A program made the position numbers and the translations under genes. From contig MGUK01000084.1 in NCBI GenBank assembly GCA_001799995.1, positions 92,320 through 156,319 on the forward strand: a stretch of 64,000 nucleotides of DNA, in the 5' to 3' direction. Below the pieces are notes generated by a model, which did no database searches, was not told the origin of the DNA, and saw only the letters and a program-made list of their open reading frames with translations. Of this stretch, positions 1 through 64,000 are shown piece by piece. Positions within the stretch are counted from its first letter, which is position 1. The number at the start of each line of letters is the position of its first letter. This stretch comes from Elusimicrobia bacterium GWF2_62_30 (lineage in GTDB: Bacteria; Elusimicrobiota; Elusimicrobia; Elusimicrobiales; UBA9959).

Positions 1-2
1 TC

Positions 3-3000
3 GGCCTGACTTCGGGCCTTGAGGCGGACAACCTGGCGGTGGACAATTATACCGCCGGCGGGCCGTTCGTCTACATCGTCGGCTACGCCTCCAACCTGGT
101 CAGCGGCAAGAAAGACGGCTATATAATAAAATACAGCAGCGACGGCGTTAAGCTGTCCTCGGCCGCTATTACGCAGCCCGGCTACGACTTTACCGCGGAG
201 GCCGTTAAGGTTTCCTCAGAAGGCTTCGTCTACGTCGCCGGCGGCGCGGCGGCTGCCGATTCCGTCTATTCCCTTGTGGTGAAATACACGCCCTCGCTGG
301 TGGTGGTCACTTCCGTTACCCATGGCGGGTATGACCTTACCATGGCGCTCGGTCCTACCGGAGAAGTGGTGGTGGGCGGCTTTAAATACATCTCCTTTTA
401 CGGCCACGATGCCTGGTATATCACTAAATACGACAGCGCCTTGAATTACGTTACCAACAGCAATGCGCTCTCGTTCGCTTCCTTCGATTCCACGGAAACC
501 GTGCAGGGTCTGGCCCTGGACAGCGCGGGCAATATCTACGCCGTCGGCAATAAGTACGACAATTCTTTCGGTAATTATGGTATCCAGGTCATCAAGGCCA
601 ACCCCGGCATGACCACCTATTCAACTATCATGCCCGGCGATGGCCTGGGCATAGGCGTTGACATACTCGGGAACAAGAACCTGGGGCACGCTTCCGTGCT
701 TGTGGACGCCGCCGATAATCTCTATGTCATCCATCCCTCCACCAACGCGGCCACGGGGCTGGCCACGGCGATCAGGAAATACGACACGGTCCCGGACCTC
801 ATCGGGTACCAGACTTTCGACTCCGCTTATCACGACGAGCCGCTTACCTCCGGTTTCGACCGCTACGGCAACCTGCTGGTGAGCGGCTGGAGCTTCAACG
901 ACCAGCGCGTTTACCAGGGCGGGTTCCTGCTGCTGTACAACCCGGAACTGGTCCTTATCACTTCCGGCCCCATGATGGCGGCGGGCCTGGACGCGGACAT
1001 GAACCGCGATTACGTATACACTCTCGCAGGCGGCGGCCCCGAGGTCCACACTTTCCGGTTCAACCTGCCGTCTGCCGGCAACATCTTCAGCGGCGGCGTT
1101 TACGAGGCGGGCGGCGCGCTGGTTTCCAACCTTTTCGCTACCGGCGTCGCCTACTATGGGTCCGAGGTTTATTCCGTAGGCGTGAACGGAACCGACAGCC
1201 TGCTGGTGCGCTATAACATGGTCGGAAACCTGGTCTCTTCCGCCGTTTTCACCGGCGCCGAATTCCGCGCGGTGAAAGCCAATGCCAACGGCGTTTACCT
1301 CGCCGGCGGCGGCATGGTGGCCAAGTACGACCACAGCTCCGGCCTGGTGCTCAGCTCCGCCGCGGTGCTGCCCGGCGACCCGACCGCGAACGACCTGGTG
1401 CTGGACGAGGCCGGGAACGTTTACGTAGCGGCTTCCGAGACCGGCGCCGGCGGTTCCGACTTTAAGCTCGTTAAATTCGACAGCGACCTGACCTATCTCA
1501 CTTCCGTGACCCAGGATTTCGGCGGCTTCGAACGCGGCTTTGGAGTGGACGTGGATACGGTCGCCGGCCGCGTGTATATCGCCGGCACCAGCCTTCAGGG
1601 CCCGTCTACCTTCTATATGTCGGGCGGCTATAACACCGGCGACCTGGGCTCGCCTGTCTTCTCGGCGCCGTATGGCGGCGTTTATTCTGATCCCGAAATG
1701 AATCTCGGCGCCAAGCTGGCGGTCAACCCGGTCACGCACGACGTGTTCCTGGTGGGTTCGCTCGGCACGGAAAATGACAGGAAGATCCTGACCCTGAAGT
1801 ATAACCAGAACCTTACCTTGTCCTCTGCCGCGGCGTTCCCGGGAGGCATGTACCAGCTCGGGATGGACGTGAAGGTCAGCAGCGAAGGCTACGTTTACGT
1901 GCTGGGTAAGGACGATACCGGCGGGTATGACTCGACCGCGCTCCTCAAGTACGATGAGAACCTGGTCTTCCTTTCCAGTTCTGCCCAATACGTGCCCGGC
2001 GTGAAATTCGTCGGTCTTTCCCTGGCCCTGCATCCCGATCTCGGCGACGCTTACGCCGCGGGCGTCCTCGATGCGGGTTCCGGCACGAACATGTTCACGG
2101 CCCGCTTTGAGGCTTTGCCCGGAGTAAAATACGTGCCCCCGCTGGCCTTTACCGGGCTTTTTGCCGAAGCTACCGGCGTCACCGTCAACGGCGGCGGCAT
2201 GGATATGGGCACGGGCGCCGCGGTTTACGGGTCTTACGTCTACGCCGTCGGCCATTCCGCCCCGGCGGGCAGCGTTATAGTCAAGTACGACCAGACCGGC
2301 AATGTGGCTTCTTCTGCCACTTACAGCGGCGCCGGGTTCATGAACGTAGTGGCCAACGGCGACGGTGTGTATGTCGCCGCCCAGGGCGATGGCACCGGCT
2401 TTGTTACCTTGAAATATACCCATAGCCTTGTCCTAAGTTCGGCCGCCGTGCTGCCCGGAGATTCCAGCGCCAGGGATATCGCCCTGGACGCCTCGGGCAA
2501 CGTTTACGTGATAGGTTCCAACATGGGCGAGGGCGGGAACGACGACTACAAGATAGTCAAGTACGACCAGTACCTGGCGCAGCAGGGCGCCCCCGGGCTC
2601 TTCGACGCGGGCGGCTACGACGAAGGCCGCGGCATAGCCGTGGATAACGGCTTCATCTATGTGACGGGCGACAGCCTCATGGCCGGCGCCACTTATTTTG
2701 TGACGGCAAAGCTTAACTCTTCGTACGCGGTGGTCGCTTCCACGGTCTACGCCGGGGCTTATGTGTCCGCCGAGTTCCCGATGGGCGAGAAACTGGCGAT
2801 AAACCCGGTCACTCACAACGTGTACCTGGCCGCGAACGCCTCCCCGGCCACGATGCTGATCCTGAAATACGACCAGGACCTCGTGCCCCAGGCGGAAGAA
2901 ACGGTCTTCAGCACCTCCTCCTATGCGCATGCCGCGGGGATAAAACTGGACGCCAGCGGGGACATCCACGTCGCAGGCTCCTATAGCAACAGTCTCCGGG

Positions 3001-6000
3001 ACATCCCGCTGCTGCTTAAGTACGACCCGCAGCTCGTGCTCCTTTCCAGCGCTGCCAAGGCGCAGCCCTATAATTTTGAGGTCGTCGGGCTGGCGCTCGA
3101 CACGACCACCGGCAGCGGCTATCTGCCCGGCGTTTACTTCTCCGACGGGAACGGCGGCAACCAGTCCATGTGGGACATGCGCACCGTCAAGATGGACCCG
3201 CTGCCCGGCACCGGCGTGTACGGCGTGATCACCGGCACGGTATCTTACGACGGAATGCAGACCGGCGAATCCCTTGTCGCTATCTTCACCAGTACCGACA
3301 TAATCAATTCTAACCCGTATACTTTCGCCACCATCAATACCGCGGCTAACCCCTGGGACTATACCACTCCCAACCTGCCCGCCGGCACCTATTACCTGCT
3401 CGGCATAATCCTTACCCAGGGCATGGAGGCGGGACCGCAGAAATACGACCCCTGGGACGTCCTTGGCTCCACCGATAATATGACCGCGGTGGTCATCAGC
3501 GAGGCCGGCGTCCAGCCCGGCATTAACTTAGCGCTTGTCGACGGTACCGACGAGAATCCCAATCCCGTCTTTACCGGCGGCTACATAAAAGGGGCCGTCT
3601 CCTATTCCGGCGCCGTCCAGGGCGTCGCCCGCGTGGCGCTTTCCTCCGCTCCGCTGGCCCTTGGTTCGAGCGAGAACATCATTACGAATATGCTCGTGGG
3701 AGCGAACAGTTATGAGTTCGGCGGCCTTACCATGCCCGGTACATACTACATCACGGCCTGGCTGGACGAGAACGAGAACTCCCAGCTGGACTGCGGCGAG
3801 TCCAACGGCGCTTACAGGCCCACCCGCGGCGTGGACTGCGCGTTCGAGTCCCGGCCCATCTTCCTGGCCGAGAATACCGCGCTTGCCGGGGCGGACATTA
3901 CCGTCACGGATTTCGTTTCGGTGACCGGTTCCATCTTCAAGGACATGACGATGCCCGACGGCAACGGCGTGTTCATGGCCACCCAGTCCGCCGCCGGTTA
4001 TGTGCCTTTCTATATGGGCGCGTACATAGCGGGAACTTCAGATATCCCTTACGAATTCCGGCTCTCCACCAGCGCCGCGCCGTACGATATTACGCTTTAC
4101 ATAGACGAGAACGAAGATCTGAACCGCGGTTTCTTCGAGGCCTATGGCTCGACAGCCGGCGTTCTGGTCGCCTACGGCAGCCCGGTGACGGGCGCGGACA
4201 TAATCCTGTCTACGCCGATCATCCCCGTCCCATCCCTCGACTGGGCGGGCGGCATGAGCTACAACGAGACCGGCGTTCCCGACGGGTATTCCGGCCTGTT
4301 CGTGTACAGGGTGAAATACACCAGCCCCAACAACCTGGCCCCTGCGAACGGCTATCCCAAGGTGAACATCGCCTATGATGGCGTTCCCCTGAGCAGTTCG
4401 CCGTTCACGATGACGGCGCTCGCCCCTGAGGATACGGACTACTCCGACGGCAAGATGTTCACCTATACCTGGGCGCTCTCCGCGGGCTCCGGGAGCGCCG
4501 GGTATTCCTACCAGTTCGCGGCGTACGACTCCGACAACATCCCCGCCGTGGGTCCCGCCGCCGAGGCGACGGACGGACCGCTGGTTTCTGAACCACCGGC
4601 GATAACCTACGCCACGACAACGCATGTGCTGTCTGGCATCACGGCGCAGGTGATCACCAACGGCATGTCCGGCGCCCAGCGCCTGGCCAGGGACACGGCC
4701 GGCAACATCTATTCGGCGCAGGAAGATTCCGGGATCCTGGTGCTCACCAGGCGCACAGGCTCCGGAGTTACGCAGACCACGTTCGTGGAATTCGGCGGCG
4801 CCACGCTTAAGGATCTGGCGGTGGACCCGTTCGGCAACAGCTATATCCTGGCCGGGACGGGAGAATCGCCGCTTGTGGCAAAATTTGGGACTTCCGGTGA
4901 GGAGTTATGGATAAGCACCTTTGGTTACGGTGCGGACCCGGTTTCACTGGGCGTTTCCACCTCCGGCGTGGTTTACGCCGCGGCCAATGATACTACGGAC
5001 AGGAGCATACTGCTCTACAAACTGAAGCCCGACGGCTCCGAGGTGTGGGAAACCCCCGTGCGCTACCAGTACGCGCAAGGCGCCTCCACCGATACCGTGG
5101 CCCATATCTCGGTGGTGCCCCAGTCCAATGTGGTCGCCATTTACGTGGCCGGCGCCGTGAGTACGGGGCCTATGGTCACCAGCGGCCTGCTGGCTAAGTT
5201 CATAGATAACGGCGGCGCCGTTACCTTGCCGGCGTGGGTTAAACTTTATTCCAGCGCCAGCCGGGACGAGTACAGCGAATACAGATATGCCGTGGCTAAA
5301 GCCGTAGCGGCCGATAAGAACGGCAACGTTTACGTGGCCGGGACCGATAACCGGTACGACGCCGGCCAGGGCACCGACGTCTGGCTGCTGAAATATAATT
5401 CCGGCGGGTTCCAGCAATGGGCTTCGGCCAAGACTTTCAATTCCGACGCCTACGCCGACGACGACGTCGCGGCCCTGGCGCTGGACTCCATCGGCGACCT
5501 GTATGTTTCCGGCGGCGTTGTCGCCTGGAGCAGCGGCGGGTTTAACCTCTGGGTCGCTAAATACAGCTCCGGCGGCGTCAGGCTGCTCAGCCGGACGTAC
5601 GACTATAACGGCAACTCTGATTACGGTTACGATGTTATCGCCGGTTCGGCCGCGGTTTACACTGCCGCTGAGTTCGACGGTGCTTCCGGCCTTTACGAAC
5701 TGCCGCTTTCCATAGGCGCGCAGTCGGAGTATTTCACGGCGGCGGAGGGCCCCAATACGGGCTCCGTCTCGCTTGCGTGGAATTACCCCGTTCCCCTGCC
5801 GGAGGGCTCAACGTTCTACGTGCAGTACAGCTCGGCCGCGGTGCCGAACTGGGCGACCGTGCCGCTGGTTACGGTAAGCACCGGCGTCGCGCAGTGGGAA
5901 AGCCAGGAGTACCTGGTCGGCGGCCTCATGACCGGCCGCGACGCCAGCCAGAACATCTTCCCGCAGTACAAGTTCCGGGTAAGCCTGCGGTCCTCCGCCG

Positions 6001-9000
6001 GCATTTACACCGTGCTGGTCTCTACCCCCTCGAGCTACGCCAGGACTCCGTTCGCGTACGACAGCACCCTGCCGTACGGTACGGCTAAGTTCTCGTATAT
6101 GCACGGGACCACGGCCGGCGAGAATACCGGCAACGCCATAGCCGTTAGCGGCAGCTATGTCTACCAGGCTTTCGGCAACGATTCCGGGGATTCCGTCGGA
6201 CTGGGCTTCCGGAAACATAACACCAACACCTCCGCCGTAGAGTGGACCAAGTTCTTCAATACGGCTGCCGGGGCCTACTTCAGCGTGAACGCGCTCCTGC
6301 GCGACAGCGCGGGCAGTTTCTACGCCGTGGGCAGCCGCGCGTCCATAGAGGACCCGGCCAATACGGACTTCTGGATAGGCAAATTCAACGCTGACGGCGA
6401 CCTGATAGGGAGCTATTCCCAGGACGTGGACGGCGGCAGCGACGAGCTGTTCGGCGCGGTGCTGGACGGCGCCGGCGGCCTCTACACCGCGGGCAAGTTC
6501 ACCGATGTGACAGGAGAGAACGGGGGGGAGATCTCCGTGCGCAAGTATAATGTGGCAGCCTCGTCTCCCTACCTTCTCTGGGCTTCTACCCAGTCTGGTT
6601 CCGGCGCGGGGCAATTTGTAAGTATGCCCGCCAGGACGGGCAAGTCTCCCGCCAAGTTCGGCCAATCCGGGTCGGGCGATGACGCGGCCTACGGTATAGC
6701 GCTCGACGTCAACAACTCGCGCCTCTACGTGACCGGCGCCATAACGGTGGAAGCCGGGAACACCGACCTCTGGGCGGCCAGGTACACGCTGGACAACCAC
6801 ATGGTCTCCTCTTTCACTTATAATACCGGTTCCGGCAATGCCGCGGGCTACGGCGTGGCCGTGGCTCCCTCCGGTGTGTTCGTTGCCGGTTCCAGGTCCA
6901 ATGGCTCCGGCACCCCCGTGATGTACGTCGCGCAGTATTCGCTCGATTTCTCCACCACGGTGTGGGACATGGCCGAGGGCCCTGACTCCGAGTCCGCGCT
7001 GCATAGCGTGGTGGTGGACGCGAACGGCTACGGCTACGGGGCCGGGTTCGAGTCCTCCTGGGAACAGGAAGGGCTGAACGCCATCTTCGGCAAGCTGGCC
7101 CCTAACGGCAATATTGTCTGGAACCGCTACTTCAACGACGATGCCCGCAACGTGGACGAGGCCGCCTACAGCATTGTGCTGGATACGGCCAACAGGGTTT
7201 TCTCTTCCATCCGCACGGGCTCGTACGGTTCCTTCAGCCCCGGTTTCTACATGTTCCCGCAGCCTTCGTTCAATATGACCGCCGCGGAATATCACGTTCC
7301 GGGAGCGGTGAGCCTTACCTGGCTGTCCCAGGCTACCCTGCCTGCCGGCACCACCTTCTACGTGCAGTACGCTACCAACAACGTCACCGTAGTCTGGTCG
7401 GCCGCGGCTGCCCAGGAGAGTTTCATAACGGACAAACCCTTGTGGGAAAGCGGACAGATGGAGTACAAGGTTTACGGGCTGGATAACGGCAAGAACGCGC
7501 TGGGCGCGGCCATCGGCCCGGACTATTACTTCAGGGTCTGGTATTCCACCGGCGCGGGTTCTTACACCGCCGTGCCCGGGATCCCGGCCGCCAAGGCGGC
7601 CAACGCCTATATGCCGGAAAGCACCCTGGTTTATTCCGGCGACAACAGGTTATATACCGCCGGAGTGCGGTATATGATGGACAACGGGTTGACGCTGAAC
7701 GGCGCGGTGCGCGGGCCTTTGGGCAATATCTATTCCGTGGTCAACGCCATGCAGGGCGAGTCAAGCCTGTTCGCGCTGCGCAAGCTGAGCCCGGGCGGCC
7801 TTCCGCTCTGGACGAAGTATTTCACCACTTCGGAATATGACCGCATAAAAGCCAACAGGATGGCGGTGGACGCCGCCGGGAACCTTTATGTTACCGGCAG
7901 GCGGGCCCGCTGGGACGAGACGACGCAGACGGACGAAAGCCGCATGTTCCTGATCCGCTATAACGCCGACGGCGTTATGGCCTGGAAATACTCCGGGCCG
8001 CTTTATACCGAAGGCTACAGCGTGGCCGCGGACGCCTCTGGCCATGTTTACGTGGCCGGCAGCTCCGGCACGTACATGACGGGGGGCAATGACGCCTGGA
8101 TGGCGAAGTTCAGCGTGACGAGTTCCAGCGCGACCCTGTTGTGGGAAAACCTGAATGACGGCGCCGCGAACGAGTACGACAGCGCTTATGGCGTGGCCGT
8201 GGCAGGCAGTATGGCGTATTTCGCGGGTTATTCTACCGAGCAGACCGGCGATGGCGGCGTCTGGCTCGGCAAGTACGACGGCTCGGGAGTTCTGGTTTCC
8301 AGCCGCAGCATTAGCAACGCGCCCGGCGAAGAGGCCGCTTACGGCGTTGCCGTATCCCCTGTTACCGGCAGTATTTATGTGGCAGGCCAGGCGATAAATA
8401 ACGACTACGGCACGTACGACGGCGTGGTCTACATCTCCAGCGCGGACCTGAGCGACTTCGGCGTGACGGTTTCCACCTATCACAGCGCCAGCACCCAGTG
8501 GGGCAGAGCGGCGGCCTACGGCCTTACGCTTGACGCCGCCGGCGCCGTTTACGTGACCGGCACGGATGACCGCAGCGACATCGGCTGGGGCAGGGACCTG
8601 TGGCTGCGCAAGTATACCTCGCAGCTCGGGGCGGACTCCGAACTCTGGACGCAGACGTTCAATTCCAACGGGCAGGACGACGCGGGCTACAGCGTGGCGC
8701 TGGACAGCTCAGGCTACGTCTACGCCGCGGGCGCGTTCGGCATGGGCGACGGTGTGTACCGCTACAAGCAGGCCAGCAACCTGGCGTACAATCCTACCCT
8801 TACGGCCAGGATAATGCGCGGGGCCCCGGGCACTACGGACACCACGCCCTTCGCCGGCGTTAGCGTGGCCTTCATCCCGTATTCGCAGACCGGCGGTATA
8901 GACGCCTACGGCGTCAGGATGGGTTCTACGAACGCTTCCGGCTATTTCACCCGGGAAATGGCTCCCGGCCGGCAGTACTTCATCGCCGTTGCCACGCAGG

Positions 9001-12000
9001 GTTATACCCCGACGGTCAAGGACCAGCAGATCGACCCGAACGGGACGTACTTCGTCCAGTTCGCGGGAGACTACGAAAAAACCTTCACGCTGTACCCTGC
9101 CGCCGATCCCGGCAACGCCCTCAGCGTAACGGTGACCTCGGCCACGGCCGGGGACCTTGTGACCGCCGAAGTGTTCTTCACCGAGACCGGCGAAAAGATG
9201 GCCTATGCCATGGCGCAGGTGCCGGCTTCGACTACTACCGTCACGTTCACCGTGCCGAGCGTAGCCACGGCCGCGGCCAACGTGTACACGCTGGGCGTCA
9301 CTATCCCCTCCAGGAGCGTGCAGCGCAGCAGGAAGCTGGATTCGGCCTTCCCTTCTTCGAGGAACGCTTACGATGTGTGTATGTCCACCACGGACGGGGC
9401 CATCATCTCCTCGGCCGGCTTCGATGTGACGGCTTCGACCGTCCCGGCTTCTTTCAGCGGCGTGGTGCGCAACAGCGCCACCAATGCCCCCGTGGAGAAC
9501 GTCAGGGTCTCGCTCTACCACCAGGACTGCGTGCCCGAAGTAAAGAACAACGCCTACGACGAATACCAGATGCTGACAGACGTGAACGGCAAGTTCTCGT
9601 TCTACGGCGTGACGCCCAGCACCGTCCCCTACCTGGCTACCCTCAGGAAGGCGGGCTATGGGGCCACCGGCATGGGCTGGTGCCAGTATTTCGTCTCTTC
9701 CTCCGTAGTGAACGGAGGCGTGACGGTCTCGCAGGGCGGGGGGTTCAATTACCAGGACTTCTCCCTTGCCGAAGCCACGTTCACGTTCAAAGGTATAGTC
9801 ACGTATGACAACGTGCCGATACCCAACGCCAACGTAATGGTGCATGGCGACTATACCTGGTACACCGGCGGTTCCGACTCCTACCGCCAAGGCCAGGGCA
9901 TGGGCACCGACGCCAAGATCCGCACCGGCGCCGACGGTTCCTTCACGTTCAGCTCCGCCACGGCCAACGGCCTGCTGGAAGGCGGCTTGCGGCTGAATGT
10001 GGATTTCCTCGGCAGCTGGAGGCAGTTCAACGAGGGGCGGACCAACTCGAACACGGTCGACTCCGACGATATCCGGATAGTGATCTCCGGCCAGCGTTCT
10101 ACCACCACCGTCAGCGGCTGCGCCAACGGCAAGGTGTGGATGCTGAGCGCCACGGACGGCTCCTGCCGCGCCGCGGTGTATCCCGGCACGCCGCTCGTCC
10201 TCAATATAGAGCCGCCCGCCGGGGAAAGCCGGATCGGCCGCATCTACGGCGACCTGGTCTTCGTGACCACTTACACGGTGACCGAGCAGTCGCCGCTGTT
10301 GATCTCTACCGCCGCGCCGGTTACCGTAATGGCCATGGCAAACTGCGAGGGCAGCTGTTCCAATACCCAGATGGGCTTTGTGACCCTGTCCGGAGCTTAT
10401 ACCGTCAATACGGCCACTTACAGCATCTCGCTGGCTACCGGCACGAACTACGACGTCAAGCTGGTTTCCACGGAATGGGGCCTGACCAGTTCCTTCGATA
10501 TGGACGTGGACCTGCAGTCCACCGACACGGCGAGGGTCAACTTCACGGTAGGCCGGGCGGGCAAGCTGACGGGCAACATCCTGCTGCCCAGCGGCGCCAG
10601 CTACAGGCCGAACCTGGTATCGGAAGACGATCCTGCGTTCCATTCGATGTATATCACCATCAAGGGCCAGCAGATGGACGTCTTCGAAAAGACCATGCCC
10701 GACGAGAACGGCGAGTTCGAGTTCCCTAATATCGCCCCCGGCTCCTACGACCTGGCCCTGGTCCCGCGCGGCGACGGCTTCTCCTGGCCGCCGCTGACCA
10801 TGGAAGGGATAACCGTGGCCTCCGGCCGGACCACGCAGGTAAAGCCGCAGTTGGGCGAAGGCCTGGTGGTGCAGCCGCAGATAGTGGGCCTGCCCGAGCA
10901 GTCCACCCCGACCTGGCGCTACCTGATGATCCCGGTGGAATCCGGGACGGAGATGAACCAGAAGAAGGTGAGCGAACTGTTCTTCGCCGAGGACAGTTTC
11001 GCGTTCGGGTATGCTACGGCCACCGCTACCTGGGATAAAAAATACATGCAGCCCGGCCAGTATGACTTCTACCTGGTGCTCCGGGCGCAGTACAACCCGG
11101 GGAGCGAGGGGTCCTTCTCCCAGTTCGGCAACTTTATAGGCAAGATAAAGGGCGTTACCATACAGCGGTCCGAGGCCAACCCCGGTCTGGGCTCCTACGC
11201 CCAGCCGATAAGCGTCAGCATCCTGGGCGCCATCGGCCAGGGCGTGTTCAACGGCACGCTTACCGGCGCCAAGGTGTTCACCGAAAACGACTGCCAGCGC
11301 TTCTTCGGCAACTTCAACGAGATGTTCTCGGTGATCCCGGCGGTGATGGTGTACGACGGGGCCGGCGACCTGAAAGGGTATACGGCCGCCATGCCCACGG
11401 AAGCGGACCTGCCCGGGTTCCTGTCGGTCATGCAGGCCCAGGACCTGGAAGGCTGCAAGAACTACTTCGTCGCGCATCCCGCCGCGTTCGTCATGCCCGG
11501 GCTGCCGCCCGGCAACTACACGGCGGTGTTCAACAACCCGAACTACCCGCCCGTGGCGAAAGAGCTGTCCCTGCCGTACGAGAACTACGCGTTCGACTTT
11601 GACGCGCAGAACCTCCTGTCGGGGTCCATCTCCGGCACGATAAAGAGCTCCTCCACGCTGGAGGCGGTGGCGAACGCCACCGTGTTCCTGAAGCACCGTA
11701 CGGTGGAGAAGTACGTCAACAGCGCCTCGGACGGCAGCTTCCGGTTCGAGAACCTGCCCGCCGGCATCTACCGGCTGGAAGTGCTGCACAGCGGCTTCGT
11801 GAAGGCGGGCGCGAAAACCTCGCTTTCCGCCTCCGATGCCGCCAGCCTCAGCTTCTACCTGATCCCGTCGGAAGCCATCATGAGCGGTAAGGTTTACATG
11901 AGCAAGTTCCCGTCCCCGGTCACCAAGGCGGGCGTGAAGATAGTGGCTTACGACGAGACCCTGAACGTGGAGGCCCCTTCGGCGTACCTGCCCAAGATAG

Positions 12001-13484
12001 AAGCCAACACCAACTCGAGCGGCGAGTACGAACTGCCCGGCATAATTCCCGGCCACCTCTACAAGGTGTCCGCGTTCTATCCCGGCAAGCTCACCACCAC
12101 GCTGGACGTTACGGCCGTGGACGGCTACACGTATATCGACGACATCGTGCTCTCCGATATAAGACCGCAGATAACCGTCAAGGCGAAGAAGTCGCCCGAC
12201 TCGGCGAGCAAGGTGGACGTGACCATCAAGTCGCCCAAGAAGCTGGTAACGGCCCCGGTGTGCAAGTTCAACCCGTCGGGAGCCGCGGCGGAATACCTGC
12301 CCGCCACGGCGGTGACCCTGGCGCTGGTGCCCGGCCCGAACAACACGTATAACGGCCAGTTCACCGTCTCGCGCAGCCAGCGGTATTATACCGTCTACGT
12401 GCTGGCCGGCGACACGGACAAGACCGAGAAAACCGTGCTGTACGACCAGAACAACGAGGCCAGGACCGACCAGTACATCCAGGACGAGTCCATAAGGGGC
12501 GGCGAAGTGCAGATGGACGTGGAGAGCGAGGAGTATTCCGGCATAGAGCTGGATCCCGGCTCCATCTCCTACTCCACCAACCCGGCGGGGACTTCGGCGT
12601 ACTCCGTCTCGGCGGCCGGGGGAGACCTCGTTGGAGGCTTCTTCAGCTCGCTGCCCAGCGTGCGCACCGTGAAGACGGCGAAGGGTAATCTGACCATCGA
12701 GGCCGCGGTACAGGACCTCATGGCGTCGGAGGTCTATGACATGGACCTCGACAACGCCAGCGTCAACAAGCCCATCACCCTCACGCTGAAGTACGACAAG
12801 GAGAAGGGCGCCGGGGCCAACCTGAAGATCTACAGGAGGAACCCCGAGACCGGCGAGTGGGAGGAAGTCCCCGGCAACTATACCGTGGACCCCATGCTCG
12901 GCGTGGTGTCCGTGGACGTGGAGTGTCTGGACCACGCCCAGGACTGTCAGGGGGCTTCGAATACGCCGCTGGGGCGCAAACGCTACGGCATGAGCGCCGT
13001 GGTCAACGGCCGGTATGTCATGCCGGCTTCCGGGACCGGCACCCAGAGCGGCCAGTTCGCCGTGTTCACCGCCAAGCCCGCCACCGGGATAGCCTACACC
13101 GGAGGGTTCGATGTCTATAATCTGCCGAACCCGTTCAGCCTGAAGAACAAGACCGTTACCAACATACAGGGTACCGGGGCCTTTACGGGGCTGAGCGGTT
13201 ATAACTCCGGCGCGCAGTCCTATACCGTGAAAGGAACGCTGCTGAAGTACCACCTGCCCCCGGGCAAGTCGGGCAACCTCAAGTTCGTCATCTATAACCT
13301 GGCGGGCGAGAAGGTGCGGACCATCGACGACAGCCACAGGGACGGCGGCTGGATCTACTACTCCGAGTGGGACGGCAAGAACGACAACGGCGCGGACTGC
13401 GCGTCGGGCGTCTACTTCATGCTGACCTACCTCGACGGCAAGCAGCTCGGCACCAAGGCGCACAAGATGGCGCTGATAAAATAA
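3..13484 (+). CDS. Giant secreted/surface protein, 5'-truncated (>4,480 aa): repeated beta-propeller (SBBP/NHL-like) modules, FN3/Ig-like and carboxypeptidase-regulatory-like beta-sandwiches, C-terminal FlgD-Ig/T9SS-like sorting domain
   Basis: Frame is open from nt 3, so the GTG at 39 is probably internal. Many 'D-x-x-G-N-V-Y-V-A-G...L-x-K-Y-D' blades; 'GSISGTI...ANATV...SDGSFRFENLPAGIYRLEV' repeats; C-terminus 'NLPNPF...IYNLAGEKVRTI...WDGKNDNG...ASGVYF...KMALIK'. Confidence 0.85.
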   Translation, partial: GLTSGLEADNLAVDNYTAGGPFVYIVGYASNLVSGKKDGYIIKYSSDGVKLSSAAITQPGYDFTAEAVKVSSEGFVYVAGGAAAADSVYSLVVKYTPSLVVVTSVTHGGYDLTMALGPTGEVVVGGFKYISFYGHDAWYITKYDSALNYVTNSNALSFASFDSTETVQGLALDSAGNIYAVGNKYDNSFGNYGIQVIKANPGMTTYSTIMPGDGLGIGVDILGNKNLGHASVLVDAADNLYVIHPSTNAATGLATAIRKYDTVPDLIGYQTFDSAYHDEPLTSGFDRYGNLLVSGWSFNDQRVYQGGFLLLYNPELVLITSGPMMAAGLDADMNRDYVYTLAGGGPEVHTFRFNLPSAGNIFSGGVYEAGGALVSNLFATGVAYYGSEVYSVGVNGTDSLLVRYNMVGNLVSSAVFTGAEFRAVKANANGVYLAGGGMVAKYDHSSGLVLSSAAVLPGDPTANDLVLDEAGNVYVAASETGAGGSDFKLVKFDSDLTYLTSVTQDFGGFERGFGVDVDTVAGRVYIAGTSLQGPSTFYMSGGYNTGDLGSPVFSAPYGGVYSDPEMNLGAKLAVNPVTHDVFLVGSLGTENDRKILTLKYNQNLTLSSAAAFPGGMYQLGMDVKVSSEGYVYVLGKDDTGGYDSTALLKYDENLVFLSSSAQYVPGVKFVGLSLALHPDLGDAYAAGVLDAGSGTNMFTARFEALPGVKYVPPLAFTGLFAEATGVTVNGGGMDMGTGAAVYGSYVYAVGHSAPAGSVIVKYDQTGNVASSATYSGAGFMNVVANGDGVYVAAQGDGTGFVTLKYTHSLVLSSAAVLPGDSSARDIALDASGNVYVIGSNMGEGGNDDYKIVKYDQYLAQQGAPGLFDAGGYDEGRGIAVDNGFIYVTGDSLMAGATYFVTAKLNSSYAVVASTVYAGAYVSAEFPMGEKLAINPVTHNVYLAANASPATMLILKYDQDLVPQAEETVFSTSSYAHAAGIKLDASGDIHVAGSYSNSLRDIPLLLKYDPQLVLLSSAAKAQPYNFEVVGLALDTTTGSGYLPGVYFSDGNGGNQSMWDMRTVKMDPLPGTGVYGVITGTVSYDGMQTGESLVAIFTSTDIINSNPYTFATINTAANPWDYTTPNLPAGTYYLLGIILTQGMEAGPQKYDPWDVLGSTDNMTAVVISEAGVQPGINLALVDGTDENPNPVFTGGYIKGAVSYSGAVQGVARVALSSAPLALGSSENIITNMLVGANSYEFGGLTMPGTYYITAWLDENENSQLDCGESNGAYRPTRGVDCAFESRPIFLAENTALAGADITVTDFVSVTGSIFKDMTMPDGNGVFMATQSAAGYVPFYMGAYIAGTSDIPYEFRLSTSAAPYDITLYIDENEDLNRGFFEAYGSTAGVLVAYGSPVTGADIILSTPIIPVPSLDWAGGMSYNETGVPDGYSGLFVYRVKYTSPNNLAPANGYPKVNIAYDGVPLSSSPFTMTALAPEDTDYSDGKMFTYTWALSAGSGSAGYSYQFAAYDSDNIPAVGPAAEATDGPLVSEPPAITYATTTHVLSGITAQVITNGMSGAQRLARDTAGNIYSAQEDSGILVLTRRTGSGVTQTTFVEFGGATLKDLAVDPFGNSYILAGTGESPLVAKFGTSGEELWISTFGYGADPVSLGVSTSGVVYAAANDTTDRSILLYKLKPDGSEVWETPVRYQYAQGASTDTVAHISVVPQSNVVAIYVAGAVSTGPMVTSGLLAKFIDNGGAVTLPAWVKLYSSASRDEYSEYRYAVAKAVAADKNGNVYVAGTDNRYDAGQGTDVWLLKYNSGGFQQWASAKTFNSDAYADDDVAALALDSIGDLYVSGGVVAWSSGGFNLWVAKYSSGGVRLLSRTYDYNGNSDYGYDVIAGSAAVYTAAEFDGASGLYELPLSIGAQSEYFTAAEGPNTGSVSLAWNYPVPLPEGSTFYVQYSSAAVPNWATVPLVTVSTGVAQWESQEYLVGGLMTGRDASQNIFPQYKFRVSLRSSAGIYTVLVSTPSSYARTPFAYDSTLPYGTAKFSYMHGTTAGENTGNAIAVSGSYVYQAFGNDSGDSVGLGFRKHNTNTSAVEWTKFFNTAAGAYFSVNALLRDSAGSFYAVGSRASIEDPANTDFWIGKFNADGDLIGSYSQDVDGGSDELFGAVLDGAGGLYTAGKFTDVTGENGGEISVRKYNVAASSPYLLWASTQSGSGAGQFVSMPARTGKSPAKFGQSGSGDDAAYGIALDVNNSRLYVTGAITVEAGNTDLWAARYTLDNHMVSSFTYNTGSGNAAGYGVAVAPSGVFVAGSRSNGSGTPVMYVAQYSLDFSTTVWDMAEGPDSESALHSVVVDANGYGYGAGFESSWEQEGLNAIFGKLAPNGNIVWNRYFNDDARNVDEAAYSIVLDTANRVFSSIRTGSYGSFSPGFYMFPQPSFNMTAAEYHVPGAVSLTWLSQATLPAGTTFYVQYATNNVTVVWSAAAAQESFITDKPLWESGQMEYKVYGLDNGKNALGAAIGPDYYFRVWYSTGAGSYTAVPGIPAAKAANAYMPESTLVYSGDNRLYTAGVRYMMDNGLTLNGAVRGPLGNIYSVVNAMQGESSLFALRKLSPGGLPLWTKYFTTSEYDRIKANRMAVDAAGNLYVTGRRARWDETTQTDESRMFLIRYNADGVMAWKYSGPLYTEGYSVAADASGHVYVAGSSGTYMTGGNDAWMAKFSVTSSSATLLWENLNDGAANEYDSAYGVAVAGSMAYFAGYSTEQTGDGGVWLGKYDGSGVLVSSRSISNAPGEEAAYGVAVSPVTGSIYVAGQAINNDYGTYDGVVYISSADLSDFGVTVSTYHSASTQWGRAAAYGLTLDAAGAVYVTGTDDRSDIGWGRDLWLRKYTSQLGADSELWTQTFNSNGQDDAGYSVALDSSGYVYAAGAFGMGDGVYRYKQASNLAYNPTLTARIMRGAPGTTDTTPFAGVSVAFIPYSQTGGIDAYGVRMGSTNASGYFTREMAPGRQYFIAVATQGYTPTVKDQQIDPNGTYFVQFAGDYEKTFTLYPAADPGNALSVTVTSATAGDLVTAEVFFTETGEKMAYAMAQVPASTTTVTFTVPSVATAAANVYTLGVTIPSRSVQRSRKLDSAFPSSRNAYDVCMSTTDGAIISSAGFDVTASTVPASFSGVVRNSATNAPVENVRVSLYHQDCVPEVKNNAYDEYQMLTDVNGKFSFYGVTPSTVPYLATLRKAGYGATGMGWCQYFVSSSVVNGGVTVSQGGGFNYQDFSLAEATFTFKGIVTYDNVPIPNANVMVHGDYTWYTGGSDSYRQGQGMGTDAKIRTGADGSFTFSSATANGLLEGGLRLNVDFLGSWRQFNEGRTNSNTVDSDDIRIVISGQRSTTTVSGCANGKVWMLSATDGSCRAAVYPGTPLVLNIEPPAGESRIGRIYGDLVFVTTYTVTEQSPLLISTAAPVTVMAMANCEGSCSNTQMGFVTLSGAYTVNTATYSISLATGTNYDVKLVSTEWGLTSSFDMDVDLQSTDTARVNFTVGRAGKLTGNILLPSGASYRPNLVSEDDPAFHSMYITIKGQQMDVFEKTMPDENGEFEFPNIAPGSYDLALVPRGDGFSWPPLTMEGITVASGRTTQVKPQLGEGLVVQPQIVGLPEQSTPTWRYLMIPVESGTEMNQKKVSELFFAEDSFAFGYATATATWDKKYMQPGQYDFYLVLRAQYNPGSEGSFSQFGNFIGKIKGVTIQRSEANPGLGSYAQPISVSILGAIGQGVFNGTLTGAKVFTENDCQRFFGNFNEMFSVIPAVMVYDGAGDLKGYTAAMPTEADLPGFLSVMQAQDLEGCKNYFVAHPAAFVMPGLPPGNYTAVFNNPNYPPVAKELSLPYENYAFDFDAQNLLSGSISGTIKSSSTLEAVANATVFLKHRTVEKYVNSASDGSFRFENLPAGIYRLEVLHSGFVKAGAKTSLSASDAASLSFYLIPSEAIMSGKVYMSKFPSPVTKAGVKIVAYDETLNVEAPSAYLPKIEANTNSSGEYELPGIIPGHLYKVSAFYPGKLTTTLDVTAVDGYTYIDDIVLSDIRPQITVKAKKSPDSASKVDVTIKSPKKLVTAPVCKFNPSGAAAEYLPATAVTLALVPGPNNTYNGQFTVSRSQRYYTVYVLAGDTDKTEKTVLYDQNNEARTDQYIQDESIRGGEVQMDVESEEYSGIELDPGSISYSTNPAGTSAYSVSAAGGDLVGGFFSSLPSVRTVKTAKGNLTIEAAVQDLMASEVYDMDLDNASVNKPITLTLKYDKEKGAGANLKIYRRNPETGEWEEVPGNYTVDPMLGVVSVDVECLDHAQDCQGASNTPLGRKRYGMSAVVNGRYVMPASGTGTQSGQFAVFTAKPATGIAYTGGFDVYNLPNPFSLKNKTVTNIQGTGAFTGLSGYNSGAQSYTVKGTLLKYHLPPGKSGNLKFVIYNLAGEKVRTIDDSHRDGGWIYYSEWDGKNDNGADCASGVYFMLTYLDGKQLGTKAHKMALIK

Positions 13485-13494
13485 AGCGGCGATA

Positions 13495-13519
13495 CGGCGG
13501 CCGGGAGTTCCGGCCGCCG
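13495..13519 (+). other. GC hairpin without a clear U-tract between the giant gene and the PorV-like gene
   Basis: cggcggccgg-gagtt-ccggccgccg, perfect 10-bp stem. Confidence 0.5.
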
Positions 13520-13565
13520 CGGATTTGTTCTCCGGTTCTTGATCAGGGCGTGATAGAGGTAACTT

Positions 13566-14495
13566 ATGAAAAAGCTATTCATCCTTTGCGTTGGTCTGCT
13601 CCTGCCGTCCGGTGCGTACGCCTCCGGCGCGGGCACTACGGCCGCTAACTTCCTGAAGGTGGCCATGAGCCCCCGCGCCATGAGCATGGGGGGGGCATAC
13701 AGCGCCATCTCCGACGATTCCGGCGCGGTGTTCGTCAACCCGGCCGGGCTCGCCCAAAGCGAAACGAAAGAGGTGGCCCTGGACTTCTCTACCTACCTGC
13801 AGGACGCCAAAATGGGGAATCTTTCCTATTCCGGCGTGACCGGCGGGAACCGCTTCGGCCTGGGCGCCACGTTCCTGACGGTGGGCGGGATAGAAAGGCG
13901 GGGCAACAGCGATGCGGTGGGCGTAGTGCCAGAGCTCGGCACCTTCGACGCCAACGACCTGGCCGTCACGTTCTCCTACGCGAAAAAGAATTTTACGCCG
14001 GAGCTGATGCCGCGTCTCGACGCGGGGATTTCCGTGAAGTTCATCCATTCCACCCTGTACAGCAAGTCCGCTTTCGCGGCGGCGGTAGACGCCGGAGCGC
14101 TGTACCGCGCCACGGATAAGATCAGCCTGGCGCTGGTGCTGCAGAACCTCGGCACGGAGATGAAATTCGACGAGGAATCCGATCCGCTCCCGCTCTGCCT
14201 CCGCACCGGCATGCTTTACAAGGCTTCGGACGATCTCAATATCTCCGCTGAAGTGAGCGAATACCTGCAGGACGAAAAATTCTATCCCGCCGTCGGCGCG
14301 GAATACTGGTTCCGCAGGTCTTTCGCGCTGCGCGCCGGGTACAAGTACGGTTATGACACCGAAAACCTCGGGTCGGTGGTGGGGTTGAGCGTCGGGTTCG
14401 GCCTGAAAGCTTCCGGGATGGGCGTGGATTACGCCTTCCTGCCTTTCGGCGACCTGGGCAGCATACACCGCTTCGGCCTGTGGATGGGCTTTTAA
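13566..14495 (+). CDS. PorV/PorQ-family (FadL-like) outer-membrane beta-barrel
   Basis: Signal peptide; 'FLKVAMSPRAMSMGGAYSAISDD...VNPAGLA' N-terminal motif; 'DYAFLPFGDLGSIHRF' and terminal Phe. Confidence 0.85.
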   Translation: MKKLFILCVGLLLPSGAYASGAGTTAANFLKVAMSPRAMSMGGAYSAISDDSGAVFVNPAGLAQSETKEVALDFSTYLQDAKMGNLSYSGVTGGNRFGLGATFLTVGGIERRGNSDAVGVVPELGTFDANDLAVTFSYAKKNFTPELMPRLDAGISVKFIHSTLYSKSAFAAAVDAGALYRATDKISLALVLQNLGTEMKFDEESDPLPLCLRTGMLYKASDDLNISAEVSEYLQDEKFYPAVGAEYWFRRSFALRAGYKYGYDTENLGSVVGLSVGFGLKASGMGVDYAFLPFGDLGSIHRFGLWMGF

Positions 14496-14515
14496 CACAC
14501 AACTTAGCGGACCGC

Positions 14516-14553
14516 AATAAATAAGGCCCCGGGGATCCGGGGCCTTATTTATT
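14516..14553. terminator. Bidirectional intrinsic terminator
   Basis: aataaataaggccccgg-ggat-ccggggccttatttatt between convergent genes. Confidence 0.85.
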
Positions 14554-14572
14554 TCAGGGACCGTTCCCGCGG

Positions 14573-15223
14573 TTACTTCATGAAATCCTGCTCCTGCCAG
14601 TCGCCGGGCGCGCCGTCTATAGAGGCCAGGCGCTGGTCCGAACCCGAACCGCCCGCGCTGTTCTTGAAGGAATCTTTCAGCTCGGACAGCGAGACGTCGG
14701 CCCGCTTGATGCGCATGAGCAGGTAATAGGTCACGGCGCCCATCACGGCGGAAACCGGCAGGGCGTAAAGGCCCGACGCGGACTTCAGGGTGAAGAGCAG
14801 GATGGCGCAGAGGAAGATCCAGAAAGAAAGCACGAGGCTGATCCCCGAGACGAAGTAGGAGATTATAAGGCTGTATTCGTCGTTCTTCGGGAGCGAGGCG
14901 AGGATGGCGGCTATCGCGATATTGAGAAGCGTGATGTACAGGGTGCGCTCCAGCCAGCTCTTCCACCGGTTCTTCGAAGTTATTACCACGCCTTCCCTGG
15001 GGTCGTTGCGCACCACCACCTCTTCGTCCATCACGGTTTCCACGGTGGGCTTCAGGGGCTGCAGCCTGGTCTCCTCGCCGTTGGCGGGCGTATAATCGAA
15101 AGCGCGCTCCTGTTCCGGCGTCTGCGCGCGCAGGGTCGCGCTGCAGGCCAATACGGCCAGCGGCGCCAGCAGGAGGAAAAGCGCGGTCCTTGCGCGCCGC
15201 CCGGTCGGTGATATGGTCCGCAT
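14573..15223 (-). CDS. Hypothetical membrane protein (signal peptide plus about 3 TM helices)
   Basis: Hydrophobic N-terminus and three hydrophobic stretches; host-like codon usage; closely follows upstream ORF. Confidence 0.65.
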   Translation of the reverse strand: MRTISPTGRRARTALFLLLAPLAVLACSATLRAQTPEQERAFDYTPANGEETRLQPLKPTVETVMDEEVVVRNDPREGVVITSKNRWKSWLERTLYITLLNIAIAAILASLPKNDEYSLIISYFVSGISLVLSFWIFLCAILLFTLKSASGLYALPVSAVMGAVTYYLLMRIKRADVSLSELKDSFKNSAGGSGSDQRLASIDGAPGDWQEQDFMK

Positions 15224-15226
15224 GCG

Positions 15227-15544
15227 TCAGTTCCCCTCGTTCTCGTCGAGACCGGGGACAGCGGGGCCGTCCTCGTTGTCGATCTTGTAATACTGCCTGC
15301 TTCCGGACTTCATCTTGGTGGGCATGAACTGCACTTCCTTAAGCGCGTTCTGCTGTACTTCCTGGGGCTTCCTGGCGTTGATCTTCATCTTCTTGCGGAT
15401 AGCCACCCGGTCCTGGAAGTGCCAGTAGGTCGACACCTGGCCGGCTATCATGGCCGTCAGGGTAAGGCCGCCGAGCAGGAAAGCTTCCCGGTCTTTGCGT
15501 ATCCAGTACTTGCGCAGTTTCGTTATCGCTGCAGGTATTTTCAT
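15227..15544 (-). CDS. Hypothetical small basic single-TM protein
   Basis: ATGA overlap with valS stop; one hydrophobic segment 'AFLLGGLTLTAMIAG'. Confidence 0.6.
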   Translation of the reverse strand: MKIPAAITKLRKYWIRKDREAFLLGGLTLTAMIAGQVSTYWHFQDRVAIRKKMKINARKPQEVQQNALKEVQFMPTKMKSGSRQYYKIDNEDGPAVPGLDENEGN

Positions 15545-18234
15545 TTTAGTTCTTCCAGTATGGCCGTCAGCCTCTCCATCTTCCCCTGCGTGTCGGAGGC
15601 CCGGGCCTTTATCTTTTCGACTTCCGCCGCCGGGGCATGCCCCATGAACGACGGGTCGCGCAGGCGCTCAAGGCACTGCGCGCTGTCCCTCTGGACGCGC
15701 TCCAGCTCTTTCGCCAGCCTCGCTTTTTCCTTTTCCAGGTCCACGGCCCCGTCCATGGGGACGTAAATATTGAACTGCCCCGAGATCGCGCTTACGGAGC
15801 GGGGGGGCTTCTGTATGTCCGCGCCGAGGGCGAGGTCTTCCACTTTAGCCAGCAGCTTCACATAGCCGGCGCCCGTCCTGAGGCGCTCCAGCGCGGCGGG
15901 GTCGCTTGAAGCGGCCAGCACCTTTATCTGTTTGCCGGGCGGGATCTCGAACTGCGCCCTGGCGGCGCGTATCTGGGTGATCACGGCCATGAGCTCCTCC
16001 ATCTGCGCGGAGGCCCCGGTCCCGGCGGCGCCGGGTTCGGGCCAGGCCGCTTTGAGCAGGAACGCTTCCCCGGTTTTTAGGTAAGGTTTCAGGGTGGAAT
16101 AAAGTTCTTCCGTGATATACGGGATGAACGGGTGCAGCGCTTTCAGCGCGCCGGTGAAAAGGTCCAGCATCAGGCCGAGCACCTTCTCTTTGTCCGGGCC
16201 CGCCAGGCGCGGCTTCGCCAGCTCCAGGTACCAGTCGCACAGCTCGTCCCAGACGAACGCGTAAAGCGCGTCCTGCGCTTTCGGCAGGTCGTATTCGGCC
16301 ATGGCCGCCTTGGAGCGCGCGAGCGCCCCGGCGAAGCGTTCCGTTATCCAGCGGTCGGCGAGCTCGCCGGGCCGCTCCGCCGTGAGCGGGGCGGGCGTCT
16401 CCGGCAGGTACATCTGCAGGAACCGGGCCACGTTGTAGAGCTTGTTCACGAAGTTGCGGCCGCCTATGATGGCGTCGTCGGAGAAGGGGATGTCCTTGCC
16501 GCCCAGGGTCTGCGCCATCAGCGAGAAGCGCATGGCGTCGGTGCCGTACTTCTCTATCATGGTAAGCGGGTCTATCACGTTGCCCAGCGACTTGGACATC
16601 TTCTTACCGTGCTTGTCCCGCACGATGCCGTGCAGGTACACCTGGGAGAACGGGGGCTTGCCCATGTGCTCTATGCCGCTCATCACCATGCGGGCTACCC
16701 ACAGGTAAAGTATCTCGTAGCCGGTGACCAGCACGGAGGTGGGGTAATAGTAAGCCAGCTCTTTGGTCTTTTCGGGCCAGCCGAAAACCGAGAAAGGCCA
16801 CAGCGCCGAAGAGAACCAGGTGTCCAGCACGTCGGGGTCCTGCAGCAGGTCCGTGCCGCCGCAGTCCGGGCAGGCGGCGGGTTTGGCGAAGGAGATCACC
16901 GGCTTGGCGCCCTGCGCGAAAGAAACGCGGGAGAGCTCCCCTTTGTCGGAGAACTTAAGCCCGGCGCCGGAACAGCTGCGGCAGTACCAGGCCGGGATGC
17001 GGTGGCCCCACCAGATCTGGCGGGAAATGCACCAGTCCTGGATGTTGCCCAGCCACTCCGTGAAGGGCTTCTTCCACGACGGAGGATAGAATTTCACGTC
17101 GCCGTTCTCGGCGGCGGCGGCGGCCGGCGCGGCCAGGCCTTTCATCTTCACGAACCACTGCTCCGACACCAGCGGCTCGATATGCTGGTTGCAGCGGGAG
17201 CATTTGCTCACCGAGTGTTTGTAATGTTCCTCTTTCTCCAGCAGGCCCGCGGCGTTGAGGTCTTCCACTATCAGCTTGCGCGCGGCCTGCACGTTCAGCC
17301 CGGCGTACTTCTCCGGGCAGTTGGTCATTTTCCCTTCGTAGGAAATTATGCGTATGTTCTCCAGGCCATGGCGCTGGCCTATCTCGAAGTCGAGCGGGTC
17401 GTGCGCCGGGGTTACCTTTACGGCGCCGGTCCCGAAGCCTTTTTCCACGCCCTCGTCGGCCAGCAGCGGTATCAGGCGGTCGGTCAGCGGCAGCTTGAGC
17501 TTCTTGCCGGTCTTGCCTTTGTACCTTTCGTCTTCCGGGTGCACGGCCACGGCCGTGTCGCCCAGCATGGTTTCGGGGCGCGTCGTGGCCACGGTGACCG
17601 AGCCGGAGCCGTCTTCGAAAGCGTAGCGGATGTGCCAGAGCTTGGATTTCTCGTCCTCGTGCTCCACCTCTATGTCGGAAAGGGCGGTGCCGCAGCGCGT
17701 GCACCAGTTGATCATGCGCTCGCCGCGGTAGATCAGCTTTTTATCCCAGAGCGAACGGAACTCCTCGAAGACCGAGGCCGCGCGCTTGTCGTCCATCGTG
17801 AACCGCACGTTGTCGGCGTTGAGGTCCAGCGAACAGCCGAGCTTGCGCAGCTGGCCGAGTATGGTGTTGCCGCATTCCGCGTACCAGGCCCAGGTGCGCT
17901 TTAAAAATTCTTCGCGCCCCAGGTCATGGCGGGTCTTGCCCTCGGCCTTGAGCATCTTCTCCATCACGTTCTGGGTGGCGATGCCGCCGTGGTCGGTGCC
18001 CGGCACCCAGTAGGCCTCGCGGCCCAGCATGCGCTGGTAGCGCACCAACACGTCCTGCAGGGTGTTGTTCAGGGCGTGGCCCATGTGCAGCGCGCCGGTG
18101 ATATTGGGCGGGGGGATGACCACCACGAAAGGTTTGCGGTCCGGGTTCGGAGCGGAGATGAAAAGCCTTTCAGCCTGCCAGGCTTCGGCCCACTTGGCCT
18201 CCACCGGCTTGGGATCGTATACCTTGCTGAGCAT
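15541..18234 (-). CDS. valS: Valine--tRNA ligase
   Basis: PPPNITGALHMGH, DWCISRQIWWGHRIP, DVLDTWFSS, KMSKS, C-terminal coiled coil. Confidence 0.98.
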   Translation of the reverse strand: MLSKVYDPKPVEAKWAEAWQAERLFISAPNPDRKPFVVVIPPPNITGALHMGHALNNTLQDVLVRYQRMLGREAYWVPGTDHGGIATQNVMEKMLKAEGKTRHDLGREEFLKRTWAWYAECGNTILGQLRKLGCSLDLNADNVRFTMDDKRAASVFEEFRSLWDKKLIYRGERMINWCTRCGTALSDIEVEHEDEKSKLWHIRYAFEDGSGSVTVATTRPETMLGDTAVAVHPEDERYKGKTGKKLKLPLTDRLIPLLADEGVEKGFGTGAVKVTPAHDPLDFEIGQRHGLENIRIISYEGKMTNCPEKYAGLNVQAARKLIVEDLNAAGLLEKEEHYKHSVSKCSRCNQHIEPLVSEQWFVKMKGLAAPAAAAAENGDVKFYPPSWKKPFTEWLGNIQDWCISRQIWWGHRIPAWYCRSCSGAGLKFSDKGELSRVSFAQGAKPVISFAKPAACPDCGGTDLLQDPDVLDTWFSSALWPFSVFGWPEKTKELAYYYPTSVLVTGYEILYLWVARMVMSGIEHMGKPPFSQVYLHGIVRDKHGKKMSKSLGNVIDPLTMIEKYGTDAMRFSLMAQTLGGKDIPFSDDAIIGGRNFVNKLYNVARFLQMYLPETPAPLTAERPGELADRWITERFAGALARSKAAMAEYDLPKAQDALYAFVWDELCDWYLELAKPRLAGPDKEKVLGLMLDLFTGALKALHPFIPYITEELYSTLKPYLKTGEAFLLKAAWPEPGAAGTGASAQMEELMAVITQIRAARAQFEIPPGKQIKVLAASSDPAALERLRTGAGYVKLLAKVEDLALGADIQKPPRSVSAISGQFNIYVPMDGAVDLEKEKARLAKELERVQRDSAQCLERLRDPSFMGHAPAAEVEKIKARASDTQGKMERLTAILEELK

Positions 18235-18252
18235 GATTACCTCGATGTGGTC

Positions 18253-19344
18253 TTAAACGAATTCTCGGAAAACGGCGTTGGAAACGTAGAGGCGGTCCTC
18301 TTTGATCCTGAGCGTCCGGCCGTTCATTTCCACCAGGCCGGCGGCCAGCAGGCGCCGCGTCTCTTCCTTGAATTCTATAATTATATCGTCCTGCAGTTCA
18401 ATTCCGGCGGTCTTGCGCAGGCCTAGCATCAGCTTTTCCGCCCTTATCGCGCGCCCGGACAGCGTTTCCCTGTACTGCAGGGGTATCTCGGCTCCGGAGA
18501 TGGCGGCGCGCGCGTAAGCGGCCGTATCCGCGGTGTTGGCGCGGCGCTCGCCTCCCAGGTAGGAAGCCGCCGCGGCGCCGAGCCCGAGGTATTCTCCCTG
18601 GTCCCAGTAATTAAGGTTATGCGCCGACGCGCGCCCCGGCCGCGCGAAATTGGAGATCTCGTAGCGGGGCAGGCCGGCGCGCTTCAGCAGGCCCGCCGCC
18701 GCCTCGTACATGGCCGCGGCCTCTTCCGGTGCCTCTTTCACCCCGGCCGCGCCGAACGGGGTGTTCTCATGCACTTCCAGCGCGTAAAGCGATACATGCT
18801 CCGGCTTCAAATCCAGCAGCCGCTCGAGGGACAGCGTAAAGTCGGCCAGGCTCTGGCCCGGCAGCCCGCACATCAGGTCCGCGCTGATATTGGCGAAGCC
18901 GGCAGCGCGCAGGGCGCGGTAGGCTTTAAGAAAATCCGAGTTCATCGCTATCCGGCCAAGTTTTTTCAGCAGGGCGTCCTGCCACGCCTGCAGGCCCAGG
19001 CTTATCCTGTTCAGCCCGGCGCTTTTGAGCAGCGCGGCCTTGTGCGCGTCCAGGCTTTCCGGGTTGGCCTCGAACGTGCTTTCGGCCAGGCCCGCCACTG
19101 GGCCTGTCAGGGGGGCCAGCGCCGCAAAAAGCTTTTCAAGCTGCGCCGCGGAGAGGAGGCTGGGGGTGCCGCCGCCGATATAAAGTGTGCCGAAACTCCC
19201 GGCCAGCCCGGAGTAGGCCGAGGCCTCGCGGGCCAGCGCGGCCAGGTAATCGTCTATGCGGTCCTCCTGCCCCGCGGCGGAGGCAAAGTCGCAGTAGCCG
19301 CATTTTGACCGGCAGAAGGGGATATGTACGTAGAGGCCGCGCAT
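18253..19344 (-). CDS. hemW: Radical SAM heme chaperone HemW (HemN-like)
   Basis: YVHIPFCRSKCGYCDF, YIGGGTPS, YEISNFA, HNLNYW. Confidence 0.92.
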   Translation of the reverse strand: MRGLYVHIPFCRSKCGYCDFASAAGQEDRIDDYLAALAREASAYSGLAGSFGTLYIGGGTPSLLSAAQLEKLFAALAPLTGPVAGLAESTFEANPESLDAHKAALLKSAGLNRISLGLQAWQDALLKKLGRIAMNSDFLKAYRALRAAGFANISADLMCGLPGQSLADFTLSLERLLDLKPEHVSLYALEVHENTPFGAAGVKEAPEEAAAMYEAAAGLLKRAGLPRYEISNFARPGRASAHNLNYWDQGEYLGLGAAAASYLGGERRANTADTAAYARAAISGAEIPLQYRETLSGRAIRAEKLMLGLRKTAGIELQDDIIIEFKEETRRLLAAGLVEMNGRTLRIKEDRLYVSNAVFREFV

Positions 19345-19350
19345 GTAGAG

Positions 19351-19356
19351 ATTATA
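19351..19356 (-). promoter_or_regulatory. -10 box (TATAAT) 6 nt before hemW ATG, leaderless-type promoter
   Basis: Minus strand reads TATAAT-ctctac-ATG with no room for a Shine-Dalgarno. Confidence 0.6.
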
Positions 19357-19386
19357 GCGGATTCGGCGGAGAGGGGTGGAATGGCG

Positions 19387-19421
19387 AAAAAAAGACGGCC
19401 CGGTTTTATGCCGGGCCGTCT
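19387..19421 (-). terminator. Intrinsic terminator after the SPFH gene
   Basis: agacggcccgg...ccgggccgtct stem with 7-T tract on the minus strand. Confidence 0.8.
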
Positions 19422-19440
19422 CGTTCTCAGGCGGGACTGA

Positions 19441-20190
19441 TCACGCCTGGGGCTTGGGCTTATCGAAGAACATCTTTACCAGGTCCATGGGGACGGGGAA
19501 GATTATCGTAGAGCTCTTTTCCGCGGAGATCTCGGTCAGGGTCTGCAGGTACCTGAGCTGGATGGCGGCGGGGTTGACGGCCATGATAGCGGCGGCGTCG
19601 GAGAGCTTCTGTGAGGCCTGGAATTCGCCTTCGGCATGGATGACCTTGGCGCGGCGTTCGCGTTCCGCCTCCGCCTGCTTGGCGATGGCGCGCTGCATCT
19701 CCTGCGGCAGGTCCACGTTCTTCACTTCCACGCTGGACACCTTTATGCCCCAGGGCTCGGTATGCTGGTCCAGGATCTCCTGCAGGTTCTTGTTGATCTT
19801 GTCGCGGTTGGAGAGCAGGTCGTCCAGTTCCTGCTGGCCGAGCACGCTGCGCAGGGTGGTCTGCGCCAGCTGGCTGGTGGCGTACATGAAGTTCTCCACG
19901 TTAAGGATGGCGGACTGCGGGTTGACCACGCGGAAGTAGACCACGGCGTTGACCTTCACGGAGATGTTGTCGCGGGTGATGATGTCCTGCGGGGGCACGT
20001 CCATGACCACCACGCGGGTGCTGACGCGGAACAGCTGCTGGACGCCGGGGATGAGGATGATGAGGCCCGGGCCTTTCACGCCGGTGAAGCGGCCGAGGGT
20101 CAGCGTAACGCCCCGCTCGTATTCGTTCAGCACTTTTATGCTGGAAAACAGTATGATGACGCCTAGGATTATTAATGGTGCGTATGCCAT
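19441..20190 (-). CDS. SPFH/band 7 (slipin, stomatin-like) membrane protein
   Basis: N-terminal TM; [49 protein letters not shown]. Confidence 0.95.
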
Positions 20191-20344
20191 GGAAACCTCC
20201 TGAACCCGTGCGGTTTTTCGAATCTAAAGTGTACCAAAGATGCCGGCTGAAAGCAAACCTCCGCCGTGGCCCCGCGGAACTCCGGCATAAGTCTTTTTAA
20301 ATTTAGTATTATATGGAGAGCGGTCTTTGAACACAGTCAATATT

Positions 20345-22773
<2,429 letters not shown>

Positions 22774-22788
22774 GCCGGCGGCTGCACA

Positions 22789-24288
22789 ATGGATAAAACA
22801 GCCTACCTGAGCGTGTACGACAAGACCGGGGTGGAGGATTTCGCCCGCGGCCTGTACGAACTCGGCTTCGGGATCTACGCTTCCGGCTCCACATATGAAC
22901 TGCTTAAAGAGGCCGGGATCGAGGCCGAAGAGGTGCGCTATTCCCCGCCCGTGCCTTACGCCGTGCTCAAGGCGCTGTCGGGCCGCTTCCCGGCCGTTTC
23001 GGAGAACGGGGTGGAGCTGCCCCGGTTCTACGTCGTGGCGGCCAACCTTTTCCCCATAGCCAGCATCGTCGGGCAGGAAGAATTCGCCATAGAAGAGCTT
23101 TCCAGCTACCTCGATCAGTCAAATTCTTCGGTGCTCAGGGCTGCCGCCAGGGATTTTACCGGGGTCATTACCATCTCCAGCCAGGCGGACTATGGCCCCG
23201 TGCTAGGCGCGCTGAAGGAAGCCGGCGGGCTGGAGCCCGACGTAAAAAAACAGCTGGCCGCCAAGGCCTGGCAGCACCTGGCCGCTTACGACGCCACCGT
23301 GGCGCAGTACCTTTCCGAAACGGGGAACCTGCTGGGCGACGAAGTGGTGATGAGCCTGAAGAAAGTGTCCGACCTGGATTACGGCGAGAACCGCCACCAG
23401 AAGGCGGCCTTTTACGCCCTGAGCGGGGCCCGCCCCCGCGGCCTTAACGCGGCCAGGCTGCTCTCCGGCGGGGCGCTCAACCTTAACCATTACCTTGACC
23501 TGGATACGGCGTTCGAGCTGGCGATGGAGTTCGAGGAGCAGGTCTGTGTTATTTCGAAACACGCCCGCCCGGCGGCGGTGTGCGCCGTTCCCCAGCAGGG
23601 CGAATGCCTCCGCGGCGCCCTGCGCTGCGACCCTGTGGGAGCGGTAGGCGGCACGGCGGCGTTCAACCGCCAGGTAGAGGCGGCCACGGCTGATATGCTT
23701 AGGGGTACGTTCATCGAGAGCGTGGTGGCGCCCGGCTACGCCCCGGAGGCGCTCAGGCTGCTGCGTTCGCGCGAAGGCCTGCGGGTGCTGGAACTGCCCG
23801 CCCCGGTCCTTTCGCCGCACGAAGTGGAACTCCATTCCGTCTCGGGCGGCCTGCTTATAGAGACCAAGGACAACCAGCTTTTTTCCCGGGAGACGCCGTG
23901 CGTGACGCGCCGCAAGCCTTCCGAAGAAGAGCTGCGGGCCCTCAAGCTGGCCTGGAAAACGGTAAAATACGCCAAGACCTATTCCATCGTGCTCGCCGAC
24001 GCGTGCGGCACCCTCGCGGTCAGCGCCGCCGAAAGCTCCACGTACGACGCCGTGCGCGGGGCGCTGTGGAAGATGCACGACAAGCGCGCCCTGCTCCCGT
24101 CCCCGGGCCCGCTGGCGATGGCGGCCGACGCCGCGCTGCCGCTCAAGACGCTCCAGACGGCGCTGGCCGGCGGGGTCCGGGCCGTCATCCAGCCCGGCGG
24201 CTGGCAGGACGACCGCGACTGCGCCGAACTTTGCGATTCGAAGAACGCCGCCATGCTTTTTTCCGGCATACGCCATTTCAGGCACTGA
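22789..24288 (+). CDS. purH: PurH-like (IMPCH/AICAR transformylase fold) protein with degenerate active sites
   Basis: Keeps SVYDKTG, YGEN.HQ, QPGG and terminal RHFRH; lacks GRVKTLHP, IDIGG, SNAI, GQ.SR and SDAFFPF. Confidence 0.8.
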   Translation: MDKTAYLSVYDKTGVEDFARGLYELGFGIYASGSTYELLKEAGIEAEEVRYSPPVPYAVLKALSGRFPAVSENGVELPRFYVVAANLFPIASIVGQEEFAIEELSSYLDQSNSSVLRAAARDFTGVITISSQADYGPVLGALKEAGGLEPDVKKQLAAKAWQHLAAYDATVAQYLSETGNLLGDEVVMSLKKVSDLDYGENRHQKAAFYALSGARPRGLNAARLLSGGALNLNHYLDLDTAFELAMEFEEQVCVISKHARPAAVCAVPQQGECLRGALRCDPVGAVGGTAAFNRQVEAATADMLRGTFIESVVAPGYAPEALRLLRSREGLRVLELPAPVLSPHEVELHSVSGGLLIETKDNQLFSRETPCVTRRKPSEEELRALKLAWKTVKYAKTYSIVLADACGTLAVSAAESSTYDAVRGALWKMHDKRALLPSPGPLAMAADAALPLKTLQTALAGGVRAVIQPGGWQDDRDCAELCDSKNAAMLFSGIRHFRH

Positions 24289-24307
24289 ACGAAGGAAGGG
24301 AACAATT

Positions 24308-25504
24308 ATGGGAAACATCATCTTTGGCGCGCTGCGGGCCGTACTCCCGGCGCTGATCCTCCTGGCCGCCTGCCGCGCGGAGGGCGTCTGCGCCCCGGTC
24401 TTTACCGAAGTCCAGGGCAAGGTCCTGTACCGCGCCTCGGCGGACCAGGAATGGGCGCAGGCAAGCCCGGGCCTGCGGGTGGCCGCGGGCGGCAGGGTAA
24501 AGACGGGCTGGTTCTCCTGGGCGGAGATCCGTTACGACGAGCGGACCATGATCGGGCTGGGGTTCGACACCGATCTCACCATCTATACCGCCAAGGCCGA
24601 CGAATATTTTTCCAAACTGGCCGCCGGGACCGTGCGCGCGGTGGTCAAGACCGCCATCAAGTTCACCATAAAGACGCCCGTTTCCGTGGTGGCGGTGAAG
24701 ACCAAGGGCACGCGTTTCGTGACCGTGGCTACGGCTTTGGGCCAGACCAAGGTAAAGGTCTTCTCCGGGATAGTGACGGTCAGCGACGCCAAGACCCGCG
24801 ACAAGGCCGTGAAGCCGGAAGAGACCCTCTCCATCGACGAGGAAGGCTCCGGGCCCCCGGAGCGGGCGGCGTCCGTTTCCCTGGGCGGGGGCTGGGCCAT
24901 CGACCCGCCGTACGGGTTCCGGGCCCGCGGCAAGACCGGCTGGGAGATGAAGACCTTCTCGCCTACCAGCGTAAGTTTCAAAGGCATCGAAGTGTCCATG
25001 GAGCGGACCGAAACCCTTTCGCTGGAGAAGCGGCAGGTCAGGTGGGAAAAGGGACAGGATTGGCCGATGCAGTGCCCCGCGGGGCTTTCGGCCCGCGAAG
25101 TAAGGATAGGCTCCCTCGAAGGCAAGCCTTTTGTTTCCTACGCCTGCCCGTCGCAGGACCTGGGCCGGGCCGAGTGGCAGAACCGCTATTATGAGATGCC
25201 GATAGAGGACAGCGCCGGAGCGGTTTCCTCCGCGCTGCGTATGCGCTATAAGCATTCCGTCCAGGCCAAGCTGCCCTCCGCCGCCGAGCTGGGCAAACTG
25301 TACGGCAGGCAGCCCGCCGGCGGCTACGCCGGCAGGTTCCAGGCCGACGTGATGCCCCTGATAGCCGCCGCCGCTAATAAAACGAAGCTGGACGGCCCGG
25401 GGATAAAAGCGGCCACCGAGTCCGTCCTGACCCTGTACCGCGAAATATGGGCCGGCAGCAATACCGACGAGTACAGCGGCAAAGTGGTGCCGATGATACA
25501 GTAG
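24308..25504 (+). CDS. Secreted FecR-domain protein with unknown C-terminal domain
   Basis: Signal peptide; 'VQGKV...VKTG..S.AEI......IGL', 'IKTP......KGTRF.......TKVKVFSG.VTV'. Confidence 0.75.
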   Translation: MGNIIFGALRAVLPALILLAACRAEGVCAPVFTEVQGKVLYRASADQEWAQASPGLRVAAGGRVKTGWFSWAEIRYDERTMIGLGFDTDLTIYTAKADEYFSKLAAGTVRAVVKTAIKFTIKTPVSVVAVKTKGTRFVTVATALGQTKVKVFSGIVTVSDAKTRDKAVKPEETLSIDEEGSGPPERAASVSLGGGWAIDPPYGFRARGKTGWEMKTFSPTSVSFKGIEVSMERTETLSLEKRQVRWEKGQDWPMQCPAGLSAREVRIGSLEGKPFVSYACPSQDLGRAEWQNRYYEMPIEDSAGAVSSALRMRYKHSVQAKLPSAAELGKLYGRQPAGGYAGRFQADVMPLIAAAANKTKLDGPGIKAATESVLTLYREIWAGSNTDEYSGKVVPMIQ

Positions 25505-25549
25505 GAACATAAACTGCGGGGAAATACCGCAGCTGGACGTGTCTGAACG

Positions 25550-27256
25550 ATGAAAAATATATATTCAGGGATACTGGTCCCGGTTCTGGCCACGGCGCTG
25601 TTCGCGCACGCCGCAGGCGCAGCGAACGTAAAGGCGGAACTGGCTCCGCTTAACCCGGAGTTCGTCCAGTATTTACAGGTCGTGAACTCGACCGCTGTCT
25701 TGTCCGCGCTTCCTGCCCCGAACGCGGTACTGGGGAGCGCCGGGCGCGGGTTCGGCCGGATCCCTTCCCCGCTTCTCCCGGTCAGGGGCCGCGCTTTAAC
25801 CGCGGAGGAGAACGACTCCGGGCTCACTTACGCTCCCGCCTACGACTTGCGCGACCATGGCAAGGTCACCGCGGTGAAAGATCAGGGCGCCTGCGGCGAC
25901 TGCTGGGCTTTCTCGGCGATGGGTTCAATGGAATCCTACTTCATGCCCAATATTCTGGACCTGTCGGAGGCGGACCTGAACGCCAACAGCGGGTTCGACA
26001 ATGGCTCCTGCAATGGCGGCAATGACTACATGTCCGCCGCGTACCTGACGCGCTGGAGCGGGCCGCTCCCGGAGTCCAGCTCCGGGGTGATAAAGCACGC
26101 GCAGGATATTATCTTCCTGACTCCGCGCTCCGGTCCAGCGGATAACGACCGCATTAAAAGCGCCCTGCTGGCCTATGGGGGCGTTACGGCCGCGTTCTAT
26201 TACAGCGACGCCAATTACAACGCCGCTACCCACGCCTACTATGCTTCAGTTTCCGCCGCCGGCAACCATGAGGTCGTCATAGTAGGCTGGGACGATAATT
26301 ACGATAAGGCCAATTTTAACACGGTTCCCGCCGGCAACGGCGCCTTCCTCTGCAAAAATTCCTGGGGCGCCTCCTGGGGCGACAATGGCTATTTCCATGT
26401 TTCCTATTACGATGCCGTGTTTTCCCGCTCGGATTATTCCTCGGCCTTTACCGGGGAACCGGTCGGGAATTATTCCCGGGTGTACAGCTATGACAAACTG
26501 GGCTGGGTACAAAATTACGGGTACAGCGCCGTTACCGCCTGGTATTCCAATATTTTCACCGCTGTCGCCGAAGAGGGGTTAAAGGCGGTCGGGTTTTATA
26601 CCAACGATTCGGCTACCGCCTACACGGTCTATGTTTATCGCGGGGTGAACGCCGGCCAGCCGGTCAGCGGGTCACTCGCCTATTCGGCGAGCGGGTCTTT
26701 CACCTCCCCCGGCTATCATACGGTTTCCGTGGGCTACCTTCCCCTCAGCGCGGGCCAGCGCTTCTCCGTGGTCGTAAAGGCGGTTAATGCGAGTTATACC
26801 TTCCCGGTCCCCGTAGAGGTGAAATTGACCGGCTATTCCGGACAGGCTTCCGCTTCGGGCAACAGCTATATGAGCGGCGATGGCGCTTCCTGGAGCGCTT
26901 TGCCGGCGCTGGCCGCAACGCTCACCAACGTCCCGCTGAAAGCTTACACTTCCTCGCAGCCCCCGGAAGGCGTGGTCGCGCTGACGGACAACCTGCTAAG
27001 GCCGCTGAAGAACCCCGCCGTGAAATGCAAAATAGCCCTGTCCATCTTCTCTCCCGGCAATGTGAGCGTAAAGATCTATACACAGAACGGGGGACTGGTA
27101 AGGACGCTGTATCACGGGCCGCAGGCCATCGGATCAGCCAATTACTTATGGGACGGCAGGAACGATGGCGGCGGGCTGGTGGCCAGCGGGGTCTACCTGG
27201 TCCATATCAAGGGACCGGGCACCGCTAAGACCGAGAAAGTGGTGGTGATAAAATGA
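25550..27256 (+). CDS. Papain-family (C1A) cysteine peptidase with lectin-like domain and FlgD-Ig/T9SS-like C-terminal domain
   Basis: QGACGDCWAF (catalytic Cys), NHEVVIVGWDD (His), KNSWG (Asn); C-terminus 'IYTQNGGLVRTL...WDGRNDGG...ASGVY...KVVVIK'. Confidence 0.92.
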   Translation: MKNIYSGILVPVLATALFAHAAGAANVKAELAPLNPEFVQYLQVVNSTAVLSALPAPNAVLGSAGRGFGRIPSPLLPVRGRALTAEENDSGLTYAPAYDLRDHGKVTAVKDQGACGDCWAFSAMGSMESYFMPNILDLSEADLNANSGFDNGSCNGGNDYMSAAYLTRWSGPLPESSSGVIKHAQDIIFLTPRSGPADNDRIKSALLAYGGVTAAFYYSDANYNAATHAYYASVSAAGNHEVVIVGWDDNYDKANFNTVPAGNGAFLCKNSWGASWGDNGYFHVSYYDAVFSRSDYSSAFTGEPVGNYSRVYSYDKLGWVQNYGYSAVTAWYSNIFTAVAEEGLKAVGFYTNDSATAYTVYVYRGVNAGQPVSGSLAYSASGSFTSPGYHTVSVGYLPLSAGQRFSVVVKAVNASYTFPVPVEVKLTGYSGQASASGNSYMSGDGASWSALPALAATLTNVPLKAYTSSQPPEGVVALTDNLLRPLKNPAVKCKIALSIFSPGNVSVKIYTQNGGLVRTLYHGPQAIGSANYLWDGRNDGGGLVASGVYLVHIKGPGTAKTEKVVVIK

Positions 27257-28200
27257 AACTATTACCCGCCGCCGCCTGTTTCTCTCTCGCCGCGTTCCTG
27301 TTCTCCTGCGGGCGCGCAGGAGCCGACACCGGGCTTACCGGGGCGTCGATACTTACCCGCCCTGTCGGCGCGAGGTCCTCCGGGATGGGACGCGCGTTCA
27401 CGGCTGTGCCGGGGGACGCGGAGAGCTTGCTATATAACCCGGCCGGCCCGGGCCTTGCCGCGCGGAGCTCCGTGTATCTCGCGTACATGAACGGCTTCGC
27501 TGACGGCCGGTACGGGCTGGCCGCCCTCCCGCTCAGGCTCGGACCTCTTACGCTGACCCCGGCTTATCTCTACTATGATTCCGGCAAGATAACCCTGAAC
27601 CTTTCGGACGGCACGCAGGAAACGGTGACCGCCGAGTTGGACAAGGTGGCCATGATCTCCGGCGCATACTCCCCGGCGGCCGGACTGGCGGTGGGGGGCA
27701 CTTTGAAATTCACTACGATAGCCCTGGCCGAGACCGCGTCCGCCTCGGCCAGCCATTATGACCTGGGCATCCTGTACCGGATGGCTTCCGGGCTCAGCTT
27801 CGGCGCGGCTTCGCTTAATCACGGGGACTACATTAAATTCGAGGAAGAAGGGGATCCCGCGCCTGTGACAACGCGCGCCGGAGTTTCCTACAAAACAGAA
27901 TTCCGCCCGGAGCTGATAGGCAGCCCGGATGACATTTCTTACAGCGATATCGTGCTTTCCGCCGACTGGAGCAGGACCGCGAAAGAAAGCTCCTGTTACC
28001 AGGCCGGCGCGGAGGTGAACATGGAGATGAGCGTGGGGGTAATGCTCAGCCTGCGGGGGGGCTACCTGTTCGACAGGGACGACGAAGGGATGACCCTCGG
28101 TGTAGGGGTCAGGAAGAACGAGTGGAACTTCGGCGTCGGCTACGAAACTTCGAAAAACCTGTCCCCCAGGTTCCCGGTCTCGCTTTCCCTGGAATTCTGA
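27253..28200 (+). CDS. Second PorV/PorQ-family outer-membrane beta-barrel
   Basis: 'PVGARSSGMGRAFTAV...LYNPAG', 'LRGGY', terminal Phe; ATGA overlap with the peptidase stop. Confidence 0.8.
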   Translation: MKLLPAAACFSLAAFLFSCGRAGADTGLTGASILTRPVGARSSGMGRAFTAVPGDAESLLYNPAGPGLAARSSVYLAYMNGFADGRYGLAALPLRLGPLTLTPAYLYYDSGKITLNLSDGTQETVTAELDKVAMISGAYSPAAGLAVGGTLKFTTIALAETASASASHYDLGILYRMASGLSFGAASLNHGDYIKFEEEGDPAPVTTRAGVSYKTEFRPELIGSPDDISYSDIVLSADWSRTAKESSCYQAGAEVNMEMSVGVMLSLRGGYLFDRDDEGMTLGVGVRKNEWNFGVGYETSKNLSPRFPVSLSLEF

Positions 28201-28206
28201 CGCCCG

Positions 28207-29397
<1,191 letters not shown>

Positions 29398-29420
29398 GAT
29401 GGTTCTCCTTGGACCCGCCG

Positions 29421-30455
29421 TTAAGGCGTCAGAATAACTTTGCCGCATTTCTTCTCCCTGGAATTTATCAGGTCGAAGGCCTTCCTGAAATCCTTGAAAC
29501 GGTAGGTGTGCGTGACGGCGGGCCTGGGGTCGACGGCGCCGGATTTAAGCAGGCTTTCCATCTTGTACCAGCTGCGGAAGATCTCCCGCCCGGAAATGCC
29601 TTCCAGCCGTATGCCGCGGCGCACGATGTCGCCGGCGTAGTCTATGCTGAGGTTCGTGACCGGGAGGCCGAAAGCGACGAAGCGCCCGCCGGGCCGGAGG
29701 GCTTTCAGGCACAGTTCCACGGAGTCCGCCGCGCCGCTCATTTCCACTACCGCGTCCGCGCCTTCCGCCCCGCAGACCTTGGCGATCTTCTGCAGGCAGT
29801 CCTTTGCCGTTGGATCTATCGCCGTGGCCGCGCCCATTTTAAGGGCGAGGCGCCGGCGGTAAAGCGAGGCGTCCAGCGCTATCACTTTGCGCGCGCCGCC
29901 GGCTTTGGCGATGCCCGCCGCGAAAAGCCCCTGAGGCGCGCAGCCGGAAATGACCACCGTTTTGCCGACGATGTCTTCGGCCAGAATGGCGTGGACGGAA
30001 CTGCCGAACGGGCCCATCACGGCGCCGACGTCCTTAAGGGTGTCGTCGGTGTGCTTCCAGGAGCAGCGGGCGGGCACGGCGGCGTATTCGGCGAGCCCGC
30101 CGGGGATGTCGCGGCCGATAACGCGCAGGTCCTGGCAGATATGGCGCTGGTCGTTGCGGCATTGCCCGCAGGTGCCGCAGAAGATATGGGATTCGACGGA
30201 AACGAAATCCCCTTTTTCGAAGCCTTTCGCCAGGGAGCCGGTTTCCACCACTTCGCCGCAGAAGTCCTGGCCGAAGATAAAGGGGAGAGAGGGAGGGGTG
30301 AAAGCGGGGTCGGTCCAGTTGTAGAGCGCAAGGTCGCCGGAACTTATGGAGGCGGCGGTTACCCGGATCAGGAGCTCGTCCTTGTTGATTACGGGAACTT
30401 CCATGTCGCGGTAATCCGCGCCGCGCGCCCGCGAAGTCTTTACTATGGCTTTCAT
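29421..30455 (-). CDS. tdh: L-threonine 3-dehydrogenase-like MDR protein lacking catalytic Zn ligands
   Basis: Tdh-like throughout (VSVESHIFC, GISGRE, CGKVIL); structural CxxCxxCx7C kept; ICGTD->ISSGD, GHE->GQD, EP->GP. Confidence 0.8.
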   Translation of the reverse strand: MKAIVKTSRARGADYRDMEVPVINKDELLIRVTAASISSGDLALYNWTDPAFTPPSLPFIFGQDFCGEVVETGSLAKGFEKGDFVSVESHIFCGTCGQCRNDQRHICQDLRVIGRDIPGGLAEYAAVPARCSWKHTDDTLKDVGAVMGPFGSSVHAILAEDIVGKTVVISGCAPQGLFAAGIAKAGGARKVIALDASLYRRRLALKMGAATAIDPTAKDCLQKIAKVCGAEGADAVVEMSGAADSVELCLKALRPGGRFVAFGLPVTNLSIDYAGDIVRRGIRLEGISGREIFRSWYKMESLLKSGAVDPRPAVTHTYRFKDFRKAFDLINSREKKCGKVILTP

Positions 30456-30583
30456 CTGGTTCTCCTTAAGGCCGAAGAAAATCGGGACTGACCGGCACCG
30501 CAGTATTTATGATATAAAAAAAAGGGCGGAGAAAAAAATATGTTTAATTCCCGGGAAATTTAGTAAATTGTATATGGACCTTT

Positions 30584-30973
30584 ATGCCGGAACTTTCATG
30601 TGTGCTGCCTCCCGAAGACCGCCTGGTGCTTCTGCCGAAGAACCCCGGAGTCCTTTTTCTTTTCTGGCAATTCTCCGCCAGCCGTGCGGAGGCTTTCCGC
30701 GCCTCGGCGCTGGGCGCTGAAGTGGAGCTGCGCCTTTTCTATTCCGAAGACAAGGCGCAGGCCTCCTCCCGCAGGGCCGCGTGGGATTCCTTCAAGGGCT
30801 ACCTGGAAGTTCCGGCGCAGGGCAGGACCTATACCGCGGCGCTCTACGCTCTGCGCAACGGCGAGTGGGAAAAGTTCCTGGAGTCCAACCCCGCCGCCTC
30901 CCCGGCTTCCGCCGGAGCGGCCGAAGAGCGCGCCTACGCCAGCCTGGAATTCCACAAGAGGGCCCAGGTATGA
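30584..30973 (+). CDS. DUF4912-like protein
   Basis: 'DRLVLLPKNPGVLFLFW...ESN' pattern; typical position just upstream of a GH57 gene. Confidence 0.7.
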   Translation: MPELSCVLPPEDRLVLLPKNPGVLFLFWQFSASRAEAFRASALGAEVELRLFYSEDKAQASSRRAAWDSFKGYLEVPAQGRTYTAALYALRNGEWEKFLESNPAASPASAGAAEERAYASLEFHKRAQV

Positions 30974-32577
30974 GCTCGCGCGGTTCCCTGATGTTCGTGC
31001 TGCACGCGCACCTTCCGTACGTGAACCATCCCGCCGATTCCAGCTTCCTCGAGGAGAACTGGTTCTTCGAAGCCGTAGCCGAGACCTATGTCCCGATAAT
31101 TTCCTCGCTGGAGCGGCTCGCCTCCGAAGGCATCAGGCCGGGGATCGCCCTTTCGATCTCCCCGACGCTCGGCGCCATGCTCGAGAACGAGGAGCTGGAA
31201 GAAAAGATGGCCCTTTACCTCGGCTCGCGCCTGGAGCTGATCGAGAAGGAGCTTGAGCGCGCCCAGGACGACCCGGCCCTGCTCAAGACGGTGAAGCTGT
31301 ACCAGAAACTTTACGAGGACGCCGCGGCGCTGATGCATAAATACAGCGGCGACCTCATCACCCCGCTGAAGGCTTTGCAGCACGCGGGGCAGATAGAGAT
31401 TATCACCACGGCGGCTACCCACGCGGTGCTGCCGCTGCTGACCAGGCCGGAAGCCGTCCGGGCGCAGCTGGCGGTGGCCGCCGAGGATTATTTCGACCGC
31501 TTCAACAGGAAGCCTTCGGGGTTCTGGCTCCCGGAATGCGGCTACGAGCCGCGGCTCAATTCCTATCTCAAGCTTTCGGGCTTCGGCTATACCTTCGCCG
31601 AATCGCACGCCGTGGAGTTCTCCGGCGACAGCGCGCCCGGCGGCGTGTATGCCCCCTACCGCACCTCCAACGGGGTAGGGATGTTCGTCAGGGATTCCGC
31701 CAGCTCCCGCGAGGTGTGGAGCGCCCAGTTCGGCTACCCGGGCGACCCGGCCTACCGCGAGTTCTACAGGGATTTCGGCTACGACGGCGAATATGAATAC
31801 GTGCGGCCTTATTTCGGCGCCGACGGCGTGCGCCGCCCGCTGGGCCTGAAGTACCACCGCATAACCGGCGCGGGCTCCGACCTGGCCGCCAAGCAGTATT
31901 ACGACCCCGACGCGGCCCTGGCGCGGGTGGAAGCCCATGCCTCCGATTTCCTGGCGCGCCGCATGAAGCAGGTGGACGATTTCTACGCGGAGCGCGGGGC
32001 CAGGCCGCTGATAGTGAGCTGCTACGACGCCGAGCTCTTCGGCCACTGGTGGTTCGAGGGCCCGGCTTTCCTGGAGACGGTGATAAGGAAGATACGCAGC
32101 GAGCGCCTGCCGCTGCAGTTCGTGACCCCGTCGGAATACCTTAATTCCTGCCAGGAGCCCCGGGAGATAACCCCGGGCGTCTCCTCTTGGGGTGAGAACG
32201 GGTACTTCGACCCGTGGGTGAACGAGACCAACGATTTCATCTACCACGCCGTGTACGCCGCTACGGACAAGATGATAGAAACGGCCAACCGCTTCCGCAA
32301 CCAGGACCTGTCCAGCCTGAGCCTGAGGGCACTGAACCAGGCCGCGCGCGAAACGCTGCTGGCGCAGTCGTCGGACTGGGCTTTCCTGCTTTATATCGGT
32401 TCCCACGCGCAGTACGCCAAGAGCCGCCTTGAGGACCACGCGGCAAACGCCATCAGGCTGCTGGGCGAAGTGATAGAGAAAAAAGTGGATGAAACCGCGC
32501 TCAACGAGCTGGAGGAGCGCAATAACCTCTTCCCGCGCCTCGACTTCCGCGTCTTCGCCTCAGTTTCAAAGTTCTAA
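30970..32577 (+). CDS. GH57 1,4-alpha-glucan branching enzyme (DUF1957)
   Basis: LHAHLPYV, ETYVP, WLPECGY (nucleophile), YDAELFGHWWFEG (acid/base), AQSSDW; start at MSSRG. Confidence 0.93.
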   Translation: MSSRGSLMFVLHAHLPYVNHPADSSFLEENWFFEAVAETYVPIISSLERLASEGIRPGIALSISPTLGAMLENEELEEKMALYLGSRLELIEKELERAQDDPALLKTVKLYQKLYEDAAALMHKYSGDLITPLKALQHAGQIEIITTAATHAVLPLLTRPEAVRAQLAVAAEDYFDRFNRKPSGFWLPECGYEPRLNSYLKLSGFGYTFAESHAVEFSGDSAPGGVYAPYRTSNGVGMFVRDSASSREVWSAQFGYPGDPAYREFYRDFGYDGEYEYVRPYFGADGVRRPLGLKYHRITGAGSDLAAKQYYDPDAALARVEAHASDFLARRMKQVDDFYAERGARPLIVSCYDAELFGHWWFEGPAFLETVIRKIRSERLPLQFVTPSEYLNSCQEPREITPGVSSWGENGYFDPWVNETNDFIYHAVYAATDKMIETANRFRNQDLSSLSLRALNQAARETLLAQSSDWAFLLYIGSHAQYAKSRLEDHAANAIRLLGEVIEKKVDETALNELEERNNLFPRLDFRVFASVSKF

Positions 32578-32585
32578 ATAGTTAT

Positions 32586-32630
32586 AAAAAAAGCGGGCGC
32601 TGACCGAGGTCCGCGCCCGCTGTTATTTTT
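32586..32630. terminator. Bidirectional terminator
   Basis: A-tract, agcgggcgc...gcgcccgct stem, T-rich tract between convergent genes. Confidence 0.75.
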
Positions 32631-32639
32631 CGCCCTGGT

Positions 32640-33551
32640 TTACTTCTTTTTCTTGAATTCCTTCCAGACCGTCTTGAAATCCTCCGGCATCGGGGATTCC
32701 AGCGTTATTTTCTTAGCCGTCAGCGGGTGTTTGAAGCTGAGCCTTGTGGAATGGAGCAGCATGCGCGCGGCGGGGCGGCCGTTGTAGAGGCTGTCGCCGA
32801 TGATGGAGTTGCCCATGTATTCCATGTGGATGCGGATCTGGTTGGTGCGGCCGGTATGCGGGTAGATCTCGAGCAGCGCGCAGTCGGCGCCGCGCTCCTT
32901 GATCTTGTATTCGGTGACGGCGTCACGGCCGAACTCCCAGACCTTTATCTTCTTGAAACCCGTAGCGCGGCCTATCGGGGCGTCTATAGTCCCCGTCCGC
33001 TGCGCCGGGATGCCGCCCACCGCGCCGAGGTAGGTCTTTTCCATCAGCCGGTCCCTGAACCCGCGGGTCAGCACGGCCTGCGCCTCCGGGGTTTTGGCCA
33101 GGATCATCAGGCCGCTCGTGTCGCGGTCCAGGCGGTGCACCAGGCCCAGCCGGTCCACGCCGCTCTTCGCGACCGCGGGCCGCGCGGTGAAAAGCAGGGA
33201 GATCAGGGTCGGTTCGCCCATCAGCGAAGACTGCGGGTTTACCTGCCAGTTGGCGGAGTTCGGGTGCACGGCCATCCCGGCCGGCTTTTCAATGGCTATC
33301 AGGGATTTGTCCTCGAAGAGGACCAGGCCTTCGAAGCCGGCCTGGCGCTTCCCGGCCTGCGGCACGCTTATTTCCAGGAGGTCGCCCTCGTGCAGCATGT
33401 AGGAGGGCTTGCGGATATCCCCGTTCACCGTGGCGAGCCCGCCTTCGATAAGGGACCGGGAGTAGGCCCTGGAAAAATTCTCGCCGTTCTCCGTAAGGAA
33501 AACGTCCAGCCTCAGCGGTGCCCCGTCATAAACGATCTTGTTTTTTTTCAT
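32640..33551 (-). CDS. RluA/RluD-family pseudouridine synthase with S4 domain
   Basis: RLDVFL, KPAGMAVHP, VHRLDRDTSG, TGRTNQIRIH, GDSLY. Confidence 0.93.
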   Translation of the reverse strand: MKKNKIVYDGAPLRLDVFLTENGENFSRAYSRSLIEGGLATVNGDIRKPSYMLHEGDLLEISVPQAGKRQAGFEGLVLFEDKSLIAIEKPAGMAVHPNSANWQVNPQSSLMGEPTLISLLFTARPAVAKSGVDRLGLVHRLDRDTSGLMILAKTPEAQAVLTRGFRDRLMEKTYLGAVGGIPAQRTGTIDAPIGRATGFKKIKVWEFGRDAVTEYKIKERGADCALLEIYPHTGRTNQIRIHMEYMGNSIIGDSLYNGRPAARMLLHSTRLSFKHPLTAKKITLESPMPEDFKTVWKEFKKKK

Positions 33552-34335
33552 AATTTCTTTTTAGTATACCAATATAAACGGCAGCGGCGCAGAATATAGC
33601 GCAGGAAAACAGCTGGGCGGGCGAAAGCCCCAGCAGGAAAGCCCCGCGGTCGTCGCCGCGCAGGAATTCCAGGCCGAAGCGCTGCGCGCTGTAAAGGAGC
33701 GCGTAAAGGCCCGGCACGGTACCGGCGGGGAGCCTGCCTTTCAGGGCGCGGCCCAGCGCGGCGTTGAGGAAGGCGAAGATGACCAGGTTCCCGGCGGCCT
33801 CGTAAAGCTGCGTGGGGTGCAGGGGAACGCCGAGATAGGCCGGGGCCACTTCCGAGGCCGGGTCGGTGAAGGTCACGCCCAGCGCGCAGGACGTGGGGCT
33901 GCCGTGGCAGCAGCCGGCCAGGAAACAGCCTATGCGCCCGAAGGCGTGGCCAAGCGCTACCGCGGGCGCGAAGACGTCGGCGGCGCGGCGCCAGTCTTTC
34001 AGCTTTTTCCTGGCTGACAGGAAAAAGCCGGCCAGGCCGCCCAGCAGCCCGCCGTAGAACACGAAGCCGTAGCGGAAGTTGGTCAGCAGGTACGCCAGCC
34101 TTTCGGCCAGGCCCGCGCCGAATTCCCTCCAGTATGTGACGGCGTAGAACAGCTTCGCGCCGGCCATCCCGCTCAGGACCGAATAAAATACTACGTCGGA
34201 AACGTCGTCTTTTTTCAGCCCCGCGGCCGCGGCTTTGCGGAAGATATAGAAGATCGCCGCCAGGTAGCCGGCCGCCACCAGCAGGCCGTAGGCCGGGAAG
34301 CTGAAGGAGCCGAGCTGAAAAATTACCGGGTGCAT
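33526..34335 (-). CDS. lgt: Prolipoprotein diacylglyceryl transferase
   Basis: FYGG, GRIGCFLAGCC.G, HPTQLYE, RF..EFLRGD. Confidence 0.92.
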   Translation of the reverse strand: MHPVIFQLGSFSFPAYGLLVAAGYLAAIFYIFRKAAAAGLKKDDVSDVVFYSVLSGMAGAKLFYAVTYWREFGAGLAERLAYLLTNFRYGFVFYGGLLGGLAGFFLSARKKLKDWRRAADVFAPAVALGHAFGRIGCFLAGCCHGSPTSCALGVTFTDPASEVAPAYLGVPLHPTQLYEAAGNLVIFAFLNAALGRALKGRLPAGTVPGLYALLYSAQRFGLEFLRGDDRGAFLLGLSPAQLFSCAIFCAAAVYIGILKRNYEKKQDRL

Positions 34336-34982
34336 AGGGAGCTGTGATTCGCCTTGAGGAATTCTATTGCCAGGCTGAAGTCGGTCAGCCGGGAGGCCTT
34401 TATGCCGCGCTCCCTGCAGAGGCGGTACAGCCTCCCTGAGGCGTAGACCTTGTCGGCCAGGGCGGCCGCCTTCAGGTCGTTAGGCCCGTCCCCGAAGAAG
34501 ACCACCTTGCGCCCGGCGCGCTTGAGCCGGCTTACCCTGGAGGCCTTGAACGAGCTCAGGTCCGTGCGCTTGAGGAAAGGGTAGGTTATCTTGATCCCGC
34601 CTTCCGCCACGCGAGCCCGGCCGAAGAAGGATTTCACGCTCACCCCGTGCTTTTTAAAGAAAGGCCCGGCGTAGAGGTCTATGCCGCCGCTGGCGACCTC
34701 GAAAGGTATCTTGTGCCTGCCGCAGAAGCGCGCAAAGGCCCTGAACCCCGGCCGCGACTTTACGCGCGTCCGGACGAAAGCCGCTATGGCGCGCTCGGTC
34801 AGCCTGGCCCCGGAGAAAGCCCGCTTCATGAAATCTTCCACGCGCACTTTCAGGGAATAAGACGCTTCGATGGTCTCTTTGTCGGAGAAACCGTAATGCA
34901 GCAGCAGGTGGTCGCCCACATCGCGCATGGTTATCGTGCCGTCAAAATCGGAGACGGCCGCCCAGTTCGCGGCCCGCTTCAC
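34323..34982 (-). CDS. HAD-superfamily (MtnX-like, subfamily IB) phosphatase
   Basis: DFDGTIT, SGG, GDGPND motifs. Confidence 0.85.
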   Translation of the reverse strand: MKRAANWAAVSDFDGTITMRDVGDHLLLHYGFSDKETIEASYSLKVRVEDFMKRAFSGARLTERAIAAFVRTRVKSRPGFRAFARFCGRHKIPFEVASGGIDLYAGPFFKKHGVSVKSFFGRARVAEGGIKITYPFLKRTDLSSFKASRVSRLKRAGRKVVFFGDGPNDLKAAALADKVYASGRLYRLCRERGIKASRLTDFSLAIEFLKANHSSLCTR

Positions 34983-35611
34983 ACTACCGCCTTTAAAAAC
35001 TCTTCGCGCCGTCCTGCCCGCGCGTACTTCAGGTAAAGATTGTATTCCTTCTGCACCCCGAAGGTGGATTTATCCCCGTTGTAGGAGTGGCCGGGGTAGA
35101 CGGAGCTGCCGTCGGGCAGGGCGGAAAGCTTCACGAAGCTGTCATAGAGCGCCTCGGGGCTGGAGCCGGGCAGGTCCACCCTGCCGCACTCGCCTACGAA
35201 AAGCGTATCGCCGGTATAAACGCCGCCGCCGGCCTGGAAACAGACGGAGCCGGGGGTGTGGCCCGGGGTGTGGAGCACGGTTATCTTCAGGGCCCCGGCC
35301 TCCAGGACCTCTCCGTCGGCCAGCGGTTTCAGCACCGGCGGGCGGTACTCCAGCATGAACCTGTCCGCCTCGTGGAGGTAGACCGGCAGTTCCTTGTCTT
35401 TCTCCGTAAAATAAGCGACGCCGTTGACGTGGTCGGGATGGGCGTGCGTGAGCAGGACGCACTTCAGCAGCAGGTTCTCCGCTTTGATGAATTCCTCCAG
35501 CTTCGCCGGCTGCCAGGCGGGGTCGATCACGGCCGCGTCGCGGGTCTTCTCGTCCCAGAGCAGGTAGGAAAAATTGTCCATCGGGCCCAGCTTGAACTGT
35601 CTGCTCTTCAT
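34979..35611 (-). CDS. MBL-fold metallo-hydrolase (glyoxalase II/ETHE1-like)
   Basis: THAHPDH, TPGHTPGS, TGDTLF, PGH. Confidence 0.9.
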   Translation of the reverse strand: MKSRQFKLGPMDNFSYLLWDEKTRDAAVIDPAWQPAKLEEFIKAENLLLKCVLLTHAHPDHVNGVAYFTEKDKELPVYLHEADRFMLEYRPPVLKPLADGEVLEAGALKITVLHTPGHTPGSVCFQAGGGVYTGDTLFVGECGRVDLPGSSPEALYDSFVKLSALPDGSSVYPGHSYNGDKSTFGVQKEYNLYLKYARAGRREEFLKAVV

Positions 35612-35898
35612 TTGTCGGACTCCTTCGGCGGGGGGAAGCGGTATACGGTCTCGCCCGGCTTGATCAGGCCCAGCTCGCTGCGCGCGGCCTGTTCCACGGC
35701 CGGCTGGGCGTTGGTTTCCTTCAGCCGTTTCGCCAGGTCCGACCGCTGCGTTTCCAGCTCCGCTTTCCTGCTCATGAGGGTGCGGTATTCGCGGTAATTG
35801 TTCAAAAGGTTCCTGAAGCCGCGGTTGCCCAGCAGTATGAGCGCGGCGACCAGGATCAGGACGTACTTCAGCTTTATTTTTGCGCGGATCGATGCCAT
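35608..35898 (-). CDS. ftsB: Septum formation initiator (FtsB/DivIC family)
   Basis: TM, coiled coil and 'EQAARSELGLIKPGE'; follows eno as in many bacteria. Confidence 0.85.
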   Translation of the reverse strand: MASIRAKIKLKYVLILVAALILLGNRGFRNLLNNYREYRTLMSRKAELETQRSDLAKRLKETNAQPAVEQAARSELGLIKPGETVYRFPPPKESDK

Positions 35899-35909
35899 TT
35901 TAAAGGTGC

Positions 35910-35943
35910 AAAAAAACCCCGCCGGGACGCGGCGGGGTTTTTT
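35910..35943 (-). terminator. Intrinsic terminator after eno
   Basis: aaaaaaccccgccg-ggacg-cggcggggtttttt. Confidence 0.85.
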
Positions 35944-35955
35944 GCCGGGGCCCTG

Positions 35956-37239
35956 TTACTTGAACTTGAAGACGGAGTCTTTCGCGTAGCGGGCCTTCTT
36001 GCCGAGTTCTTCTTCTATGCGGATAAGCTGGTTGTACTTGCACAGGCGCTCCGAGCGGCAGGGGGCGCCGGTCTTTATCGCGCCGGCGTTCGTGGCCACG
36101 GCCAGGTCCGCAATAAAGGCGTCCTCGGTCTCGCCGGAGCGGTGGCTGATCACGGTGGCGTAATTCGCCCTGTGGGCCTGCTCGATGACGCGCACGGTCT
36201 CGGTCAGGGAGCCGATCTGGTTAAGCTTGATGAGGATGGCGTTGCCCACTTCTTCCTCGATGCCCCGCTTGAGGCGCTCGGGGTTGGTGACAAAAATGTC
36301 GTCGCCGACCACCCGGGCCTTCTTGCACAGGTTCTTCGACAGGTGGTCCCAGCCTTCCCAATCGTCCTCGGCGAGCGGGTCCTCGTAGGAGATGATCGGG
36401 AAATGCTTGCGCCACTCGGCGTACTTGGACGTCATTTCCTGGGCGGTCAGGTTCGACCCTTCGAACACGTAGCGGTCGTTCTGGAAGAATTCGCTGGCGG
36501 CGGAATCCAGCGCTATCTGCACTTCCTTGAAGGTGTAGCCCGCTTCTTTTATAGCGTTGCAGATGGTCTCCAGCACGGACTCGTGCGTGAAGATCTTGGG
36601 GGCGAAGCCGCCCTCGTCGCCTACGGCCGTGGTGTAGCCGGCCTTGGCCAGTATTTTCTTAAGCGTGTGATAGATCTCGCAGCCCATGCGCACGGCGTCC
36701 GTGAACCTGGCCGCGCCCGTGGGGACTATCATGAACTCCTGGATGTTGATGCCGGAATCGGCGTGCTTGCCGCCGTTGATGATGTTCATCATCGGGGCGG
36801 GGATAATGAAATCCTTGTGCTTGAGGCCGTAGGCCTTGCGGATGTAGGCGTAGAGCGGGAGTTTTGCCGAGACCGCGCCGGCGCGGGCCAGCGCCATGGA
36901 GACGGAGAGAATGGAATTGGCGCCCAGCTTGGTCTTCATCTGGGTGCCGTCCAGCTCTATCATCATCTCGTCGATCTTTATCTGGTCGGCCTTGAGGCCG
37001 GTTATCTCGTCGGCGATGGGCTTGTTCACGTTCTCCACGGCCTTGGTGACGCCTTTGCCGAGGTAGCGCTTGCCGCCGTCGCGCATTTCAAGGGCCTCAT
37101 GGGAGCCGGTGGAAGCTCCGCTCGGCACCGCCGCCCGCCCGAAGGAACCGTCGGTAAGGAGCACGTCGGTCTCCACGGTGGGGAAACCGCGCGAGTCGAG
37201 GATCTCCCTGGCTGTGATCTTCTTTATTTTAGCGTCCAT
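35956..37239 (-). CDS. eno: Enolase
   Basis: [39 protein letters not shown]. Confidence 0.98.
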
Positions 37240-37289
37240 TGTGTTTTTTTCTCCTAAGCAGGTCCGCCGCCTTAACCGGCGCCGGCCTT

Positions 37290-38786
37290 CTAAAATTTAC
37301 CGCCGACTATCTTCTTGCCGGCTTCGTTGAGCGCGGCCGAGGTCTTGGGCGAGAAGGTTTCCGTATAGACACGCACCACGGGCTCCGTGCCGGAGGGCCG
37401 CAGGCCGAGCCAGCTCCCGTCCTTCATGATGAACTTGAACCCGTCCGTGTGGTCTATGCGCCAGACGGAGGCCCCCGCCAGGTTGAGCGGCGGATTCAAT
37501 TTGAGGCGCTCTACGAGGGATTCCATGTTCATGTTCCCGTCCAGGCGCAGGTTCGTCCGTGAAGTGATGAAGCTGCCGTGGCGCTTGTTCATGTCAGCGA
37601 TGATCTTCTTGATAGGTTTGCGCTCGTAGGCCACCATTTCCGCCATCAGCAGGCAGGCGAGGATGCCGTCCTTCTCCGGCACGTGGTTCATTATCGAGAG
37701 CCCGGCCGATTCTTCGCCGCCTATGATGTACTGGCCGGTGCGCAGGAGGTTGCCGATGTGCTTGAAGCCTACGGCGGTCTCGCGCACTTCCAGGCCGTGG
37801 TGCTTGGCCACCGCGTCCACGAAGTGGGAGGTCATCACCGAGCGGGCGACCTTGCCTTTCAGCCCGCGGTTCTTGACCAGGTGCTCCAGCACGAGGCCCA
37901 GCACCAGGTTCGGGGAGATCCAGGTCCCGTCGGAATCTATGACGCCGTAGCGGTCCGCGTCGCCGTCGCACGCGAGGCCCAGGTGGAGCTTGTTCTTGAG
38001 CACGGCGGCCTTCAGCCCGCCCAGGTTCTCTTCGTCGGTGTCCGGGGAGTGCCCGCCGAACAGCACGTCGCGCTCTTCCCGCAGGCCTATGACCTTGGCC
38101 CCCGCCTCTTCCAGGATAGGGCGCAGGTAGGTGCGCGCCGCCCCGTGGACGGAGTCGGCCGCGATCTTCAGCCCGGCTTTCTTTATGGCGGAAAGATCCA
38201 GCAGCGAAGCGATCTGCTTCTTATAGTTCGCGTGGAAATCCTCCACGCGGATGATCCCTGCGGAAACGCCGTGCTCGAAAGGTATATGCTTTTCCACTTC
38301 GGCGTTGGTGAGCGCCTGCACCCTGGCCTCGAGGTCGTTGGTGATCTCGCTTATGGCCGGGCCGCCCCAGTAGGGCGTCCACTTGAACCCGTTGTACTGC
38401 GGGGGGTTGTGGCTGGCGGTCAGCATCACGCCGCCGGCGGAGTTGGTCCGCATCACTTCCCACGCCACCACGGGGGTGGGGGTCTCGGTGTTGGAGATGG
38501 CGGCCGTTATGCTTTCGGCCGCGATGGCTTCAGCCACGGTCTTGGCGAAATCTTCGGAGAGATAGCGGGTATCGTAGCCTACTATGATCTTGGCCGTCTT
38601 GGGCGGCTGCTTGTCCAGTTTCTTCAGGTTGAGGAGGTATTCCTCGCCCTTGAAACCGTATTCCTTGTGCTCGTTCACGTGTTCCGCCACGGCGTGGCTG
38701 ACGCGGCGCAGGTTGTTTATATTGAATTCTTCGGCTATTATTGCCCTCCAGCCAGAGGTGCCGAATTTGATATTTGAGGTCGCCAT
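37290..38786 (-). CDS. Phosphoglucomutase/phosphomannomutase family protein
   Basis: FGTSGWR, TASHNP, DGDADR, GEES, RPSGTEP; start at MATSN. Confidence 0.93.
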
Positions 38787-38794
38787 AGCTTCTG

Positions 38795-38803
38795 AATATA
38801 GCA
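38795..38803 (-). promoter_or_regulatory. Extended -10 (TGcTATATT) 8 nt before the phosphohexomutase ATG
   Basis: Minus strand reads tgc-TATATT-cagaagct-ATG. Confidence 0.5.
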
Positions 38804-38892
38804 AAAAAGACTTTATAAAGCAAAGAATGGCCTACATTACGCCCGGGGCCGGCCGCCCGGCCCGTATTTTTTGTAGAATATACCGTATCCTG

Positions 38893-39369
38893 ATGAAGAA
38901 ATCACTTGTCATGGCCGGCCTGCTGGCGGCGGGCCCTTTATACGGGGCCGCGCCGGAGCCGGCGATGGAGCTCAAAGGCTATCTCTCCTCCTGGACGCAG
39001 AGCTGCCCCGGCGGCGCCTGCTCGCTGCCCAAACCGGGAGAGCGCAACCGGCCCGTCACGCTGCGGCTCGGGCTGCCGTCTTCCCCGGGGGAAGCTTCCG
39101 CCGTTAAGACTTTCCAGGAGCTTGCCCTGCCCGGGGGCGGCGTCCTGTCCGCGGGACTGGATTTTTTCGCCATCTGCCCGTACGCGGGCAGGGGCAACTG
39201 CGCCGGGCGCTATTTCCAGGCGCAGGTCTCCCTTTCCGGGCCCGCCGGCGCCTTCTGCGCCGCGGCCCTGAACCCCGGTGACTTCGATCCTTTCCCCGTG
39301 CTGATGTGCGCGGGCCTGGCCCCCGACGGTACCCGCTTCGGCGTCACGCTGCACCGGCTCCCGCTATAA
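38893..39369 (+). CDS. Hypothetical secreted Cys-containing protein
   Basis: Signal peptide from MKKSLV; six Cys; TAGAAT box just upstream. Confidence 0.7.
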   Translation: MKKSLVMAGLLAAGPLYGAAPEPAMELKGYLSSWTQSCPGGACSLPKPGERNRPVTLRLGLPSSPGEASAVKTFQELALPGGGVLSAGLDFFAICPYAGRGNCAGRYFQAQVSLSGPAGAFCAAALNPGDFDPFPVLMCAGLAPDGTRFGVTLHRLPL

Positions 39370-39372
39370 ATT

Positions 39373-40065
39373 ATGACGACGACAAAACCCGATGTGTTCT
39401 CCCGCAGCTGGCCGGTAGCCGAAACGGCGGCGTACTTCGCCGCGCTTACCGCGGCGGACGACGGGTTCGCGCCCGAAGCGGCGGCGGCGATGGAGCGCGG
39501 GGGCGTGCGCGACCGGGCCGTGACGTCGCTGGAAGGCAGGCTGCTGGAAGCGCTGGCAAGGATCTCAGGCGCGAGGAAGGCCGTGGAGATCGGGACGCTT
39601 TACGGCTACTCGGCGCACTGGATCGCCAGGGGCATGCCGGAGTCCGGCAGGCTTTATTCGCTTGAAAAGGACCCGGCCTGCGTGAACGCGGCCAAGGACG
39701 CGGTAGCGGCTTCGATGCTGTCGCGCAAGGTCACCGTCATGGAAGGCCCGGCGGCCGAAAGCCTGAAAACCCTTTCCAAGCTGGCGCCGTTCGATCTCTG
39801 CTTTATCGACGCCGACGCCGGGGAGTACCCGGATCACCTGCGCTGGGCCGCGGCCAACCTGCGCCCCGGCGGCCTGGTGCTGGCGAACAACGTCTTCATA
39901 GAAGGCAGGATCCCCGCGGCGGATTGCAGCGCGGCGGACAATACCCGCGCCCGCGCGATGCGGGAATTCTTCCACATCCTCTTCGATTCCGACCGCTTCG
40001 TGTCCGCCTCCGTTATCCCTACCCGGGAAGGAATGGCGCTCGGGGTAAAGACGCAGGCAAAGTGA
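39373..40065 (+). CDS. Class I SAM-dependent O-methyltransferase-like protein (CCoAOMT/YrrM type) with altered active site
   Basis: EIGTLYGYS, FIDAD, LRPGG; DADK->DADA, DN->NN. Confidence 0.82.
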   Translation: MTTTKPDVFSRSWPVAETAAYFAALTAADDGFAPEAAAAMERGGVRDRAVTSLEGRLLEALARISGARKAVEIGTLYGYSAHWIARGMPESGRLYSLEKDPACVNAAKDAVAASMLSRKVTVMEGPAAESLKTLSKLAPFDLCFIDADAGEYPDHLRWAAANLRPGGLVLANNVFIEGRIPAADCSAADNTRARAMREFFHILFDSDRFVSASVIPTREGMALGVKTQAK

Positions 40066-41222
40066 ATATCCGCACCCTGTCGCTGCTAACGCTGCTGCTG
40101 GCCTTCTCCGCCTGTACGGAGGAGGACGCGGCCAGGCCGCGCTTCGCGGCCAGGAACCAGCCGGCGCCGGAGCTGCGCCTGCCCAAACTGCTGAACGCCC
40201 CCGCGGCGGAAATACGCGGCTGGGACGCTCTCCGGGACAAGGCCGTGGTGCTGGAATTCTGGGCCACCTGGTGCGAGGAATGCGTGGACTCCATCCCGCA
40301 CCTCAACGACCTGGCGGCGGCTGCCGGCGACGCCCCCGTGGTCTTCATCTCGGTCACCGACGAGTCCGAAGCGGACGTGAAGGAATTCCTCAAGTCCCAT
40401 CCCATGAAGGGCTGGATAGCTCCGGAGGCCGGGGCGGACATTTTCAGGGCCTTCCGGGTTTACGGGCGGCCGCACACGGTACTTATCTCCAGGGACGGCA
40501 GGGTGGCCGATATCACCGTCCCCGGCGCGGTTACGGAGGAGGCGGTGAAAAGGCTCCTCAGCGGCGCTCCGGCGGCCCAGGCGGGGCGCTCCGCCCCGGC
40601 GGCCGCGGACGTGCTGGCCGAATTCTATCTGGCGGAGGCCGCCGTTTCCGTCTCCAGCGCCAGCTACGGCCCCGACCGCATGAGCGGCGCGGGCATACCG
40701 CTTAAGCACGCTTTTGATTTCGTCTTCGGCCAGGCCGACAAGCTGGAGGTCAAGCCGGAGGCCGCGCGGGCGATGAACGGTTTTTACGATATACGCTTCC
40801 GCTTCCCGAAGGGCCGCGGTGAAAAGTACCGCAGGGAGTTCTTCCTGAAAGGGCTGGAAACAGCGCTGGGGCTGAAGGTGAAAGACCTTTCAAAGGAATC
40901 CGAAGTGTACCTGCTTAAAAGGGCGCCCGGCGGGCCGCTCAACGTCAGGAAGAAGGAGACCCCCGGCGCGGCCGGCTCCGACGGGGGGAAATGCGCGGTG
41001 GATGGCGGGTCGTTCGGCGTGCTCGGCGCCGCGCTGGCCGAGAGGCTGGGCGAACCGGTGCTCGACGAGACCGGGCTTAAAGGTTATTACGCCTATGCCT
41101 TCGATTTTAAAAGCGGCGATAAAAAAACTTTCAACGCCGAATTGAATTCCCAGCTGGGGCTGCGGCTCGAGCGGCGCCTGCGCAAGATCCGCGTGCTCGA
41201 GATCAGCCGGCCGGAACCATGA
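40062..41222 (+). CDS. Lipoprotein: TlpA-like redoxin domain fused to DUF3738/TIGR03435-like domain
   Basis: Lipobox FSAC; EFWATWCEEC; 'PVLDETGLKG.Y...LGLRLE'; GTG start overlapping upstream TGA. Confidence 0.75.
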   Translation: MNIRTLSLLTLLLAFSACTEEDAARPRFAARNQPAPELRLPKLLNAPAAEIRGWDALRDKAVVLEFWATWCEECVDSIPHLNDLAAAAGDAPVVFISVTDESEADVKEFLKSHPMKGWIAPEAGADIFRAFRVYGRPHTVLISRDGRVADITVPGAVTEEAVKRLLSGAPAAQAGRSAPAAADVLAEFYLAEAAVSVSSASYGPDRMSGAGIPLKHAFDFVFGQADKLEVKPEAARAMNGFYDIRFRFPKGRGEKYRREFFLKGLETALGLKVKDLSKESEVYLLKRAPGGPLNVRKKETPGAAGSDGGKCAVDGGSFGVLGAALAERLGEPVLDETGLKGYYAYAFDFKSGDKKTFNAELNSQLGLRLERRLRKIRVLEISRPEP

Positions 41223-41644
41223 AAAGATTGTCCTCCAAACCCACCGTCTATCTGATCGACGGCTCCAATTTCTCCATGCGCTTCTGGGAGAAGGCCGGCG
41301 GCGTCTCGGCGGAACAGCTCGAAAAGGAATTCGTGAACTGGCTCGCGGAAGTAGCGCGCGCGGAGCTGCTGCGGGCTTCGTGCTTCCGGGTGGTGTTCGA
41401 CGGCCCCTGCCGCCGGAGCGGGCCGGCCGGCCCTTCGATAACCATTTATTACAGCGATTCGGAGCCGGCCGACGAGATGCTGGTGGAGCGCGGCTACTTC
41501 ATGCAGAACGAGGGGATCCGCGCCATCATCGTCACTTCTGACAACGGCCTGCGCGACCGCGCCGCCGCCGAGGGCGTAAAGACCATGAACTGCGAGACTT
41601 TCCTTAAGCTCGCCGGGGACGAGCTCCGCCGGGAGAGCCGCTGA
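41219..41644 (+). CDS. NYN-domain (YacP-like, PIN fold) ribonuclease
   Basis: IDGSN, VVFDG, ADE, VTSD. Confidence 0.8.
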   Translation: MKRLSSKPTVYLIDGSNFSMRFWEKAGGVSAEQLEKEFVNWLAEVARAELLRASCFRVVFDGPCRRSGPAGPSITIYYSDSEPADEMLVERGYFMQNEGIRAIIVTSDNGLRDRAAAEGVKTMNCETFLKLAGDELRRESR

Positions 41645-41735
41645 CCCGCCCGCGGGCATTTTTGCGGATATTCTGCCGCCGTAAATTTGTAGAATATTGT
41701 GCTGACGCGGGCCGGATGCCGCGGGCGTGTTTTCA

Positions 41736-41819
41736 GGGCTTGTGGCGGAACTGGTAGACGCGACGGACTTAAAATTCGTTGGCCGCAAGGCCGTGTGGGT
41801 TCGAGTCCCACCATGCCCA
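41736..41819 (+). tRNA. tRNA-Leu (anticodon TAA)
   Basis: D-loop with GG, anticodon loop CTTAAAA, long variable arm ggcc-gcaa-ggcc, T-loop GGTTCGAGTCC; CCA not encoded. Confidence 0.93.
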
Positions 41820-41843
41820 CACACTGAACGGTTTTGAACGATC

Positions 41844-42482
41844 ATGGAGGCTTCTATGGGATTTGCACCTGCGGGGATAAAACTGATAATCGGCGGCATA
41901 ATCGCGGCCGCTGGCGGCGGCGCTTTAATGGGCTGCTGCCGCTGGGCGGGCATCCCGCTGCTCTTTCTCGGCGTATTCTTCGCCGGCTTCTCGGCCTATT
42001 TCTTCCGCGACCCTGAGCGGCCCAAAACTTTCGCGCCCGGCGAGATAGCCTGTCCCGCGGACGGCACCGTGCTGACCATCAAGAACGAGGGCACCCCGGG
42101 CATTACCGTCATCCGCATTTTCCTTTCCGTCCTGAACGTGCACGTGCAGCGCTCGCCGCTGGAAGGCAAGGTGGAGAAGGTGAAGTTCACGCAGGGGAAG
42201 TTCGCCATCGCCTACAAGCCGGAGGCCGCCGATAACCAGCGCAACCTCATCCGGATAACCGGCGCCGGCGGTCGCGCCGTCGAGATAGAGCAGATAACCG
42301 GCTCCATCGCCCGCCGCATCGCCTGCTATGTGAAAGAGGGCCAGGAAGTGAAGGCCGGCGAGCGGGTAGGCATGATCTATTTCGGTTCGCAGGTAGCCGT
42401 CTACCTGCCCGAGTCGGCGAAGATAAGCGTGAAGCCCGGCGACAAAGTGGCCGGCGCCGAAACCGTGCTGGGCCAGTGGTGA
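41844..42482 (+). CDS. psd: Phosphatidylserine decarboxylase proenzyme (short type)
   Basis: FFRDPER, PADG, IFLSVLNVHVQRSP, FGS cleavage site. Confidence 0.93.
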   Translation: MEASMGFAPAGIKLIIGGIIAAAGGGALMGCCRWAGIPLLFLGVFFAGFSAYFFRDPERPKTFAPGEIACPADGTVLTIKNEGTPGITVIRIFLSVLNVHVQRSPLEGKVEKVKFTQGKFAIAYKPEAADNQRNLIRITGAGGRAVEIEQITGSIARRIACYVKEGQEVKAGERVGMIYFGSQVAVYLPESAKISVKPGDKVAGAETVLGQW

Positions 42483-42494
42483 GGTGAAACTAAC

Positions 42495-43313
42495 ATGGAA
42501 AACATTGAAATAATCCCCGAAAAAAGGCGGATCGATATTGCGAAGCTTAAAAAGACCGGGGCGGTGGTCCTGCCCTCCATCTTTACCATCGCCAATATGG
42601 CCTTCGGTTTCTTCTCCATCCTCTCCGCCTCGGAGGGGGAATATGTGCGGGCCTCGTGGTTCCTGATCGTTTCCTACGTGATGGACATGCTCGACGGACG
42701 CGTGGCGCGCCTGGTGCACGGCGAGAGCTCCTTCGGCGTGGAGATCGACTCCCTTTCCGACTGGATCTCTTTCGGCATAGCGCCCGCCTACCTGATCTAC
42801 AAGTTCGTGCTCAAGGATTACGGCTTCTGGGGCTACCCCGTGGCGTTCCTTTACGTCCTGTGCGGGGCTTTGCGCCTTGCCCGCTACAACGTGAAATCAC
42901 ACTTCGGCGGCAGCGACAAGGATTATTTCCAGGGGCTGCCCATCCCGGCGGCGGCCGGCATCCTGGTCTCCTTTGTGCTCGCCTACAGCATGATAGAGGG
43001 CGAAAGCGGCAGCCGCGGCATCCAGATAGTGATGGACAGGATGCCGTTCGTGTACGGCGTGGTGCCCTTCATCATGATCGCGCTCGCCCTGCTTATGGTG
43101 TCTTCCGCGCCCTACGCGGCTTTCAAGGGCGACATGCTCAAGCCCAACTCCATAAAGGGCATCGTGCTGATAACGGCGGTGCTCTCGATGATAGTGGCGT
43201 ACCCGCAGGACGCGCTGTTCGTCTTCTTCTCGGTTTACGCGCTTTCCGGAGTGCTCGCCGGGTTCTACGGGGCTTTCAAGAAGCTCTTCAGGGGCAAGGA
43301 AGCCGGCTGCTAG
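42495..43313 (+). CDS. pssA: CDP-diacylglycerol--serine O-phosphatidyltransferase
   Basis: D.LDGRVAR...G...DSLSD motif, RLARYN, FQGLPIP. Confidence 0.93.
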   Translation: MENIEIIPEKRRIDIAKLKKTGAVVLPSIFTIANMAFGFFSILSASEGEYVRASWFLIVSYVMDMLDGRVARLVHGESSFGVEIDSLSDWISFGIAPAYLIYKFVLKDYGFWGYPVAFLYVLCGALRLARYNVKSHFGGSDKDYFQGLPIPAAAGILVSFVLAYSMIEGESGSRGIQIVMDRMPFVYGVVPFIMIALALLMVSSAPYAAFKGDMLKPNSIKGIVLITAVLSMIVAYPQDALFVFFSVYALSGVLAGFYGAFKKLFRGKEAGC

Positions 43314-43330
43314 CGCTCCCGTACTCCAGG

Positions 43331-43358
43331 AAAAAGCCCGGGTTCGCCCGGGCTTTTT
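43331..43358. terminator. Bidirectional terminator
   Basis: aaaaagcccggg-ttcg-cccgggcttttt. Confidence 0.88.
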
Positions 43359-44833
43359 TATTTGCGGGGAAAAAGAGGGGGGACTTCCCGGGGCTCCGCC
43401 CCGTCGGTACGGGTTTTGCCGATGCCGAGCTGCAGTTGCATCCGGCTGGCCGTGTCGGGCATGAAAGGGTCGAGCCAGCCGGCGATGAGGCGCAGGCCCC
43501 AGATCATCTCCCGGAGGAAAGCCTTCAGCGCTTCCGGATCTTTTTTCGCCAGCTCCAGCGGTTTCCTGGCGTCCAGCAGGCCGTTCAGCCTCCCCAGCCC
43601 CAGCCAGATCTTTTCGAGGGCGGCTCCGAACCGCAGGCTCTCCATGTTCCTGTGCAGCTCCGGCGTCCACGAAGCTAATTCCCTGAAGACCGCGGAGTCC
43701 TCCGGCCTTTTCGGCAGGCGGTGGTCCAGGTACTGCGCCGCCATGCTCGTTACGCGCGAAAAAAGATCGCCCAGGTCGTTGGCCAGGTCGAAATTATAGC
43801 GGCGGTGAAAAGCCGTCATGGAGAACTCCCCGTCGGACCCGAAGGCCACCTCCCTGAAAAGGAAATAGCGCAGCGCGTCCACGCCGTAGTCCCTGACCAC
43901 GTCCTCGGCTTTGATGTAGTTGCCCCGCGTCCTGGAAATCTTGCGGCCGTTCATGGTCAGCCAGCCGTGGGCGTATACCCTGCGCGGCAGCTCCAGGCCC
44001 AGCGCCAGGAGCAGGGCCGGCCAGAGAACGCCCTGCGAACGGTGCGACTCCTTTCCCGCCAGGTGCACGTCGGCGGGCCAGATGGAATTGAAATCCGGCC
44101 CCGCCCCTTCCGGGGTGAAGCCCGGGCCGGTGGCGTAGCCGAGCAGCTCTTCGAACCGGGAGTGGACGGCGTGGTCCGGGTCTGACTTTACCGGCACGCC
44201 CCACGGCGCTTTCGTGCGCGAAACGGGGACGTCCCTGAGCCCCGCCCTGGCGAGATAGTCCAGTTCGCTCGCGCCGGGCCGGGGGGAAAGGAAGTCAGGG
44301 TGCTGCGCGTAATGCTCCTGCAGCGCCGGCCCATATTTGGAGAGCCTGAAAAAATAGGCGGCCTCCCTGGCCCGCTCCAGGGGCTTGCCGTGGACGGGGC
44401 ACTTCCCGTCCTTCAGCCCGTCCTCGTCGTGAAAATCGCCGCAGGCGGTACAATAGGGGCCGTCCTGGACGCCGCGGTAGATGTCCCCCGCCGCCAGGAG
44501 CTTTTCAAACACCGCCTGTACCGCCGCCTGGTGAGCCGCGTCGGTGGTGCGTAAAAAATTATCGTACCTGACGTTCAGGGTTTTCCAGAGGGCGCGGAAA
44601 TCGGCGGCTGCCGCGTCGCACCAGGCCTTGGGCTGCATGCCGCGTTCCCGGGCGGTCCTTTCGATGCCGGCGCCGTGCTCGCCCGTTCCAGTCTGCAGGA
44701 AGACCGTGATATCTCGGGAGCGCAGGTGGCGGGCCAGCACGTCGGCCGCGAGCGTAGTATAGGCGTGCCCCATGTGGGGCTTGTCTTCGACGGAATAAAG
44801 AGGTGTGGTGATGTAAAACTTCTTCGTGTGCAT
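43358..44833 (-). CDS. metG: Methionyl-tRNA synthetase (MetRS1)-like protein with degenerate Met pocket and KMSKS
   Basis: YITTP, HMGHAYTT, Zn knuckle, ALRYFL, LANDLG, LFPR; DEHG->GEHG, YVW->HSR, KMSKS->KISRT. Confidence 0.82.
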   Translation of the reverse strand: MHTKKFYITTPLYSVEDKPHMGHAYTTLAADVLARHLRSRDITVFLQTGTGEHGAGIERTARERGMQPKAWCDAAAADFRALWKTLNVRYDNFLRTTDAAHQAAVQAVFEKLLAAGDIYRGVQDGPYCTACGDFHDEDGLKDGKCPVHGKPLERAREAAYFFRLSKYGPALQEHYAQHPDFLSPRPGASELDYLARAGLRDVPVSRTKAPWGVPVKSDPDHAVHSRFEELLGYATGPGFTPEGAGPDFNSIWPADVHLAGKESHRSQGVLWPALLLALGLELPRRVYAHGWLTMNGRKISRTRGNYIKAEDVVRDYGVDALRYFLFREVAFGSDGEFSMTAFHRRYNFDLANDLGDLFSRVTSMAAQYLDHRLPKRPEDSAVFRELASWTPELHRNMESLRFGAALEKIWLGLGRLNGLLDARKPLELAKKDPEALKAFLREMIWGLRLIAGWLDPFMPDTASRMQLQLGIGKTRTDGAEPREVPPLFPRK

Positions 44834-44844
44834 TGGGCGAAGGC

Positions 44845-45954
44845 TCAGCGCGCGCCGGCGTCCACCAGGCTTTCCAGCCGGAGGCCGGCCCTTTCGCTTT
44901 CCAGCAGGGCCGTCTGCAGGATCTGCATATAGGAAACGTTGCGGTCCGCCATGCGGCGCAGGTCGAGGGTGCGCCGCAGCACCGCGCCCAGCCTGTCCTT
45001 GGCCGGGGGGGCGGAGGCGCGCCAGGCGGCGCGCAGGCGCCCTAGGATAAGGTCCAGCAGGGTCTTTACCTCTTCGCGGGCCGCGTGGCTGTCCCTGGGC
45101 AGCCCCGCCGTGAACTTGAAGACCTTCGCCGGGTCGGCAGGGTTCAGCTTCGCCAGCCGCGCCAGGAAGCCGCGGGCCTCCGCGGCCTTTTCAAAGGACC
45201 CCCTGGACAGGGCGGCCAGTCGCGCGGCTTCGGAGGGTTCCGCGCCCTGCGCGATCATCAGCTCTGTTATCACCGGGGCCGGCAGCGGGGAGAATTCTAC
45301 CGAGCAGCAGCGGGAAAGTATCGTGGGTAAAAGCGAGTTTTTGCGGGAAACGGTGAGGATGACCACGGTGTTCTTAGGCGGGTCTTCAAGGGTCTTGAGC
45401 AGCGCGTTCTGGGCCTGCGGCACCAGCGCTTCCGCGTCCCGGACGATGAAGATCTTCCACGGGGACATCATCGGTTTCTGCTGCGCCCAGCGCGTCAGTT
45501 CCCGGATCGTGTCTATCTTTAAATTGGCGCTTTCGTTCTCGTCGAGCAGCGCGGCCTGGAAAACGGTGTCGACCACGCGGATATCCGGGTGCGCGCCGCT
45601 CAGGGCCTGGCGGCAGGAAAGGCACACGCCGCAGGAATCCCCGGGTGCCGCCGCGGCGGCGACGGCCTGGTCGGCGGGAGAGGGCGCGGGCGCGGCTTCC
45701 GGGGCCGGCCCCTCCGGCGCCATGGAGAAAAGCCCGCCGTCATCTTCGGGCTGGGGCGCTAAAGAACGCGGTTTCTCTTCGACGAAAGGCACGCGGGAGC
45801 AATTGAGCGCCGAGGCGAACTCCGCCGCGGCCGGGAATTTGCCTATGCCGGGGACGCCGTGGAAGAGCATGGCCGGCGGCACGCGCCCGGTCTCGACGAG
45901 GGAGCGCAGCCGCTCTATCGTCTTGTCCTGGCCTTTGATGGTGGAAAAAGACAT
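44845..45954 (-). CDS. holB: DNA polymerase III subunit delta'
   Basis: CGVCLSC, HPD, AQNALLKTLEDPP, LPTILSRC; follows tmk. Confidence 0.9.
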   Translation of the reverse strand: MSFSTIKGQDKTIERLRSLVETGRVPPAMLFHGVPGIGKFPAAAEFASALNCSRVPFVEEKPRSLAPQPEDDGGLFSMAPEGPAPEAAPAPSPADQAVAAAAAPGDSCGVCLSCRQALSGAHPDIRVVDTVFQAALLDENESANLKIDTIRELTRWAQQKPMMSPWKIFIVRDAEALVPQAQNALLKTLEDPPKNTVVILTVSRKNSLLPTILSRCCSVEFSPLPAPVITELMIAQGAEPSEAARLAALSRGSFEKAAEARGFLARLAKLNPADPAKVFKFTAGLPRDSHAAREEVKTLLDLILGRLRAAWRASAPPAKDRLGAVLRRTLDLRRMADRNVSYMQILQTALLESERAGLRLESLVDAGAR

Positions 45955-45955
45955 G

Positions 45956-46585
45956 TTATTTCTTAGCCCCGCGCCCGAGAACCGGCTGAACGCGCGCGCG
46001 GATCTCGGCCTGGATGGCCTCTATCGGGCGGCCGGCGTCCACGCGCGTCATGCCGGGCTTGCGCGCCAGCAGCTTGTAGGCGCGGTTGACCCGGCGGCGG
46101 AAAGCGTCCGGCGCGCGCTCAATGCGGTCCCGGCCGTTCCGGAGATGTTCGCGCTGGGCGAAGATCCTGTCGGGGATGTCGAAGACTATGGTCAGGTCCG
46201 GCTTCAGGTTCATGGTCGCTATCTTGTTGAGAGTTTCAACGGTCTTAAGGTCCAGCCCCCGGCCGTAGCCCTGGTAGGCCGTGGTGGAAAGGGTGTAGCG
46301 GTCCGAGATTATGACTTTGCCGGCCTTCAGGGCGGGGATTATCTTTTCAAGGGTGTGCTTTATCCTCGAGGTCTCGTAGAGGAAAAGTTCGGTCATGGGC
46401 TCTATGACGCTTTTGGGGTCCAGCAGGATCTTCCGGATCTGTTCGGACAGGCGCGTGCCGCCCGGCTCGCGGGTGACTACGACTTCGCGGCCCCGCTCTT
46501 CGAGCCAGGTTTTGAGCAGCGCGGCCTGCGTGGATTTGCCGGAGCGATCCGGCCCTTCCAATACTATAAAAAGCCCTTTTTTCAT
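45956..46585 (-). CDS. tmk: Thymidylate kinase
   Basis: EGPDRSGKST, TREPGG, DRY...AYQG.GRG. Confidence 0.95.
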   Translation of the reverse strand: MKKGLFIVLEGPDRSGKSTQAALLKTWLEERGREVVVTREPGGTRLSEQIRKILLDPKSVIEPMTELFLYETSRIKHTLEKIIPALKAGKVIISDRYTLSTTAYQGYGRGLDLKTVETLNKIATMNLKPDLTIVFDIPDRIFAQREHLRNGRDRIERAPDAFRRRVNRAYKLLARKPGMTRVDAGRPIEAIQAEIRARVQPVLGRGAKK

Positions 46586-46699
46586 GAAGTTAGCCTATAT
46601 GATAGCAAAGCCCGGGCCCTCTGGCAAAAAAGGTTCTCCGTAAAGTTAAACCTGTGGAGTCGTGCGGGCTGACGCGGGGAGCGGAATGCAACCGGTGGT

Positions 46700-46835
46700 C
46701 GGGGCCTGTCCCGGGGACCGGAACGCAAAACGCGCTAGGGCACACCGTGCCCGTCGCTCATCCTCCTCCTTCGCCGCTTACGCAAGGCTCAGTCGTCGGA
46801 AGGTTTTGCTAACCCGGTCCCCGGGGCAGGCCCCG
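46700..46835. ncRNA. Putative structured element (long rod-like hairpin), class unknown
   Basis: 22-bp terminal inverted repeat with one G-U, inner gcaaaac/gttttgc helix, two internal hairpins. Confidence 0.45.
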
Positions 46836-46854
46836 GGCTTCTAAGTTATCGTGT

Positions 46855-49359
46855 TTACGAGCACTCGGAATAGCCGCAGTCGTGGCAGGCCGGGCCGGAG
46901 CAGCCCGACTCGTAGCTGACGTTGGAGGAATAGCACTTCGGACAGTACTGCGTCCGGGACACTTCCCACAGCTCCAGCTTTTCCTGCCCGTTCAGCTCCT
47001 GGTCGCTGGCTATCATCCCGCTGCGCTTGAGGTGGCTGCGCAGCGCCACCGCTATGCCGTGGGCCACGGAATTTATGCGGTTCTCGCCGAGGCCGACGGG
47101 CCTGTCGCCCTTCACGGAGTTCAGGTGCTTGATCACCTTTATGGGGTCGCCGCCCTCCTCGAGGTACTTCGACAGCAGGATGCCGATCAGCGACGTCAGG
47201 CCGCTTATCTCGGTGCCGAGCGGCGGCATATTGGTGAACACCTGGTAGGGGCCGTGCTCGTTGTAGTTGATGTGCACGTGCAGCGGGCCGTAGCCGGTCT
47301 TCAGCTGGAAATATTCCGACGACACGCCGAAGGACTGGTAGGCGGTCTTTTTCTTCTTGACCTTGGCCTGCGCCCCGGAGCCGATGTTGAGCACCTGCTG
47401 CGCTTTGCAGCCGTCGCGGTAGACGGTGAGCCCTTTGCAGCCCAGCTTGTGCGCGATCACGTAGGCGTTCTTCACGTCCTCCGCGCTGGCCGAGGAGGAC
47501 ATATTGATGGTCTTGGAGACGGCGTTGTCGATGTGCTTCTGGAAGGCCGCCTGGATCTTGATGTGGTTCTCTATCGACACGTCGTGCGCCGTGGGGAAAA
47601 GGTCCTGGACCTCTTTGGGGATCTCGTGGACGCCGCGCACCGATTTGTGGTTGGCCTCCACTTTCTTCCAGAGCGCCTTCTCGTCCATGCCGAAGAACTC
47701 GTGCTTCTGGGCCAGCCGCTTGAAGAGCGTGTTGACCTCGAAGAACGTGTCTTTCGCTTCCGGCTCTTTGTTGTTCTTCACGGCGTCGAGGGCCTTCGCG
47801 TTGTAGCGCGTGTAAGCTATCGCGAAGAACGGCTCTATCCCGGAGCCCTGCAGGCCGGCCGCTATCGCTATGGTCCCGGTGGGGGCGATGGTGGTGCGGG
47901 AGGCGTTGCGCGGCCTGGCGGCGACGCCGCGGAAATATTTGCTCTCCGCGTCGTAGATCGAGCCCTTCCAGTTGGGGAAGACGCCGCGCTCTTTCGCGAG
48001 TTCCTCGGAGGCTTCCAGCGACTTGTCGTTGATGAACTTCATCACTTCTTCCGCTTTTTTCAGGCCTTCAGGGCTGTCGTAGGCGACGCCCAGTTTGACG
48101 GCCGCTTCGGCCCAGCCCATTATGCCCAGGCCGATCTTGCGGTTGCCCTTGGCGATCTTTTCGATCTCGGGCAGGGGATAGTTGTTTATCTCTATGACGT
48201 TGTCGAGGAACCTTATCGCCTTGGCGACGGTCCCGGCCAGGCGGTCCCATTCCATCTCGCCCCTGGTCAGTTCCCCTGTGACGTAGTTCGCCAGGTTGAT
48301 CGAGCCCAGGTTGCAGGATTCCCACGGCAGCAGCGGCTGCTCCCCGCACGGGTTGGTGGCCTCCACCTGGCCCAGCGCCGGGGTGGGGTTGGAATTGGTC
48401 TCGTTGATGCGGTCCATGAAGACGATGCCGGGGTCGCCGGTGGCCCAGGCGGAATCCACCATGGAGTTGAAGATCTCGCGGGCCTTTACCGTGCCGGCGG
48501 CGTCGCCGGTGCGGGGGTTCTTCAGGTCGTAGGAAGAATTGGTTTCCACGGCCTGCATGAATTTGTCGTCTAGGGCGATGGAAATATTGAAGTTCTCCAG
48601 CACGCCCTGCTGGCCTTTGATGGCGATGAAGTCCTTGATCTCCGGGTGCCAGTAGGGCAGGATCCCCATGTTCGCGCCGCGCCGGGTGCCGCCCTGCTTC
48701 ACCACGTCGGTAAGCTTGTCGAAAAGCTTCATGAAGGAGATGGCGCCGCTCGCCACGCCGTTGGTCTTCTTGACCACGTCGCCCTTGGGGCGCACGCGGC
48801 AGAAGGAGAACCCGGTCCCGCCGCCGGATTTCTGTATCAGGCTCTGCGCCGTCAGCGCCTTGGCGATGCCCTCCATGGAATCCGGCACCGGCAGCACGTA
48901 GCAGGCCGAAAGCTGCTGCAGCTCGCGCCCGGCGTTCATGAGAGTGGGGGAGTTGGGGAGGAAGTCGAAATCCGCCATGAGATTGTAGAATTCGGCCGCG
49001 CGGCGGTCCACAGTTTCCCGGGCGGCGTCCACGCCCCGGTAGGTGCGCTCCAGGTTCTCCACGAACTTCAGGAAATTGGCCTCGCGCTCGGATGATTCCG
49101 CCAGCCCGTCATGGAACAGCATGGCGCGCGTGCGTTCCGCTCCGGCGCCGGTCTCCAGGGCGCGCGTGCGCACGCCGTCGAAGATGCCCCAGTCGCCCGC
49201 CTTGGGATGGAAGACCAGCTCCGACAGCGCTATGTTGTGGGAGACCCGCTCGAAGAGCTCCTCCACGGAGCGGTCGTCGCGCAGGTACTTGTCCTTTATC
49301 ACTTTGGACTGGTTCTCGCTGAGGGTTATCTTCTTTCTTTCGGCAGAAATGGTTTTCAT
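46855..49359 (-). CDS. nrdJ: Adenosylcobalamin-dependent (class II) ribonucleotide reductase
   Basis: PNSPTLMNAG, LSAC, TNPCGEQ, CNLGS, IAPTGTI, DNAVSKTIN, C-terminal CxxC...CxxC. Confidence 0.95.
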   Translation of the reverse strand: MKTISAERKKITLSENQSKVIKDKYLRDDRSVEELFERVSHNIALSELVFHPKAGDWGIFDGVRTRALETGAGAERTRAMLFHDGLAESSEREANFLKFVENLERTYRGVDAARETVDRRAAEFYNLMADFDFLPNSPTLMNAGRELQQLSACYVLPVPDSMEGIAKALTAQSLIQKSGGGTGFSFCRVRPKGDVVKKTNGVASGAISFMKLFDKLTDVVKQGGTRRGANMGILPYWHPEIKDFIAIKGQQGVLENFNISIALDDKFMQAVETNSSYDLKNPRTGDAAGTVKAREIFNSMVDSAWATGDPGIVFMDRINETNSNPTPALGQVEATNPCGEQPLLPWESCNLGSINLANYVTGELTRGEMEWDRLAGTVAKAIRFLDNVIEINNYPLPEIEKIAKGNRKIGLGIMGWAEAAVKLGVAYDSPEGLKKAEEVMKFINDKSLEASEELAKERGVFPNWKGSIYDAESKYFRGVAARPRNASRTTIAPTGTIAIAAGLQGSGIEPFFAIAYTRYNAKALDAVKNNKEPEAKDTFFEVNTLFKRLAQKHEFFGMDEKALWKKVEANHKSVRGVHEIPKEVQDLFPTAHDVSIENHIKIQAAFQKHIDNAVSKTINMSSSASAEDVKNAYVIAHKLGCKGLTVYRDGCKAQQVLNIGSGAQAKVKKKKTAYQSFGVSSEYFQLKTGYGPLHVHINYNEHGPYQVFTNMPPLGTEISGLTSLIGILLSKYLEEGGDPIKVIKHLNSVKGDRPVGLGENRINSVAHGIAVALRSHLKRSGMIASDQELNGQEKLELWEVSRTQYCPKCYSSNVSYESGCSGPACHDCGYSECS

Positions 49360-49642
49360 GTAAAAGCTCGCTCCGCGTCGGTACGTTCCCCCGGGCTTTT
49401 CTAGGTAAAAACTTGGCGGTTCTTTCGCTAAAAAGTCTGGATTTACTGTAATCTATCAATCCTAGTTCGGGTATGTCAACTCATCCGACGAAAGCCCCGG
49501 GAAAACAATTATTTAACGGAAATGTAACCTTTCCTTGACCGCCCCTCCTATATAATTAAAGAGCCTGGAAAAGACGCCGGGCGCCCGGGGCGGTTGTAAG
49601 GCAGGGGCCTCAAATTGCACAATGTCTTAACGGAGCTGAACT

Positions 49643-52600
49643 ATGAACGAGAAATTTGACGAGTCTTCTCTTAACGAGGCGGCCATAACGGACGTGGAGA
49701 CCGCGCGCCTGGCGCTGCGCTGGGCGCTGGACAAGATCCGCGGGCTCTCCGAACAGGACATGAAGTCCCGGCAGAACCTGCAGGAGAAGACCAGCCAGGT
49801 GGCCTTCCTGGAGAACCAGCTCAAGTCCCGCAGCACCGAGCTCGACCGGGCAATGCGCTCCCACGAAGAAGAAATGAAGTCCCGCCAGGATTCCCTGGAG
49901 AACCAGTTCCGCGGGCGCCTCGAGCGCATCAGCGAACGGGAAAAAGAGCTGGAAGACAAGGTGTCCAAGCACGAAGAGCAGATGAAGCAGAAAGAGATTC
50001 ACCTGCACGACGATTACCAGAAGAAATCCGAGGAGCTGCGCGCGCGCTGGGCGCAGGTGGAGGGGGAGCTCTGGCAGCTGCGCCAGGAGCACCTGGCCAA
50101 GCAGCAGGAGTTCGAGCGCGTCTACGGCGCCAGGCTCGACGATGAGAAGAAGAAACTGCTTGAGGAAGCCGCCATGCAGAAGGGCGCGCTGGAGCAGGCC
50201 TACCGCACCAGGACGGAGGAGCTGGAAAAGAGGGAGCACTCCTCGTCCGAAGAACTGAAAAAACAGGAAGCCCTGCTTAAATGGGCCAAGGACAGCTGGC
50301 AGAAGGACGCCGAAGACCGCGAACGCGGCCTGAAACAGAAAGATCTCGCTATAGACAAGAAGATACTGGAGAAGAACCAGGAGATAGAGGATTTAAAGGT
50401 GCGGATATCGCTCCTTGATAAGCAGCTTAAGGAGCTGCCCGAGGCCGTGAAGCGCCGCGACGAGGACCTGTCCCGCTACAAGGACGCGCTCAAGAGCCTG
50501 GAGGGCGTGATCTCCACGCTCGAGACGGAAAAGAAAGCCCAGCAGTCCGATTACGATGCGCGCCTTTCAAAGATGGAGTCAGCCGTGGAACTGGAGCGGG
50601 CCCGCTACCGCGATATGGAGACGGAGATCCCCCGCCGCCTCAAGATAGCCGTGGAGCACGAACGCAACCGCCTGGCGGAGAAGCTGCAGGAGATAGAGCG
50701 CGATTATAAGGAAGACCTCGGCAAGCGGCAGGAGGAGATAGATTACCTGCAGCGCAACCTCAGGACTTTCGAGGAAACGATCAAGACGATGCAGGGCGAG
50801 CGCGAGAGCTTCTCGCAGAAACTGGAACAGTCTCAGCTGCAGTACAACTCCAAGCTGGAGGAGTTCGCCTTCAGGGAGCGCCAGCTGCAGTCCGAATACG
50901 ATGTGCGCGTCAAGGTAGAGATGGAGAAGCATACCCGCGACCTGCGCGCCGAGATGGAGTCCGCCAACCGCCTTTACGAGGACAGCCTGCGCCTCAAGCT
51001 GGAGGAGATCTCCCACCTGCGCAAGGACCTCGACGAGGTTTCCAAGGACCGCGCCGCCGGCCGGGAAATGGTCGCCGCGCTGCGCAAGGATCTGGAGACC
51101 ATGTCCGAGCGGTACGTTTCGGAGACGGGCTCCCTGCGCCTTAAGCTGAAGACCGACTACGAACAGCGGGCCGCCGCGGAAGCCGCGGAGGCCGCGAAGA
51201 CCCAGGCCGCGGAAAAGCAGAAATTCACCGAGATGCTGGAAGAGAAGACCTTCAGCGCCTCCGCCGCGCTGGCGCGCAAGGAAGAGGCCATCAATCAGCT
51301 CCGCATGGCGCTGCAGAAATCCGGCGAGGAGCTGAAACTGGCCCTCGCGGAAGAAAAAGCCCGGAGCGCCGCGGTGATCGAGGAGAACGCCGCGCGCAGC
51401 GCCGGCACGCTCAGGCTGCGCGAGGACAAGATCTCGGAACTCTCCCGCGCGCTGGAATCCACGAGGATAGAGAAAGAAGAACTGCTGCTGCTGGAGCGCC
51501 AGCGCCTTGAACGGCTTTACGCCGAGAAAGAGAAGGCCATGGACGCCGAAGCCGCCGCGAAGGACGCGGAACTGCTGCGGGCCCGCGAAGCGCTGGCTAA
51601 AGCGGCCGCCGAAAAAGACTCGTTCGCGTCGGCATTCGCTGCCGACAAGCGGCTCCTCGACGAGAAGATCGCCGGGCTTTCCCGGCGCCTCGCGGAAGAG
51701 GAGTCCTCCTCCTCCATCAAAGCCGACGCCGCCGCCCGCCGGGAGGTGGAGCGTTATTCCGAGATCATCGACCGCAAGAACGGAGAACTGGACGCGGCCG
51801 CGAAGATCCGCCAGGCCCAGGAGGACGCTTACCGCAAAACCCTCGAGGACTTCCGGGAAAAGCTCGCTGACGCGCTCGGCCGGTTCGAGGCGCTGAAAAA
51901 GAGCGCGGACGACCGCCAGCTGCAGGTTTCCGCCCTGCAGATGGACCTTGCCCGCGAAAAGAAGACCGCCGAGGATTCCATAGCCCACCTCGCGGCGAGG
52001 CTGTCGGCCAGGGAATCAGATTACAAAGCCCTGCGCGCGGAATACGACGACTTCAAGGGCGCGTTCGAGGACGACGTGAAAGCCGAAGAAAAGAAATACG
52101 ACGAGGCCATGCAGAGGCTGCGCGCCGCGGAGGAGCAGAAGGCCGCGCGCGAGAAGCAGATGGATATGCTGAGGCGCGACGTGGAGCTGCTGCGCTCCGA
52201 ACTCGCGCACCGCGACCACGATAGCGCGGAGCAGAAGGCCGCGGCCGCCAAGGCGCTGGAAGCGGAGCGGCGCGAACTGCGGGCGGCCAACGAGCGCCTG
52301 ACGCAGGACTTCTCGCAGAAGGAAAAGGCGCTGCTGGCCGAGGTGTCCGTGTTCAGGGACGAAGCCGGGGCCAACGAGATCGCGGCGGAAAAATACAAGG
52401 TCCAGGCCGAGGAAGCGGCCAGGAACCTGGAACGCATAAAGTCGGTGCTCGATGAGGAGCGCGCCCGCCGGACCGAAAGCGGGGCCGCGGAGCAGTCCCT
52501 GCGCGAAGAATCCGGCCGCCGTATTAAGGAGCTCGCCTCCAGGGAAAAGGCGCTGGGAGCCGAACTGTCGGAGCTAAAGAACGCGCTGGCCTCCAAGGCC

Positions 52601-52699
52601 GGGAAATGCGTGGAGCAGGAAGCGGAAATGGAAGCGCTGCGCGGCGCGGTGGACAGGCTTAAAGCGGCCTTCGAAGAGGAGCGTAAAAAGAAGGGCTGA
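49643..52699 (+). CDS. Very long coiled-coil protein (1,018 aa), function unknown
   Basis: E/K/R/A/L-rich heptads throughout, almost no Pro; GGAG RBS; TATAAT upstream near 49551. Confidence 0.8.
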   Translation: MNEKFDESSLNEAAITDVETARLALRWALDKIRGLSEQDMKSRQNLQEKTSQVAFLENQLKSRSTELDRAMRSHEEEMKSRQDSLENQFRGRLERISEREKELEDKVSKHEEQMKQKEIHLHDDYQKKSEELRARWAQVEGELWQLRQEHLAKQQEFERVYGARLDDEKKKLLEEAAMQKGALEQAYRTRTEELEKREHSSSEELKKQEALLKWAKDSWQKDAEDRERGLKQKDLAIDKKILEKNQEIEDLKVRISLLDKQLKELPEAVKRRDEDLSRYKDALKSLEGVISTLETEKKAQQSDYDARLSKMESAVELERARYRDMETEIPRRLKIAVEHERNRLAEKLQEIERDYKEDLGKRQEEIDYLQRNLRTFEETIKTMQGERESFSQKLEQSQLQYNSKLEEFAFRERQLQSEYDVRVKVEMEKHTRDLRAEMESANRLYEDSLRLKLEEISHLRKDLDEVSKDRAAGREMVAALRKDLETMSERYVSETGSLRLKLKTDYEQRAAAEAAEAAKTQAAEKQKFTEMLEEKTFSASAALARKEEAINQLRMALQKSGEELKLALAEEKARSAAVIEENAARSAGTLRLREDKISELSRALESTRIEKEELLLLERQRLERLYAEKEKAMDAEAAAKDAELLRAREALAKAAAEKDSFASAFAADKRLLDEKIAGLSRRLAEEESSSSIKADAAARREVERYSEIIDRKNGELDAAAKIRQAQEDAYRKTLEDFREKLADALGRFEALKKSADDRQLQVSALQMDLAREKKTAEDSIAHLAARLSARESDYKALRAEYDDFKGAFEDDVKAEEKKYDEAMQRLRAAEEQKAAREKQMDMLRRDVELLRSELAHRDHDSAEQKAAAAKALEAERRELRAANERLTQDFSQKEKALLAEVSVFRDEAGANEIAAEKYKVQAEEAARNLERIKSVLDEERARRTESGAAEQSLREESGRRIKELASREKALGAELSELKNALASKAGKCVEQEAEMEALRGAVDRLKAAFEEERKKKG

Positions 52700-52737
52700 G
52701 CCTGGCCGTGCGGCCGCAGTGAAGTCCGGAGCCGCAC

Positions 52738-52769
52738 ATAAAAAAACCCGCCGAAGCGGGTTTTTTTAT
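52738..52769. terminator. Bidirectional terminator
   Basis: ataaaaaaacccgc-cgaa-gcgggtttttttat. Confidence 0.88.
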
Positions 52770-52784
52770 GTCAGGCCGTCCCGA

Positions 52785-53186
52785 TCAAGGCTGCAGGGAA
52801 ACGCAGGAGTCGGGGGTGCCGGTGCAGACTATCCTCTTGGTTGCCAGCGTGAAGACGAGCGTGTAGCAGCCGTAGGCGGTGGGGCAGGCGGCGTTGCCGG
52901 CTTTGCGGGTGGCGGTGACGGCCGTGGCGTTGCCGGTGATATTGAAGAATTTCAGCCCGGTGGCGGAAACGTCAAGGGTGCTTATGTCGGAGGTGTAGGC
53001 GCCGGTCCGCAGCATCTCTCTGTCCTGGGCGCCGCCCATGGCGGAAAGGGCGCTGATGCCTTCTGCGGCGCGGCCTTTTTCCACGATCTTGAAGTACTGG
53101 GGGATGGCGACGGAAGCCAGAATACCGATGATGAGCACGACCACCAGCAGTTCGATAAGTGTAAAGCCCTGTTTAACGTTTTTCAT
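52785..53186 (-). CDS. Type IV pilin (PilE-like)
   Basis: MKNVKQG|FTLIELLVVVLIIGILASVAIPQY; four C-terminal Cys; GGAGG RBS. Confidence 0.93.
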   Translation of the reverse strand: MKNVKQGFTLIELLVVVLIIGILASVAIPQYFKIVEKGRAAEGISALSAMGGAQDREMLRTGAYTSDISTLDVSATGLKFFNITGNATAVTATRKAGNAACPTAYGCYTLVFTLATKRIVCTGTPDSCVSLQP

Positions 53187-53217
53187 ATAACCCTCCTGAA
53201 ATGTGTTCCTGAATAAG

Positions 53218-53226
53218 AGTATAGCA
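53218..53226 (-). promoter_or_regulatory. Extended -10 promoter (TGcTATACT) of the pilin gene
   Basis: Minus strand tgctatact in AT-rich intergenic DNA. Confidence 0.55.
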
Positions 53227-53287
53227 TAATAAACAAAAAATCGTATGTGGGGGATGTGTGTTTTTTGTGAGTTTTTCCGGGCCGCAC

Positions 53288-53989
53288 TCACGGTTCTTCC
53301 CATTTATAGCCAAGCCCTTCGATGGTCGCCAGGCAGCCGTGTATTTTGCCCAGGCTTTTCCGGAGGTTCTTAATGTGCGTGTCTATTACCCTGCTGGTGT
53401 TGAAGTAAGGCCTGCCCCAGACCCTTTCCATAAGGAACTGCCTGGTCATGACCCTGCCGCTCTTTTTCACCAGCAGGTAAAGTATCTCGAACTCCTTAGG
53501 CGAAAGGTCCAGTATTTTGCCGGCAAGCTTGGCCTCGTGGCGCGGGTAGTTTATGGAAAGCTCGCCGGAAACCAGGGTTTCCTCCGCCTCTTCCCGGTAT
53601 TCCGGGGAAAGGCTTCTGCGGATGAGCGCCTTTACCCTGGCGAGGAATTCGGCGGGGCTGAAGGGCTTTGTCATGTAATCGTCGCCGCCCAGTTCCAGGC
53701 CCAGCACCTTGCTGACCTCGGTCCTGTCCGTGGTCAGGAAGATTATCGGCACCAGGCGCGAAGCGCTATCCGAGGAGCGGACCTGGCGGCAGAAGTCCAG
53801 CCCGCTCATGCCGGGCAGCCGCAGGTCCACCACCATCAGGTCGGGGGTGAACTTGACCAGGGTCTCAAGGGCCTGTTCGGCGGAGGTGCAGGTGAGCACG
53901 TTGAAATTTTCCAGCTCCAGGCGCTCTTTCACCGATTTGAGCAGCGTCAGTTCGTCGTCCACTACCAGGATGGTGTGAGGGGCTTTCAT
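53288..53989 (-). CDS. OmpR/PhoB-family response regulator
   Basis: VVDDE, DLRLPGMSG, GGDDYMTKPF, winged helix 'IDTHIKNLRK...GLGYK'. Confidence 0.95.
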   Translation of the reverse strand: MKAPHTILVVDDELTLLKSVKERLELENFNVLTCTSAEQALETLVKFTPDLMVVDLRLPGMSGLDFCRQVRSSDSASRLVPIIFLTTDRTEVSKVLGLELGGDDYMTKPFSPAEFLARVKALIRRSLSPEYREEAEETLVSGELSINYPRHEAKLAGKILDLSPKEFEILYLLVKKSGRVMTRQFLMERVWGRPYFNTSRVIDTHIKNLRKSLGKIHGCLATIEGLGYKWEEP

Positions 53990-55404
53990 AGGGCGGGCAG
54001 GAAGATAGTGAACGTGCTGCCTTTTCCCTGGACGCTATCCACTTCGATGCGCCCGCCGTGCTGCTCGACGATGAATTTCGCGATGTAAAGCCCCAGGCCG
54101 GTGCCCTGGCGCGCGGCGGGATGCCCGTGCCTGCCCGAGTTTATCCTGTAGAATTTGCTGAAGAGGTTCTTGATCTCGTGCTGCGGTATGCCCACGCCGG
54201 TGTCGAGGACGCGCACCTTCTGCCAGCCGGGGGCCGTTTCCAGGAACACGCAGACGGAACCGGAATTGGTGAACTTCACGGCGTTGCCGATGATGTTGGA
54301 CAGGACCTGGTAGAGCCGGTCCGGGTCGCCGCGGGTTTCCGGGATCTCCTCCCCGACTATCAGTTCTACTTTCAGGTTCTTCTGCTCGGCGTAAGGCCTG
54401 AGGGAGCGGACCGCCCTGTCCGAGAGCTCCTCGAGGTTGACCGGCTTTATGTCCAGCTCCAGCTTGCCGGATTCTATTTTAGACACCTCGAGCAGCGAGT
54501 CGATGAAGCGGTTGAGGCGCTGCGAATGTTCGTTGATGGAGAAAAGCTGTTCGGGGATCCTTCCATGTTCGTGCTTCTGCAGGAGCTCCTTTATTATGTC
54601 CGAGCAGAGCTCTATGCCCGTGACCGGGGAGCGCAGGTCGTGCGTTATGCTCGAGATGAAATCCCGCTTCATGTCGTCGAATTCCTTGAGCTTGTCGGCC
54701 ATCTCGTTGAACTCGGCCGCGAGCATGCCCATCTCGTCGCGGCTGGTCACGGGGATCCTGTGGTCCAGGCGGCCCGAGCCTATCATGCGGGCGCCCTCGG
54801 CCATCGTCTGCATGGGACCGGCGATCACGCGGGTTATTATCAGGGTGCCGATGCAGCCTATCGCGAAGGCCAGGGAAAGTATTATGAAAAAGCCGGCGGA
54901 CGACTGGTGCAGCGAGGAATCCATCTCCTGGTACATCAGCTGCATCGAGAAATCCACGTGCGCGGTGACCTGGCGGCCCTTGTTGCTGACGACGCTCAGC
55001 GTGGCCTTCAGTATTTTCGCTCCGGTGTCCTGCTGTACCTGCCAGACGCCCGTTATCGGGGGGGAGAAGGCCTTCAGGAAGACCGGCAGCTGGAAGAGGG
55101 ATGGGGAAGGTTTGGCGTACCTGTCGCTCATGAACACCCGGCCCGCCGAATCCGTGCAGGAGACGCTGAGTATCTCCGGCGTCTTAAGGAAGGTCTTGAA
55201 ATATTTATACGCCGGAGAATTCTTGGAGGAACCGTGCGTTTCCTTGCAGACTTCCGTCATCGCCAGCAGGATCTGCAGGTTTTTTCTCTGGCTGTTGGAC
55301 GAGATGGAGGCCCATTCGCTATGGAGGAAAAGGAGGCCGGTTACCGCGGAGATGGCCGTCAGGAGCGCAAGGATAAGGATTATCAGCTTATTGCGTATGC
55401 TCAT
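53986..55404 (-). CDS. Membrane-bound HAMP-domain sensor histidine kinase
   Basis: Two TM helices, HAMP, THDLRSP, NAVKFT, DTGVGI, GTGLGL. Confidence 0.95.
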   Translation of the reverse strand: MSIRNKLIILILALLTAISAVTGLLFLHSEWASISSNSQRKNLQILLAMTEVCKETHGSSKNSPAYKYFKTFLKTPEILSVSCTDSAGRVFMSDRYAKPSPSLFQLPVFLKAFSPPITGVWQVQQDTGAKILKATLSVVSNKGRQVTAHVDFSMQLMYQEMDSSLHQSSAGFFIILSLAFAIGCIGTLIITRVIAGPMQTMAEGARMIGSGRLDHRIPVTSRDEMGMLAAEFNEMADKLKEFDDMKRDFISSITHDLRSPVTGIELCSDIIKELLQKHEHGRIPEQLFSINEHSQRLNRFIDSLLEVSKIESGKLELDIKPVNLEELSDRAVRSLRPYAEQKNLKVELIVGEEIPETRGDPDRLYQVLSNIIGNAVKFTNSGSVCVFLETAPGWQKVRVLDTGVGIPQHEIKNLFSKFYRINSGRHGHPAARQGTGLGLYIAKFIVEQHGGRIEVDSVQGKGSTFTIFLPAL

Positions 55405-55459
55405 GGATGGACTGCGGGCGTCCGTCGGAAAGGGGCCCCCTGCTGAACCCGCAAAGTGA

Positions 55460-55531
55460 TGCGCCCGGCGCGATTCGAACGCGCGGCCACCCGCTTAAAA
55501 GGCGGATGCTCTACCCCTGAGCTACGGGCGC
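55460..55531 (-). tRNA. tRNA-Lys (anticodon TTT)
   Basis: gcgcccg acceptor stem, TAGCTCAG..GTAGAGC D-arm, loop CTTTTAA, GTTCGAATC; CCA not encoded. Confidence 0.93.
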
Positions 55532-55691
55532 TTATACTGCAGATACCGTCAACTGCGCATTAATTATACGAAATATTCCGCATAATACAAAACGCGCGCT
55601 GCCGGAAGTTGTCGGCACCGCGCTATTGTGCTATACTCAAAAAACGTTCCGGGCCGGGCGGCGCGCCCTGCGCCCGGGGCACGGTTCCCCG

Positions 55692-57164
55692 ATGACAGCC
55701 CTCCTTGAAAAAATAAAGAATTTCGAATCCCCGGTAGTCCCCGTACTGGTGGTCGTGTTCGCCGTTTTCATGCTTATCTGGCTGCCGTACCGGGTGATAG
55801 GTTACGGGTACCTGCCGCAGGACGACGTCACCAGGCATTCCGCAAAAGTGATTTCGGGCAAGGACTGGAAAGATATCCTCGTCCTCCGTGATGATATAAG
55901 GATGGACAGCCACCCCGGCTGGCATTCCATCCTGGGCGCCGTGCACAAGGCGACCAGGTGGCCCCCGTACGACCTGGCGGTGTTCTCCGTAGCTTCCTTG
56001 TTCATCCTCGCCGCGCTGCTCCCCGTCTTCCTCACAAAAAGGCCGGAGGCGTGGATCCTCGCCCTGCTGATCATCGCCGTGGTCAGTTTCGGCGTCTATT
56101 ACCGCCTGCTCATGGGAAGGCCGTTCCTGGTAACGACGGCGTACATGCTGGCGTTCGGGTTCACCTGGCAGAAGCTCAGGGGGCCGCGGCCCTACGCGGC
56201 CTTCGCGGCGATGACGCTGTTCGGCGCCCTTTCGACCTGGATCCATTGCGGCTGGTACCTGCTCGCCCTGCCCTGCGCCGCGCTCTTCCTCGCCCGCGAA
56301 TGGCGCGCCTGCGCCCTGCTTTCCCTCAGCGTCCTCGCCGGGGTGCTGGCGGGCGCCGCGCTCACCGGGCAGCCCGTCATGTTCCTGGTGCAGACCACCA
56401 GGCACTTTTTCCTTTCCCTGGGGGACACCCCGCAGCACCTGCTCGCGGCGGAATTCCAGCCCGCGGGCGGCGATTACGGTGTGCTGCTGGTCTTCCTCCT
56501 TTTTATAATGTGGCGCTTCATCAGGAATAAATGGGACGTTAAAGCCGTCGACAACCCGGTCTTCCTCCTGCTCTGCGCCTGCTGGGTCCTGGGTTTTCTC
56601 GTCGGCAGGGTCTGGGACGATATCGGTCTTGCGGCGGGCCTGGTCTGGATAACCCTGGAACTGGAGCAGCTTCTGGAGAGCTCCGCGGGTTTCAATTCGC
56701 CCAGGCGCCTGCTTATTTCCGCCGCGGCCGTCTGCCTCCTCTTCCTGGCCGTCACTAACGACGCCGCCGGGCGCTGGTCCTTATCCCGGCCGGGCATGTA
56801 CATCACCCCGGAAAAAGTGCAGGACGTCTCCTGGCTTCCCGGCGACGGGGGGATAGTTTACAGCGACAATATGAACGTGTTCTACAACATGTTCTTCCGC
56901 AATCCCCTGGCGAACTGGCGGTATATGGTCGGGTTCGAGCCGGCCCTGATGCCCAAAGAGGACCTGGCCGTTTTCAGGGACATACAGCTGAAGAGGGGGG
57001 CGAAAGAAGCCTATGCCCCGTGGGTCGCGAAAATGAGGCCCGAAGACAGGCTTATCCGGACGGGGTCTTCATTGGCCAGGCCCGCGATAGAAGGCCTGGA
57101 ATGGAATTTCATAGCGGACGCCGTCTGGTGCGGCCGTCTCCCGGCTAAAAAAGCCGGCCGGTAG
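55692..57164 (+). CDS. Polytopic membrane protein, possibly GT-C-type glycosyltransferase
   Basis: About 10 hydrophobic segments; 'DDVTRH' in the first loop, 'RP', 'EFQP'; soluble C-terminal domain; start at MTALL uncertain. Confidence 0.55.
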   Translation: MTALLEKIKNFESPVVPVLVVVFAVFMLIWLPYRVIGYGYLPQDDVTRHSAKVISGKDWKDILVLRDDIRMDSHPGWHSILGAVHKATRWPPYDLAVFSVASLFILAALLPVFLTKRPEAWILALLIIAVVSFGVYYRLLMGRPFLVTTAYMLAFGFTWQKLRGPRPYAAFAAMTLFGALSTWIHCGWYLLALPCAALFLAREWRACALLSLSVLAGVLAGAALTGQPVMFLVQTTRHFFLSLGDTPQHLLAAEFQPAGGDYGVLLVFLLFIMWRFIRNKWDVKAVDNPVFLLLCACWVLGFLVGRVWDDIGLAAGLVWITLELEQLLESSAGFNSPRRLLISAAAVCLLFLAVTNDAAGRWSLSRPGMYITPEKVQDVSWLPGDGGIVYSDNMNVFYNMFFRNPLANWRYMVGFEPALMPKEDLAVFRDIQLKRGAKEAYAPWVAKMRPEDRLIRTGSSLARPAIEGLEWNFIADAVWCGRLPAKKAGR

Positions 57165-57235
57165 GCGCCGTTCCCGCCGGCTTGGCTCTTCTTCCTGTAA
57201 CTTCACACGCCCGTTTGTAATATAATATAGCCCAG

Positions 57236-58033
57236 ATGGCCGGAAGAAAAAAATTTAAAGTTAAAGTGCGCGTGAAGGTGCGCAACAACCTGCTCCGCCG
57301 CGGCGGGGCCGCCGCGGGCATCGTGCTGGGGCTCGGTTTCGTCGTCTGGATCTCCGGCTATGCGCTGCGGTCTTCACGCGACCTTATCAGCGGCCGGTTC
57401 TTTTCCTTCAAGCCCGTTTCCATCGAGGTGAACTGCCCGGCGCCCGAAGCCGCCGCGTCGGCGCGCGAACTCTTTTCCGGCACGCTGAACTCGCCGCTTA
57501 CAGCCGGGCGCTGCCGCGAACTTGCCGCGGAGCTCAAGCGCCGCCATCCCGCCCTCTCTTCCGCCAAAGTGTTCCGCAATTTTTTCACGGGCAAGACCGA
57601 GATCTCCGCCGCGGTGGAGCCGGTGGTGGCGCCCGTGCTGCTTAACGGCGCCACGGTCTACCTCGGCGAGACCGGGCGGCTTATGCGCGAGAACCTCTCC
57701 GGGCCGCAGACCGCGCCGTTCCTCACGGAGCTGCGCGGCGCCGCGCGGGTAGCGGGGCTGGTAACTTTCCTCAAGGATATCAAAGCCCAGTACGCGCTTT
57801 TTTCCTCCAAGCCGGTAAAGCTCGAATGCGGCCCGGAGCCGGAGTGCTCCCTGCTGCTGGAAGACCGCACCCGGGTCCTCTGGGGCGGATTTGAATTCAC
57901 CGGACTAAAAGTATTAAGATTGAACGAGGTCCTTAAAGACGCCGCGGCTAAGCGCGGCGGCCCCCTGCGGATCGACTTGAGATGCTTCAGGGAAGGCAAG
58001 ATATTCGTTTCCGAGGCCAGTCAGCGTTCCTAA
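57236..58033 (+). CDS. ftsQ: Cell division protein FtsQ/DivIB-like (divergent)
   Basis: Basic N-tail, single TM, POTRA-like region, terminal 'IDLR'; precedes ftsA. Confidence 0.7.
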   Translation: MAGRKKFKVKVRVKVRNNLLRRGGAAAGIVLGLGFVVWISGYALRSSRDLISGRFFSFKPVSIEVNCPAPEAAASARELFSGTLNSPLTAGRCRELAAELKRRHPALSSAKVFRNFFTGKTEISAAVEPVVAPVLLNGATVYLGETGRLMRENLSGPQTAPFLTELRGAARVAGLVTFLKDIKAQYALFSSKPVKLECGPEPECSLLLEDRTRVLWGGFEFTGLKVLRLNEVLKDAAAKRGGPLRIDLRCFREGKIFVSEASQRS

Positions 58034-58091
58034 CCGCCGGTTCCGGTACGCGCGGCCTGCTATCCGTAGTTCTGCCTGGAGTTCTATACAT

Positions 58092-59324
58092 ATGGGAAAA
58101 TCTGAAATTATCGCCGGGCTCGACATGGGGTCCTCCCGGGTCACCTGCGTCATCGCCGAGCACGACGAAGAGCACAATAAAGTCCGCATCCTGGCCGGCG
58201 CCTCCGCCCCCTGCAAGGGGCTCAAGGGCGGCGTGGTCGTAAATATAGAGGAGACAGCCCGGGCCATAGAGAACGCGATGGACGCGGCGGAAACCAAGGC
58301 CAACGAGGTCGTGGGCGAGGTCTACCTCGGCGTGCGCGGCTCGCATATCCAGGCTTTCGACAACAAGGGCGGCTACAATATAGCGCGCACCGACAAGGAA
58401 ATAACGGCGGAGGACGTGGCCAACGTCATCGAAAGCGCCAAGACCGTCCCGCTTTCCTCCGACCGCGAGATCCTGCACGTGATCCCGCAGGGCTTCTCGC
58501 TCGACCGGCAGCGCGGCGTCCCGAACCCTATCGGGATGGAAGGGGCGCTGCTCGAAGTCGGCGTCCACATCGTTACGGCGTCCACCCCGGTCATAAACAA
58601 CCTGGTGAAATCCGTCTTCAAGGGCGGCTTCCGCGTGGCCGATACTATTTATACCCTGCTGGCGGTGGGCGAACTGGTGGTCTCCGAGGAAGAAAAGGAC
58701 CTCGGCTGCCTGCTCGTCGACACCGGCGGCCAGACCACCTCGCTGGCGGTCTATTCCGAGGGGAGCATCCATTTCTCGAAGGAGATCCCGCTCGGAGGCG
58801 ACCACGTCACGCGCGACATCGCCTACGGCCTGGGCACCACCATGTCGGCCGCGCAGGAGATCAAGGAGAAGTACGGCGCGGTGTTCTCCAACATGCTCGA
58901 CGAGGAAAAAACTATCAGCGTCACCAGGCTGGACGCGCGCACGAAGAAAGAGGTGAAGCCGCGCGAGCTGCTGGACTTCATCCAGCCCCGCGCCGAGGAA
59001 ATTTTCGAGAAGATCAACCAGGCCGTGCAGAGCTCCAACTACGCGGAGCTGCCCGGCGGCGCGATACTTACCGGCGGCGGCGCGCTGCTCAAAGGCATGC
59101 CCGAGGCGGCGGAGCAGCTGCTGGACCTCAGTCAGGCGCGCCTGGGAGTAGCCGCGCAGGAGATCCTGCAGTGCCCCGAGGAATACCTTACGCAGCCCTA
59201 CCTGGGCGCCGTGGCGCTGGTCTGCTACCCGCACCTCAAGAGCTGGAACACCGACGTGCCCGGCCCGTCCAGGGCCGGTTCCGTCGAGAAGAAAGTCTGG
59301 CGCTGGTTCAAGGACCTTTTCTGA
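58092..59324 (+). CDS. ftsA: Cell division protein FtsA
   Basis: LDMGSS, DTGGQTT, GGDHVT.DIA, LTGGG, amphipathic terminus WFKDLF. Confidence 0.97.
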   Translation: MGKSEIIAGLDMGSSRVTCVIAEHDEEHNKVRILAGASAPCKGLKGGVVVNIEETARAIENAMDAAETKANEVVGEVYLGVRGSHIQAFDNKGGYNIARTDKEITAEDVANVIESAKTVPLSSDREILHVIPQGFSLDRQRGVPNPIGMEGALLEVGVHIVTASTPVINNLVKSVFKGGFRVADTIYTLLAVGELVVSEEEKDLGCLLVDTGGQTTSLAVYSEGSIHFSKEIPLGGDHVTRDIAYGLGTTMSAAQEIKEKYGAVFSNMLDEEKTISVTRLDARTKKEVKPRELLDFIQPRAEEIFEKINQAVQSSNYAELPGGAILTGGGALLKGMPEAAEQLLDLSQARLGVAAQEILQCPEEYLTQPYLGAVALVCYPHLKSWNTDVPGPSRAGSVEKKVWRWFKDLF

Positions 59325-60472
59325 TGTCTGAAACACGTATCCGCTATAACAAGGATTTCCGCGGCCGCGAGGCCGTGATCAAGGTGCTGGGCGTGGGCGG
59401 CGGCGGCGGCAACGCCGTCAACCGCATGGTGGAAGCCGACGTGCGCATGGTGGAGTTCGTCGCCATAAACACCGACGCGCAGGACCTGCGCCGCAGCAAG
59501 GCCCCCAACCGCATACAGATAGGCGAGTCCCTGACCAAGGGGCTCGGCGTGGGCGGCGACCCCGAAAGGGGCCGGCAGGCCGCCATGGAGTCCGTCGACG
59601 TGATCAAGGAATCCGTCGCCGACGCCGACCTGCTGTTCATCACGGCCGGCATGGGCGGCGGCACCGGCACCGGCGGGGCTCCCGTAGTGGCGCAGGTGGC
59701 GCGCGAGGCCAACCCGGACGCGCTCCTGATAGGCGTGGTCACCAGGCCCTTCAGCTTTGAAGGCAAGCAGCGGACCGACCAGGCGCAGGCCGGCATCCAC
59801 GAGCTGCGCAAGCATCTCGATTCCCTGCTCGTCATCCCCAACGACCGCATCCGCTCCGAGGTGGACCGCGAGGCCAGCAGCCAGGAGTCCTACAGGCTGG
59901 CCGACGACGTGCTCCGCCAGGCCATCCAGGGCATCTCCGACGTGATAACCAGCGCGGGCGAGCTCAACGTGGATTTCGCGGACGTCAAGAAGATCATGAT
60001 CAAATCCGGCGAGGCCCTGATAGGCATAGGCGCCGCTTCAGGCCCGGAACGGCACCTGGAGGCGGCGCAACGCGCCATCCATTCCCCGATGCTGGAGAAC
60101 GCCGTGATCAACGGCGCCAAAGGCCTGCTGGTTAATTTCACGAGCAACAGGGATATCAAGCTGGTGGAGATAAGCGAGGCGATGGAGTATATCACCAAGA
60201 CCGCCAACCCCGAGGCCGCGATAAAGCACGGGCAGGTCTTCGACGAGAACATGGGCGACGAGCTGAAGATCACCGTGATCGCCACCGGCTTTCCCGCCAA
60301 GCGCAGCGAGCTCGCCGGCGACCTGGCGCGCCTGCGCAACCGCGGCAAGCGGCCGCGCATCGACGACGATTTTCCGCAGGCGGAGGAGACGCAGCGGGCC
60401 TCCGCTTACGGCGACAATTTCGACAAGCCGGCCTACCTGCGCAGGCAGCCTGGGGCCAGGAGACTGAAGTAG
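59324..60472 (+). CDS. ftsZ: Cell division protein FtsZ
   Basis: GVGGGGGNA, GMGGGTGTG, NVDFAD, terminal PAYLRR; start at MSETR. Confidence 0.98.
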   Translation: MSETRIRYNKDFRGREAVIKVLGVGGGGGNAVNRMVEADVRMVEFVAINTDAQDLRRSKAPNRIQIGESLTKGLGVGGDPERGRQAAMESVDVIKESVADADLLFITAGMGGGTGTGGAPVVAQVAREANPDALLIGVVTRPFSFEGKQRTDQAQAGIHELRKHLDSLLVIPNDRIRSEVDREASSQESYRLADDVLRQAIQGISDVITSAGELNVDFADVKKIMIKSGEALIGIGAASGPERHLEAAQRAIHSPMLENAVINGAKGLLVNFTSNRDIKLVEISEAMEYITKTANPEAAIKHGQVFDENMGDELKITVIATGFPAKRSELAGDLARLRNRGKRPRIDDDFPQAEETQRASAYGDNFDKPAYLRRQPGARRLK

Positions 60473-60490
60473 GGGGCCGGGGGAACGCAC

Positions 60491-61585
60491 ATGGCTATAA
60501 ATCTCAATCTTTTGCTGAAGGTGATGGTCCAGAACAAGGCTTCGGACATCCATATCCGCGGCGATTCCCAGGTCTACCTGCGCATCCACGGCAAGGTAAC
60601 CCCTGTCAACGCCTCCAACATGACGGAGAAAGAGGTGCAGGACCTGGTGGCCCCGCTGATGAGCGCGCGGCACAAGGCCATCTTCGCCGAAAAGCACGAG
60701 GCGGATTTTTCTTTCGAGAACCCCGAGCTGGGCCGTTTCCGCTTCAACGTCTTCCTGCATAAGGGGAAGACCGGCGTGGCCGTGCGCCACATCCCGCTGG
60801 TCATCCCCACTTTCGAGGAACTGCGCCTGCCGATAGATTCCATAAAAAAGCTGCTGACCAACGAGCGCGGGCTCATCCTCGTCACCGGCATCACCGGCTC
60901 GGGCAAGACCTCGACGCTGGCGGCGATGGTGGAGTACCTCAACCAGAACTGGGATTCGCACATCATCACCATCGAAGACCCCGTGGAATTCGCCTACACG
61001 GAGAAGCGCTGCATCATCAGCCAGCGCGAGATCGGCAACGACACCACCTCTTTCGTGGAGGCCCTGCGCGCGGCCATGCGGCAGGACCCCGACATCATCC
61101 TGGTCGGCGAAATGCGCGATCTGGAGACGACGCAGGCCGCCATCACGGCCGCGGAGACCGGCCACCTGGTGTTCGGCACGCTGCACACCATGAACGCCGT
61201 GCAGACCATCTCCAGGATCATCGACCTGTTCCCGCCGCACCAGCAGGTGCAGGTCCGGATGCAGCTTTCCGAAACCCTTAAGGGCATCATTTCCCAGCGG
61301 CTGCTGCCGTGCACCCGCGGCGGCCGCCTGCCGGCCGTAGAGATAATGAACACCACGCCGCATATCAAGAAGATGATAGCGGAGAACCAGATCGACTCCG
61401 TGAGCCAGGCCATCTCCAAGGGCGCTTTCTACGGGATGCAGAGCTTCAACCAGTCGCTGGTCCGCATGCACAAGGACGGCATGGCCAAGCTGGACGACAT
61501 TATCCAGGCCGCCTCCAATCCCGACGACGTGCTGCTGGCGATCAAAGGCATCGAGCAGGAAATAGATTCCGGCCGCGGCAAATAG
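60491..61585 (+). CDS. pilT: Type IV pilus retraction ATPase PilT/PilU
   Basis: ASDIH, GITGSGKTST, TIEDPVE, AMRQDPD, GEMRD, AETGH...TLH. Confidence 0.92.
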   Translation: MAINLNLLLKVMVQNKASDIHIRGDSQVYLRIHGKVTPVNASNMTEKEVQDLVAPLMSARHKAIFAEKHEADFSFENPELGRFRFNVFLHKGKTGVAVRHIPLVIPTFEELRLPIDSIKKLLTNERGLILVTGITGSGKTSTLAAMVEYLNQNWDSHIITIEDPVEFAYTEKRCIISQREIGNDTTSFVEALRAAMRQDPDIILVGEMRDLETTQAAITAAETGHLVFGTLHTMNAVQTISRIIDLFPPHQQVQVRMQLSETLKGIISQRLLPCTRGGRLPAVEIMNTTPHIKKMIAENQIDSVSQAISKGAFYGMQSFNQSLVRMHKDGMAKLDDIIQAASNPDDVLLAIKGIEQEIDSGRGK

Positions 61586-61624
61586 CCGGGTCAAGTTTTA
61601 TCTTTCGCCGTACAAGGAGCAACT

Positions 61625-62344
61625 ATGTTCGCTGAAGGCTACATCGGCATAGCGGGTATCATCGGGGTGGGGAAGTCCACGCTGACCATGGAACTGGCCA
61701 AGGCGCTCAACTTCGAGCCCGTGCTCGAAGAGGTCGGCGGCAACCCCTACCTGGAAAGTTTTTACGGCGACATGAAGCAGTTCGGCACCATCATGCAGAT
61801 CTGGCTCTTGAACCACCGCTTCCGCCAGCACCGCGAATTCGTCTCCCGCATCAGCCTCGGCAAGATCCGCGGCGTGGTGCAGGACCGCACCATCTGGGAA
61901 GACACCATCTTCGCGCGCATGCTCAACCGGCACCCGGACAAGATCATCTCGGACATGGACTACAACACCTACCTGGACCTGTTCGACAACATGGTCCTGC
62001 GCGAGATGGTCTACCCGCAGCTGATGATCTTCCTGGACTGCCGCGTGGAAACTTCCATCGCCCGCATAAAATCCCGCGGCCGCAATATGGAAAAGAGCAT
62101 CGACCCCTACTACCTCAGGAGCCTGCAGGAGAACTATTACGAGTTCATCGAGGAGATGGAGGACGCCGGCGTGCGCATCCTGCGCCTGAACTGGGAAAGC
62201 TACCAGCCGATCAGCGAAGTGGCGCGCCTGGTGCACGAGTATTCGCTCAAGCCCTCCAACTTCACCAAGTGGGTGCGCCCGCTGCGCAAGCTCGGCGTCG
62301 ATAACGAAGCCAACCTGCCCAAGAAAGTGGCGGTGGCCGGTTGA
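61625..62344 (+). CDS. Deoxynucleoside kinase
   Basis: GIIGVGKST, QDRTIWED, RIKSRGR..E. Confidence 0.9.
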   Translation: MFAEGYIGIAGIIGVGKSTLTMELAKALNFEPVLEEVGGNPYLESFYGDMKQFGTIMQIWLLNHRFRQHREFVSRISLGKIRGVVQDRTIWEDTIFARMLNRHPDKIISDMDYNTYLDLFDNMVLREMVYPQLMIFLDCRVETSIARIKSRGRNMEKSIDPYYLRSLQENYYEFIEEMEDAGVRILRLNWESYQPISEVARLVHEYSLKPSNFTKWVRPLRKLGVDNEANLPKKVAVAG

Positions 62345-63027
62345 TGCGTCCCAACGGGATCATAATCGCCATCGACGGGCCGGCGGGCGTCGGCAAGTCC
62401 ACCGTCGGCAAGATGGTGGCCGACCGCGTCGGCTACAGCTTTATCAGCACGGGCAAAATGTACCGGGCGCTCGCCTGGAAGGCCCTGGAGCTCGGGCTCG
62501 ACCTGGAAGACGACGGCGCGCTGGTAAAGCTGGCCGGGTCGCTCAAGTGGGGCTTCCCTAAAGGAAAGGGCCCCGAGGCCGGCGTCTCCCTCGACGGGCG
62601 CGCGCTCGACCTGGAGATCACCGACGAACGCGCGGGCAAGGCCAGCTCCGGCATAGCGCGGCTGGCCGGCGTGCGGCTGTTCATGCGCGACATGCAGCGC
62701 CAGGCCGGCGTTCCCGGCGGCGTGGTCATGGAAGGCCGCGACATCGGCACCAATGTTTTTCCCGACGCGGAACTCAAAGTCTATCTTGACGCTTCGCCGG
62801 AGGCCAGGGCGGAGCGCCGCGTCGGCCAGCTGCGCGGGCAGGGCCTGGAAGCCGATTACGCCCAGATCCTGGATTTCATAATCAAGCGCGACGCGCAGGA
62901 TTCCGGCCGGAAGAACAACCCGCTCCGGAAAGCGGAGGACGCGCATTACCTCGATTCCACCGCCATGCCCAGGGAGAACGTCGTGGCCGCGATAGAGCGC
63001 CTTTTCCGGGAGGCCGTTAAGCCGTGA
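62344..63027 (+). CDS. cmk: Cytidylate kinase
   Basis: IDGPAGVGKST, TG.MYR, EGRDIGT.VFP, RD..DS.R. Confidence 0.96.
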   Translation: MRPNGIIIAIDGPAGVGKSTVGKMVADRVGYSFISTGKMYRALAWKALELGLDLEDDGALVKLAGSLKWGFPKGKGPEAGVSLDGRALDLEITDERAGKASSGIARLAGVRLFMRDMQRQAGVPGGVVMEGRDIGTNVFPDAELKVYLDASPEARAERRVGQLRGQGLEADYAQILDFIIKRDAQDSGRKNNPLRKAEDAHYLDSTAMPRENVVAAIERLFREAVKP

Positions 63028-63620
63028 TAAAGCTGTCCCTGGACCTGGTTTTCCTTTTCTTCAGGACCTGGTTCCGCATCTTCAACCGCATCGAAGTGAT
63101 AGGGCTGGAGAAAGTTCCGAAGGAAGGCCCGCTGATAATCGCCTGCAACCACCTTTCCATAGCAGATCCGCCGGCGCTGCTGGCGTTCACGGCCCTGGCC
63201 CGCAGGGTCAACGTGATGGCGAAAAAAGAGCTGTTCTCCATCCCCGTGCTCGGCTGGTTCATACTGCGCTGGGGGGCCATCCCGGTGGACCGCAAAAAGG
63301 AAGGGGGGGACCTGGGCGCGCTGCGCGGTTCCCTCAACGTGCTCAAGAAAAACGGGCTCCTGACCATCTTCCCGGAAGGCACCCGCGCCCAGGGCCGGAA
63401 ACTCCAGGCCAAGTCGGGAGTGGCCTTCCTAGCGCATAAATCCGGGGCCCCGGTGCTTACCGCCCGGATATTTAACAGCGACAACTTCGCAAAATTAGGT
63501 AAAATAACTATTAAGTACGGTAATATAACGCACTTTGAGCCCCAGGAAGACATTAAAGCCGCCTACGCCCAATTTTCTGAATCGCTGCTGTCGGACATTT
63601 TTTCAATAACGAAGGAGTAG
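63024..63620 (+). CDS. plsC: 1-acyl-sn-glycerol-3-phosphate acyltransferase
   Basis: NHLSIAD, FPEGTR; GTG start. Confidence 0.92.
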   Translation: MIKLSLDLVFLFFRTWFRIFNRIEVIGLEKVPKEGPLIIACNHLSIADPPALLAFTALARRVNVMAKKELFSIPVLGWFILRWGAIPVDRKKEGGDLGALRGSLNVLKKNGLLTIFPEGTRAQGRKLQAKSGVAFLAHKSGAPVLTARIFNSDNFAKLGKITIKYGNITHFEPQEDIKAAYAQFSESLLSDIFSITKE

Positions 63621-63627
63621 TAGCCCC

Positions 63628-64000
63628 ATGGAAATCAACGAAACCCAGCCCATCGAAGACCAGGATAACGAGAACAAGCCGGCCCCGCGCCCCGAGGATG
63701 AGATGTCCATGGCGGACCTCCTGAAAGCGGAGACCGAGGTCTCGGAAAAGATCTATTCGCGCGACATGGTCACGGTGAAAGTGATCCAGGTGAACCAGGA
63801 ATTCGTCTTCGTCGACATCGGCGAAAAGAAAGAGGCCGTCATCCCCCTGGCCGAATTCCAGGACGAGAAGACCCCGGAGCCCGGCGACGAAGTGATGGCC
63901 GTGCTCGAGAAAAAAGGCGGCGAAGGGCGCAACACCATCATGTCGCACCGCCGCGCCAGGGAGCGCGCCGCGCTCGATATGGTCCGCAAGATGTACGAGG
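63628..64000 (+). CDS. rpsA: 30S ribosomal protein S1 (3'-truncated by window)
   Basis: ATG after GGAG; S1 motif 'VFVDIGEKKEAVIPLAEF...PGDEV...MSHRRA'; cmk-plsC-rpsA order. Confidence 0.8.
   Translation, partial: MEINETQPIEDQDNENKPAPRPEDEMSMADLLKAETEVSEKIYSRDMVTVKVIQVNQEFVFVDIGEKKEAVIPLAEFQDEKTPEPGDEVMAVLEKKGGEGRNTIMSHRRARERAALDMVRKMYE

What the first reader, a model, noticed from the sequence alone, without database searches (positions are those of the whole stretch)
13100..28200. Two cargo + dedicated PorV-like barrel modules sharing a C-terminal sorting signal: candidate T9SS-like export system
Seen: the giant protein and the C1A protease both end in a similar domain (IY...G..VRT[IL]...WDG[KR]ND.G...ASGVY...K...IK-stop). 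Each is followed immediately by its own divergent PorV-like gene, the second with an ATGA overlap. Established: in Bacteroidota a PorV shuttles type-A CTD cargo, while type-B CTD cargo use adjacent cognate PorP/SprF barrels. Inference: here PorV paralogs act as cargo-specific adaptors or surface anchors in a lineage with no characterised T9SS. No core por/gld/spr genes are in this window.
Basis: partly seen in the sequence, partly recalled or inferred. Interest (0 to 1): 0.7.

Follow-up and report, generated by a model that had tools for sequence, protein, structure and literature searches.

The report
Paired secretion cargo and carrier genes
In this groundwater Elusimicrobia genome, secreted proteins that end in a type IX secretion-like tail domain each sit beside their own PorV-like outer-membrane barrel gene, which points to a stripped-down relative of that secretion system in a phylum where none has been described.

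Summary

- **The two modules.** The giant protein (4903 aa in the genome) and the C1A protease both end in an ~85-aa beta-sandwich domain (39% identical). Each is followed by a PorV/PorQ-family barrel gene. One follows after 81 nt; the other has an ATGA overlap.
- **Genome-wide.** 20 of 27 ORFs with this C-terminal domain (CTD) are directly followed by one of 32 such barrels. About 0.3 would be expected by chance.
- **Lineage.** Elusimicrobiota. The giant+barrel pair is kept in 30 of 30 assessable related loci, and the protease-type pair in 12 of 12.
- **Covariation and modelled binding.** CTD and barrel distances covary (Mantel r 0.71). A modelled CTD–barrel complex scores 0.92 against a best control of 0.01.
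- **Other type IX secretion system (T9SS) parts.** A divergent SprA/Sov-like protein is found in 78 of 81 phylum genomes. GldL/M, GldN, a true GldK and a PorU sortase were not found.

Best reading: a minimal T9SS-like system with no recognisable motor or sortase. Each cargo stays bound to its own carrier/anchor barrel, as with Bacteroidota type B CTD–PorP/SprF pairs. No experiment supports any step yet.

The parts
3..13484 (+). Giant secreted cargo protein. The window holds all but the first ~409 codons. The full ORF is 4903 aa (G000:C84:91092-105803) and has an N-terminal signal peptide.
   Evidence: Pfam finds CarboxypepD_reg, SBBP and fn3_3 domains plus a C-terminal FlgD_ig-like domain.
13227..13481 (+). 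C-terminal sorting/anchor domain (CTD) of the giant protein, ~85 aa, a beta-sandwich.
   Evidence: My own CTD HMM places the envelope at residues 4819-4903. FlgD_ig scores 27.4 bits. The model has pLDDT 87 and six strands listed by DSSP. It resembles FlgD Ig domains and the PorZ/PorU CTDs.
13495..13519 (+). 10-bp G+C-rich hairpin in the 81-nt spacer between the giant gene and its barrel gene. It may be an attenuator or stability element. This is not established.
   Evidence: The fold of the whole spacer is no better than shuffles (z -1.05).
13566..14495 (+). PorV/PorQ-family outer-membrane barrel (P0001, 309 aa, with signal peptide): the proposed cognate carrier/anchor of the giant protein.
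   Evidence: NF033709 scores 180.5 bits against a cut-off of 90. The model has pLDDT 85.9 and its best PDB match is PorV 8gl6_F. Orthologues at 66-82% identity stand next to a CTD ORF in 30 of 30 loci. The modelled complex with the CTD scores 0.92 against a best control of 0.01.
25550..27256 (+). Secreted C1A (papain-family) cysteine protease with a lectin-like domain and a CTD (P0003, 568 aa, with signal peptide).
   Evidence: Peptidase_C1 86.4 bits, Lectin_like 139.1 bits, FlgD_ig 38.1 bits. TIGR04183 T9SS type A sorting domain scores 21.7 bits against a cut-off of 23.
27008..27253 (+). CTD of the protease (residues 487-568).
   Evidence: My own CTD HMM gives 90.8 bits. It is 39% identical to the giant's CTD.
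27253..28200 (+). Divergent PorV/PorQ-family barrel (P0002, 315 aa). Its start codon overlaps the protease stop codon (ATGA).
   Evidence: NF033709 scores 88.3 bits against a cut-off of 90. The overlap was read directly. Relatives at 33-39% identity have a CTD ORF upstream in 12 of 12 assessable loci.

Best explanation
The two loci are cargo-plus-carrier modules of a T9SS-like surface-display system that is typical of the phylum Elusimicrobiota.

Proposed mechanism:
1. Each cargo (the giant adhesin-like protein and the C1A protease) is exported by Sec. Signal peptides are seen in the sequences.
2. The cargo's C-terminal beta-sandwich domain is recognised by the extracellular face of the PorV/PorQ-family barrel encoded right behind it. 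The two genes are often translationally coupled through an ATGA overlap.
3. The cargo crosses the outer membrane through the SprA/Sov-like giant barrel encoded elsewhere in the genome. This step is inferred from homology only.
4. The cargo stays non-covalently bound to its own barrel as a surface anchor. No PorU-type sortase is available to cut the CTD and link the cargo to lipopolysaccharide.

Many sister barrels carry periplasmic TPR, OmpA, SH3 or LpoB-like extensions that could tie the anchor to the cell wall. The known proton-driven GldLM/PorLM motor was not found, so the energy source for releasing the carrier from the translocon is unknown.

Shown here, by computation only: homology, adjacency, conservation, covariation, a modelled interface, and the presence of the SprA-like gene. 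Inferred: the export route, retention of the CTD, anchoring, and cargo specificity.
For: **Homology**
- Barrels: NF033709 scores 180.5 and 88.3 bits. A profile of 14 paralogues hits solved PorV 6h3i_F at E 2e-28. The fold model's best matches are PorV 8gl6_F and 6h3i_F.
- CTDs: they hit FlgD_ig, and weakly TIGR04183 and the CTD parts of the PorZ and PorU models. Sister CTDs in the genome pass CHU_C or Por_Secre_tail.

**Linkage**
- 20 of 27 CTD ORFs are followed by a barrel gene.
- 11 of those 20 junctions are 4-nt overlaps, and all 20 gaps are 81 nt or less.

**Conservation**
- 30 of 30 and 12 of 12 assessable related loci keep the pair.
- 10 of 20 barrels examined in a genome of another class have a CTD ORF upstream. 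One of those CTDs closely resembles the giant's by eye.

**Covariation**
- Mantel r is 0.705 over 19 modules, with 0 of 10000 permutations as high.
- After dropping near-duplicates, r is 0.53 over 17 modules, with 1 of 10000 as high.
- The three modules whose barrels pass PorP_SprF are also the ones whose CTDs look like CHU_C.

**Modelled complex**
- ipSAE is 0.92, 0.92 and 0.93 in three runs. The best of 3 controls is 0.01.
- This mark was reached by 116 of 157 solved complexes and 2 of 215 mismatched pairs. The runs agree in at least 85% of contacts, and the partner's pLDDT is at least 77.
- The CTD residues in the interface are the conserved IYNxAGExV loop, the ASGVY strand and the C-terminal K..K.A.IK strand.

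**Translocon**
- The SprA-like ORF hits TIGR04189 at E 8.8e-41.
- 20 of 20 orthologues hit only that family.
- It is found in 78 of 81 phylum genomes.

**Precedent in print**
- Type B substrates each have a dedicated carrier to which they stay bound (PMC12635249 passages; PMC9143113 abstract; PMC12618676 abstract).
- The CTDs of PorU, PorZ and PorA are not removed after secretion (PMC11285876 passages).
Against: - There is no experimental datum. No RNA run holds the locus.
- The SprA-like protein scores 108-166 bits, below the curated cut-off of 200. It gave no hit in sequence searches of the PDB. It is near-universal even in 1.1-1.6 Mb genomes that hold few barrels. It sits next to an LptF/G-like gene, and no LptD Pfam hit was found in this genome. 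It may therefore have another or an additional role.
- Published work says release of the carrier from SprA needs the GldLM energy chain (PMC10994853 passages). That chain was not found here.
- A PorV–CTD complex has been solved (8gl6), so the complex score may reflect likeness to it and not binding by this particular copy. Swapped pairs were not modelled, so specificity is untested.
- Covariation among paralogues can arise from duplication of whole modules, without any selection for fit between partners.
- 7 of 27 CTD ORFs have no adjacent barrel, and 8 of 28 assessable barrels have no CTD gene upstream.
- P0002 misses the family cut-off by 1.7 bits.
- For the GldL, GldM and GldN 'not found' results, no control genome gave a hit.
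Confidence: 0.6

Rival explanations
1. The barrels are interchangeable general shuttles, like the single PorV of Bacteroidota. Adjacency would then only reflect operons that duplicated as units, with no cargo specificity and no lasting anchoring.
For: The barrels belong to the PorV/PorQ family. Recent whole-module duplicates exist: the C1 and C95 modules have barrels 95% identical and CTDs 91% identical. 7 CTD proteins have no adjacent barrel and 8 barrels have no CTD neighbour, so some sharing must occur.
Against: The pairing is kept across orders and classes while the paralogues have diverged to about 25-35% identity. CTD and barrel distances still covary after near-duplicates are removed. 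11 of 20 junctions are stop/start overlaps, which suggests coupled 1:1 synthesis. No sortase was found to release or re-attach cargo.
Confidence: 0.15
2. Each barrel is itself the export pore for its neighbour, as in a two-partner-secretion-like system. The SprA-like protein would then have no part in it.
For: The cargo-then-barrel gene order and coupling resemble TpsA/TpsB logic (my own knowledge, not tested here). The SprA-like protein is below its family cut-off and may do something else. No T9SS motor was found.
Against: The barrel model is a plugged FadL/PorV-type barrel of about 290 mature residues, with no POTRA or Omp85 features. The modelled CTD sits on loops that all lie on one face, which I infer to be the outer one, and not in a lumen. 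In the solved system the homologous PorV is a carrier, not a pore (PMC10994853 passages).
Confidence: 0.12
3. The barrels are FadL-type uptake channels that import products released by the neighbouring surface enzyme.
For: PorV belongs to the FadL fold class. FadL, TodX and CymD are the next-best structural matches, and there is a weak Toluene_X hit of 22.2 bits. Several cargos are proteases or carry glycoside-hydrolase-like domains.
Against: Toluene_X is below its cut-off, while a true FadL in this genome scores 248.1 bits. Many cargos are Kelch/fn3/beta-propeller giants with no enzyme domain. This reading does not explain the shared T9SS-like CTD, its covariation with the barrel or the modelled CTD–barrel interface.
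Confidence: 0.05

Closest known systems
Type B CTD substrates with cognate PorP/SprF-like carrier proteins of the Bacteroidota T9SS (SprB–SprF, PG1035–PorP–PorE)
   Same: - The cargo gene lies next to a dedicated outer-membrane barrel gene.
- The cargo is said to stay bound to its carrier as a surface anchor, independently of PorU and PorV (PMC9143113 abstract; PMC12618676 abstract; PMC12635249 passages).
- Three other modules of this genome (on contigs C29, C39 and C90) even pass Pfam PorP_SprF, and their CTDs are CHU_C-like.
- PorE supplies TPR and OmpA-like domains in P. gingivalis (PMC12773672 abstract, seen in the listing). Here, TPR or OmpA domains are fused to many of the barrels.
   Different: - The window's two barrels are PorV/PorQ-family members with no PorP_SprF hit.
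- Their CTDs are FlgD_ig/type A-like. CHU_C scores 17.3 bits for the giant, below its cut-off of 27.
- The lineage is Elusimicrobiota.
- GldK/L/M/N were not found.
PorQ–PorZ and PorV–PorU pairs of the P. gingivalis attachment complex
   Same: A PorV-family barrel is paired with a secreted protein whose CTD is not removed after secretion (PMC11285876 passages). P0001's second-best model is PorQ, at 139 bits. The window's CTDs hit the CTD parts of the PorZ and PorU models and resemble their solved CTDs (5m11 and 6za2).
   Different: Neither barrel reaches the PorQ cut-off of 220 or the PorV cut-off of 250. The cargos are adhesin-like or protease proteins, not PorZ or PorU. There are about 20 such pairs in the genome instead of two, and the partners are adjacent genes.
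Classical type A CTD pathway (general PorV shuttle, then PorU sortase and A-LPS attachment)
   Same: - The CTD is a beta-sandwich with a conserved glycine loop and a lysine-containing C-terminal strand.
- A PorV homologue is present.
- An SprA/Sov homologue is present.
   Different: - There are many dedicated barrels instead of one shuttle.
- No PorU sortase domain was found. Only the CTD part of the PorU model (positions 953-1094) matched. Peptidase_C25 was not found in this genome and was found in only 2 of 61 phylum genomes.
- No GldLM motor was found.
FadL/TodX hydrophobic-compound channels
   Same: The barrel has the same general fold class, with an N-terminal segment and an invariant NPAG motif.
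   Different: It falls below the Toluene_X cut-off. It is closer to PorV in both sequence and structure. It is genetically tied to proteins that carry the CTD.

Membership tests
PorV/PorQ family (NCBIfam NF033709) | Score at or above the curated cut-off (90 bits) | tested here: met
   P0001 scores 180.5 bits and meets it. P0002 scores 88.3 bits and misses by 1.7 bits. In the six-frame genome scan, 23 of the genome's barrel genes pass, three of them only when split matches in one frame are summed.
PorV/PorQ family (NCBIfam NF033709) | FadL-class outer-membrane beta-barrel closest in structure to PorV | tested here: met
   The P0001 model has pLDDT 85.9 and pTM 0.82. Its best PDB matches are PorV 8gl6_F (E 1.6e-16, TMq 0.74) and 6h3i_F, then FadL at TMq about 0.6. 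P0002 was not folded.
PorV/PorQ family (NCBIfam NF033709) | Binds the CTD of a substrate through its extracellular loops | tested here: met
   This is a model only. ipSAE is 0.92 against a best control of 0.01. The mark was reached by 116 of 157 solved complexes and 2 of 215 mismatched pairs. Contacts agree in at least 85% across runs, and the partner's pLDDT is at least 77. A like complex (8gl6) has been solved, so the pass may reflect likeness to it. That the contacted loops are extracellular is my inference from strand order.
PorV proper (NF033710) / PorQ proper (NF033711) | Equivalog cut-off: 250 bits for PorV, 220 bits for PorQ | tested here: not met
   P0001 scores 78.4 bits on PorV and 139 bits on PorQ. 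P0002 scores 17.9 and 49.5 bits.
T9SS type A CTD (TIGR04183 / Pfam PF18962 Por_Secre_tail) | Score at or above the cut-off (23 bits for TIGR04183, 27 bits for PF18962) | tested here: not met
   The protease scores 21.7 bits on TIGR04183, just under the cut-off of 23. The giant gives no hit. Two sister CTDs in the genome pass PF18962, at 29.2 and 29.8 bits. Both window CTDs pass FlgD_ig instead, at 38.1 and 27.4 bits.
T9SS type A CTD (TIGR04183 / Pfam PF18962 Por_Secre_tail) | Compact Ig-like beta-sandwich at the extreme C-terminus, with a conserved glycine loop and a lysine-containing last strand | tested here: met
   The model has pLDDT 87.1, and DSSP lists six strands. The domain ends at the stop codon in 27 of 28 ORFs hit by the CTD HMM. 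Nearly invariant residues are G42, W63, G65, N67, K95 and the A-S-G-x-Y stretch. In PDB fold matches, FlgD ranks first (E 4.9e-4), PorZ CTD ranks 10 and PorU CTD ranks 16. The motif names are taken from PMC11285876 passages.
Type B CTD (Pfam CHU_C) with PorP/SprF carrier (PF11751 / TIGR03519) | The CTD passes CHU_C and the barrel passes PorP_SprF | tested here: not met
   The giant scores 17.3 bits on CHU_C (cut-off 27), and the protease gives no hit. Neither window barrel hits PF11751. Three other modules in the genome do pass PorP_SprF, at 48.4, 36.2 and 33.2 bits, and their CTDs are CHU_C-like.
Type B CTD (Pfam CHU_C) with PorP/SprF carrier (PF11751 / TIGR03519) | The cargo gene is genetically linked to its own carrier gene | tested here: met
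   20 of 27 in this genome. 30 of 30 and 12 of 12 assessable related loci.
Type IX secretion system (as defined in Bacteroidota) | SprA/Sov translocon | tested here: inconclusive
   A homologue is present. It hits TIGR04189 at E 8.8e-41 with 139.2 bits, below the cut-off of 200. 20 of 20 orthologues score 108-166 bits. It is found in 78 of 81 phylum genomes. It is about 1780 aa long, against a model of 2319 positions. Sequence searches of the PDB gave no hit. It is too long to fold here.
Type IX secretion system (as defined in Bacteroidota) | PorL/PorM (GldL/GldM) proton-driven motor | tested here: not met
   Neither was found in this genome, which is 84% complete. GldM was found in 0 of 61 phylum genomes. 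GldL reached the cut-off in 0 of 61, with one 24.7-bit hit. No control genome gave a hit for these models, so sensitivity is unproven.
Type IX secretion system (as defined in Bacteroidota) | PorK/PorN (GldK/GldN) ring | tested here: not met
   GldN gave no hit in this genome. GldK gave only generic hits of 55-59 bits against a cut-off of 350. Genomes with no T9SS, such as B. subtilis, give similar hits. This was tested in this genome only.
Type IX secretion system (as defined in Bacteroidota) | PorU sortase (C25-type) that removes the CTD | tested here: not met
   NF033707 matched only at model positions 953-1094, its CTD. Peptidase_C25 was not found in this genome and was found in 2 of 61 phylum genomes.
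FadL/Toluene_X transporters (PF03349) | Score at or above the gathering cut-off (29.7 bits) | tested here: not met
   P0001 scores 22.2 bits, and P0002 gives no hit. A true FadL in the same genome scores 248.1 bits.

The most novel reading that the evidence does not exclude
Elusimicrobiota run an ancestral or minimal type IX-like pathway made only of a SprA-like translocon plus many cargo-specific PorV-family carriers. Every substrate brings its own carrier, the CTD is never cleaved, and release from the translocon is powered by something other than the GldLM/PorKN energy chain, or by nothing at all. If so, T9SS-type export predates or lies outside the Bacteroidota/FCB lineage, and the general PorV shuttle with its sortase and motor would be later additions.
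Probability: 0.4. Interest if true: 0.85.

Novelty: new variant of a known kind. Interest (0 to 1): 0.72.

Why it matters
In the papers I saw, T9SS is described as specific to Bacteroidota or the FCB superphylum (abstracts listed). Its energy-requiring step is said to be the pulling of the carrier–substrate complex off SprA by the GldLM-driven chain (PMC10994853 passages).

Here a whole phylum outside that group has three of the parts:
- a SprA-like protein, found in 78 of 81 genomes;
- PorV-family barrels, with up to 25 matches per genome (the scan scores at most 23 candidates);
- CTD cargos wired one-to-one to those barrels.

The motor and the sortase were not recognisable. If the system works, it makes two open questions testable. 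The first is what minimal set of parts suffices for type IX-type transport. The second is how carrier specificity is encoded, since this genome alone offers about 20 natural cognate pairs.

It would also explain how these poorly known groundwater and gut bacteria display giant adhesin-like proteins and proteases on their surface. Where a source names the SprA-like orthologues, it calls them 'hypothetical protein'.

Tried and rejected
- **Locus search with an alignment:** I used the single protein instead.
- **Complex prediction:** It was accepted. Only the cognate giant-CTD/P0001 pair could be modelled, and no swapped pair.
- **Expression:** no RNA holder was listed for the protease module.
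- **SprA-like protein against the PDB by sequence:** the single sequence and a 4-row profile both found nothing.
- **LptD:** I searched for LptD (PF04453) to see whether the SprA-like protein might stand in for it. There was no hit in this genome. The model also hit only 2 of 14 control genomes, so this settles nothing.
- **Spacer hairpin (13495-13519):** folding the whole 81-nt spacer gives no better energy than shuffles (z -1.05). I make no claim for it.
- **Rfam:** at gathering threshold, the window plus 10 loci of this genome gave only two tRNAs.
- **CTD ORFs without an adjacent barrel:** I looked at the same-strand neighbours of five of the seven. They are a Cache/HAMP adenylate cyclase, a CARDB protein followed by a FecR-like protein, and three proteins with no Pfam family. 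None was recognisable as a barrel.
- **Literature:** two searches pairing Elusimicrobia with type IX secretion or T9SS returned 4 and 3 papers. In the three I opened (PMC7031533, PMC12204202, PMC8542988), the matched passages lay in reference lists or in text on other subjects, and none joined the two topics. I saw PMC8026616 and PMC8857248 only as listings. A preprint on giant genes mentions Elusimicrobia only as a data source.
- **Chance adjacency:** rejected.

Full report
**What is in the window**

The region holds two gene pairs on the + strand.

Pair 1:
- A giant ORF at 3..13484 runs off the window's 5' end. In the genome it is 4903 aa (G000:C84:91092-105803) and begins with a signal peptide.
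- A 309-aa gene at 13566..14495 (P0001) follows after an 81-nt spacer.

Pair 2:
- A 568-aa protein at 25550..27256 (P0003) has Peptidase_C1, Lectin_like and FlgD_ig domains.
- A 315-aa gene at 27253..28200 (P0002) follows. Its ATG overlaps the protease's TGA, read directly as ...AAAATGAAA....

Between and around the pairs lie housekeeping genes: ValRS, a radical SAM enzyme, an SPFH protein, LigA, PurH, an aminotransferase, a GH57 enzyme, enolase, MetRS, ribonucleotide reductase and FtsA/FtsZ. This is therefore not a secretion island.

The two cargo C-termini share 27 of 70 residues (E 2e-9). Both pass, or just pass, Pfam FlgD_ig, at 38.1 and 27.4 bits against a cut-off of 27.

On NCBIfam the protease tail scores 21.7 bits on the T9SS type A sorting domain TIGR04183, against a cut-off of 23. 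Both tails also match the C-terminal (CTD) parts of the PorZ or PorU models.

P0001 is a clear PorV/PorQ-family protein: NF033709 at 180.5 bits (cut-off 90), PorQ at 139 bits and PorV at 78 bits. P0002 is a divergent one at 88.3 bits. The two barrels are 25% identical.

**The pattern is genome-wide**

The window lies in a 2.91-Mb assembly of 99 contigs, 84% complete.

A six-frame scan with NF033709 found 35 matched stretches.

I called ORFs myself. I then built two HMMs from this genome's own sequences, one for the CTD and one for the barrel.
- The CTD model hits 28 ORFs. In 27 the domain ends at the stop codon. The other is a contig-end ORF with internal repeats.
- The barrel model hits 33 ORFs. 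One is a genuine FadL (Toluene_X 248.1 bits) and was set aside, which leaves 32.

Counted from the CTD side, 20 of the 27 CTD ORFs are directly followed on the same strand by a barrel gene.
- The stop-to-start distance is -4 nt in 11 of these 20 and 1 to 81 nt in the rest.
- The window's giant module has the longest gap.
- With 32 barrels among an assumed 2600 genes, about 0.33 adjacencies are expected. The binomial P for 20 or more is about 5e-33.

Counted from the barrel side:
- 20 of 32 have a CTD gene upstream.
- 4 sit at contig ends and cannot be judged.
- 8 have none.

Seven CTD ORFs have no adjacent barrel. I looked at the downstream neighbours of five of them, and none was recognisable as a barrel.

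**The cargos and the barrels**

The cargos are a varied secretome:
- two C1 proteases with lectin-like domains;
- a C10 protease;
- an S8 subtilase;
- a protein with FTP/PepSY propeptide domains;
- Kelch/fn3 giants of 1932 to 3751 aa;
- beta-helix and GH141-like proteins;
- DUF7948/SBBP propeller proteins.

Their CTDs are variously picked up by FlgD_ig, CHU_C (the type B T9SS signal) or Por_Secre_tail (type A), mostly near the cut-offs. In the alignment, sister CTDs start with a YPNP-like motif. All share an A-S-G-x-Y stretch, and most end in K..K..(I/V)x(K/R).

All barrels begin with a signal peptide.

At least 14 barrels have a C-terminal extension of 90 aa or more beyond the barrel. Pfam finds TPR repeats in seven, and an OmpA domain, an SH3 domain, a CsgG/LpoB-like domain and TSP_3 repeats in one each.

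Three barrels (on contigs C39, C90 and C29) pass Pfam PorP_SprF. These are exactly the ones whose cargo CTD is CHU_C-like. This genome therefore holds recognisable type B/PorP-like pairs as well as the PorV/PorQ-like pairs seen in the window.

**Lineage and conservation**

Close relatives of P0001 (66-82% identity) were found in 31 loci whose record titles name Elusimicrobia, Elusimicrobiota or Elusimicrobiales MAGs. Two further hits, in Gastranaerophilales, were weak (27% over 95 residues).

In 30 of the 30 loci that hold upstream sequence, the barrel is directly preceded by an ORF ending in the CTD. That ORF is usually open through the whole 6-kb flank, so it is a giant there too.

Relatives of P0002 (33-39% identity) occur in 16 of 40 other genomes of the class. 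In 12 of 12 assessable loci a CTD ORF lies directly upstream, often with the same 4-nt overlap. A thirteenth locus has only 86 nt of upstream sequence.

In a genome of another class (G020), 10 of the 20 top-scoring barrel genes have a CTD ORF upstream. One of those CTDs closely resembles the window giant's by eye.

In three closed genomes of 1.6-1.8 Mb, the counts are 1 of 4, 3 of 6 and 2 of 10. My CTD model comes from one genome only and may miss divergent tails.

Across the phylum, NF033709 matches 80 of 81 sampled genomes. There are 0 to 6 matches in the families with genomes of 1.1-1.8 Mb, and 10 to 25 in most larger ones. The scan scores at most 23 candidates per genome.

**Do the partners fit each other?**

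Covariation among 19 modules of this genome:
- One module with a cut CTD was left out.
- Pairwise CTD distances and barrel distances correlate. Mantel r is 0.705, and 0 of 10000 permutations were as high.
- After near-duplicates were removed, r is 0.53 over 17 modules, and 1 of 10000 permutations was as high.
- This shows that the two genes have diverged as a unit. It cannot separate co-duplication from selection for fit.

Fold models:
- A model of P0001 (42-row alignment, pLDDT 85.9, pTM 0.82) is a beta-barrel with a short helical N-terminal segment.
- Its best PDB matches are PorV in the substrate-bound translocon (8gl6_F, E 1.6e-16, TMq 0.74) and PorV 6h3i_F. FadL, TodX and CymD follow at TMq about 0.6.
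- A profile of 14 paralogues hits PorV 6h3i_F by sequence at E 2e-28.
- The CTD model (pLDDT 87.1) is a beta-sandwich. Its best matches are FlgD Ig domains (E 4.9e-4). The PorZ CTD ranks 10, the PorU CTD ranks 16, and T9SS substrate CTDs rank lower.

The one complex job I could run paired P0001 (residues 20-309) with the giant's CTD:
- ipSAE was 0.92, 0.92 and 0.93, and the best of 3 controls was 0.01.
- That mark was reached by 116 of 157 solved complexes and 2 of 215 mismatched pairs.
- The runs agree in at least 85% of contacts, and the partner's pLDDT is at least 77.
- The tool's verdict is that the model supports binding but does not show it. Because a PorV–CTD complex has been solved, the pass may reflect likeness to it.

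The interface uses the conserved parts of the CTD: V36-T47 (the IYNLAGEKV loop with the conserved glycine), N67-T83 (the ASGVY strand) and K92-K100 (the C-terminal strand). On the barrel it uses the N-terminal segment 20-32 and the turns at 78-81, 104-112, 162-169, 199-207, 263-267 and 294-297. By strand order these turns all lie on one face, which I infer to be the extracellular one.

In P. gingivalis, the beta3-beta4 loop with its glycine and the C-terminal motif are the two CTD elements reported as needed for secretion (PMC11285876 passages). In F. johnsoniae, substrates bind the extracellular loops of the carrier inside SprA (PMC10994853 passages).

**The rest of a T9SS**

A SprA/Sov homologue exists on contig C95.
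- The open frame is 2230 aa, and the gene is on record as a 1782-aa protein (P0006).
- It hits TIGR04189 at E 8.8e-41 and 139 bits in three collinear stretches, below the curated cut-off of 200.
- 20 of 20 orthologues from the protein database hit only that family, at 108-166 bits.
- Where a source names the orthologues, it calls them 'hypothetical protein'.
- The protein was found in 78 of 81 phylum genomes, and in 72 of the 75 that are high quality.

Not found in this genome:
- GldM, GldL and GldN.
- A real GldK: only generic hits of 55-59 bits against a cut-off of 350.
- A PorU sortase: only the CTD end of the model matched.
- Peptidase_C25.

Across 61 phylum genomes, 59 of them high quality:
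- GldM was found in 0.
- GldL reached the cut-off in 0, with one 24.7-bit hit.
- Peptidase_C25 was found in 2.

Caveats:
- For GldL, GldM and GldN, no control genome gave a hit either, so the sensitivity of those searches is unproven.
- The SprA-like protein gave no hit in sequence searches of the PDB, and it was too long to fold.
- It lies next to an LptF/G-like gene, and no LptD Pfam hit was found in this genome.
- It is kept even in 1.1-Mb genomes with few barrels. A different or additional role cannot be excluded.

**Most likely mechanism**

1. Sec exports cargo and barrel. Signal peptides are seen in the sequences.
2. The barrel inserts in the outer membrane.
3. The cargo's CTD docks on the barrel's outer loops. 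This is modelled.
4. Docking probably happens while the barrel sits at the SprA-like translocon, through which the cargo passes. This is inferred from homology with the solved system.
5. With no sortase, the CTD stays on, and the cargo remains held by its own barrel as a surface anchor. This is inferred by analogy with type B CTD–PorP/SprF pairs and with PorQ–PorZ and PorV–PorU.
6. Stop/start overlaps would give 1:1 synthesis, and TPR, OmpA or SH3 extensions would tie some anchors to the wall. Both are inferred.

The published energy-requiring step is extraction of the carrier from SprA by the GldLM chain. It has no recognisable machinery here, and this is the main gap in the model. I put about 0.8 on 'the CTD binds the neighbouring barrel' and about 0.6 on the whole scheme.

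**Comparison with what is known**

- **What it works like.** It most resembles the dedicated-carrier (type B) branch of the Bacteroidota T9SS.
- **Membership.** The window's barrels are PorV/PorQ-family members, one of them marginally. They are not PorV, PorQ or PorP equivalogs. The CTDs are FlgD_ig/type A-like and sit just under the T9SS type A cut-off. The system as a whole fails the motor, ring and sortase criteria of a canonical T9SS.
- **Classification.** I therefore file it as a new variant of a known kind and not as a member.
- **In print.** I found no paper that describes T9SS parts in Elusimicrobia (searches; passages checked). The abstracts I saw call T9SS specific to Bacteroidota or the FCB superphylum.

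**Verdict**

The finding is real, strongly non-random, conserved across a phylum and mechanistically coherent. It is untested at the bench.

Noticed in passing
L090-L094, L100, L102, L106, L108 (genome G020, another class of the phylum): 9 of the 10 barrel genes there that lack a CTD gene upstream carry a full-length (model 1-87) but sub-threshold match to the c-di-GMP-I riboswitch RF01051. The scores are 23-32 bits against a gathering score of 35. Each match lies on the gene's strand, about 200-450 nt upstream of the called start. Unpaired PorV-like barrels there may be under c-di-GMP control. Nothing comparable reached gathering threshold in this genome's loci.
   Followed up: partly
G000 loci L003, L006, L012, L014, L015, L018, L022, L025, L029, L034, L036: Many PorV-family barrels carry C-terminal extensions of 90-330 aa. 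The domains are TPR repeats (7), OmpA (1), SH3 (1), CsgG/LpoB-like (1) and TSP_3 repeats (1). In effect these are carrier barrels fused to PorE-like wall-binding or scaffold domains.
   Followed up: partly
L001:8724-15416 (-) and neighbours (G000:C95): The SprA-like gene lies divergently next to an LptF/LptG-like permease gene and upstream of a ComF-like gene. In two related genomes, an ORF of similar size (370-372 aa) lies divergently in the same position; I did not scan it. No LptD (PF04453) hit was found in this genome. The open frame is 2230 aa, but the gene is on record as a 1782-aa protein.
   Followed up: partly
window 24308-25504 (+): A 398-aa ORF with a lipobox-like signal peptide (…LLAAC) and no Pfam family ends 45 nt before the protease gene. 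Its only hit is a weak 25-bit match to the Leptospira adhesin Lsa33 model. I did not check whether it belongs to the module.
   Followed up: no
window 49643-52699 (+): A 1018-aa ORF with no Pfam family lies in the stretch with the strongest AT skew of the window (0.337 at 50-52 kb).
   Followed up: no
G000 contigs C1, C95, C42, C92 (L008, L035, L016, L030): These are near-identical copies of one module. The C1 and C95 barrels are 95% identical and their CTDs 91%, and all four barrels score 378-382 bits on my HMM. The cargos differ greatly in length, 848 aa against 3751 aa. This suggests recent duplication of the CTD+barrel cassette onto different cargos.
   Followed up: no
L028 (G000:C89:1-7028): The gene order is reversed here. 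A divergent barrel (475 aa, 58 bits on my HMM) is followed by an ORF that runs off the contig end and has several internal FlgD_ig-like repeats.
   Followed up: no
window 41736-41819 (+) and 55460-55531 (-): Two tRNA genes (Rfam RF00005, 56.2 and 71.4 bits).
   Followed up: no

Follow-up and report, generated by a model that had tools for sequence, protein, structure and literature searches.

Genes of the window

The window, a 64-kb stretch of DNA from an uncultured Elusimicrobia bacterium, carries four uninterrupted open reading frames that encode PurH-like, Tdh-like, O-methyltransferase (OMT)-like and MetRS-like proteins (Table 1). Comparison with solved structures showed that residues near-invariant in working relatives are missing in all four. 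The GC3 of these genes is 0.80 to 0.84, and their RSCU correlates with that of the other genes at 0.90 to 0.96, which is host-like codon usage. The motifs of 12 neighbours (ligA, valS, kbl, GH57, eno, pgm, psd, pssA, tmk, cmk, nrdJ and a C1 peptidase) are intact. A sequence-only reading of this DNA had described four full-length frames with lost key residues and host-like codons, among neighbours with intact motifs that included ligA, kbl, GH57, eno, nrdJ and tmk; the structures, profiles and codon statistics confirm this description. The listed relatives of the PurH-like, Tdh-like and MetRS-like proteins discussed below come from tables of the best 120 hits with a protein length of 0.55 to 1.75 times that of the query; shorter, truly decaying copies fall outside these tables.

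Table 1. Positions of the four genes and of their immediate neighbours in the window
Feature	Position	Strand	Characteristics
ligA	20758..22773	+	intact; same strand as the PurH-like gene and 16 nt upstream of it
PurH-like (P0001, 499 aa)	22789..24288	+	PurH fold; K-H pair retained; cyclohydrolase loop and several transformylase motifs replaced
kbl (glycine C-acetyltransferase family)	28207..29448	-	motifs intact; NF005394 480.9 (cut-off 460); directly downstream of the Tdh-like gene, listed ORFs overlap by 28 nt
Tdh-like (P0002, 344 aa)	29421..30455	-	MDR fold; structural-zinc Cys4 retained; catalytic-zinc ligands and second Gly of GxGxxG replaced
OMT-like (P0003, 230 aa)	39373..40065	+	Methyltransf_3 fold, SAM motifs; catalytic Lys replaced by Ala, metal Asp by Asn
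MetRS1-like (P0004, 491 aa)	43358..44833	-	HIGH and zinc knuckle retained; substitutions in the Met pocket, at the second Lys of KMSKS and at the anticodon Trp/Asn
holB and tmk	44845..46585	-	upstream of the MetRS-like gene, same strand, 12-nt gap

PurH-like gene

The PurH-like protein matches PF01808 with 249.8 bits and scores under both PurH equivalog cut-offs (361.5 against 402 and 301.6 against 528). The cyclohydrolase loop, GRVKTLHP in solved PurH, is gone, and four further motifs are changed (DIGG to DQSN, NPCG to RPAA, KSNA to KTYS and GGSxRD to GGWQDD); the YGENxHQ and C-terminal RH..H motifs are retained along with the K-H pair. The AF2 model has a pLDDT of 83.1, and its top Foldseek match is PurH of M. 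tuberculosis (E 5e-41). The second-best solved match of the protein is PurH of Methanosarcina acetivorans (PDB 9ou7; E 1.1e-56).

Among the 119 best listed relatives, none has a GRVKTLH-type cyclohydrolase motif, 71 have KHxRP and 73 have PGGW. About 70 of them are 68 to 89% identical, are nearly all 499 aa long and have the derived motifs in common. In the 70-row alignment, conservation is complete at G199, N201, Q204, R495, H496 and H499 and at least 90% at K257 and H258. The PurH-like protein falls within a PurH-like subfamily that is large and old. In this subfamily the cyclohydrolase loop is missing, and the former transformylase motif sites hold new conserved residues. The function would most likely involve a different ligand or chemistry, or a noncatalytic role.

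Tdh-like gene

The Tdh-like protein is under both Tdh cut-offs (338.7 against 458.35 and 331.7 against 380). Aligned with the solved structure, its catalytic-zinc ligands are changed from C to S, H to Q, E to D and E to G, and GxGxxG reads GCAPQG; the four structural-zinc Cys are retained. The catalytic Cys and His are present in all 66 canonical relatives. Both are missing in 55 of 121 sequences, which form one side of a single branch, so that one change with a support of 98 accounts for them. The catalytic-zinc site was lost once, ancestrally, in one Elusimicrobia clade.

Within this clade the His is replaced by Q (37 sequences), R (14), E (3) or S (1), Glu148 is retained in 15 of 55 and the second Gly of the NAD motif in 2 of 55, the commonest replacements of the latter being A, S, T and E. 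Of the 103 columns that are invariant in canonical Tdh, 80 are kept at 95% or more, and the four structural Cys are all kept. Across approximately 52 best listed relatives the identity is 67 to 92%. [quoted passage not shown] The protein would most likely act as a nondehydrogenase partner of the adjacent, intact Kbl.

OMT-like gene

The OMT-like protein matches PF01596 with 96.7 bits. Relative to the solved structure it has Ala for the catalytic Lys and Asn for the metal Asp, and the SAM motifs are retained. Of 127 OMT cluster representatives, 117 have the Lys and 112 have the metal Asp; the two representatives nearest to the window's protein likewise have no Lys. Gene order around the OMT-like gene is conserved in nine related loci. 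None of these nine syntenic orthologs has the catalytic Lys, with A, V, L, P or I at its place. At the Asp-Asn pair the nine orthologs show GR, DG, DK or GG, the nearest cluster representative (P0363) shows AG and the window's protein shows NN; the SAM motifs are conserved throughout the window's protein and the orthologs. The catalytic Lys and the metal-binding Asp-Asn pair are unconstrained in these ten proteins. The OMT-like protein most likely still binds SAM but would not perform metal-dependent, catechol-type O-methylation.

MetRS-like gene

The MetRS-like protein exceeds the TIGR00398 cut-off (373.4 against 336.35) yet falls below that of NF008900 (509.5 against 598), where canonical 501-aa relatives score 644 and 632. 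The retained HIGH motif reads HMGH. Residues of the methionine pocket and of amino-group binding are changed from Y to S, N to E, D to G, W to R, I to S and H to Q, KMSKS has become KISRT, and the anticodon PW has become PL.

The order tmk-holB-MetRS1 is conserved in 10 of 10 related loci. In two of these, L004 and L006, MetRS1 is eroded as well, and by comparison of the neighbouring genes these two loci are the closest to the window; the frames of all three eroded genes are intact, and their mutual identity is 67 to 71%. In two other loci, L009 and L010, a canonical type-2 MetRS of 559 aa (NF001100 611.6, above the cut-off of 587) lies 2 kb from MetRS1, between nrdJ and tmk, and MetRS1 itself already has Cys for Tyr14. 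A second MetRS was found neither within the 64-kb window nor in the loci L004 and L006.

Thirty key positions were scored in the 120 best listed MetRS sequences: 21 sequences have lost at least four, 8 have lost one to three and 91 have lost none. The eroded state requires 6 changes on the FastTree tree. On an IQ-TREE tree inferred after removal of 35 trait columns it requires 7, and supported branches force 6 of these. Constraining the 21 eroded sequences to one group costs 690 lnL (AU P = 5.6e-29, a test weakened because the first tree had been viewed before the eroded group was delimited). The same positions are lost repeatedly, Tyr14 being retained in 2 of 20 eroded sequences, Ile263 in 0 of 21 and Lys301 in 5 of 21, and the replacements are diverse (A, D, F, G, L, R, S or T for Ile263; A, C, E, G or N for Asp51). 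His23, Cys128 and Cys145 are retained in all eroded sequences. The erosion of MetRS is recent and recurrent, with at least six origins.

In this group of genomes the erosion has affected the methionine pocket, the second KMSKS Lys and the residues that read the anticodon, recently and more than once. It can probably be attributed to a second, type-2 MetRS that charges tRNA-Met; two related genomes carry such an enzyme, and the window's genome presumably does so too.

Interpretation and alternative explanations

The four proteins are probably full-length, folded descendants of PurH, zinc-type L-threonine dehydrogenase, cation-dependent class I O-methyltransferase and type-1 MetRS, whose active sites were remodelled or eroded under purifying selection in four separate events of different ages, apparently at the ancestral position. 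Retention in place of decay, with purifying selection on each protein, is supported. For the OMT-like and MetRS-like genes, the two with DNA of relatives to hand, dN/dS (NG86) is approximately 0.19 to 0.29, ratios that are rough because dS (0.55 to 1.2) is near saturation for this method. The median for the OMT-like gene is 0.19 (45 pairs). Because key active-site residues are lost and the proteins are still conserved, each probably has a role other than the textbook one.

The four genes had been proposed to be paralogs. Conserved gene order surrounds the MetRS-like and OMT-like genes (10 and 9 loci), and the Tdh-like gene lies beside kbl, as canonical tdh does; these three therefore resemble positional orthologs altered in place. 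Each of the four appears to stand at the ancestral enzyme's place, and none appears to be a spare paralog, as judged from gene order in related loci for the MetRS-like and OMT-like genes and from matching of separate hit tables, not DNA, for the PurH-like and Tdh-like genes.

A less likely reading is that several of the proteins, or even all four, are still enzymes with noncanonical active sites or new substrates. The PurH-like protein could pair its K-H with another formyl donor or nucleotide, and the Tdh-like protein could reduce a product of Kbl without zinc; methylation by the OMT-like protein might need neither metal nor base, and the MetRS-like protein might have a different carboxylate to activate. 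The PurH-like subfamily has strongly conserved motifs of its own (KHxRP, KTY, ESSTYD and GGW) at these places, not free variation, and the Tdh-like clade has specific conserved residues (S38, T33, R115, H155, G275, R280 and E285). The conserved SAM motifs and the retained HIGH motif point the same way. Judged by sequence, all four proteins appear to have lost their activity; the earlier term "catalytically dead" stays at that level, and MDR enzymes without catalytic zinc can be active reductases according to the available text of PMC12224309. However, the replacements at the lost positions of the Tdh-like, OMT-like and MetRS-like proteins differ from genome to genome, which argues for released constraint and not for a new specific pocket.

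It is improbable that the four genes, the MetRS-like one above all, are redundant copies heading for loss whose frames are just unbroken so far. The dN of eroded MetRS is higher than that of canonical MetRS (0.18 to 0.23 versus 0.085 to 0.126) at similar dS, the erosion is repeated and independent, and the length filter of the searches hides shortened copies. In addition, 23 of the 133 columns that are at least 97% invariant in 90 canonical relatives are changed in the window's protein (17%), compared with 0 to 2 in nine canonical controls. However, the remaining 110 are kept, and these columns changed at about half the rate of the others (ratio, 0.47). The canonical-invariant residues are retained at 0.79 to 0.88 in every region of the 21 eroded proteins, and the window, L004 and L006 frames are intact despite their divergence. 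Three eroded pairs gave dN/dS values of 0.25 to 0.29, far under 1, and the values by class of pair are 0.19 (canonical, n = 28), 0.27 (mixed, n = 24) and 0.29 (eroded, n = 3). Since HIGH and the zinc knuckle are kept and evolution is only about 1.5 to 2 times the canonical rate, a residual function of the MetRS-like protein seems to be selected. Neutral decay of the PurH-like and Tdh-like proteins is excluded by their 68 to 92% identity over dozens of genomes. The retention that the sequence-only reading had proposed is borne out by these ratios and by the identities among PurH-like and Tdh-like relatives.

The parent enzymes touch formyl-folate, glycine, SAM and methionine, and all four genes are retained under selection; still, the idea that they form one regulatory layer on C1/Met/SAM/Gly metabolism, with dead paralogs as metabolite sensors or partner regulators, is very improbable and found no support, because the changes differ in depth and pattern (119 of 119 listed relatives for PurH-like; 55 of 121 with one origin for Tdh-like; the window's copy and all nine syntenic orthologs for OMT-like; 2 of 10 loci and at least six origins for eroded MetRS), which favours independent events. 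Moreover, the derived OMT-like protein is present in genomes with canonical MetRS1, as are the derived Tdh-like and PurH-like proteins by matching of separate hit tables; the genes belong to four different transcription units, and an Rfam search at gathering scores detected no riboswitch or shared RNA element.

Comparison with known systems

Some bacteria reportedly have MetRS1 together with a horizontally acquired MetRS2, both working. The genomes of L009 and L010 are like these in having type-1 and type-2 genes together, but the resident MetRS1 here loses the Met pocket, the KMSKS Lys and the anticodon residues in several lineages and is still kept. HisZ, GluQ-RS/YadB and PoxA are aminoacyl-tRNA synthetase-like proteins in nontranslational roles; their families are old and well defined, each with conserved sites of its own. 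The MetRS-like protein shares with them the fold of the synthetase catalytic core, whereas the MetRS1 relics are young, have repeated origins and share no new pocket.

The M. acetivorans PurH of 9ou7 is part of a ribosome 50S dimerisation factor (PMC12605026, in the text available), so a PurH scaffold can hold a noncatalytic job, as may be the case for the PurH-like protein. However, the alignment shows the 9ou7 protein to be canonical and of the active type with all motifs, and no link of the Elusimicrobia PurH-like protein to ribosomes was seen. DPAS-like MDRs, described in the available part of PMC12224309 as plant NADPH-dependent reductases, reduce iminium ions without catalytic zinc. The Tdh-like protein resembles them in its MDR fold and substituted catalytic-zinc ligands but differs in that the second Gly is also unconstrained and the gene lies beside kbl.

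In the available text of PMC5201418, the T. brucei AdoMetDC "prozyme" is a catalytically dead paralog, a duplicate that activates an active one, whereas the window genes are at ancestral loci and no active partner was seen in the loci examined. Some pseudokinases catalyse other transfers (PMC10211241, in part). The four proteins are like the pseudoenzymes of these two sources, as far as their available text goes, in being retained enzyme homologs without conserved catalytic residues; all four would be pseudoenzymes or neofunctionalised enzymes, a kind already known.

Substitutions in four intact ORFs

The substitutions that the sequence-only reading had claimed for the four intact ORFs, which encode the PurH-like, Tdh-like, OMT-like and MetRS-like proteins (P0001 to P0004), were confirmed by alignments to solved structures. 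In each of the four, key catalytic or ligand residues are missing, as in pseudoenzymes. The codon usage had been called host-like and the neighbouring genes had been said to keep their motifs, and both descriptions held. GC3 of the four was 0.80 to 0.84 and their RSCU correlation with the neighbours was 0.90 to 0.96, in a window of about 62% G+C, and the neighbours passed the curated cut-offs wherever a fitting model exists. The four altered genes are found among roughly two dozen enzyme genes in the region from 20.7 to 49.4 kb, which holds about 25 genes. A sequencing or frame artefact was ruled out, as none of the four frames is broken and independent assemblies show identical states. A foreign origin was excluded because the codon usage is host-like. 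At Rfam gathering scores, no riboswitch was found near any of the four genes, and no family other than two tRNAs was detected in the window.

Location of the four altered genes, other features of the window and MetRS genes of the related loci (window positions unless a locus is named)
Feature	Location	Strand	Remarks
Giant ORF, at least 4493 aa	3-13484	+	open at window start; CarboxypepD_reg, beta-propeller and FlgD_ig-like C-terminal domains
PorV/PorQ-family gene	13566-14495	+	after giant ORF
PurH-like (P0001), 499 aa	22789-24288	+	uninterrupted ORF
ORF, 398 aa	24308-25504	+	no Pfam match at E<=1e-4; sub-threshold Lsa33 adhesin (E 8.4e-6, 25 bits vs 420 cut-off)
C1 peptidase	25550-27256	+	lectin-like and FlgD_ig domains
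PorV/PorQ-family gene	27253-28200	+	after C1 peptidase
kbl	28207-29448	-	intact
Tdh-like (P0002), 344 aa	29421-30455	-	uninterrupted ORF
ORF, 261 aa	38584-39369	+	no family match
OMT-like (P0003), 230 aa	39373-40065	+	uninterrupted ORF
tRNA-Leu(UAA)	41736-41820	+	Rfam
MetRS-like (P0004), 491 aa	43358-44833	-	uninterrupted ORF
holB (DNA polymerase III delta')	44845-45954	-	no Walker-A GxxxxGK[ST]
ORF, 1018 aa	49643-52699	+	no Pfam match at E<=1e-4, no real NCBIfam match
tRNA-Lys(UUU)	55460-55531	-	Rfam
ORF, 512 aa	55626-57164	+	no Pfam match at E<=1e-4, no real NCBIfam match
ORF, 265 aa	57236-58033	+	no Pfam match at E<=1e-4, no real NCBIfam match
Type-2 (E. coli-like) MetRS, 559 aa	L009 6087-7766; L010 about 6134-7810	+	about 2 kb from resident MetRS1
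MetRS1 of L007, L009 and L010	L007 1842-3311; L009 10001-11470; L010 10001-11470		canonical apart from Tyr14 to Cys (and Asn16 to Ser in L009)

Erosion of the MetRS-like gene

In the alignment to solved structures, the class I HIGH motif of the MetRS-like protein is present as HMGH at residues 20 to 23, and the CxxC...CxxH zinc knuckle is retained relative to the Aquifex and Thermus MetRS structures. Compared with the same two enzymes, PIYYVND reads PLYSVED, TGTDEHG reads TGTGEHG, YVWFDA reads HSRFEE, GKDILRFH reads GKESHRSQ and KMSKT reads KISRT, a sequence that does not have both lysines of KMSKS. The methionine pocket and the Asp that binds the alpha-amino group are replaced by S14, G51, R226, S263 and Q267, in columns that are at least 97% invariant in 90 canonical relatives and that we take to be Tyr15, Asp52, Trp253, Ile297 and His301 of E. 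coli MetRS. The anticodon-reading Trp and Asn of the helical domain are also replaced (W426 to L, N356 to D; PW reads PL). The protein scored above the cut-off of TIGR00398 (373.4; cut-off 336.35) and below that of NF008900 (509.5; cut-off 598), with which canonical relatives of the same length scored 644 and 632. Among the 90 canonical sequences, 133 columns are at least 97% invariant; the window protein differs at 23 of these, and nine canonical controls differ at 0 to 2 of them. Of the 348 other columns, 127 differ in the window protein.

Thirty key positions were scored in 120 MetRS sequences, the query and its best 119 matches. No position was lost in 91 sequences (canonical), one to three in 8 and four or more in 21 (eroded); the window copy has lost 13. 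Its closest relatives among the matches listed (65 to 69% identity) are canonical. The eroded state took six changes on the FastTree tree. On an IQ-TREE tree with 68 rows, from which 35 trait columns were left out, it took seven, and supported branches make six of these obligatory. A single group for all 21 eroded sequences was rejected (AU p 5.6e-29), with the caveat that this grouping was chosen when a tree was already known. The erosion of MetRS1 is read as both recent and recurrent.

The positions lost are largely the same in the eroded sequences. Tyr14 is kept in 2 of 20, and Ile263 in none, Val209 in one and Tyr224 and Val225 in two each of the 21. Lys301, the second Lys of KMSKS and at least 97% conserved in the 90 canonical relatives, is kept in 5 of 21, and Asn16, Asn352 and Asn356 in 7 of 21 each. 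Many different residues are found at the lost sites, a pattern that resembles released constraint more than a new pocket. His23 (the second His of HIGH), Cys128, Cys145 and Trp271-Pro272 were retained in all 21.

The gene order on both sides of MetRS1 is the same in all 10 related loci (L001 to L010), which come from MAGs and do not include the genome of the window itself. MetRS1 is eroded in two of them, L004 and L006, which are the nearest relatives of the window as judged from the neighbouring genes; the contigs of these two MAGs are DAOPZW010000006.1 and CAIRNJ010000090.1. In L009 and L010, a canonical type-2 MetRS is located between nrdJ and tmk (NF001100 score 611.6; cut-off 587). No type-2 MetRS is present at this position in the window or the other eight loci, and neither the 64 kb of the window nor the loci L004 and L006 contain a second MetRS. 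MetRS1 of L007, L009 and L010 carries a Tyr14 to Cys substitution. Two of these three genomes, L009 and L010, are those with the second MetRS, and the Tyr14 to Cys copies look like putative first steps of erosion.

The NG86 dN/dS of MetRS1 was 0.19 in 28 canonical pairs, 0.27 in 24 mixed pairs and 0.29 in 3 eroded pairs, figures that are rough because dS is near saturation and that are still far from neutrality. The dN of the eroded copies was roughly 1.5 to 2 times that of the canonical copies at similar dS.

Insertions of about 3 to 4 kb between nrdJ and tmk were also seen in L001 and L003; they contain large ORFs, which are not MetRS according to tblastn.

The Tdh-like gene

Compared with archaeal TDH structures, the catalytic-zinc ligands of the Tdh-like protein (Cys, His, Glu and the distal Glu) are replaced by S38, Q63, D64 and G148, with SICGTD reading SISSGD, GHE reading GQD and QEPLGN reading MGPFGS. 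The GxGxxG nucleotide motif is broken as well (GAGPLG reads GCAPQG). The structural-zinc lobe is intact, and its four Cys (C93, C96, C99 and C107) are invariant in a 65-row alignment. The protein scored below both curated HMM cut-offs (338.7 against 458.35 and 331.7 against 380).

In 121 Tdh sequences (the query and the 120 matches listed), the catalytic Cys and His were both absent from 55 and both present in all of the other 66, a canonical set that includes Elusimicrobium minutum. The 55 derived sequences make up one side of a well-supported branch, and identity inside this clade is 67 to 92% among the matches listed. The Cys is replaced by Ser in 53 of the 55, the His position is occupied by Q (37), R (14), E (3) or S (1), and the distal Glu and the second Gly of GxGxxG are retained in 15 and 2, respectively. 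The clade retains 80 of 103 canonical-invariant columns at 95% or more and has a dozen conserved residues of its own. This distribution indicates that the change in the Tdh-like gene is in all probability one old event.

The intact kbl gene is on the same strand and overlaps or adjoins the Tdh-like gene. In full-text literature outside subscription journals, no description of a Tdh-Kbl complex was found, including in the available sections of PMC9814548, nor was a Tdh family without the catalytic zinc found described.

The PurH-like gene

The PurH-like protein differs at many motifs from the bifunctional PurH (AICAR transformylase and IMP cyclohydrolase) of M. tuberculosis and C. jejuni. In the cyclohydrolase domain, the GRVKTLHP loop is absent or replaced, DIGG reads DQSN and AAKN reads AARD. 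Elsewhere, KHxNPCG reads KHARPAA, KSNA reads KTYS, GQxxRxD reads AESSTYD, SDAFFPF has become AADAALPL and GGSxRD has become GGWQDD. The motifs still present are the K-H pair, YGENxHQ and the C-terminal RHF.H. The transformylase Lys-His pair (K257 and H258) is at least 90% conserved in 70 PurH-like rows, and G199, N201, Q204, R495, H496 and H499 are invariant across them. Human ATIC residue numbers served as labels for the columns, which were themselves tested against homologs.

Both HMM scores were below their cut-offs (361.5 against 402 and 301.6 against 528). The fold is that of PurH: the best structural matches of the AF2 model (pLDDT 83.1; confident apart from residues 184 to 217) were PurH, with a Foldseek E of 5e-41 to the M. 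tuberculosis protein, and an ESM Atlas search returned PurH-family clusters only. A substrate-binding Asn and Arg are described for the C-terminal unit of PurH in PMC3239186; these would be the KSNA and GQxxRxD columns, which are replaced here.

About 70 of the best 119 relatives share 68 to 89% identity with the window protein, are nearly all exactly 499 aa long and carry the PGAP name 'hypothetical protein'. The further relatives listed form a middle group (46 to 55% identity) and a far group (38 to 44%), some of which are named PurH. A GRVKTLH-type motif occurs in none of the 119 relatives listed, and the core clade has motifs of its own, KHxRP (71 of 119 listed) and PGGW (73 of 119). The PurH-like protein is a member of an apparently old subfamily. 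Full-text literature outside subscription journals on PurH paralogs, or on purine auxotrophy in Elusimicrobia, gave no description of the family.

At positions 23050 to 23076 (residues 88 to 96), the window copy has NLFPI, against NLYPx in all but a handful of the listed relatives compared. This copy therefore has one or more additional changes at a position conserved in the subfamily.

The OMT-like gene

The OMT-like protein matched PF01596 (Methyltransf_3) with a score of 96.7 (cut-off 22), and its SAM-binding motifs, AVEIGTLYGYS and LYSLEKD, are conserved in 9 orthologs. Where bacterial family-3 OMTs have DADK or DANK, the protein has DADA, and it has NN in place of their DN pair. Of the metal ligands Asp...Asp-Asn, the first Asp is present and the Asp of the pair is Asn. 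The catalytic Lys that follows the first metal Asp is Ala in the window and is Lys in none of the 9 orthologs. In the family comparison (127 of 151 sequences, the query and 150 cluster representatives, those outside 191 to 299 aa being dropped), 117 sequences have the Lys and 112 have the metal Asp. Like the window, the two nearest representatives are without the Lys.

A syntenic ortholog with 60 to 69% identity is present in 9 of the 10 related loci. The C-terminal block AMREFFHVL.DS.RF is conserved in these orthologs, the Asp-Asn pair is unconstrained and differs in almost every one of the 9, and the median dN/dS of the gene was 0.19.

The 261-aa ORF directly upstream of the OMT-like gene is conserved at this place in 9 loci, in 6 of which the match begins only from about residue 71 to 104. 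With the start given here it overlaps pgm on the opposite strand, so that its true start is probably later.

Other genes of the window

The delta' subunit of DNA polymerase III is a classical inactive AAA+ relative. The holB product of the window has no profile match over its first 100 or so residues, in addition to the missing Walker-A motif. Located directly upstream of the MetRS-like gene, it would add a fifth pseudoenzyme, of the textbook kind, to the four. In two places a gene for a large secreted-type protein is followed by one of the PorV/PorQ family, which suggests type-IX-like secretion cargo/porin pairs in this Elusimicrobia genome. Conserved counterparts of the 1018-aa ORF are present in L004 and L006, with 69 to 72% identity.

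Probably independent histories with a common outcome

The depth at which the derived states are nested differs greatly among the four genes. The derived OMT-like gene is already present in genomes whose MetRS1 is canonical, and, to judge from contigs of equal length in the separate match lists, these genomes would also have the derived Tdh-like and PurH-like genes. This nesting indicates four independent in-place conversions, and neither the earlier proposal of spare paralogs nor that of a coordinated regulatory layer agrees with it. What the four cases appear to have in common is the outcome, loss of active-site residues with the protein kept, and not the history.

Purifying selection is indicated by dN/dS values of 0.19 to 0.29 for the OMT-like and MetRS-like genes; for the PurH-like and Tdh-like genes the evidence is that of protein conservation, 67 to 92% across dozens of relatives.

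A wider reading, to which we assign a low probability, is that in this Elusimicrobia group housekeeping enzymes have repeatedly been turned non-catalytic in place and then kept. MetRS1 would be the clearest case, its methionine pocket having been lost at least six times after a type-2 MetRS took over charging, with the ATP motif and the zinc knuckle retained. If so, MetRS1 would have a second job, for instance in binding tRNA or a partner, which persists after catalysis is gone.

In the matches listed, automatic annotation gives the four families either the name of the parent enzyme or 'hypothetical protein'. Full-text literature outside subscription journals did not describe them among bacterial pseudoenzymes, aaRS paralog pseudoenzymes or Elusimicrobia methionyl-tRNA synthetase. 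If confirmed, the four would represent bacterial families of ex-enzymes, or of enzymes put to new use, that are so far uncharacterised. Metabolic reconstructions of uncultured Elusimicrobia would then mis-score threonine catabolism, the final part of purine synthesis and the charging of Met-tRNA. The MetRS1 series, from canonical copies via those changed at Tyr14 only and accompanied by another MetRS to those with heavy erosion, would likewise be a natural replicated experiment on the fate of an essential enzyme following its functional replacement, and could uncover a non-catalytic role of a tRNA synthetase.

At the level of mechanism, the comparisons show which sites have been freed and which retained; the present roles of the four proteins may be binding or regulatory, or may involve altered chemistry. 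The term 'catalytically dead' needs caution because zinc-free MDRs can be active reductases (PMC12224309) and other reactions can be catalysed by 'pseudo' kinases (PMC10211241). For the PurH fold, PMC12605026 presents a published structure of the ribosome 50S dimerisation factor of M. acetivorans, to which canonical PurH belongs. It sets a precedent for using the fold without catalysis, and nothing more.

Follow-up and report, generated by a model that had tools for sequence, protein, structure and literature searches.

Results

The metG locus in the window

The window, a stretch of 64,000 nucleotides from Elusimicrobia bacterium GWF2_62_30, holds a conserved block of tmk, holB and metG on the reverse strand, in which the gene at the metG position encodes a type-1 MetRS with many of its contact residues replaced, here called pseudo-MetRS1 (Table 1). 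Its reading frame starts with ATG and is free of internal stops. The genes within 2.7 kb of it are tmk, holB, NrdJ, pssA and psd, and the neighbourhood of tmk, holB, pssA and psd suggests no partner for the protein. Just beyond the stop codon lies a GC-rich hairpin that looks like a bidirectional intrinsic terminator, common to pseudo-MetRS1 and the convergent pssA, and the operon structure suggests that the gene is expressed, although a search of sequencing runs turned up no RNA run with the locus. Since the order tmk-holB-metG is present at every family locus with sufficient flanking sequence, the gene is the vertically inherited MetRS copy, in agreement with the earlier note on this DNA.

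Table 1. Genes, motifs and other features of the metG locus, with positions in the 64,000-nucleotide window
Feature	Position	Strand	Remark
pssA, convergent downstream neighbour	42495..43313	+	gene neighbourhood
GC-rich hairpin GCCCGGG/CGAA/CCCGGGC, between A run and T run	43331..43357	.	just past the TAA stop; found by eye from the sequence
pseudo-MetRS1 CDS (catalytically degenerate type-1 MetRS)	43358..44833	-	intact, 491 aa; last gene of the tmk-holB-metG operon
KPL, residues 424-426 (canonical KPW)	43556..43564	-	anticodon-stacking Trp to Leu (W426L)
Residue 356, Asp instead of Asn	43766..43768	-	Asn invariant in 50 canonical orthologues
KISRT, residues 298-302 (canonical KMSKS)	43928..43942	-	M299I, K301R, S302T
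GKESHRSQ, residues 260-267 (canonical GKEIFRFH)	44033..44056	-	pocket I263 to Ser, F266 to Ser, H267 to Gln
VHSRFEEL, residues 223-230 (canonical VYVWFDAL)	44144..44167	-	pocket W226 to Arg, A229 to Glu; also Y224H, V225S, D228E
Single Zn knuckle of the CP domain, residues 128-148, kept	44390..44452	-	ligands C128, C131, C145 and H148 all present
TGTGEHG, residues 48-54 (canonical TGTDEHG)	44672..44692	-	D51, binder of the Met amino group, to Gly
HMGH, residues 20-23, class I HIGH signature, kept	44765..44776	-	motif table
PLYSVE, residues 11-16 (canonical PLYYVN or PIYYVN)	44786..44803	-	Met-pocket-closing Y14 to Ser; N16 to Glu
holB (DNA polymerase III delta')	44845..45954	-	stop 11 nt ahead of the pseudo-MetRS1 start
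tmk (dTMP kinase)	45956..46585	-	first gene of the conserved tmk-holB-metG block

Homology to bacterial MetRS1 spans the full length of the protein, which together with the orthologous locus places it in that family. The closest solved structure is A. aeolicus MetRS (2csx, E 5.2e-116, residues 4-465 aligned), with E-values up to 3e-102 across 2csx, T. thermophilus 1a8h and S. aureus 7wpi. An AF2 model (pLDDT 90.9, pTM 0.91) predicts a fold whose top Foldseek matches are MetRS1 structures (TM 0.89-0.93; 0.91 for 7wpi), and the single Zn knuckle and the HIGH motif are likewise those of MetRS1. The protein reached 253.3 bits against Pfam tRNA-synt_1g and 373.4 bits against TIGR00398 (metG, equivalog_domain; cut-off 336.35), and fell below the cut-off of 598 for PRK12267, the MetRS1 equivalog, with 509.5 bits. 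It is 63-69% identical to same-genus orthologues and falls within its genus clade in the type-1 tree. Another sample from that study yielded identical sequence across 43300-43686 and 44095-44900 (43687-44094 being without cover), so that the odd motifs are no one-off assembly error; the contig set X6 covers the region of the gene at 43374-44012 only, at a depth of about 3.

Substrate-contact and anticodon residues

Fifty canonical orthologues of the same family share 142 invariant columns, of which pseudo-MetRS1 keeps 118 and deviates at 24, with the deviations falling for the most part within the Met pocket, the KMSKS loop or the anticodon site, a concentration that on this alignment is beyond chance. 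The Met pocket was scored at P11, the backbone of residue 12, Y14, D51 and the W, A, L, Y, I, F and H positions, in S. aureus numbering and with residue roles from a report on S. aureus MetRS1 structures (PMC9071491), according to which D51 is the sole side chain holding the amino group of methionine in MetRS1. Four of these 11 residues are canonical in the window protein, the other seven being replaced (Y14S, D51G, W226R, A229E, I263S, F266S and H267Q). The HIGH, ATP and KMSKS positions have fared better (12 of 17 canonical, with G260, K261 and E262 of the ATP site unchanged), and the loop itself reads KISRT where 51 canonical orthologues show little or no variation at K, M, S and K. N391, R395 and W461 are the residues with which E. 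coli MetRS reads the CAU anticodon, N356 being the equivalent of N391. In the window protein the Arg equivalent to R395 is in place (R360, in FSR), and N356D and W426L both lie at columns invariant across the 50 canonical orthologues.

Residue alignment and motif tables recovered every replacement that the earlier note had listed, along with its description of an intact MetRS-like reading frame at a metG locus. Its further claim, that the protein makes no Met-tRNA, stands as a strong inference: the altered pocket, KMSKS and anticodon residues argue forcefully that this synthesis has been lost.

A second MetRS in the same genome

A second, canonical MetRS, of the archaeal/E. coli type (T2), is encoded on another contig of the genome (G000:C33), as had been anticipated, and the window gene is thus not the sole metG. 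T2, 561 aa in its full-length form, scores 509.8 bits against PF09334 and 620.6 bits against NCBIfam PRK00133 (cut-off 587, passed), with P. abyssi MetRS as its best structural match (1rqg, E 5.8e-159). The genome has only two MetRS-grade matches to PF09334, T2 and the window gene, the latter split into two pieces that score 138.4 and 120.6 bits. Their co-residence relies here on binning, the genes being on separate contigs, and is seen on one contig in G004 and G023. Within the family T2 proteins are 74-100% identical to one another. A search for the donor identified none, the nearest proteins beyond the family reaching no more than 57% identity, with a length of about 686 aa and an extra PF01588 domain, and coming from several phyla; in a sample of 190 genomes of the phylum outside the family, only 4 had a T2-type match, at 38-44% identity.

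Distribution and fate of the type-1 gene in the family

The survey covered 80 genomes from this Elusimicrobia family, 30 of which carry T2. Where T2 was lacking and a type-1 gene was present, that gene was canonical in 46 of 47 genomes, and the changes at D51, the pocket, N356 and W426 that mark the window protein occurred in none of these 46 copies. Among the 22 T2 carriers with a type-1 gene, nine copies were canonical or near-canonical (two canonical MetRS genes are apparently kept in G003, G022, G071, G011, G052 and G061) and 13 were degenerate. A degenerate copy was also seen in G054, a genome 87% complete and in 580 contigs in which T2 was not found, and three family genomes had neither gene found; such missing genes show the limits of metagenome-assembled genomes.

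In eight further T2 carriers no type-1 gene was found, and the slot after holB, inspected in five of them, was empty or held a remnant only. After loss of the type-1 gene holB directly adjoins pssA: the distance between the two is about 70 nt in G084 and about 167 nt in G092, where the gene is gone, and about 545 nt in G090, where a remnant persists, while in G005 and G053 the 1.5 kb that follow holB contain no type-1 sequence. The degenerate copies of G089 and G093 have lost the Zn-knuckle segment by deletion.

Degenerate copies form at least three separate clades in the type-1 tree, each nested among T2 carriers. When the link between T2 presence and a degenerate type-1 gene was tested on phylogenetically independent pairs, the sign test gave p = 1, with only 5-6 usable pairs and hence no power. 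The replaced residues vary between degenerate orthologues, with no common new pocket motif; the window protein and four other degenerate copies of its genus all keep H20, G22, H23, T26, G260, H289, G290 and W291, and the copies of g15 and g17 have lost KMSKS wholly and HIGH in part. The five copies of the window genus may go back to a single ancestral inactivation, as the type-1 tree has it (SH-aLRT 95), or to several, since the holB and T2 trees place G010 elsewhere and the canonical G074 beside G013, and the derived residues common to the genus copies are GC-raising single steps expected under drift. The tree conflict leaves the time of inactivation in the window lineage uncertain, so that some of the low omega reported below may predate it.

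Selection on the degenerate copies

Internal stops were absent from all 69 type-1 matches, and hence from all 14 degenerate copies, and every indel among the 13 degenerate copies compared was in frame. Neutral change amounting to 0.3 substitutions per site should have produced about 12.5 stops, and the probability of seeing none is 3.6e-6. Pairwise NG86 estimates of dS were saturated at about 0.6-1.0, with no estimate for two pairs, and the measurement of selection therefore relies on close pairs and on codon models fitted by ML. The ML omega of the type-1 gene was 0.114 in both degenerate sets against 0.059 and 0.043 in the canonical sets, and that of T2 in those same genomes was 0.041-0.055, which puts the degenerate copies 2-3 fold above working ones; with omega fixed at 1, neutrality was rejected for both degenerate sets (2dlnL 792 and 584). 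Within the window lineage, a relative of about 92% identity from another study also carries I299, R301, D356 and L426; of the codons at which it differs from the window gene, 18 are synonymous and 13 non-synonymous (dN/dS 0.17, Fisher p 1.3e-5). Sister pairs whose ancestor was already degenerate gave 0.15 (G064-G067) and 0.24 (G063-G066), and the youngest degenerate pair (G012-G002) gave 0.73 at a dS of 0.04 and may be evolving neutrally. Omega was 0.086 in the first Rossmann half in the degenerate set of the window genus and 0.06 in the anticodon-binding domain in the window clade.

The degenerate copies are not in neutral decay, and the frameshifts, premature stops and dN/dS near 1 of a pseudogene were not seen in them; frameshifts together with dN/dS near 1 are what the earlier note had named as a sign of simple decay. 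With the dN/dS to its close relative and its predicted fold, the window protein joins lost catalytic residues to a scaffold under purifying selection, as a pseudoenzyme does.

The direction of change was measured at codon positions 1 and 2 of invariant sites, where 16 of the 17 GC-altering changes in the window protein raise GC; Gly, Ala, Arg and Pro are over-represented in the degenerate copies. This bias points to relaxed constraint under GC pressure and not to a newly designed pocket. Together with the replacements that differ per orthologue and the deletions in sister lineages, it gives no support to the proposal of the earlier note that the protein may have been repurposed.

Discussion

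We consider it roughly 60% probable that the window protein is a catalytically dead relic of xenologous displacement, kept as a folded pseudoenzyme. In this reading, the vertically inherited type-1 MetRS of this groundwater Elusimicrobia genome would have lost its enzymatic job once methionine charging had passed to the foreign T2. As T2 now supplied the essential function, the residues in contact with substrate would no longer have been constrained, and GC-biased mutation pressure could then have overwritten the pocket for methionine, the KMSKS loop and the residues that read the anticodon, with which, to judge by the known roles of these residues, methionine binding in the known mode and reading of CAU were probably lost. 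The remaining scaffold, with HIGH, most adenosine-pocket residues and the Zn knuckle, is still under purifying selection and would serve a residual non-catalytic role, most plausibly RNA/tRNA or nucleotide binding inherited from the ancestral enzyme. Any such role would be dispensable in some lineages, since sister lineages have shortened or repeatedly deleted the gene.

A bolder form of this idea, which we put forward tentatively, is that the disabled MetRS1 has been exapted at least three times in the family as a non-catalytic, tRNA- or nucleotide-binding counterpart of HisZ, whose anticodon-binding domain and first Rossmann half would act as a regulator or chaperone in translation or methionine metabolism. 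HisZ is an old and separate paralogue family with HisG as its partner. The window protein resembles it as an aaRS scaffold under selection without the aminoacylation residues, and may have a HisZ-like regulatory role; unlike HisZ, it is encoded by the orthologous gene itself, which was disabled recently, and the dead residues differ between species. HisZ and YadB are both given as aaRS paralogues with other roles in a review (PMC7373986).

It is unlikely, in our judgement, that the gene is simply a useless relic on its way out, held in frame and constrained in fold only by the cost of misfolding while still co-expressed with tmk and holB, with part of the low omega dating from before inactivation and deletion as its eventual fate. 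Such an account fits the shortening, remnant and clean deletions seen in G089 and G093, G090, and G084 and G092, the copy-specific replacements along the GC pressure, and the raised omega, above all that of the youngest pair. However, a nonsense or frameshift mutation in the last gene of an operon would carry no polar cost and would even spare the cost of misfolding, yet none is seen in the 14 copies. Omega is far from 1 in both sets, in the two pairs with a degenerate ancestor, and in the window lineage against a relative with the same dead motifs, and outside the contact residues most of the canonical invariant columns are kept (118 of 142 overall).

That the protein is a neofunctionalised enzyme is improbable. 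On this account it would bind ATP through HMGH, GKE, HGW and K298/R301 and use a polar pocket (S14, G51, R226, E228, E229, S263, S266 and Q267) to adenylate or ligate another substrate, in the manner of MshC or of the secondary-metabolism MetRS paralogue. The eight residues kept throughout the five genus copies, the low omega of the first Rossmann half and the precedent of class I aaRS paralogues that serve as ligases outside translation (PMC2922099) would suit it. Against it stand the missing common pocket motif, the equal constraint on the g15 and g17 copies in spite of their lost motifs, changes whose direction matches GC-driven drift, neighbours (tmk, holB, pssA and psd) that form no biosynthetic cluster, and an Arg in place of the catalytic second Lys of KMSKS. 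The paralogue in question was described from secondary-metabolite clusters by Aravind, de Souza and Iyer in 2010, who propose that it acts outside translation and describe it as strictly linked to genes for a cupin and for a lysine N6-monooxygenase and as probably of archaeal origin (PMC2922099). The likeness ends with a MetRS-like protein proposed to act outside translation: the window gene is a bacterial MetRS1 orthologue that sits in tmk-holB-metG beside pssA and psd, and neither cupin nor lysine N6-monooxygenase is among its neighbours within 2.7 kb.

A still-working MetRS with an odd active site, sharing the load with T2, would accord with the TIGR00398 score, the unbroken HIGH and Zn knuckle and the six genomes that apparently keep two canonical genes, but is highly improbable in view of the Gly at D51, the seven changed pocket residues (W226, H267 and Y14 among them), the changed N356 and W426, and the 46 canonical copies of T2-lacking genomes in which such changes never occur.

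We return to displacement by T2, for which there is a partial parallel. Gram-positive pathogens with MetRS1 reportedly gained a second MetRS (MetRS2) horizontally, both enzymes being active and the gain linked to inhibitor resistance (Gentry, Brown and colleagues, 2003). In the Elusimicrobia family, too, a MetRS1 lineage has acquired a gene of MetRS2 type, with both genes present in some genomes, but the resident MetRS1 has lost its catalytic residues in at least three clades and is deleted in others, and the window protein, at the same locus as the canonical MetRS1 of its family, is not the working MetRS of its genome. The MetRS1/MetRS2 typing is in use in published abstracts, and our literature search, with most subscription journals outside its reach, brought up no paper that deals with the MetRS of Elusimicrobia or with a catalytically dead MetRS that was kept once it had been displaced.

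Source annotations name several of the degenerate copies 'methionine--tRNA ligase', and pathway and marker-gene inferences for these lineages consequently credit the wrong gene.

Should the dead copy turn out to have a role, it would be the first pseudoenzyme derived from MetRS to come up in our literature search. Horizontal replacement of an aaRS is usually inferred from its end states only, whereas this one family preserves the whole series of steps, from one enzyme to two working ones, an initial change at Y14, a copy that is dead yet intact and under constraint as in the window, an internally shortened copy, a remnant and a clean deletion. It thus offers a natural system for the displacement of an essential gene and for long-lasting selection on a disabled enzyme.

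Results

The window protein is a MetRS1 with replaced active-site residues

The type-1 MetRS gene that follows tmk and holB (T1) encodes a protein that is matched by Pfam tRNA-synt_1g with 253.3 bits, to which solved MetRS1 structures align at full length (2csx, E 5.2e-116; 1a8h, 1.8e-107; 7wpi, 3e-102). An AF2 model based on a 68-sequence alignment (mean pLDDT 90.9, pTM 0.91) has MetRS1 structures as its top Foldseek matches (TM 0.89–0.93). The MetRS anticodon domain PF19303 scores 23.2 bits, just below the model cut-off of 23.5, and the NCBIfam verdict is split, with the MetRS1 equivalog PRK12267 under its cut-off (509.5 vs 598 bits) and TIGR00398 over its own (373.4 vs 336.35). At the end of the gene lies a hairpin of high GC content, flanked by runs of A and of T and common to the convergent pssA. 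The highest-GC 2-kb bin of the window (44001-46000, 0.670) holds holB and the MetRS-like gene, and numerous long overlapping alternative-frame ORFs (100-570 aa) occur on both strands at 38500-49000, as expected at 60-67% GC.

Coordinates and strands of the genes discussed, in the window or on other contigs
Feature	Location	Position	Strand	Remark
T1	window	43358-44833	-	uninterrupted ORF, 491 aa
holB	window	44845-45954	-	upstream of T1; stop 11 nt before T1
tmk	window	45956-46585	-	upstream of T1
NrdJ (B12-dependent ribonucleotide reductase)	window	46855-49359	-	upstream of tmk; TIGR02504 668.8 bits; Cys-rich tail
T2	L001, window's genome (G000:C33)	1468-3114	+	truncated by contig end at 549 aa
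ORF beside T2	L001, window's genome (G000:C33)	100-1467	+	455 aa
T1	G004:C9	24082-25548		same strand as T2
T2	G004:C9	27846-29480		same strand as T1
T1	G023:C75	16910-18376		same strand as T2
T2	G023:C75	20627-22261		same strand as T1

Residue roles were assigned from the matching columns of S. aureus MetRS1, for which passages of PMC9071491 place the Met side chain among P11, W237, A240, L241, Y244, I273, F276 and H277, let the backbone O of residue 12 and D51 bond the Met amino group, describe closure of the pocket by Y14 and W237 swinging in, and place ATP among G22, S26, A270, E272, H299-I302, K308 and M309. The window protein keeps 4/4 Zn ligands, 12/17 HIGH/ATP/KMSKS residues and 4/11 Met-pocket residues. 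It deviates at 24 of the 142 columns that are invariant across 50 canonical family orthologues, namely Y14S, D51G, W226R, A229E, I263S, F266S and H267Q in the Met pocket, and N16E, Y123Q, E132G, R187G, F194L, S203P, V209A, T222A, Y224H, V225S, D228E, W292L, M299I, K301R, N356D, W426L and K483E; by our count, 14 of the 24 belong to the Met or ATP site and two to the anticodon site. Each motif change listed in the earlier note was confirmed by alignment to A. aeolicus MetRS and by motif tables; in E. coli numbering, as used in that note, these residues include Y15, D52, W253, H301 and W461, and N391, R395 and W461 of the E. coli enzyme serve the anticodon. Residues of both the catalytic and the anticodon site are thus replaced, and judging from the sequence both sites are probably dead and the protein would be unable to charge tRNA-Met.

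At codon positions 1-2 of the 24 changed columns, GC went up in 16, down in one and was equal in seven. In degenerate T1 copies (motifs replaced), GC1 and GC2 are elevated, and the Gly/Ala/Arg/Pro content is 0.32-0.43 vs 0.24-0.32 in canonical copies (motifs kept). The replacements recurring across clades are single GC-raising steps (Y->H/C/S/R, V->A, I->S, F->L, W->R/G/L, D->G/A). On these grounds we attribute the replacements to drift and do not interpret them as convergence on a new pocket.

The genome carries a second, canonical MetRS

A second canonical metG, for which the earlier note advised a search, is present: the sole other MetRS-grade match in the window's genome (2.9 Mb, 99 contigs, 84% complete) is T2, an archaeal/E. 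coli-type gene (PF09334, 509.8 bits); an identical protein of 561 aa is recorded from other assemblies. Its NCBIfam PRK00133 score exceeds the cut-off (620.6 vs 587 bits), it contains the expected MetRS motifs, and its nearest structure is P. abyssi MetRS (1rqg, E 5.8e-159), with the E. coli enzyme behind (about 1e-85). Its KMSKS position reads QFSKS, with the first Lys replaced by Gln and the second kept; P. abyssi MetRS has KFSTS there. The 455-aa ORF directly upstream, whose own stop abuts the T2 start, had no NCBIfam match at E <= 1e-5 and looks like a membrane protein.

T2-type matches occur in 8/201 genomes of the phylum sample and, outside the family, in 4/190 sampled genomes at 38-44% identity. 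Within a large protein collection, family T2 proteins are 74-100% identical to that of the window's genome, and the next-best proteins, from several other phyla, reach at most 57% identity, have a length of about 686 aa and possess PF01588 as an additional domain. The T2 tree (loci L029-L058) has much less depth than the T1 tree (L009-L028, L059-L107) and disagrees both with it and with the holB tree, grouping the window genome's T2 with those of G005 and G003, T2 of G013, G002 and G012 with G022 and genus g17, and T2 of G010 with G086 and G071. T2 is therefore a foreign gene, which also seems to move between lineages within the family. Between G012 and G002, dS is 0.043 for T1 and 0.326 for T2, a difference that implies a recent exchange at one of these loci. 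In G004 and G023 (loci L028, L047, L077, L045), T2 lies directly upstream of tmk-holB-T1 on one contig, about 2.3 kb from T1, whereas the window's genome has the two genes on separate contigs; this arrangement could show where T2 first inserted, or it could stem from a second insertion. MetRS2 has reportedly been transferred into MetRS1 pathogens.

Degenerate T1 copies are nested among T2 carriers

By its source names the organism belongs to Elusimicrobia/Elusimicrobiales, and our survey covered 80 genomes of its family, counting that of the window. T2 was found in 30 of them (14/43 in the window's genus, 2/3 in g12, 7/7 each in g15 and g17), leaving out the weakest two of 32 matches (G058, G070), which are the T1 gene itself. 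T1 was found in 69/80, in the order tmk-holB-T1 at all loci with enough flank. Of 47 T1-bearing genomes without T2, 46 have a canonical T1; the exception, G054 (87% complete, 580 contigs), has genus-mates that carry T2. Among the 22 T1-bearing T2 carriers, T1 is degenerate in 13 (G000, G002, G010, G012, G013, G062 to G067, G089, G093) and canonical or near-canonical in nine, with Y14C the sole change in G004, G023 and G086 (raw degenerate:canonical counts, 13:9 with T2 and 1:46 without). Degenerate motifs vary from copy to copy; KMSKS is gone in g15, and in G089 and G093 in-frame deletions have also removed the Zn-knuckle segment.

T1 was not found in eight further T2 carriers. At the five loci inspected, the holB-pssA distance is about 70 nt (G084), about 167 nt (G092) or about 545 nt (G090, where short remnants resembling T1 lie between), and no T1-like sequence lies within 1.5 kb 3' of holB in G053 and G005. 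Neither gene was found in 3/80 genomes (G049, G056, G057), which marks the limit of incomplete assemblies.

The window gene descends vertically, and T1 was lost in sister lineages. The T1 tree requires three changes to the degenerate state, places every clade of degenerate copies among copies from T2 carriers, and gives the window a terminal branch of 0.43 vs a median of 0.08. As an independent-pairs test was powerless (p = 1), the association of T2 with degenerate T1 rests on about three independent events and on the reasoning that losing an essential enzyme requires a replacement.

Degenerate T1 is under purifying selection

There were no internal stops in the 69 T1 matches, and all indels of degenerate copies are in frame. 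Fixing omega at 1 in the codon models lowered lnL from -5018.46 to -5310.66 for the set with the window's genome, and from -5844.80 to -6240.67 for g15.

Omega of T1, and of T2 in the same genomes, from ML codon models (GY+F3X4)
Genomes	T1	T2
G000, G010, G012, G013 (degenerate T1)	0.114	0.055
Six g15 genomes (degenerate T1)	0.114	0.041
T2 carriers with canonical T1	0.059	0.047
T2-lacking genomes (canonical T1)	0.043	

Domain by domain, degenerate T1 is most relaxed in its CP/Zn part (omega 0.18-0.20) and in the KMSKS-bearing second half of the Rossmann fold (0.12-0.14); the least relaxed parts are the first Rossmann half (0.057-0.086) and, in the window's clade, the anticodon-binding domain (0.060). 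For sister pairs with an already degenerate ancestor, NG86 omega is 0.15 (G064-G067), 0.24 (G063-G066) and, at a dS of only 0.04 over 382 codons, 0.73 (G012-G002). For the window's own lineage, run contigs from a different study contain a ~92%-identical relative over 43374-44012 that also has I299, R301, D356 and L426, and differs at 18 synonymous and 13 non-synonymous codons (dN 0.041, dS 0.246, omega 0.17, Fisher p 1.3e-5). Coverage of this relative is low (depth about 3), but errors in sequencing would raise omega instead of lowering it. Random substitutions in the window CDS create stops in 2.83% of cases, and 0.3 neutral substitutions per site would be expected to yield about 12.5 stops. 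The simple decay that the earlier note would have recognized by frameshifts and dN/dS near 1 is not what we observe, with frames intact and omega at 0.114 and 0.17: degenerate T1 is not decaying neutrally, and purifying selection on the window gene has persisted.

Discussion

Full-text literature searches returned no description of a catalytically dead MetRS kept after displacement. HisZ and YadB are the textbook cases of aaRS paralogues with other roles (PMC7373986). Aravind and colleagues describe a MetRS paralogue linked to clusters with cupin and Lys-monooxygenase genes (PMC2922099), which differs from the window gene.

Six relatives (G003, G022, G071, G011, G052, G061; T1 loci L016, L013, L075, L027, L082, L087) apparently keep two fully canonical MetRS genes, and because both are canonical and T1 omega is still 0.059, T1 and T2 may not be fully redundant in those lineages.

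That the window gene has no function is a less likely reading. The repeated deletion of T1 in relatives speaks for it; the position of the gene speaks against it, since a stop codon in the last gene of the operon would be cost-free, yet none of 14 degenerate copies contains one. The window gene is probably expressed, given that it closes an essential operon, and we infer that the selection acting on the window gene reflects a residual non-catalytic role, beyond the mere cost of misfolding.
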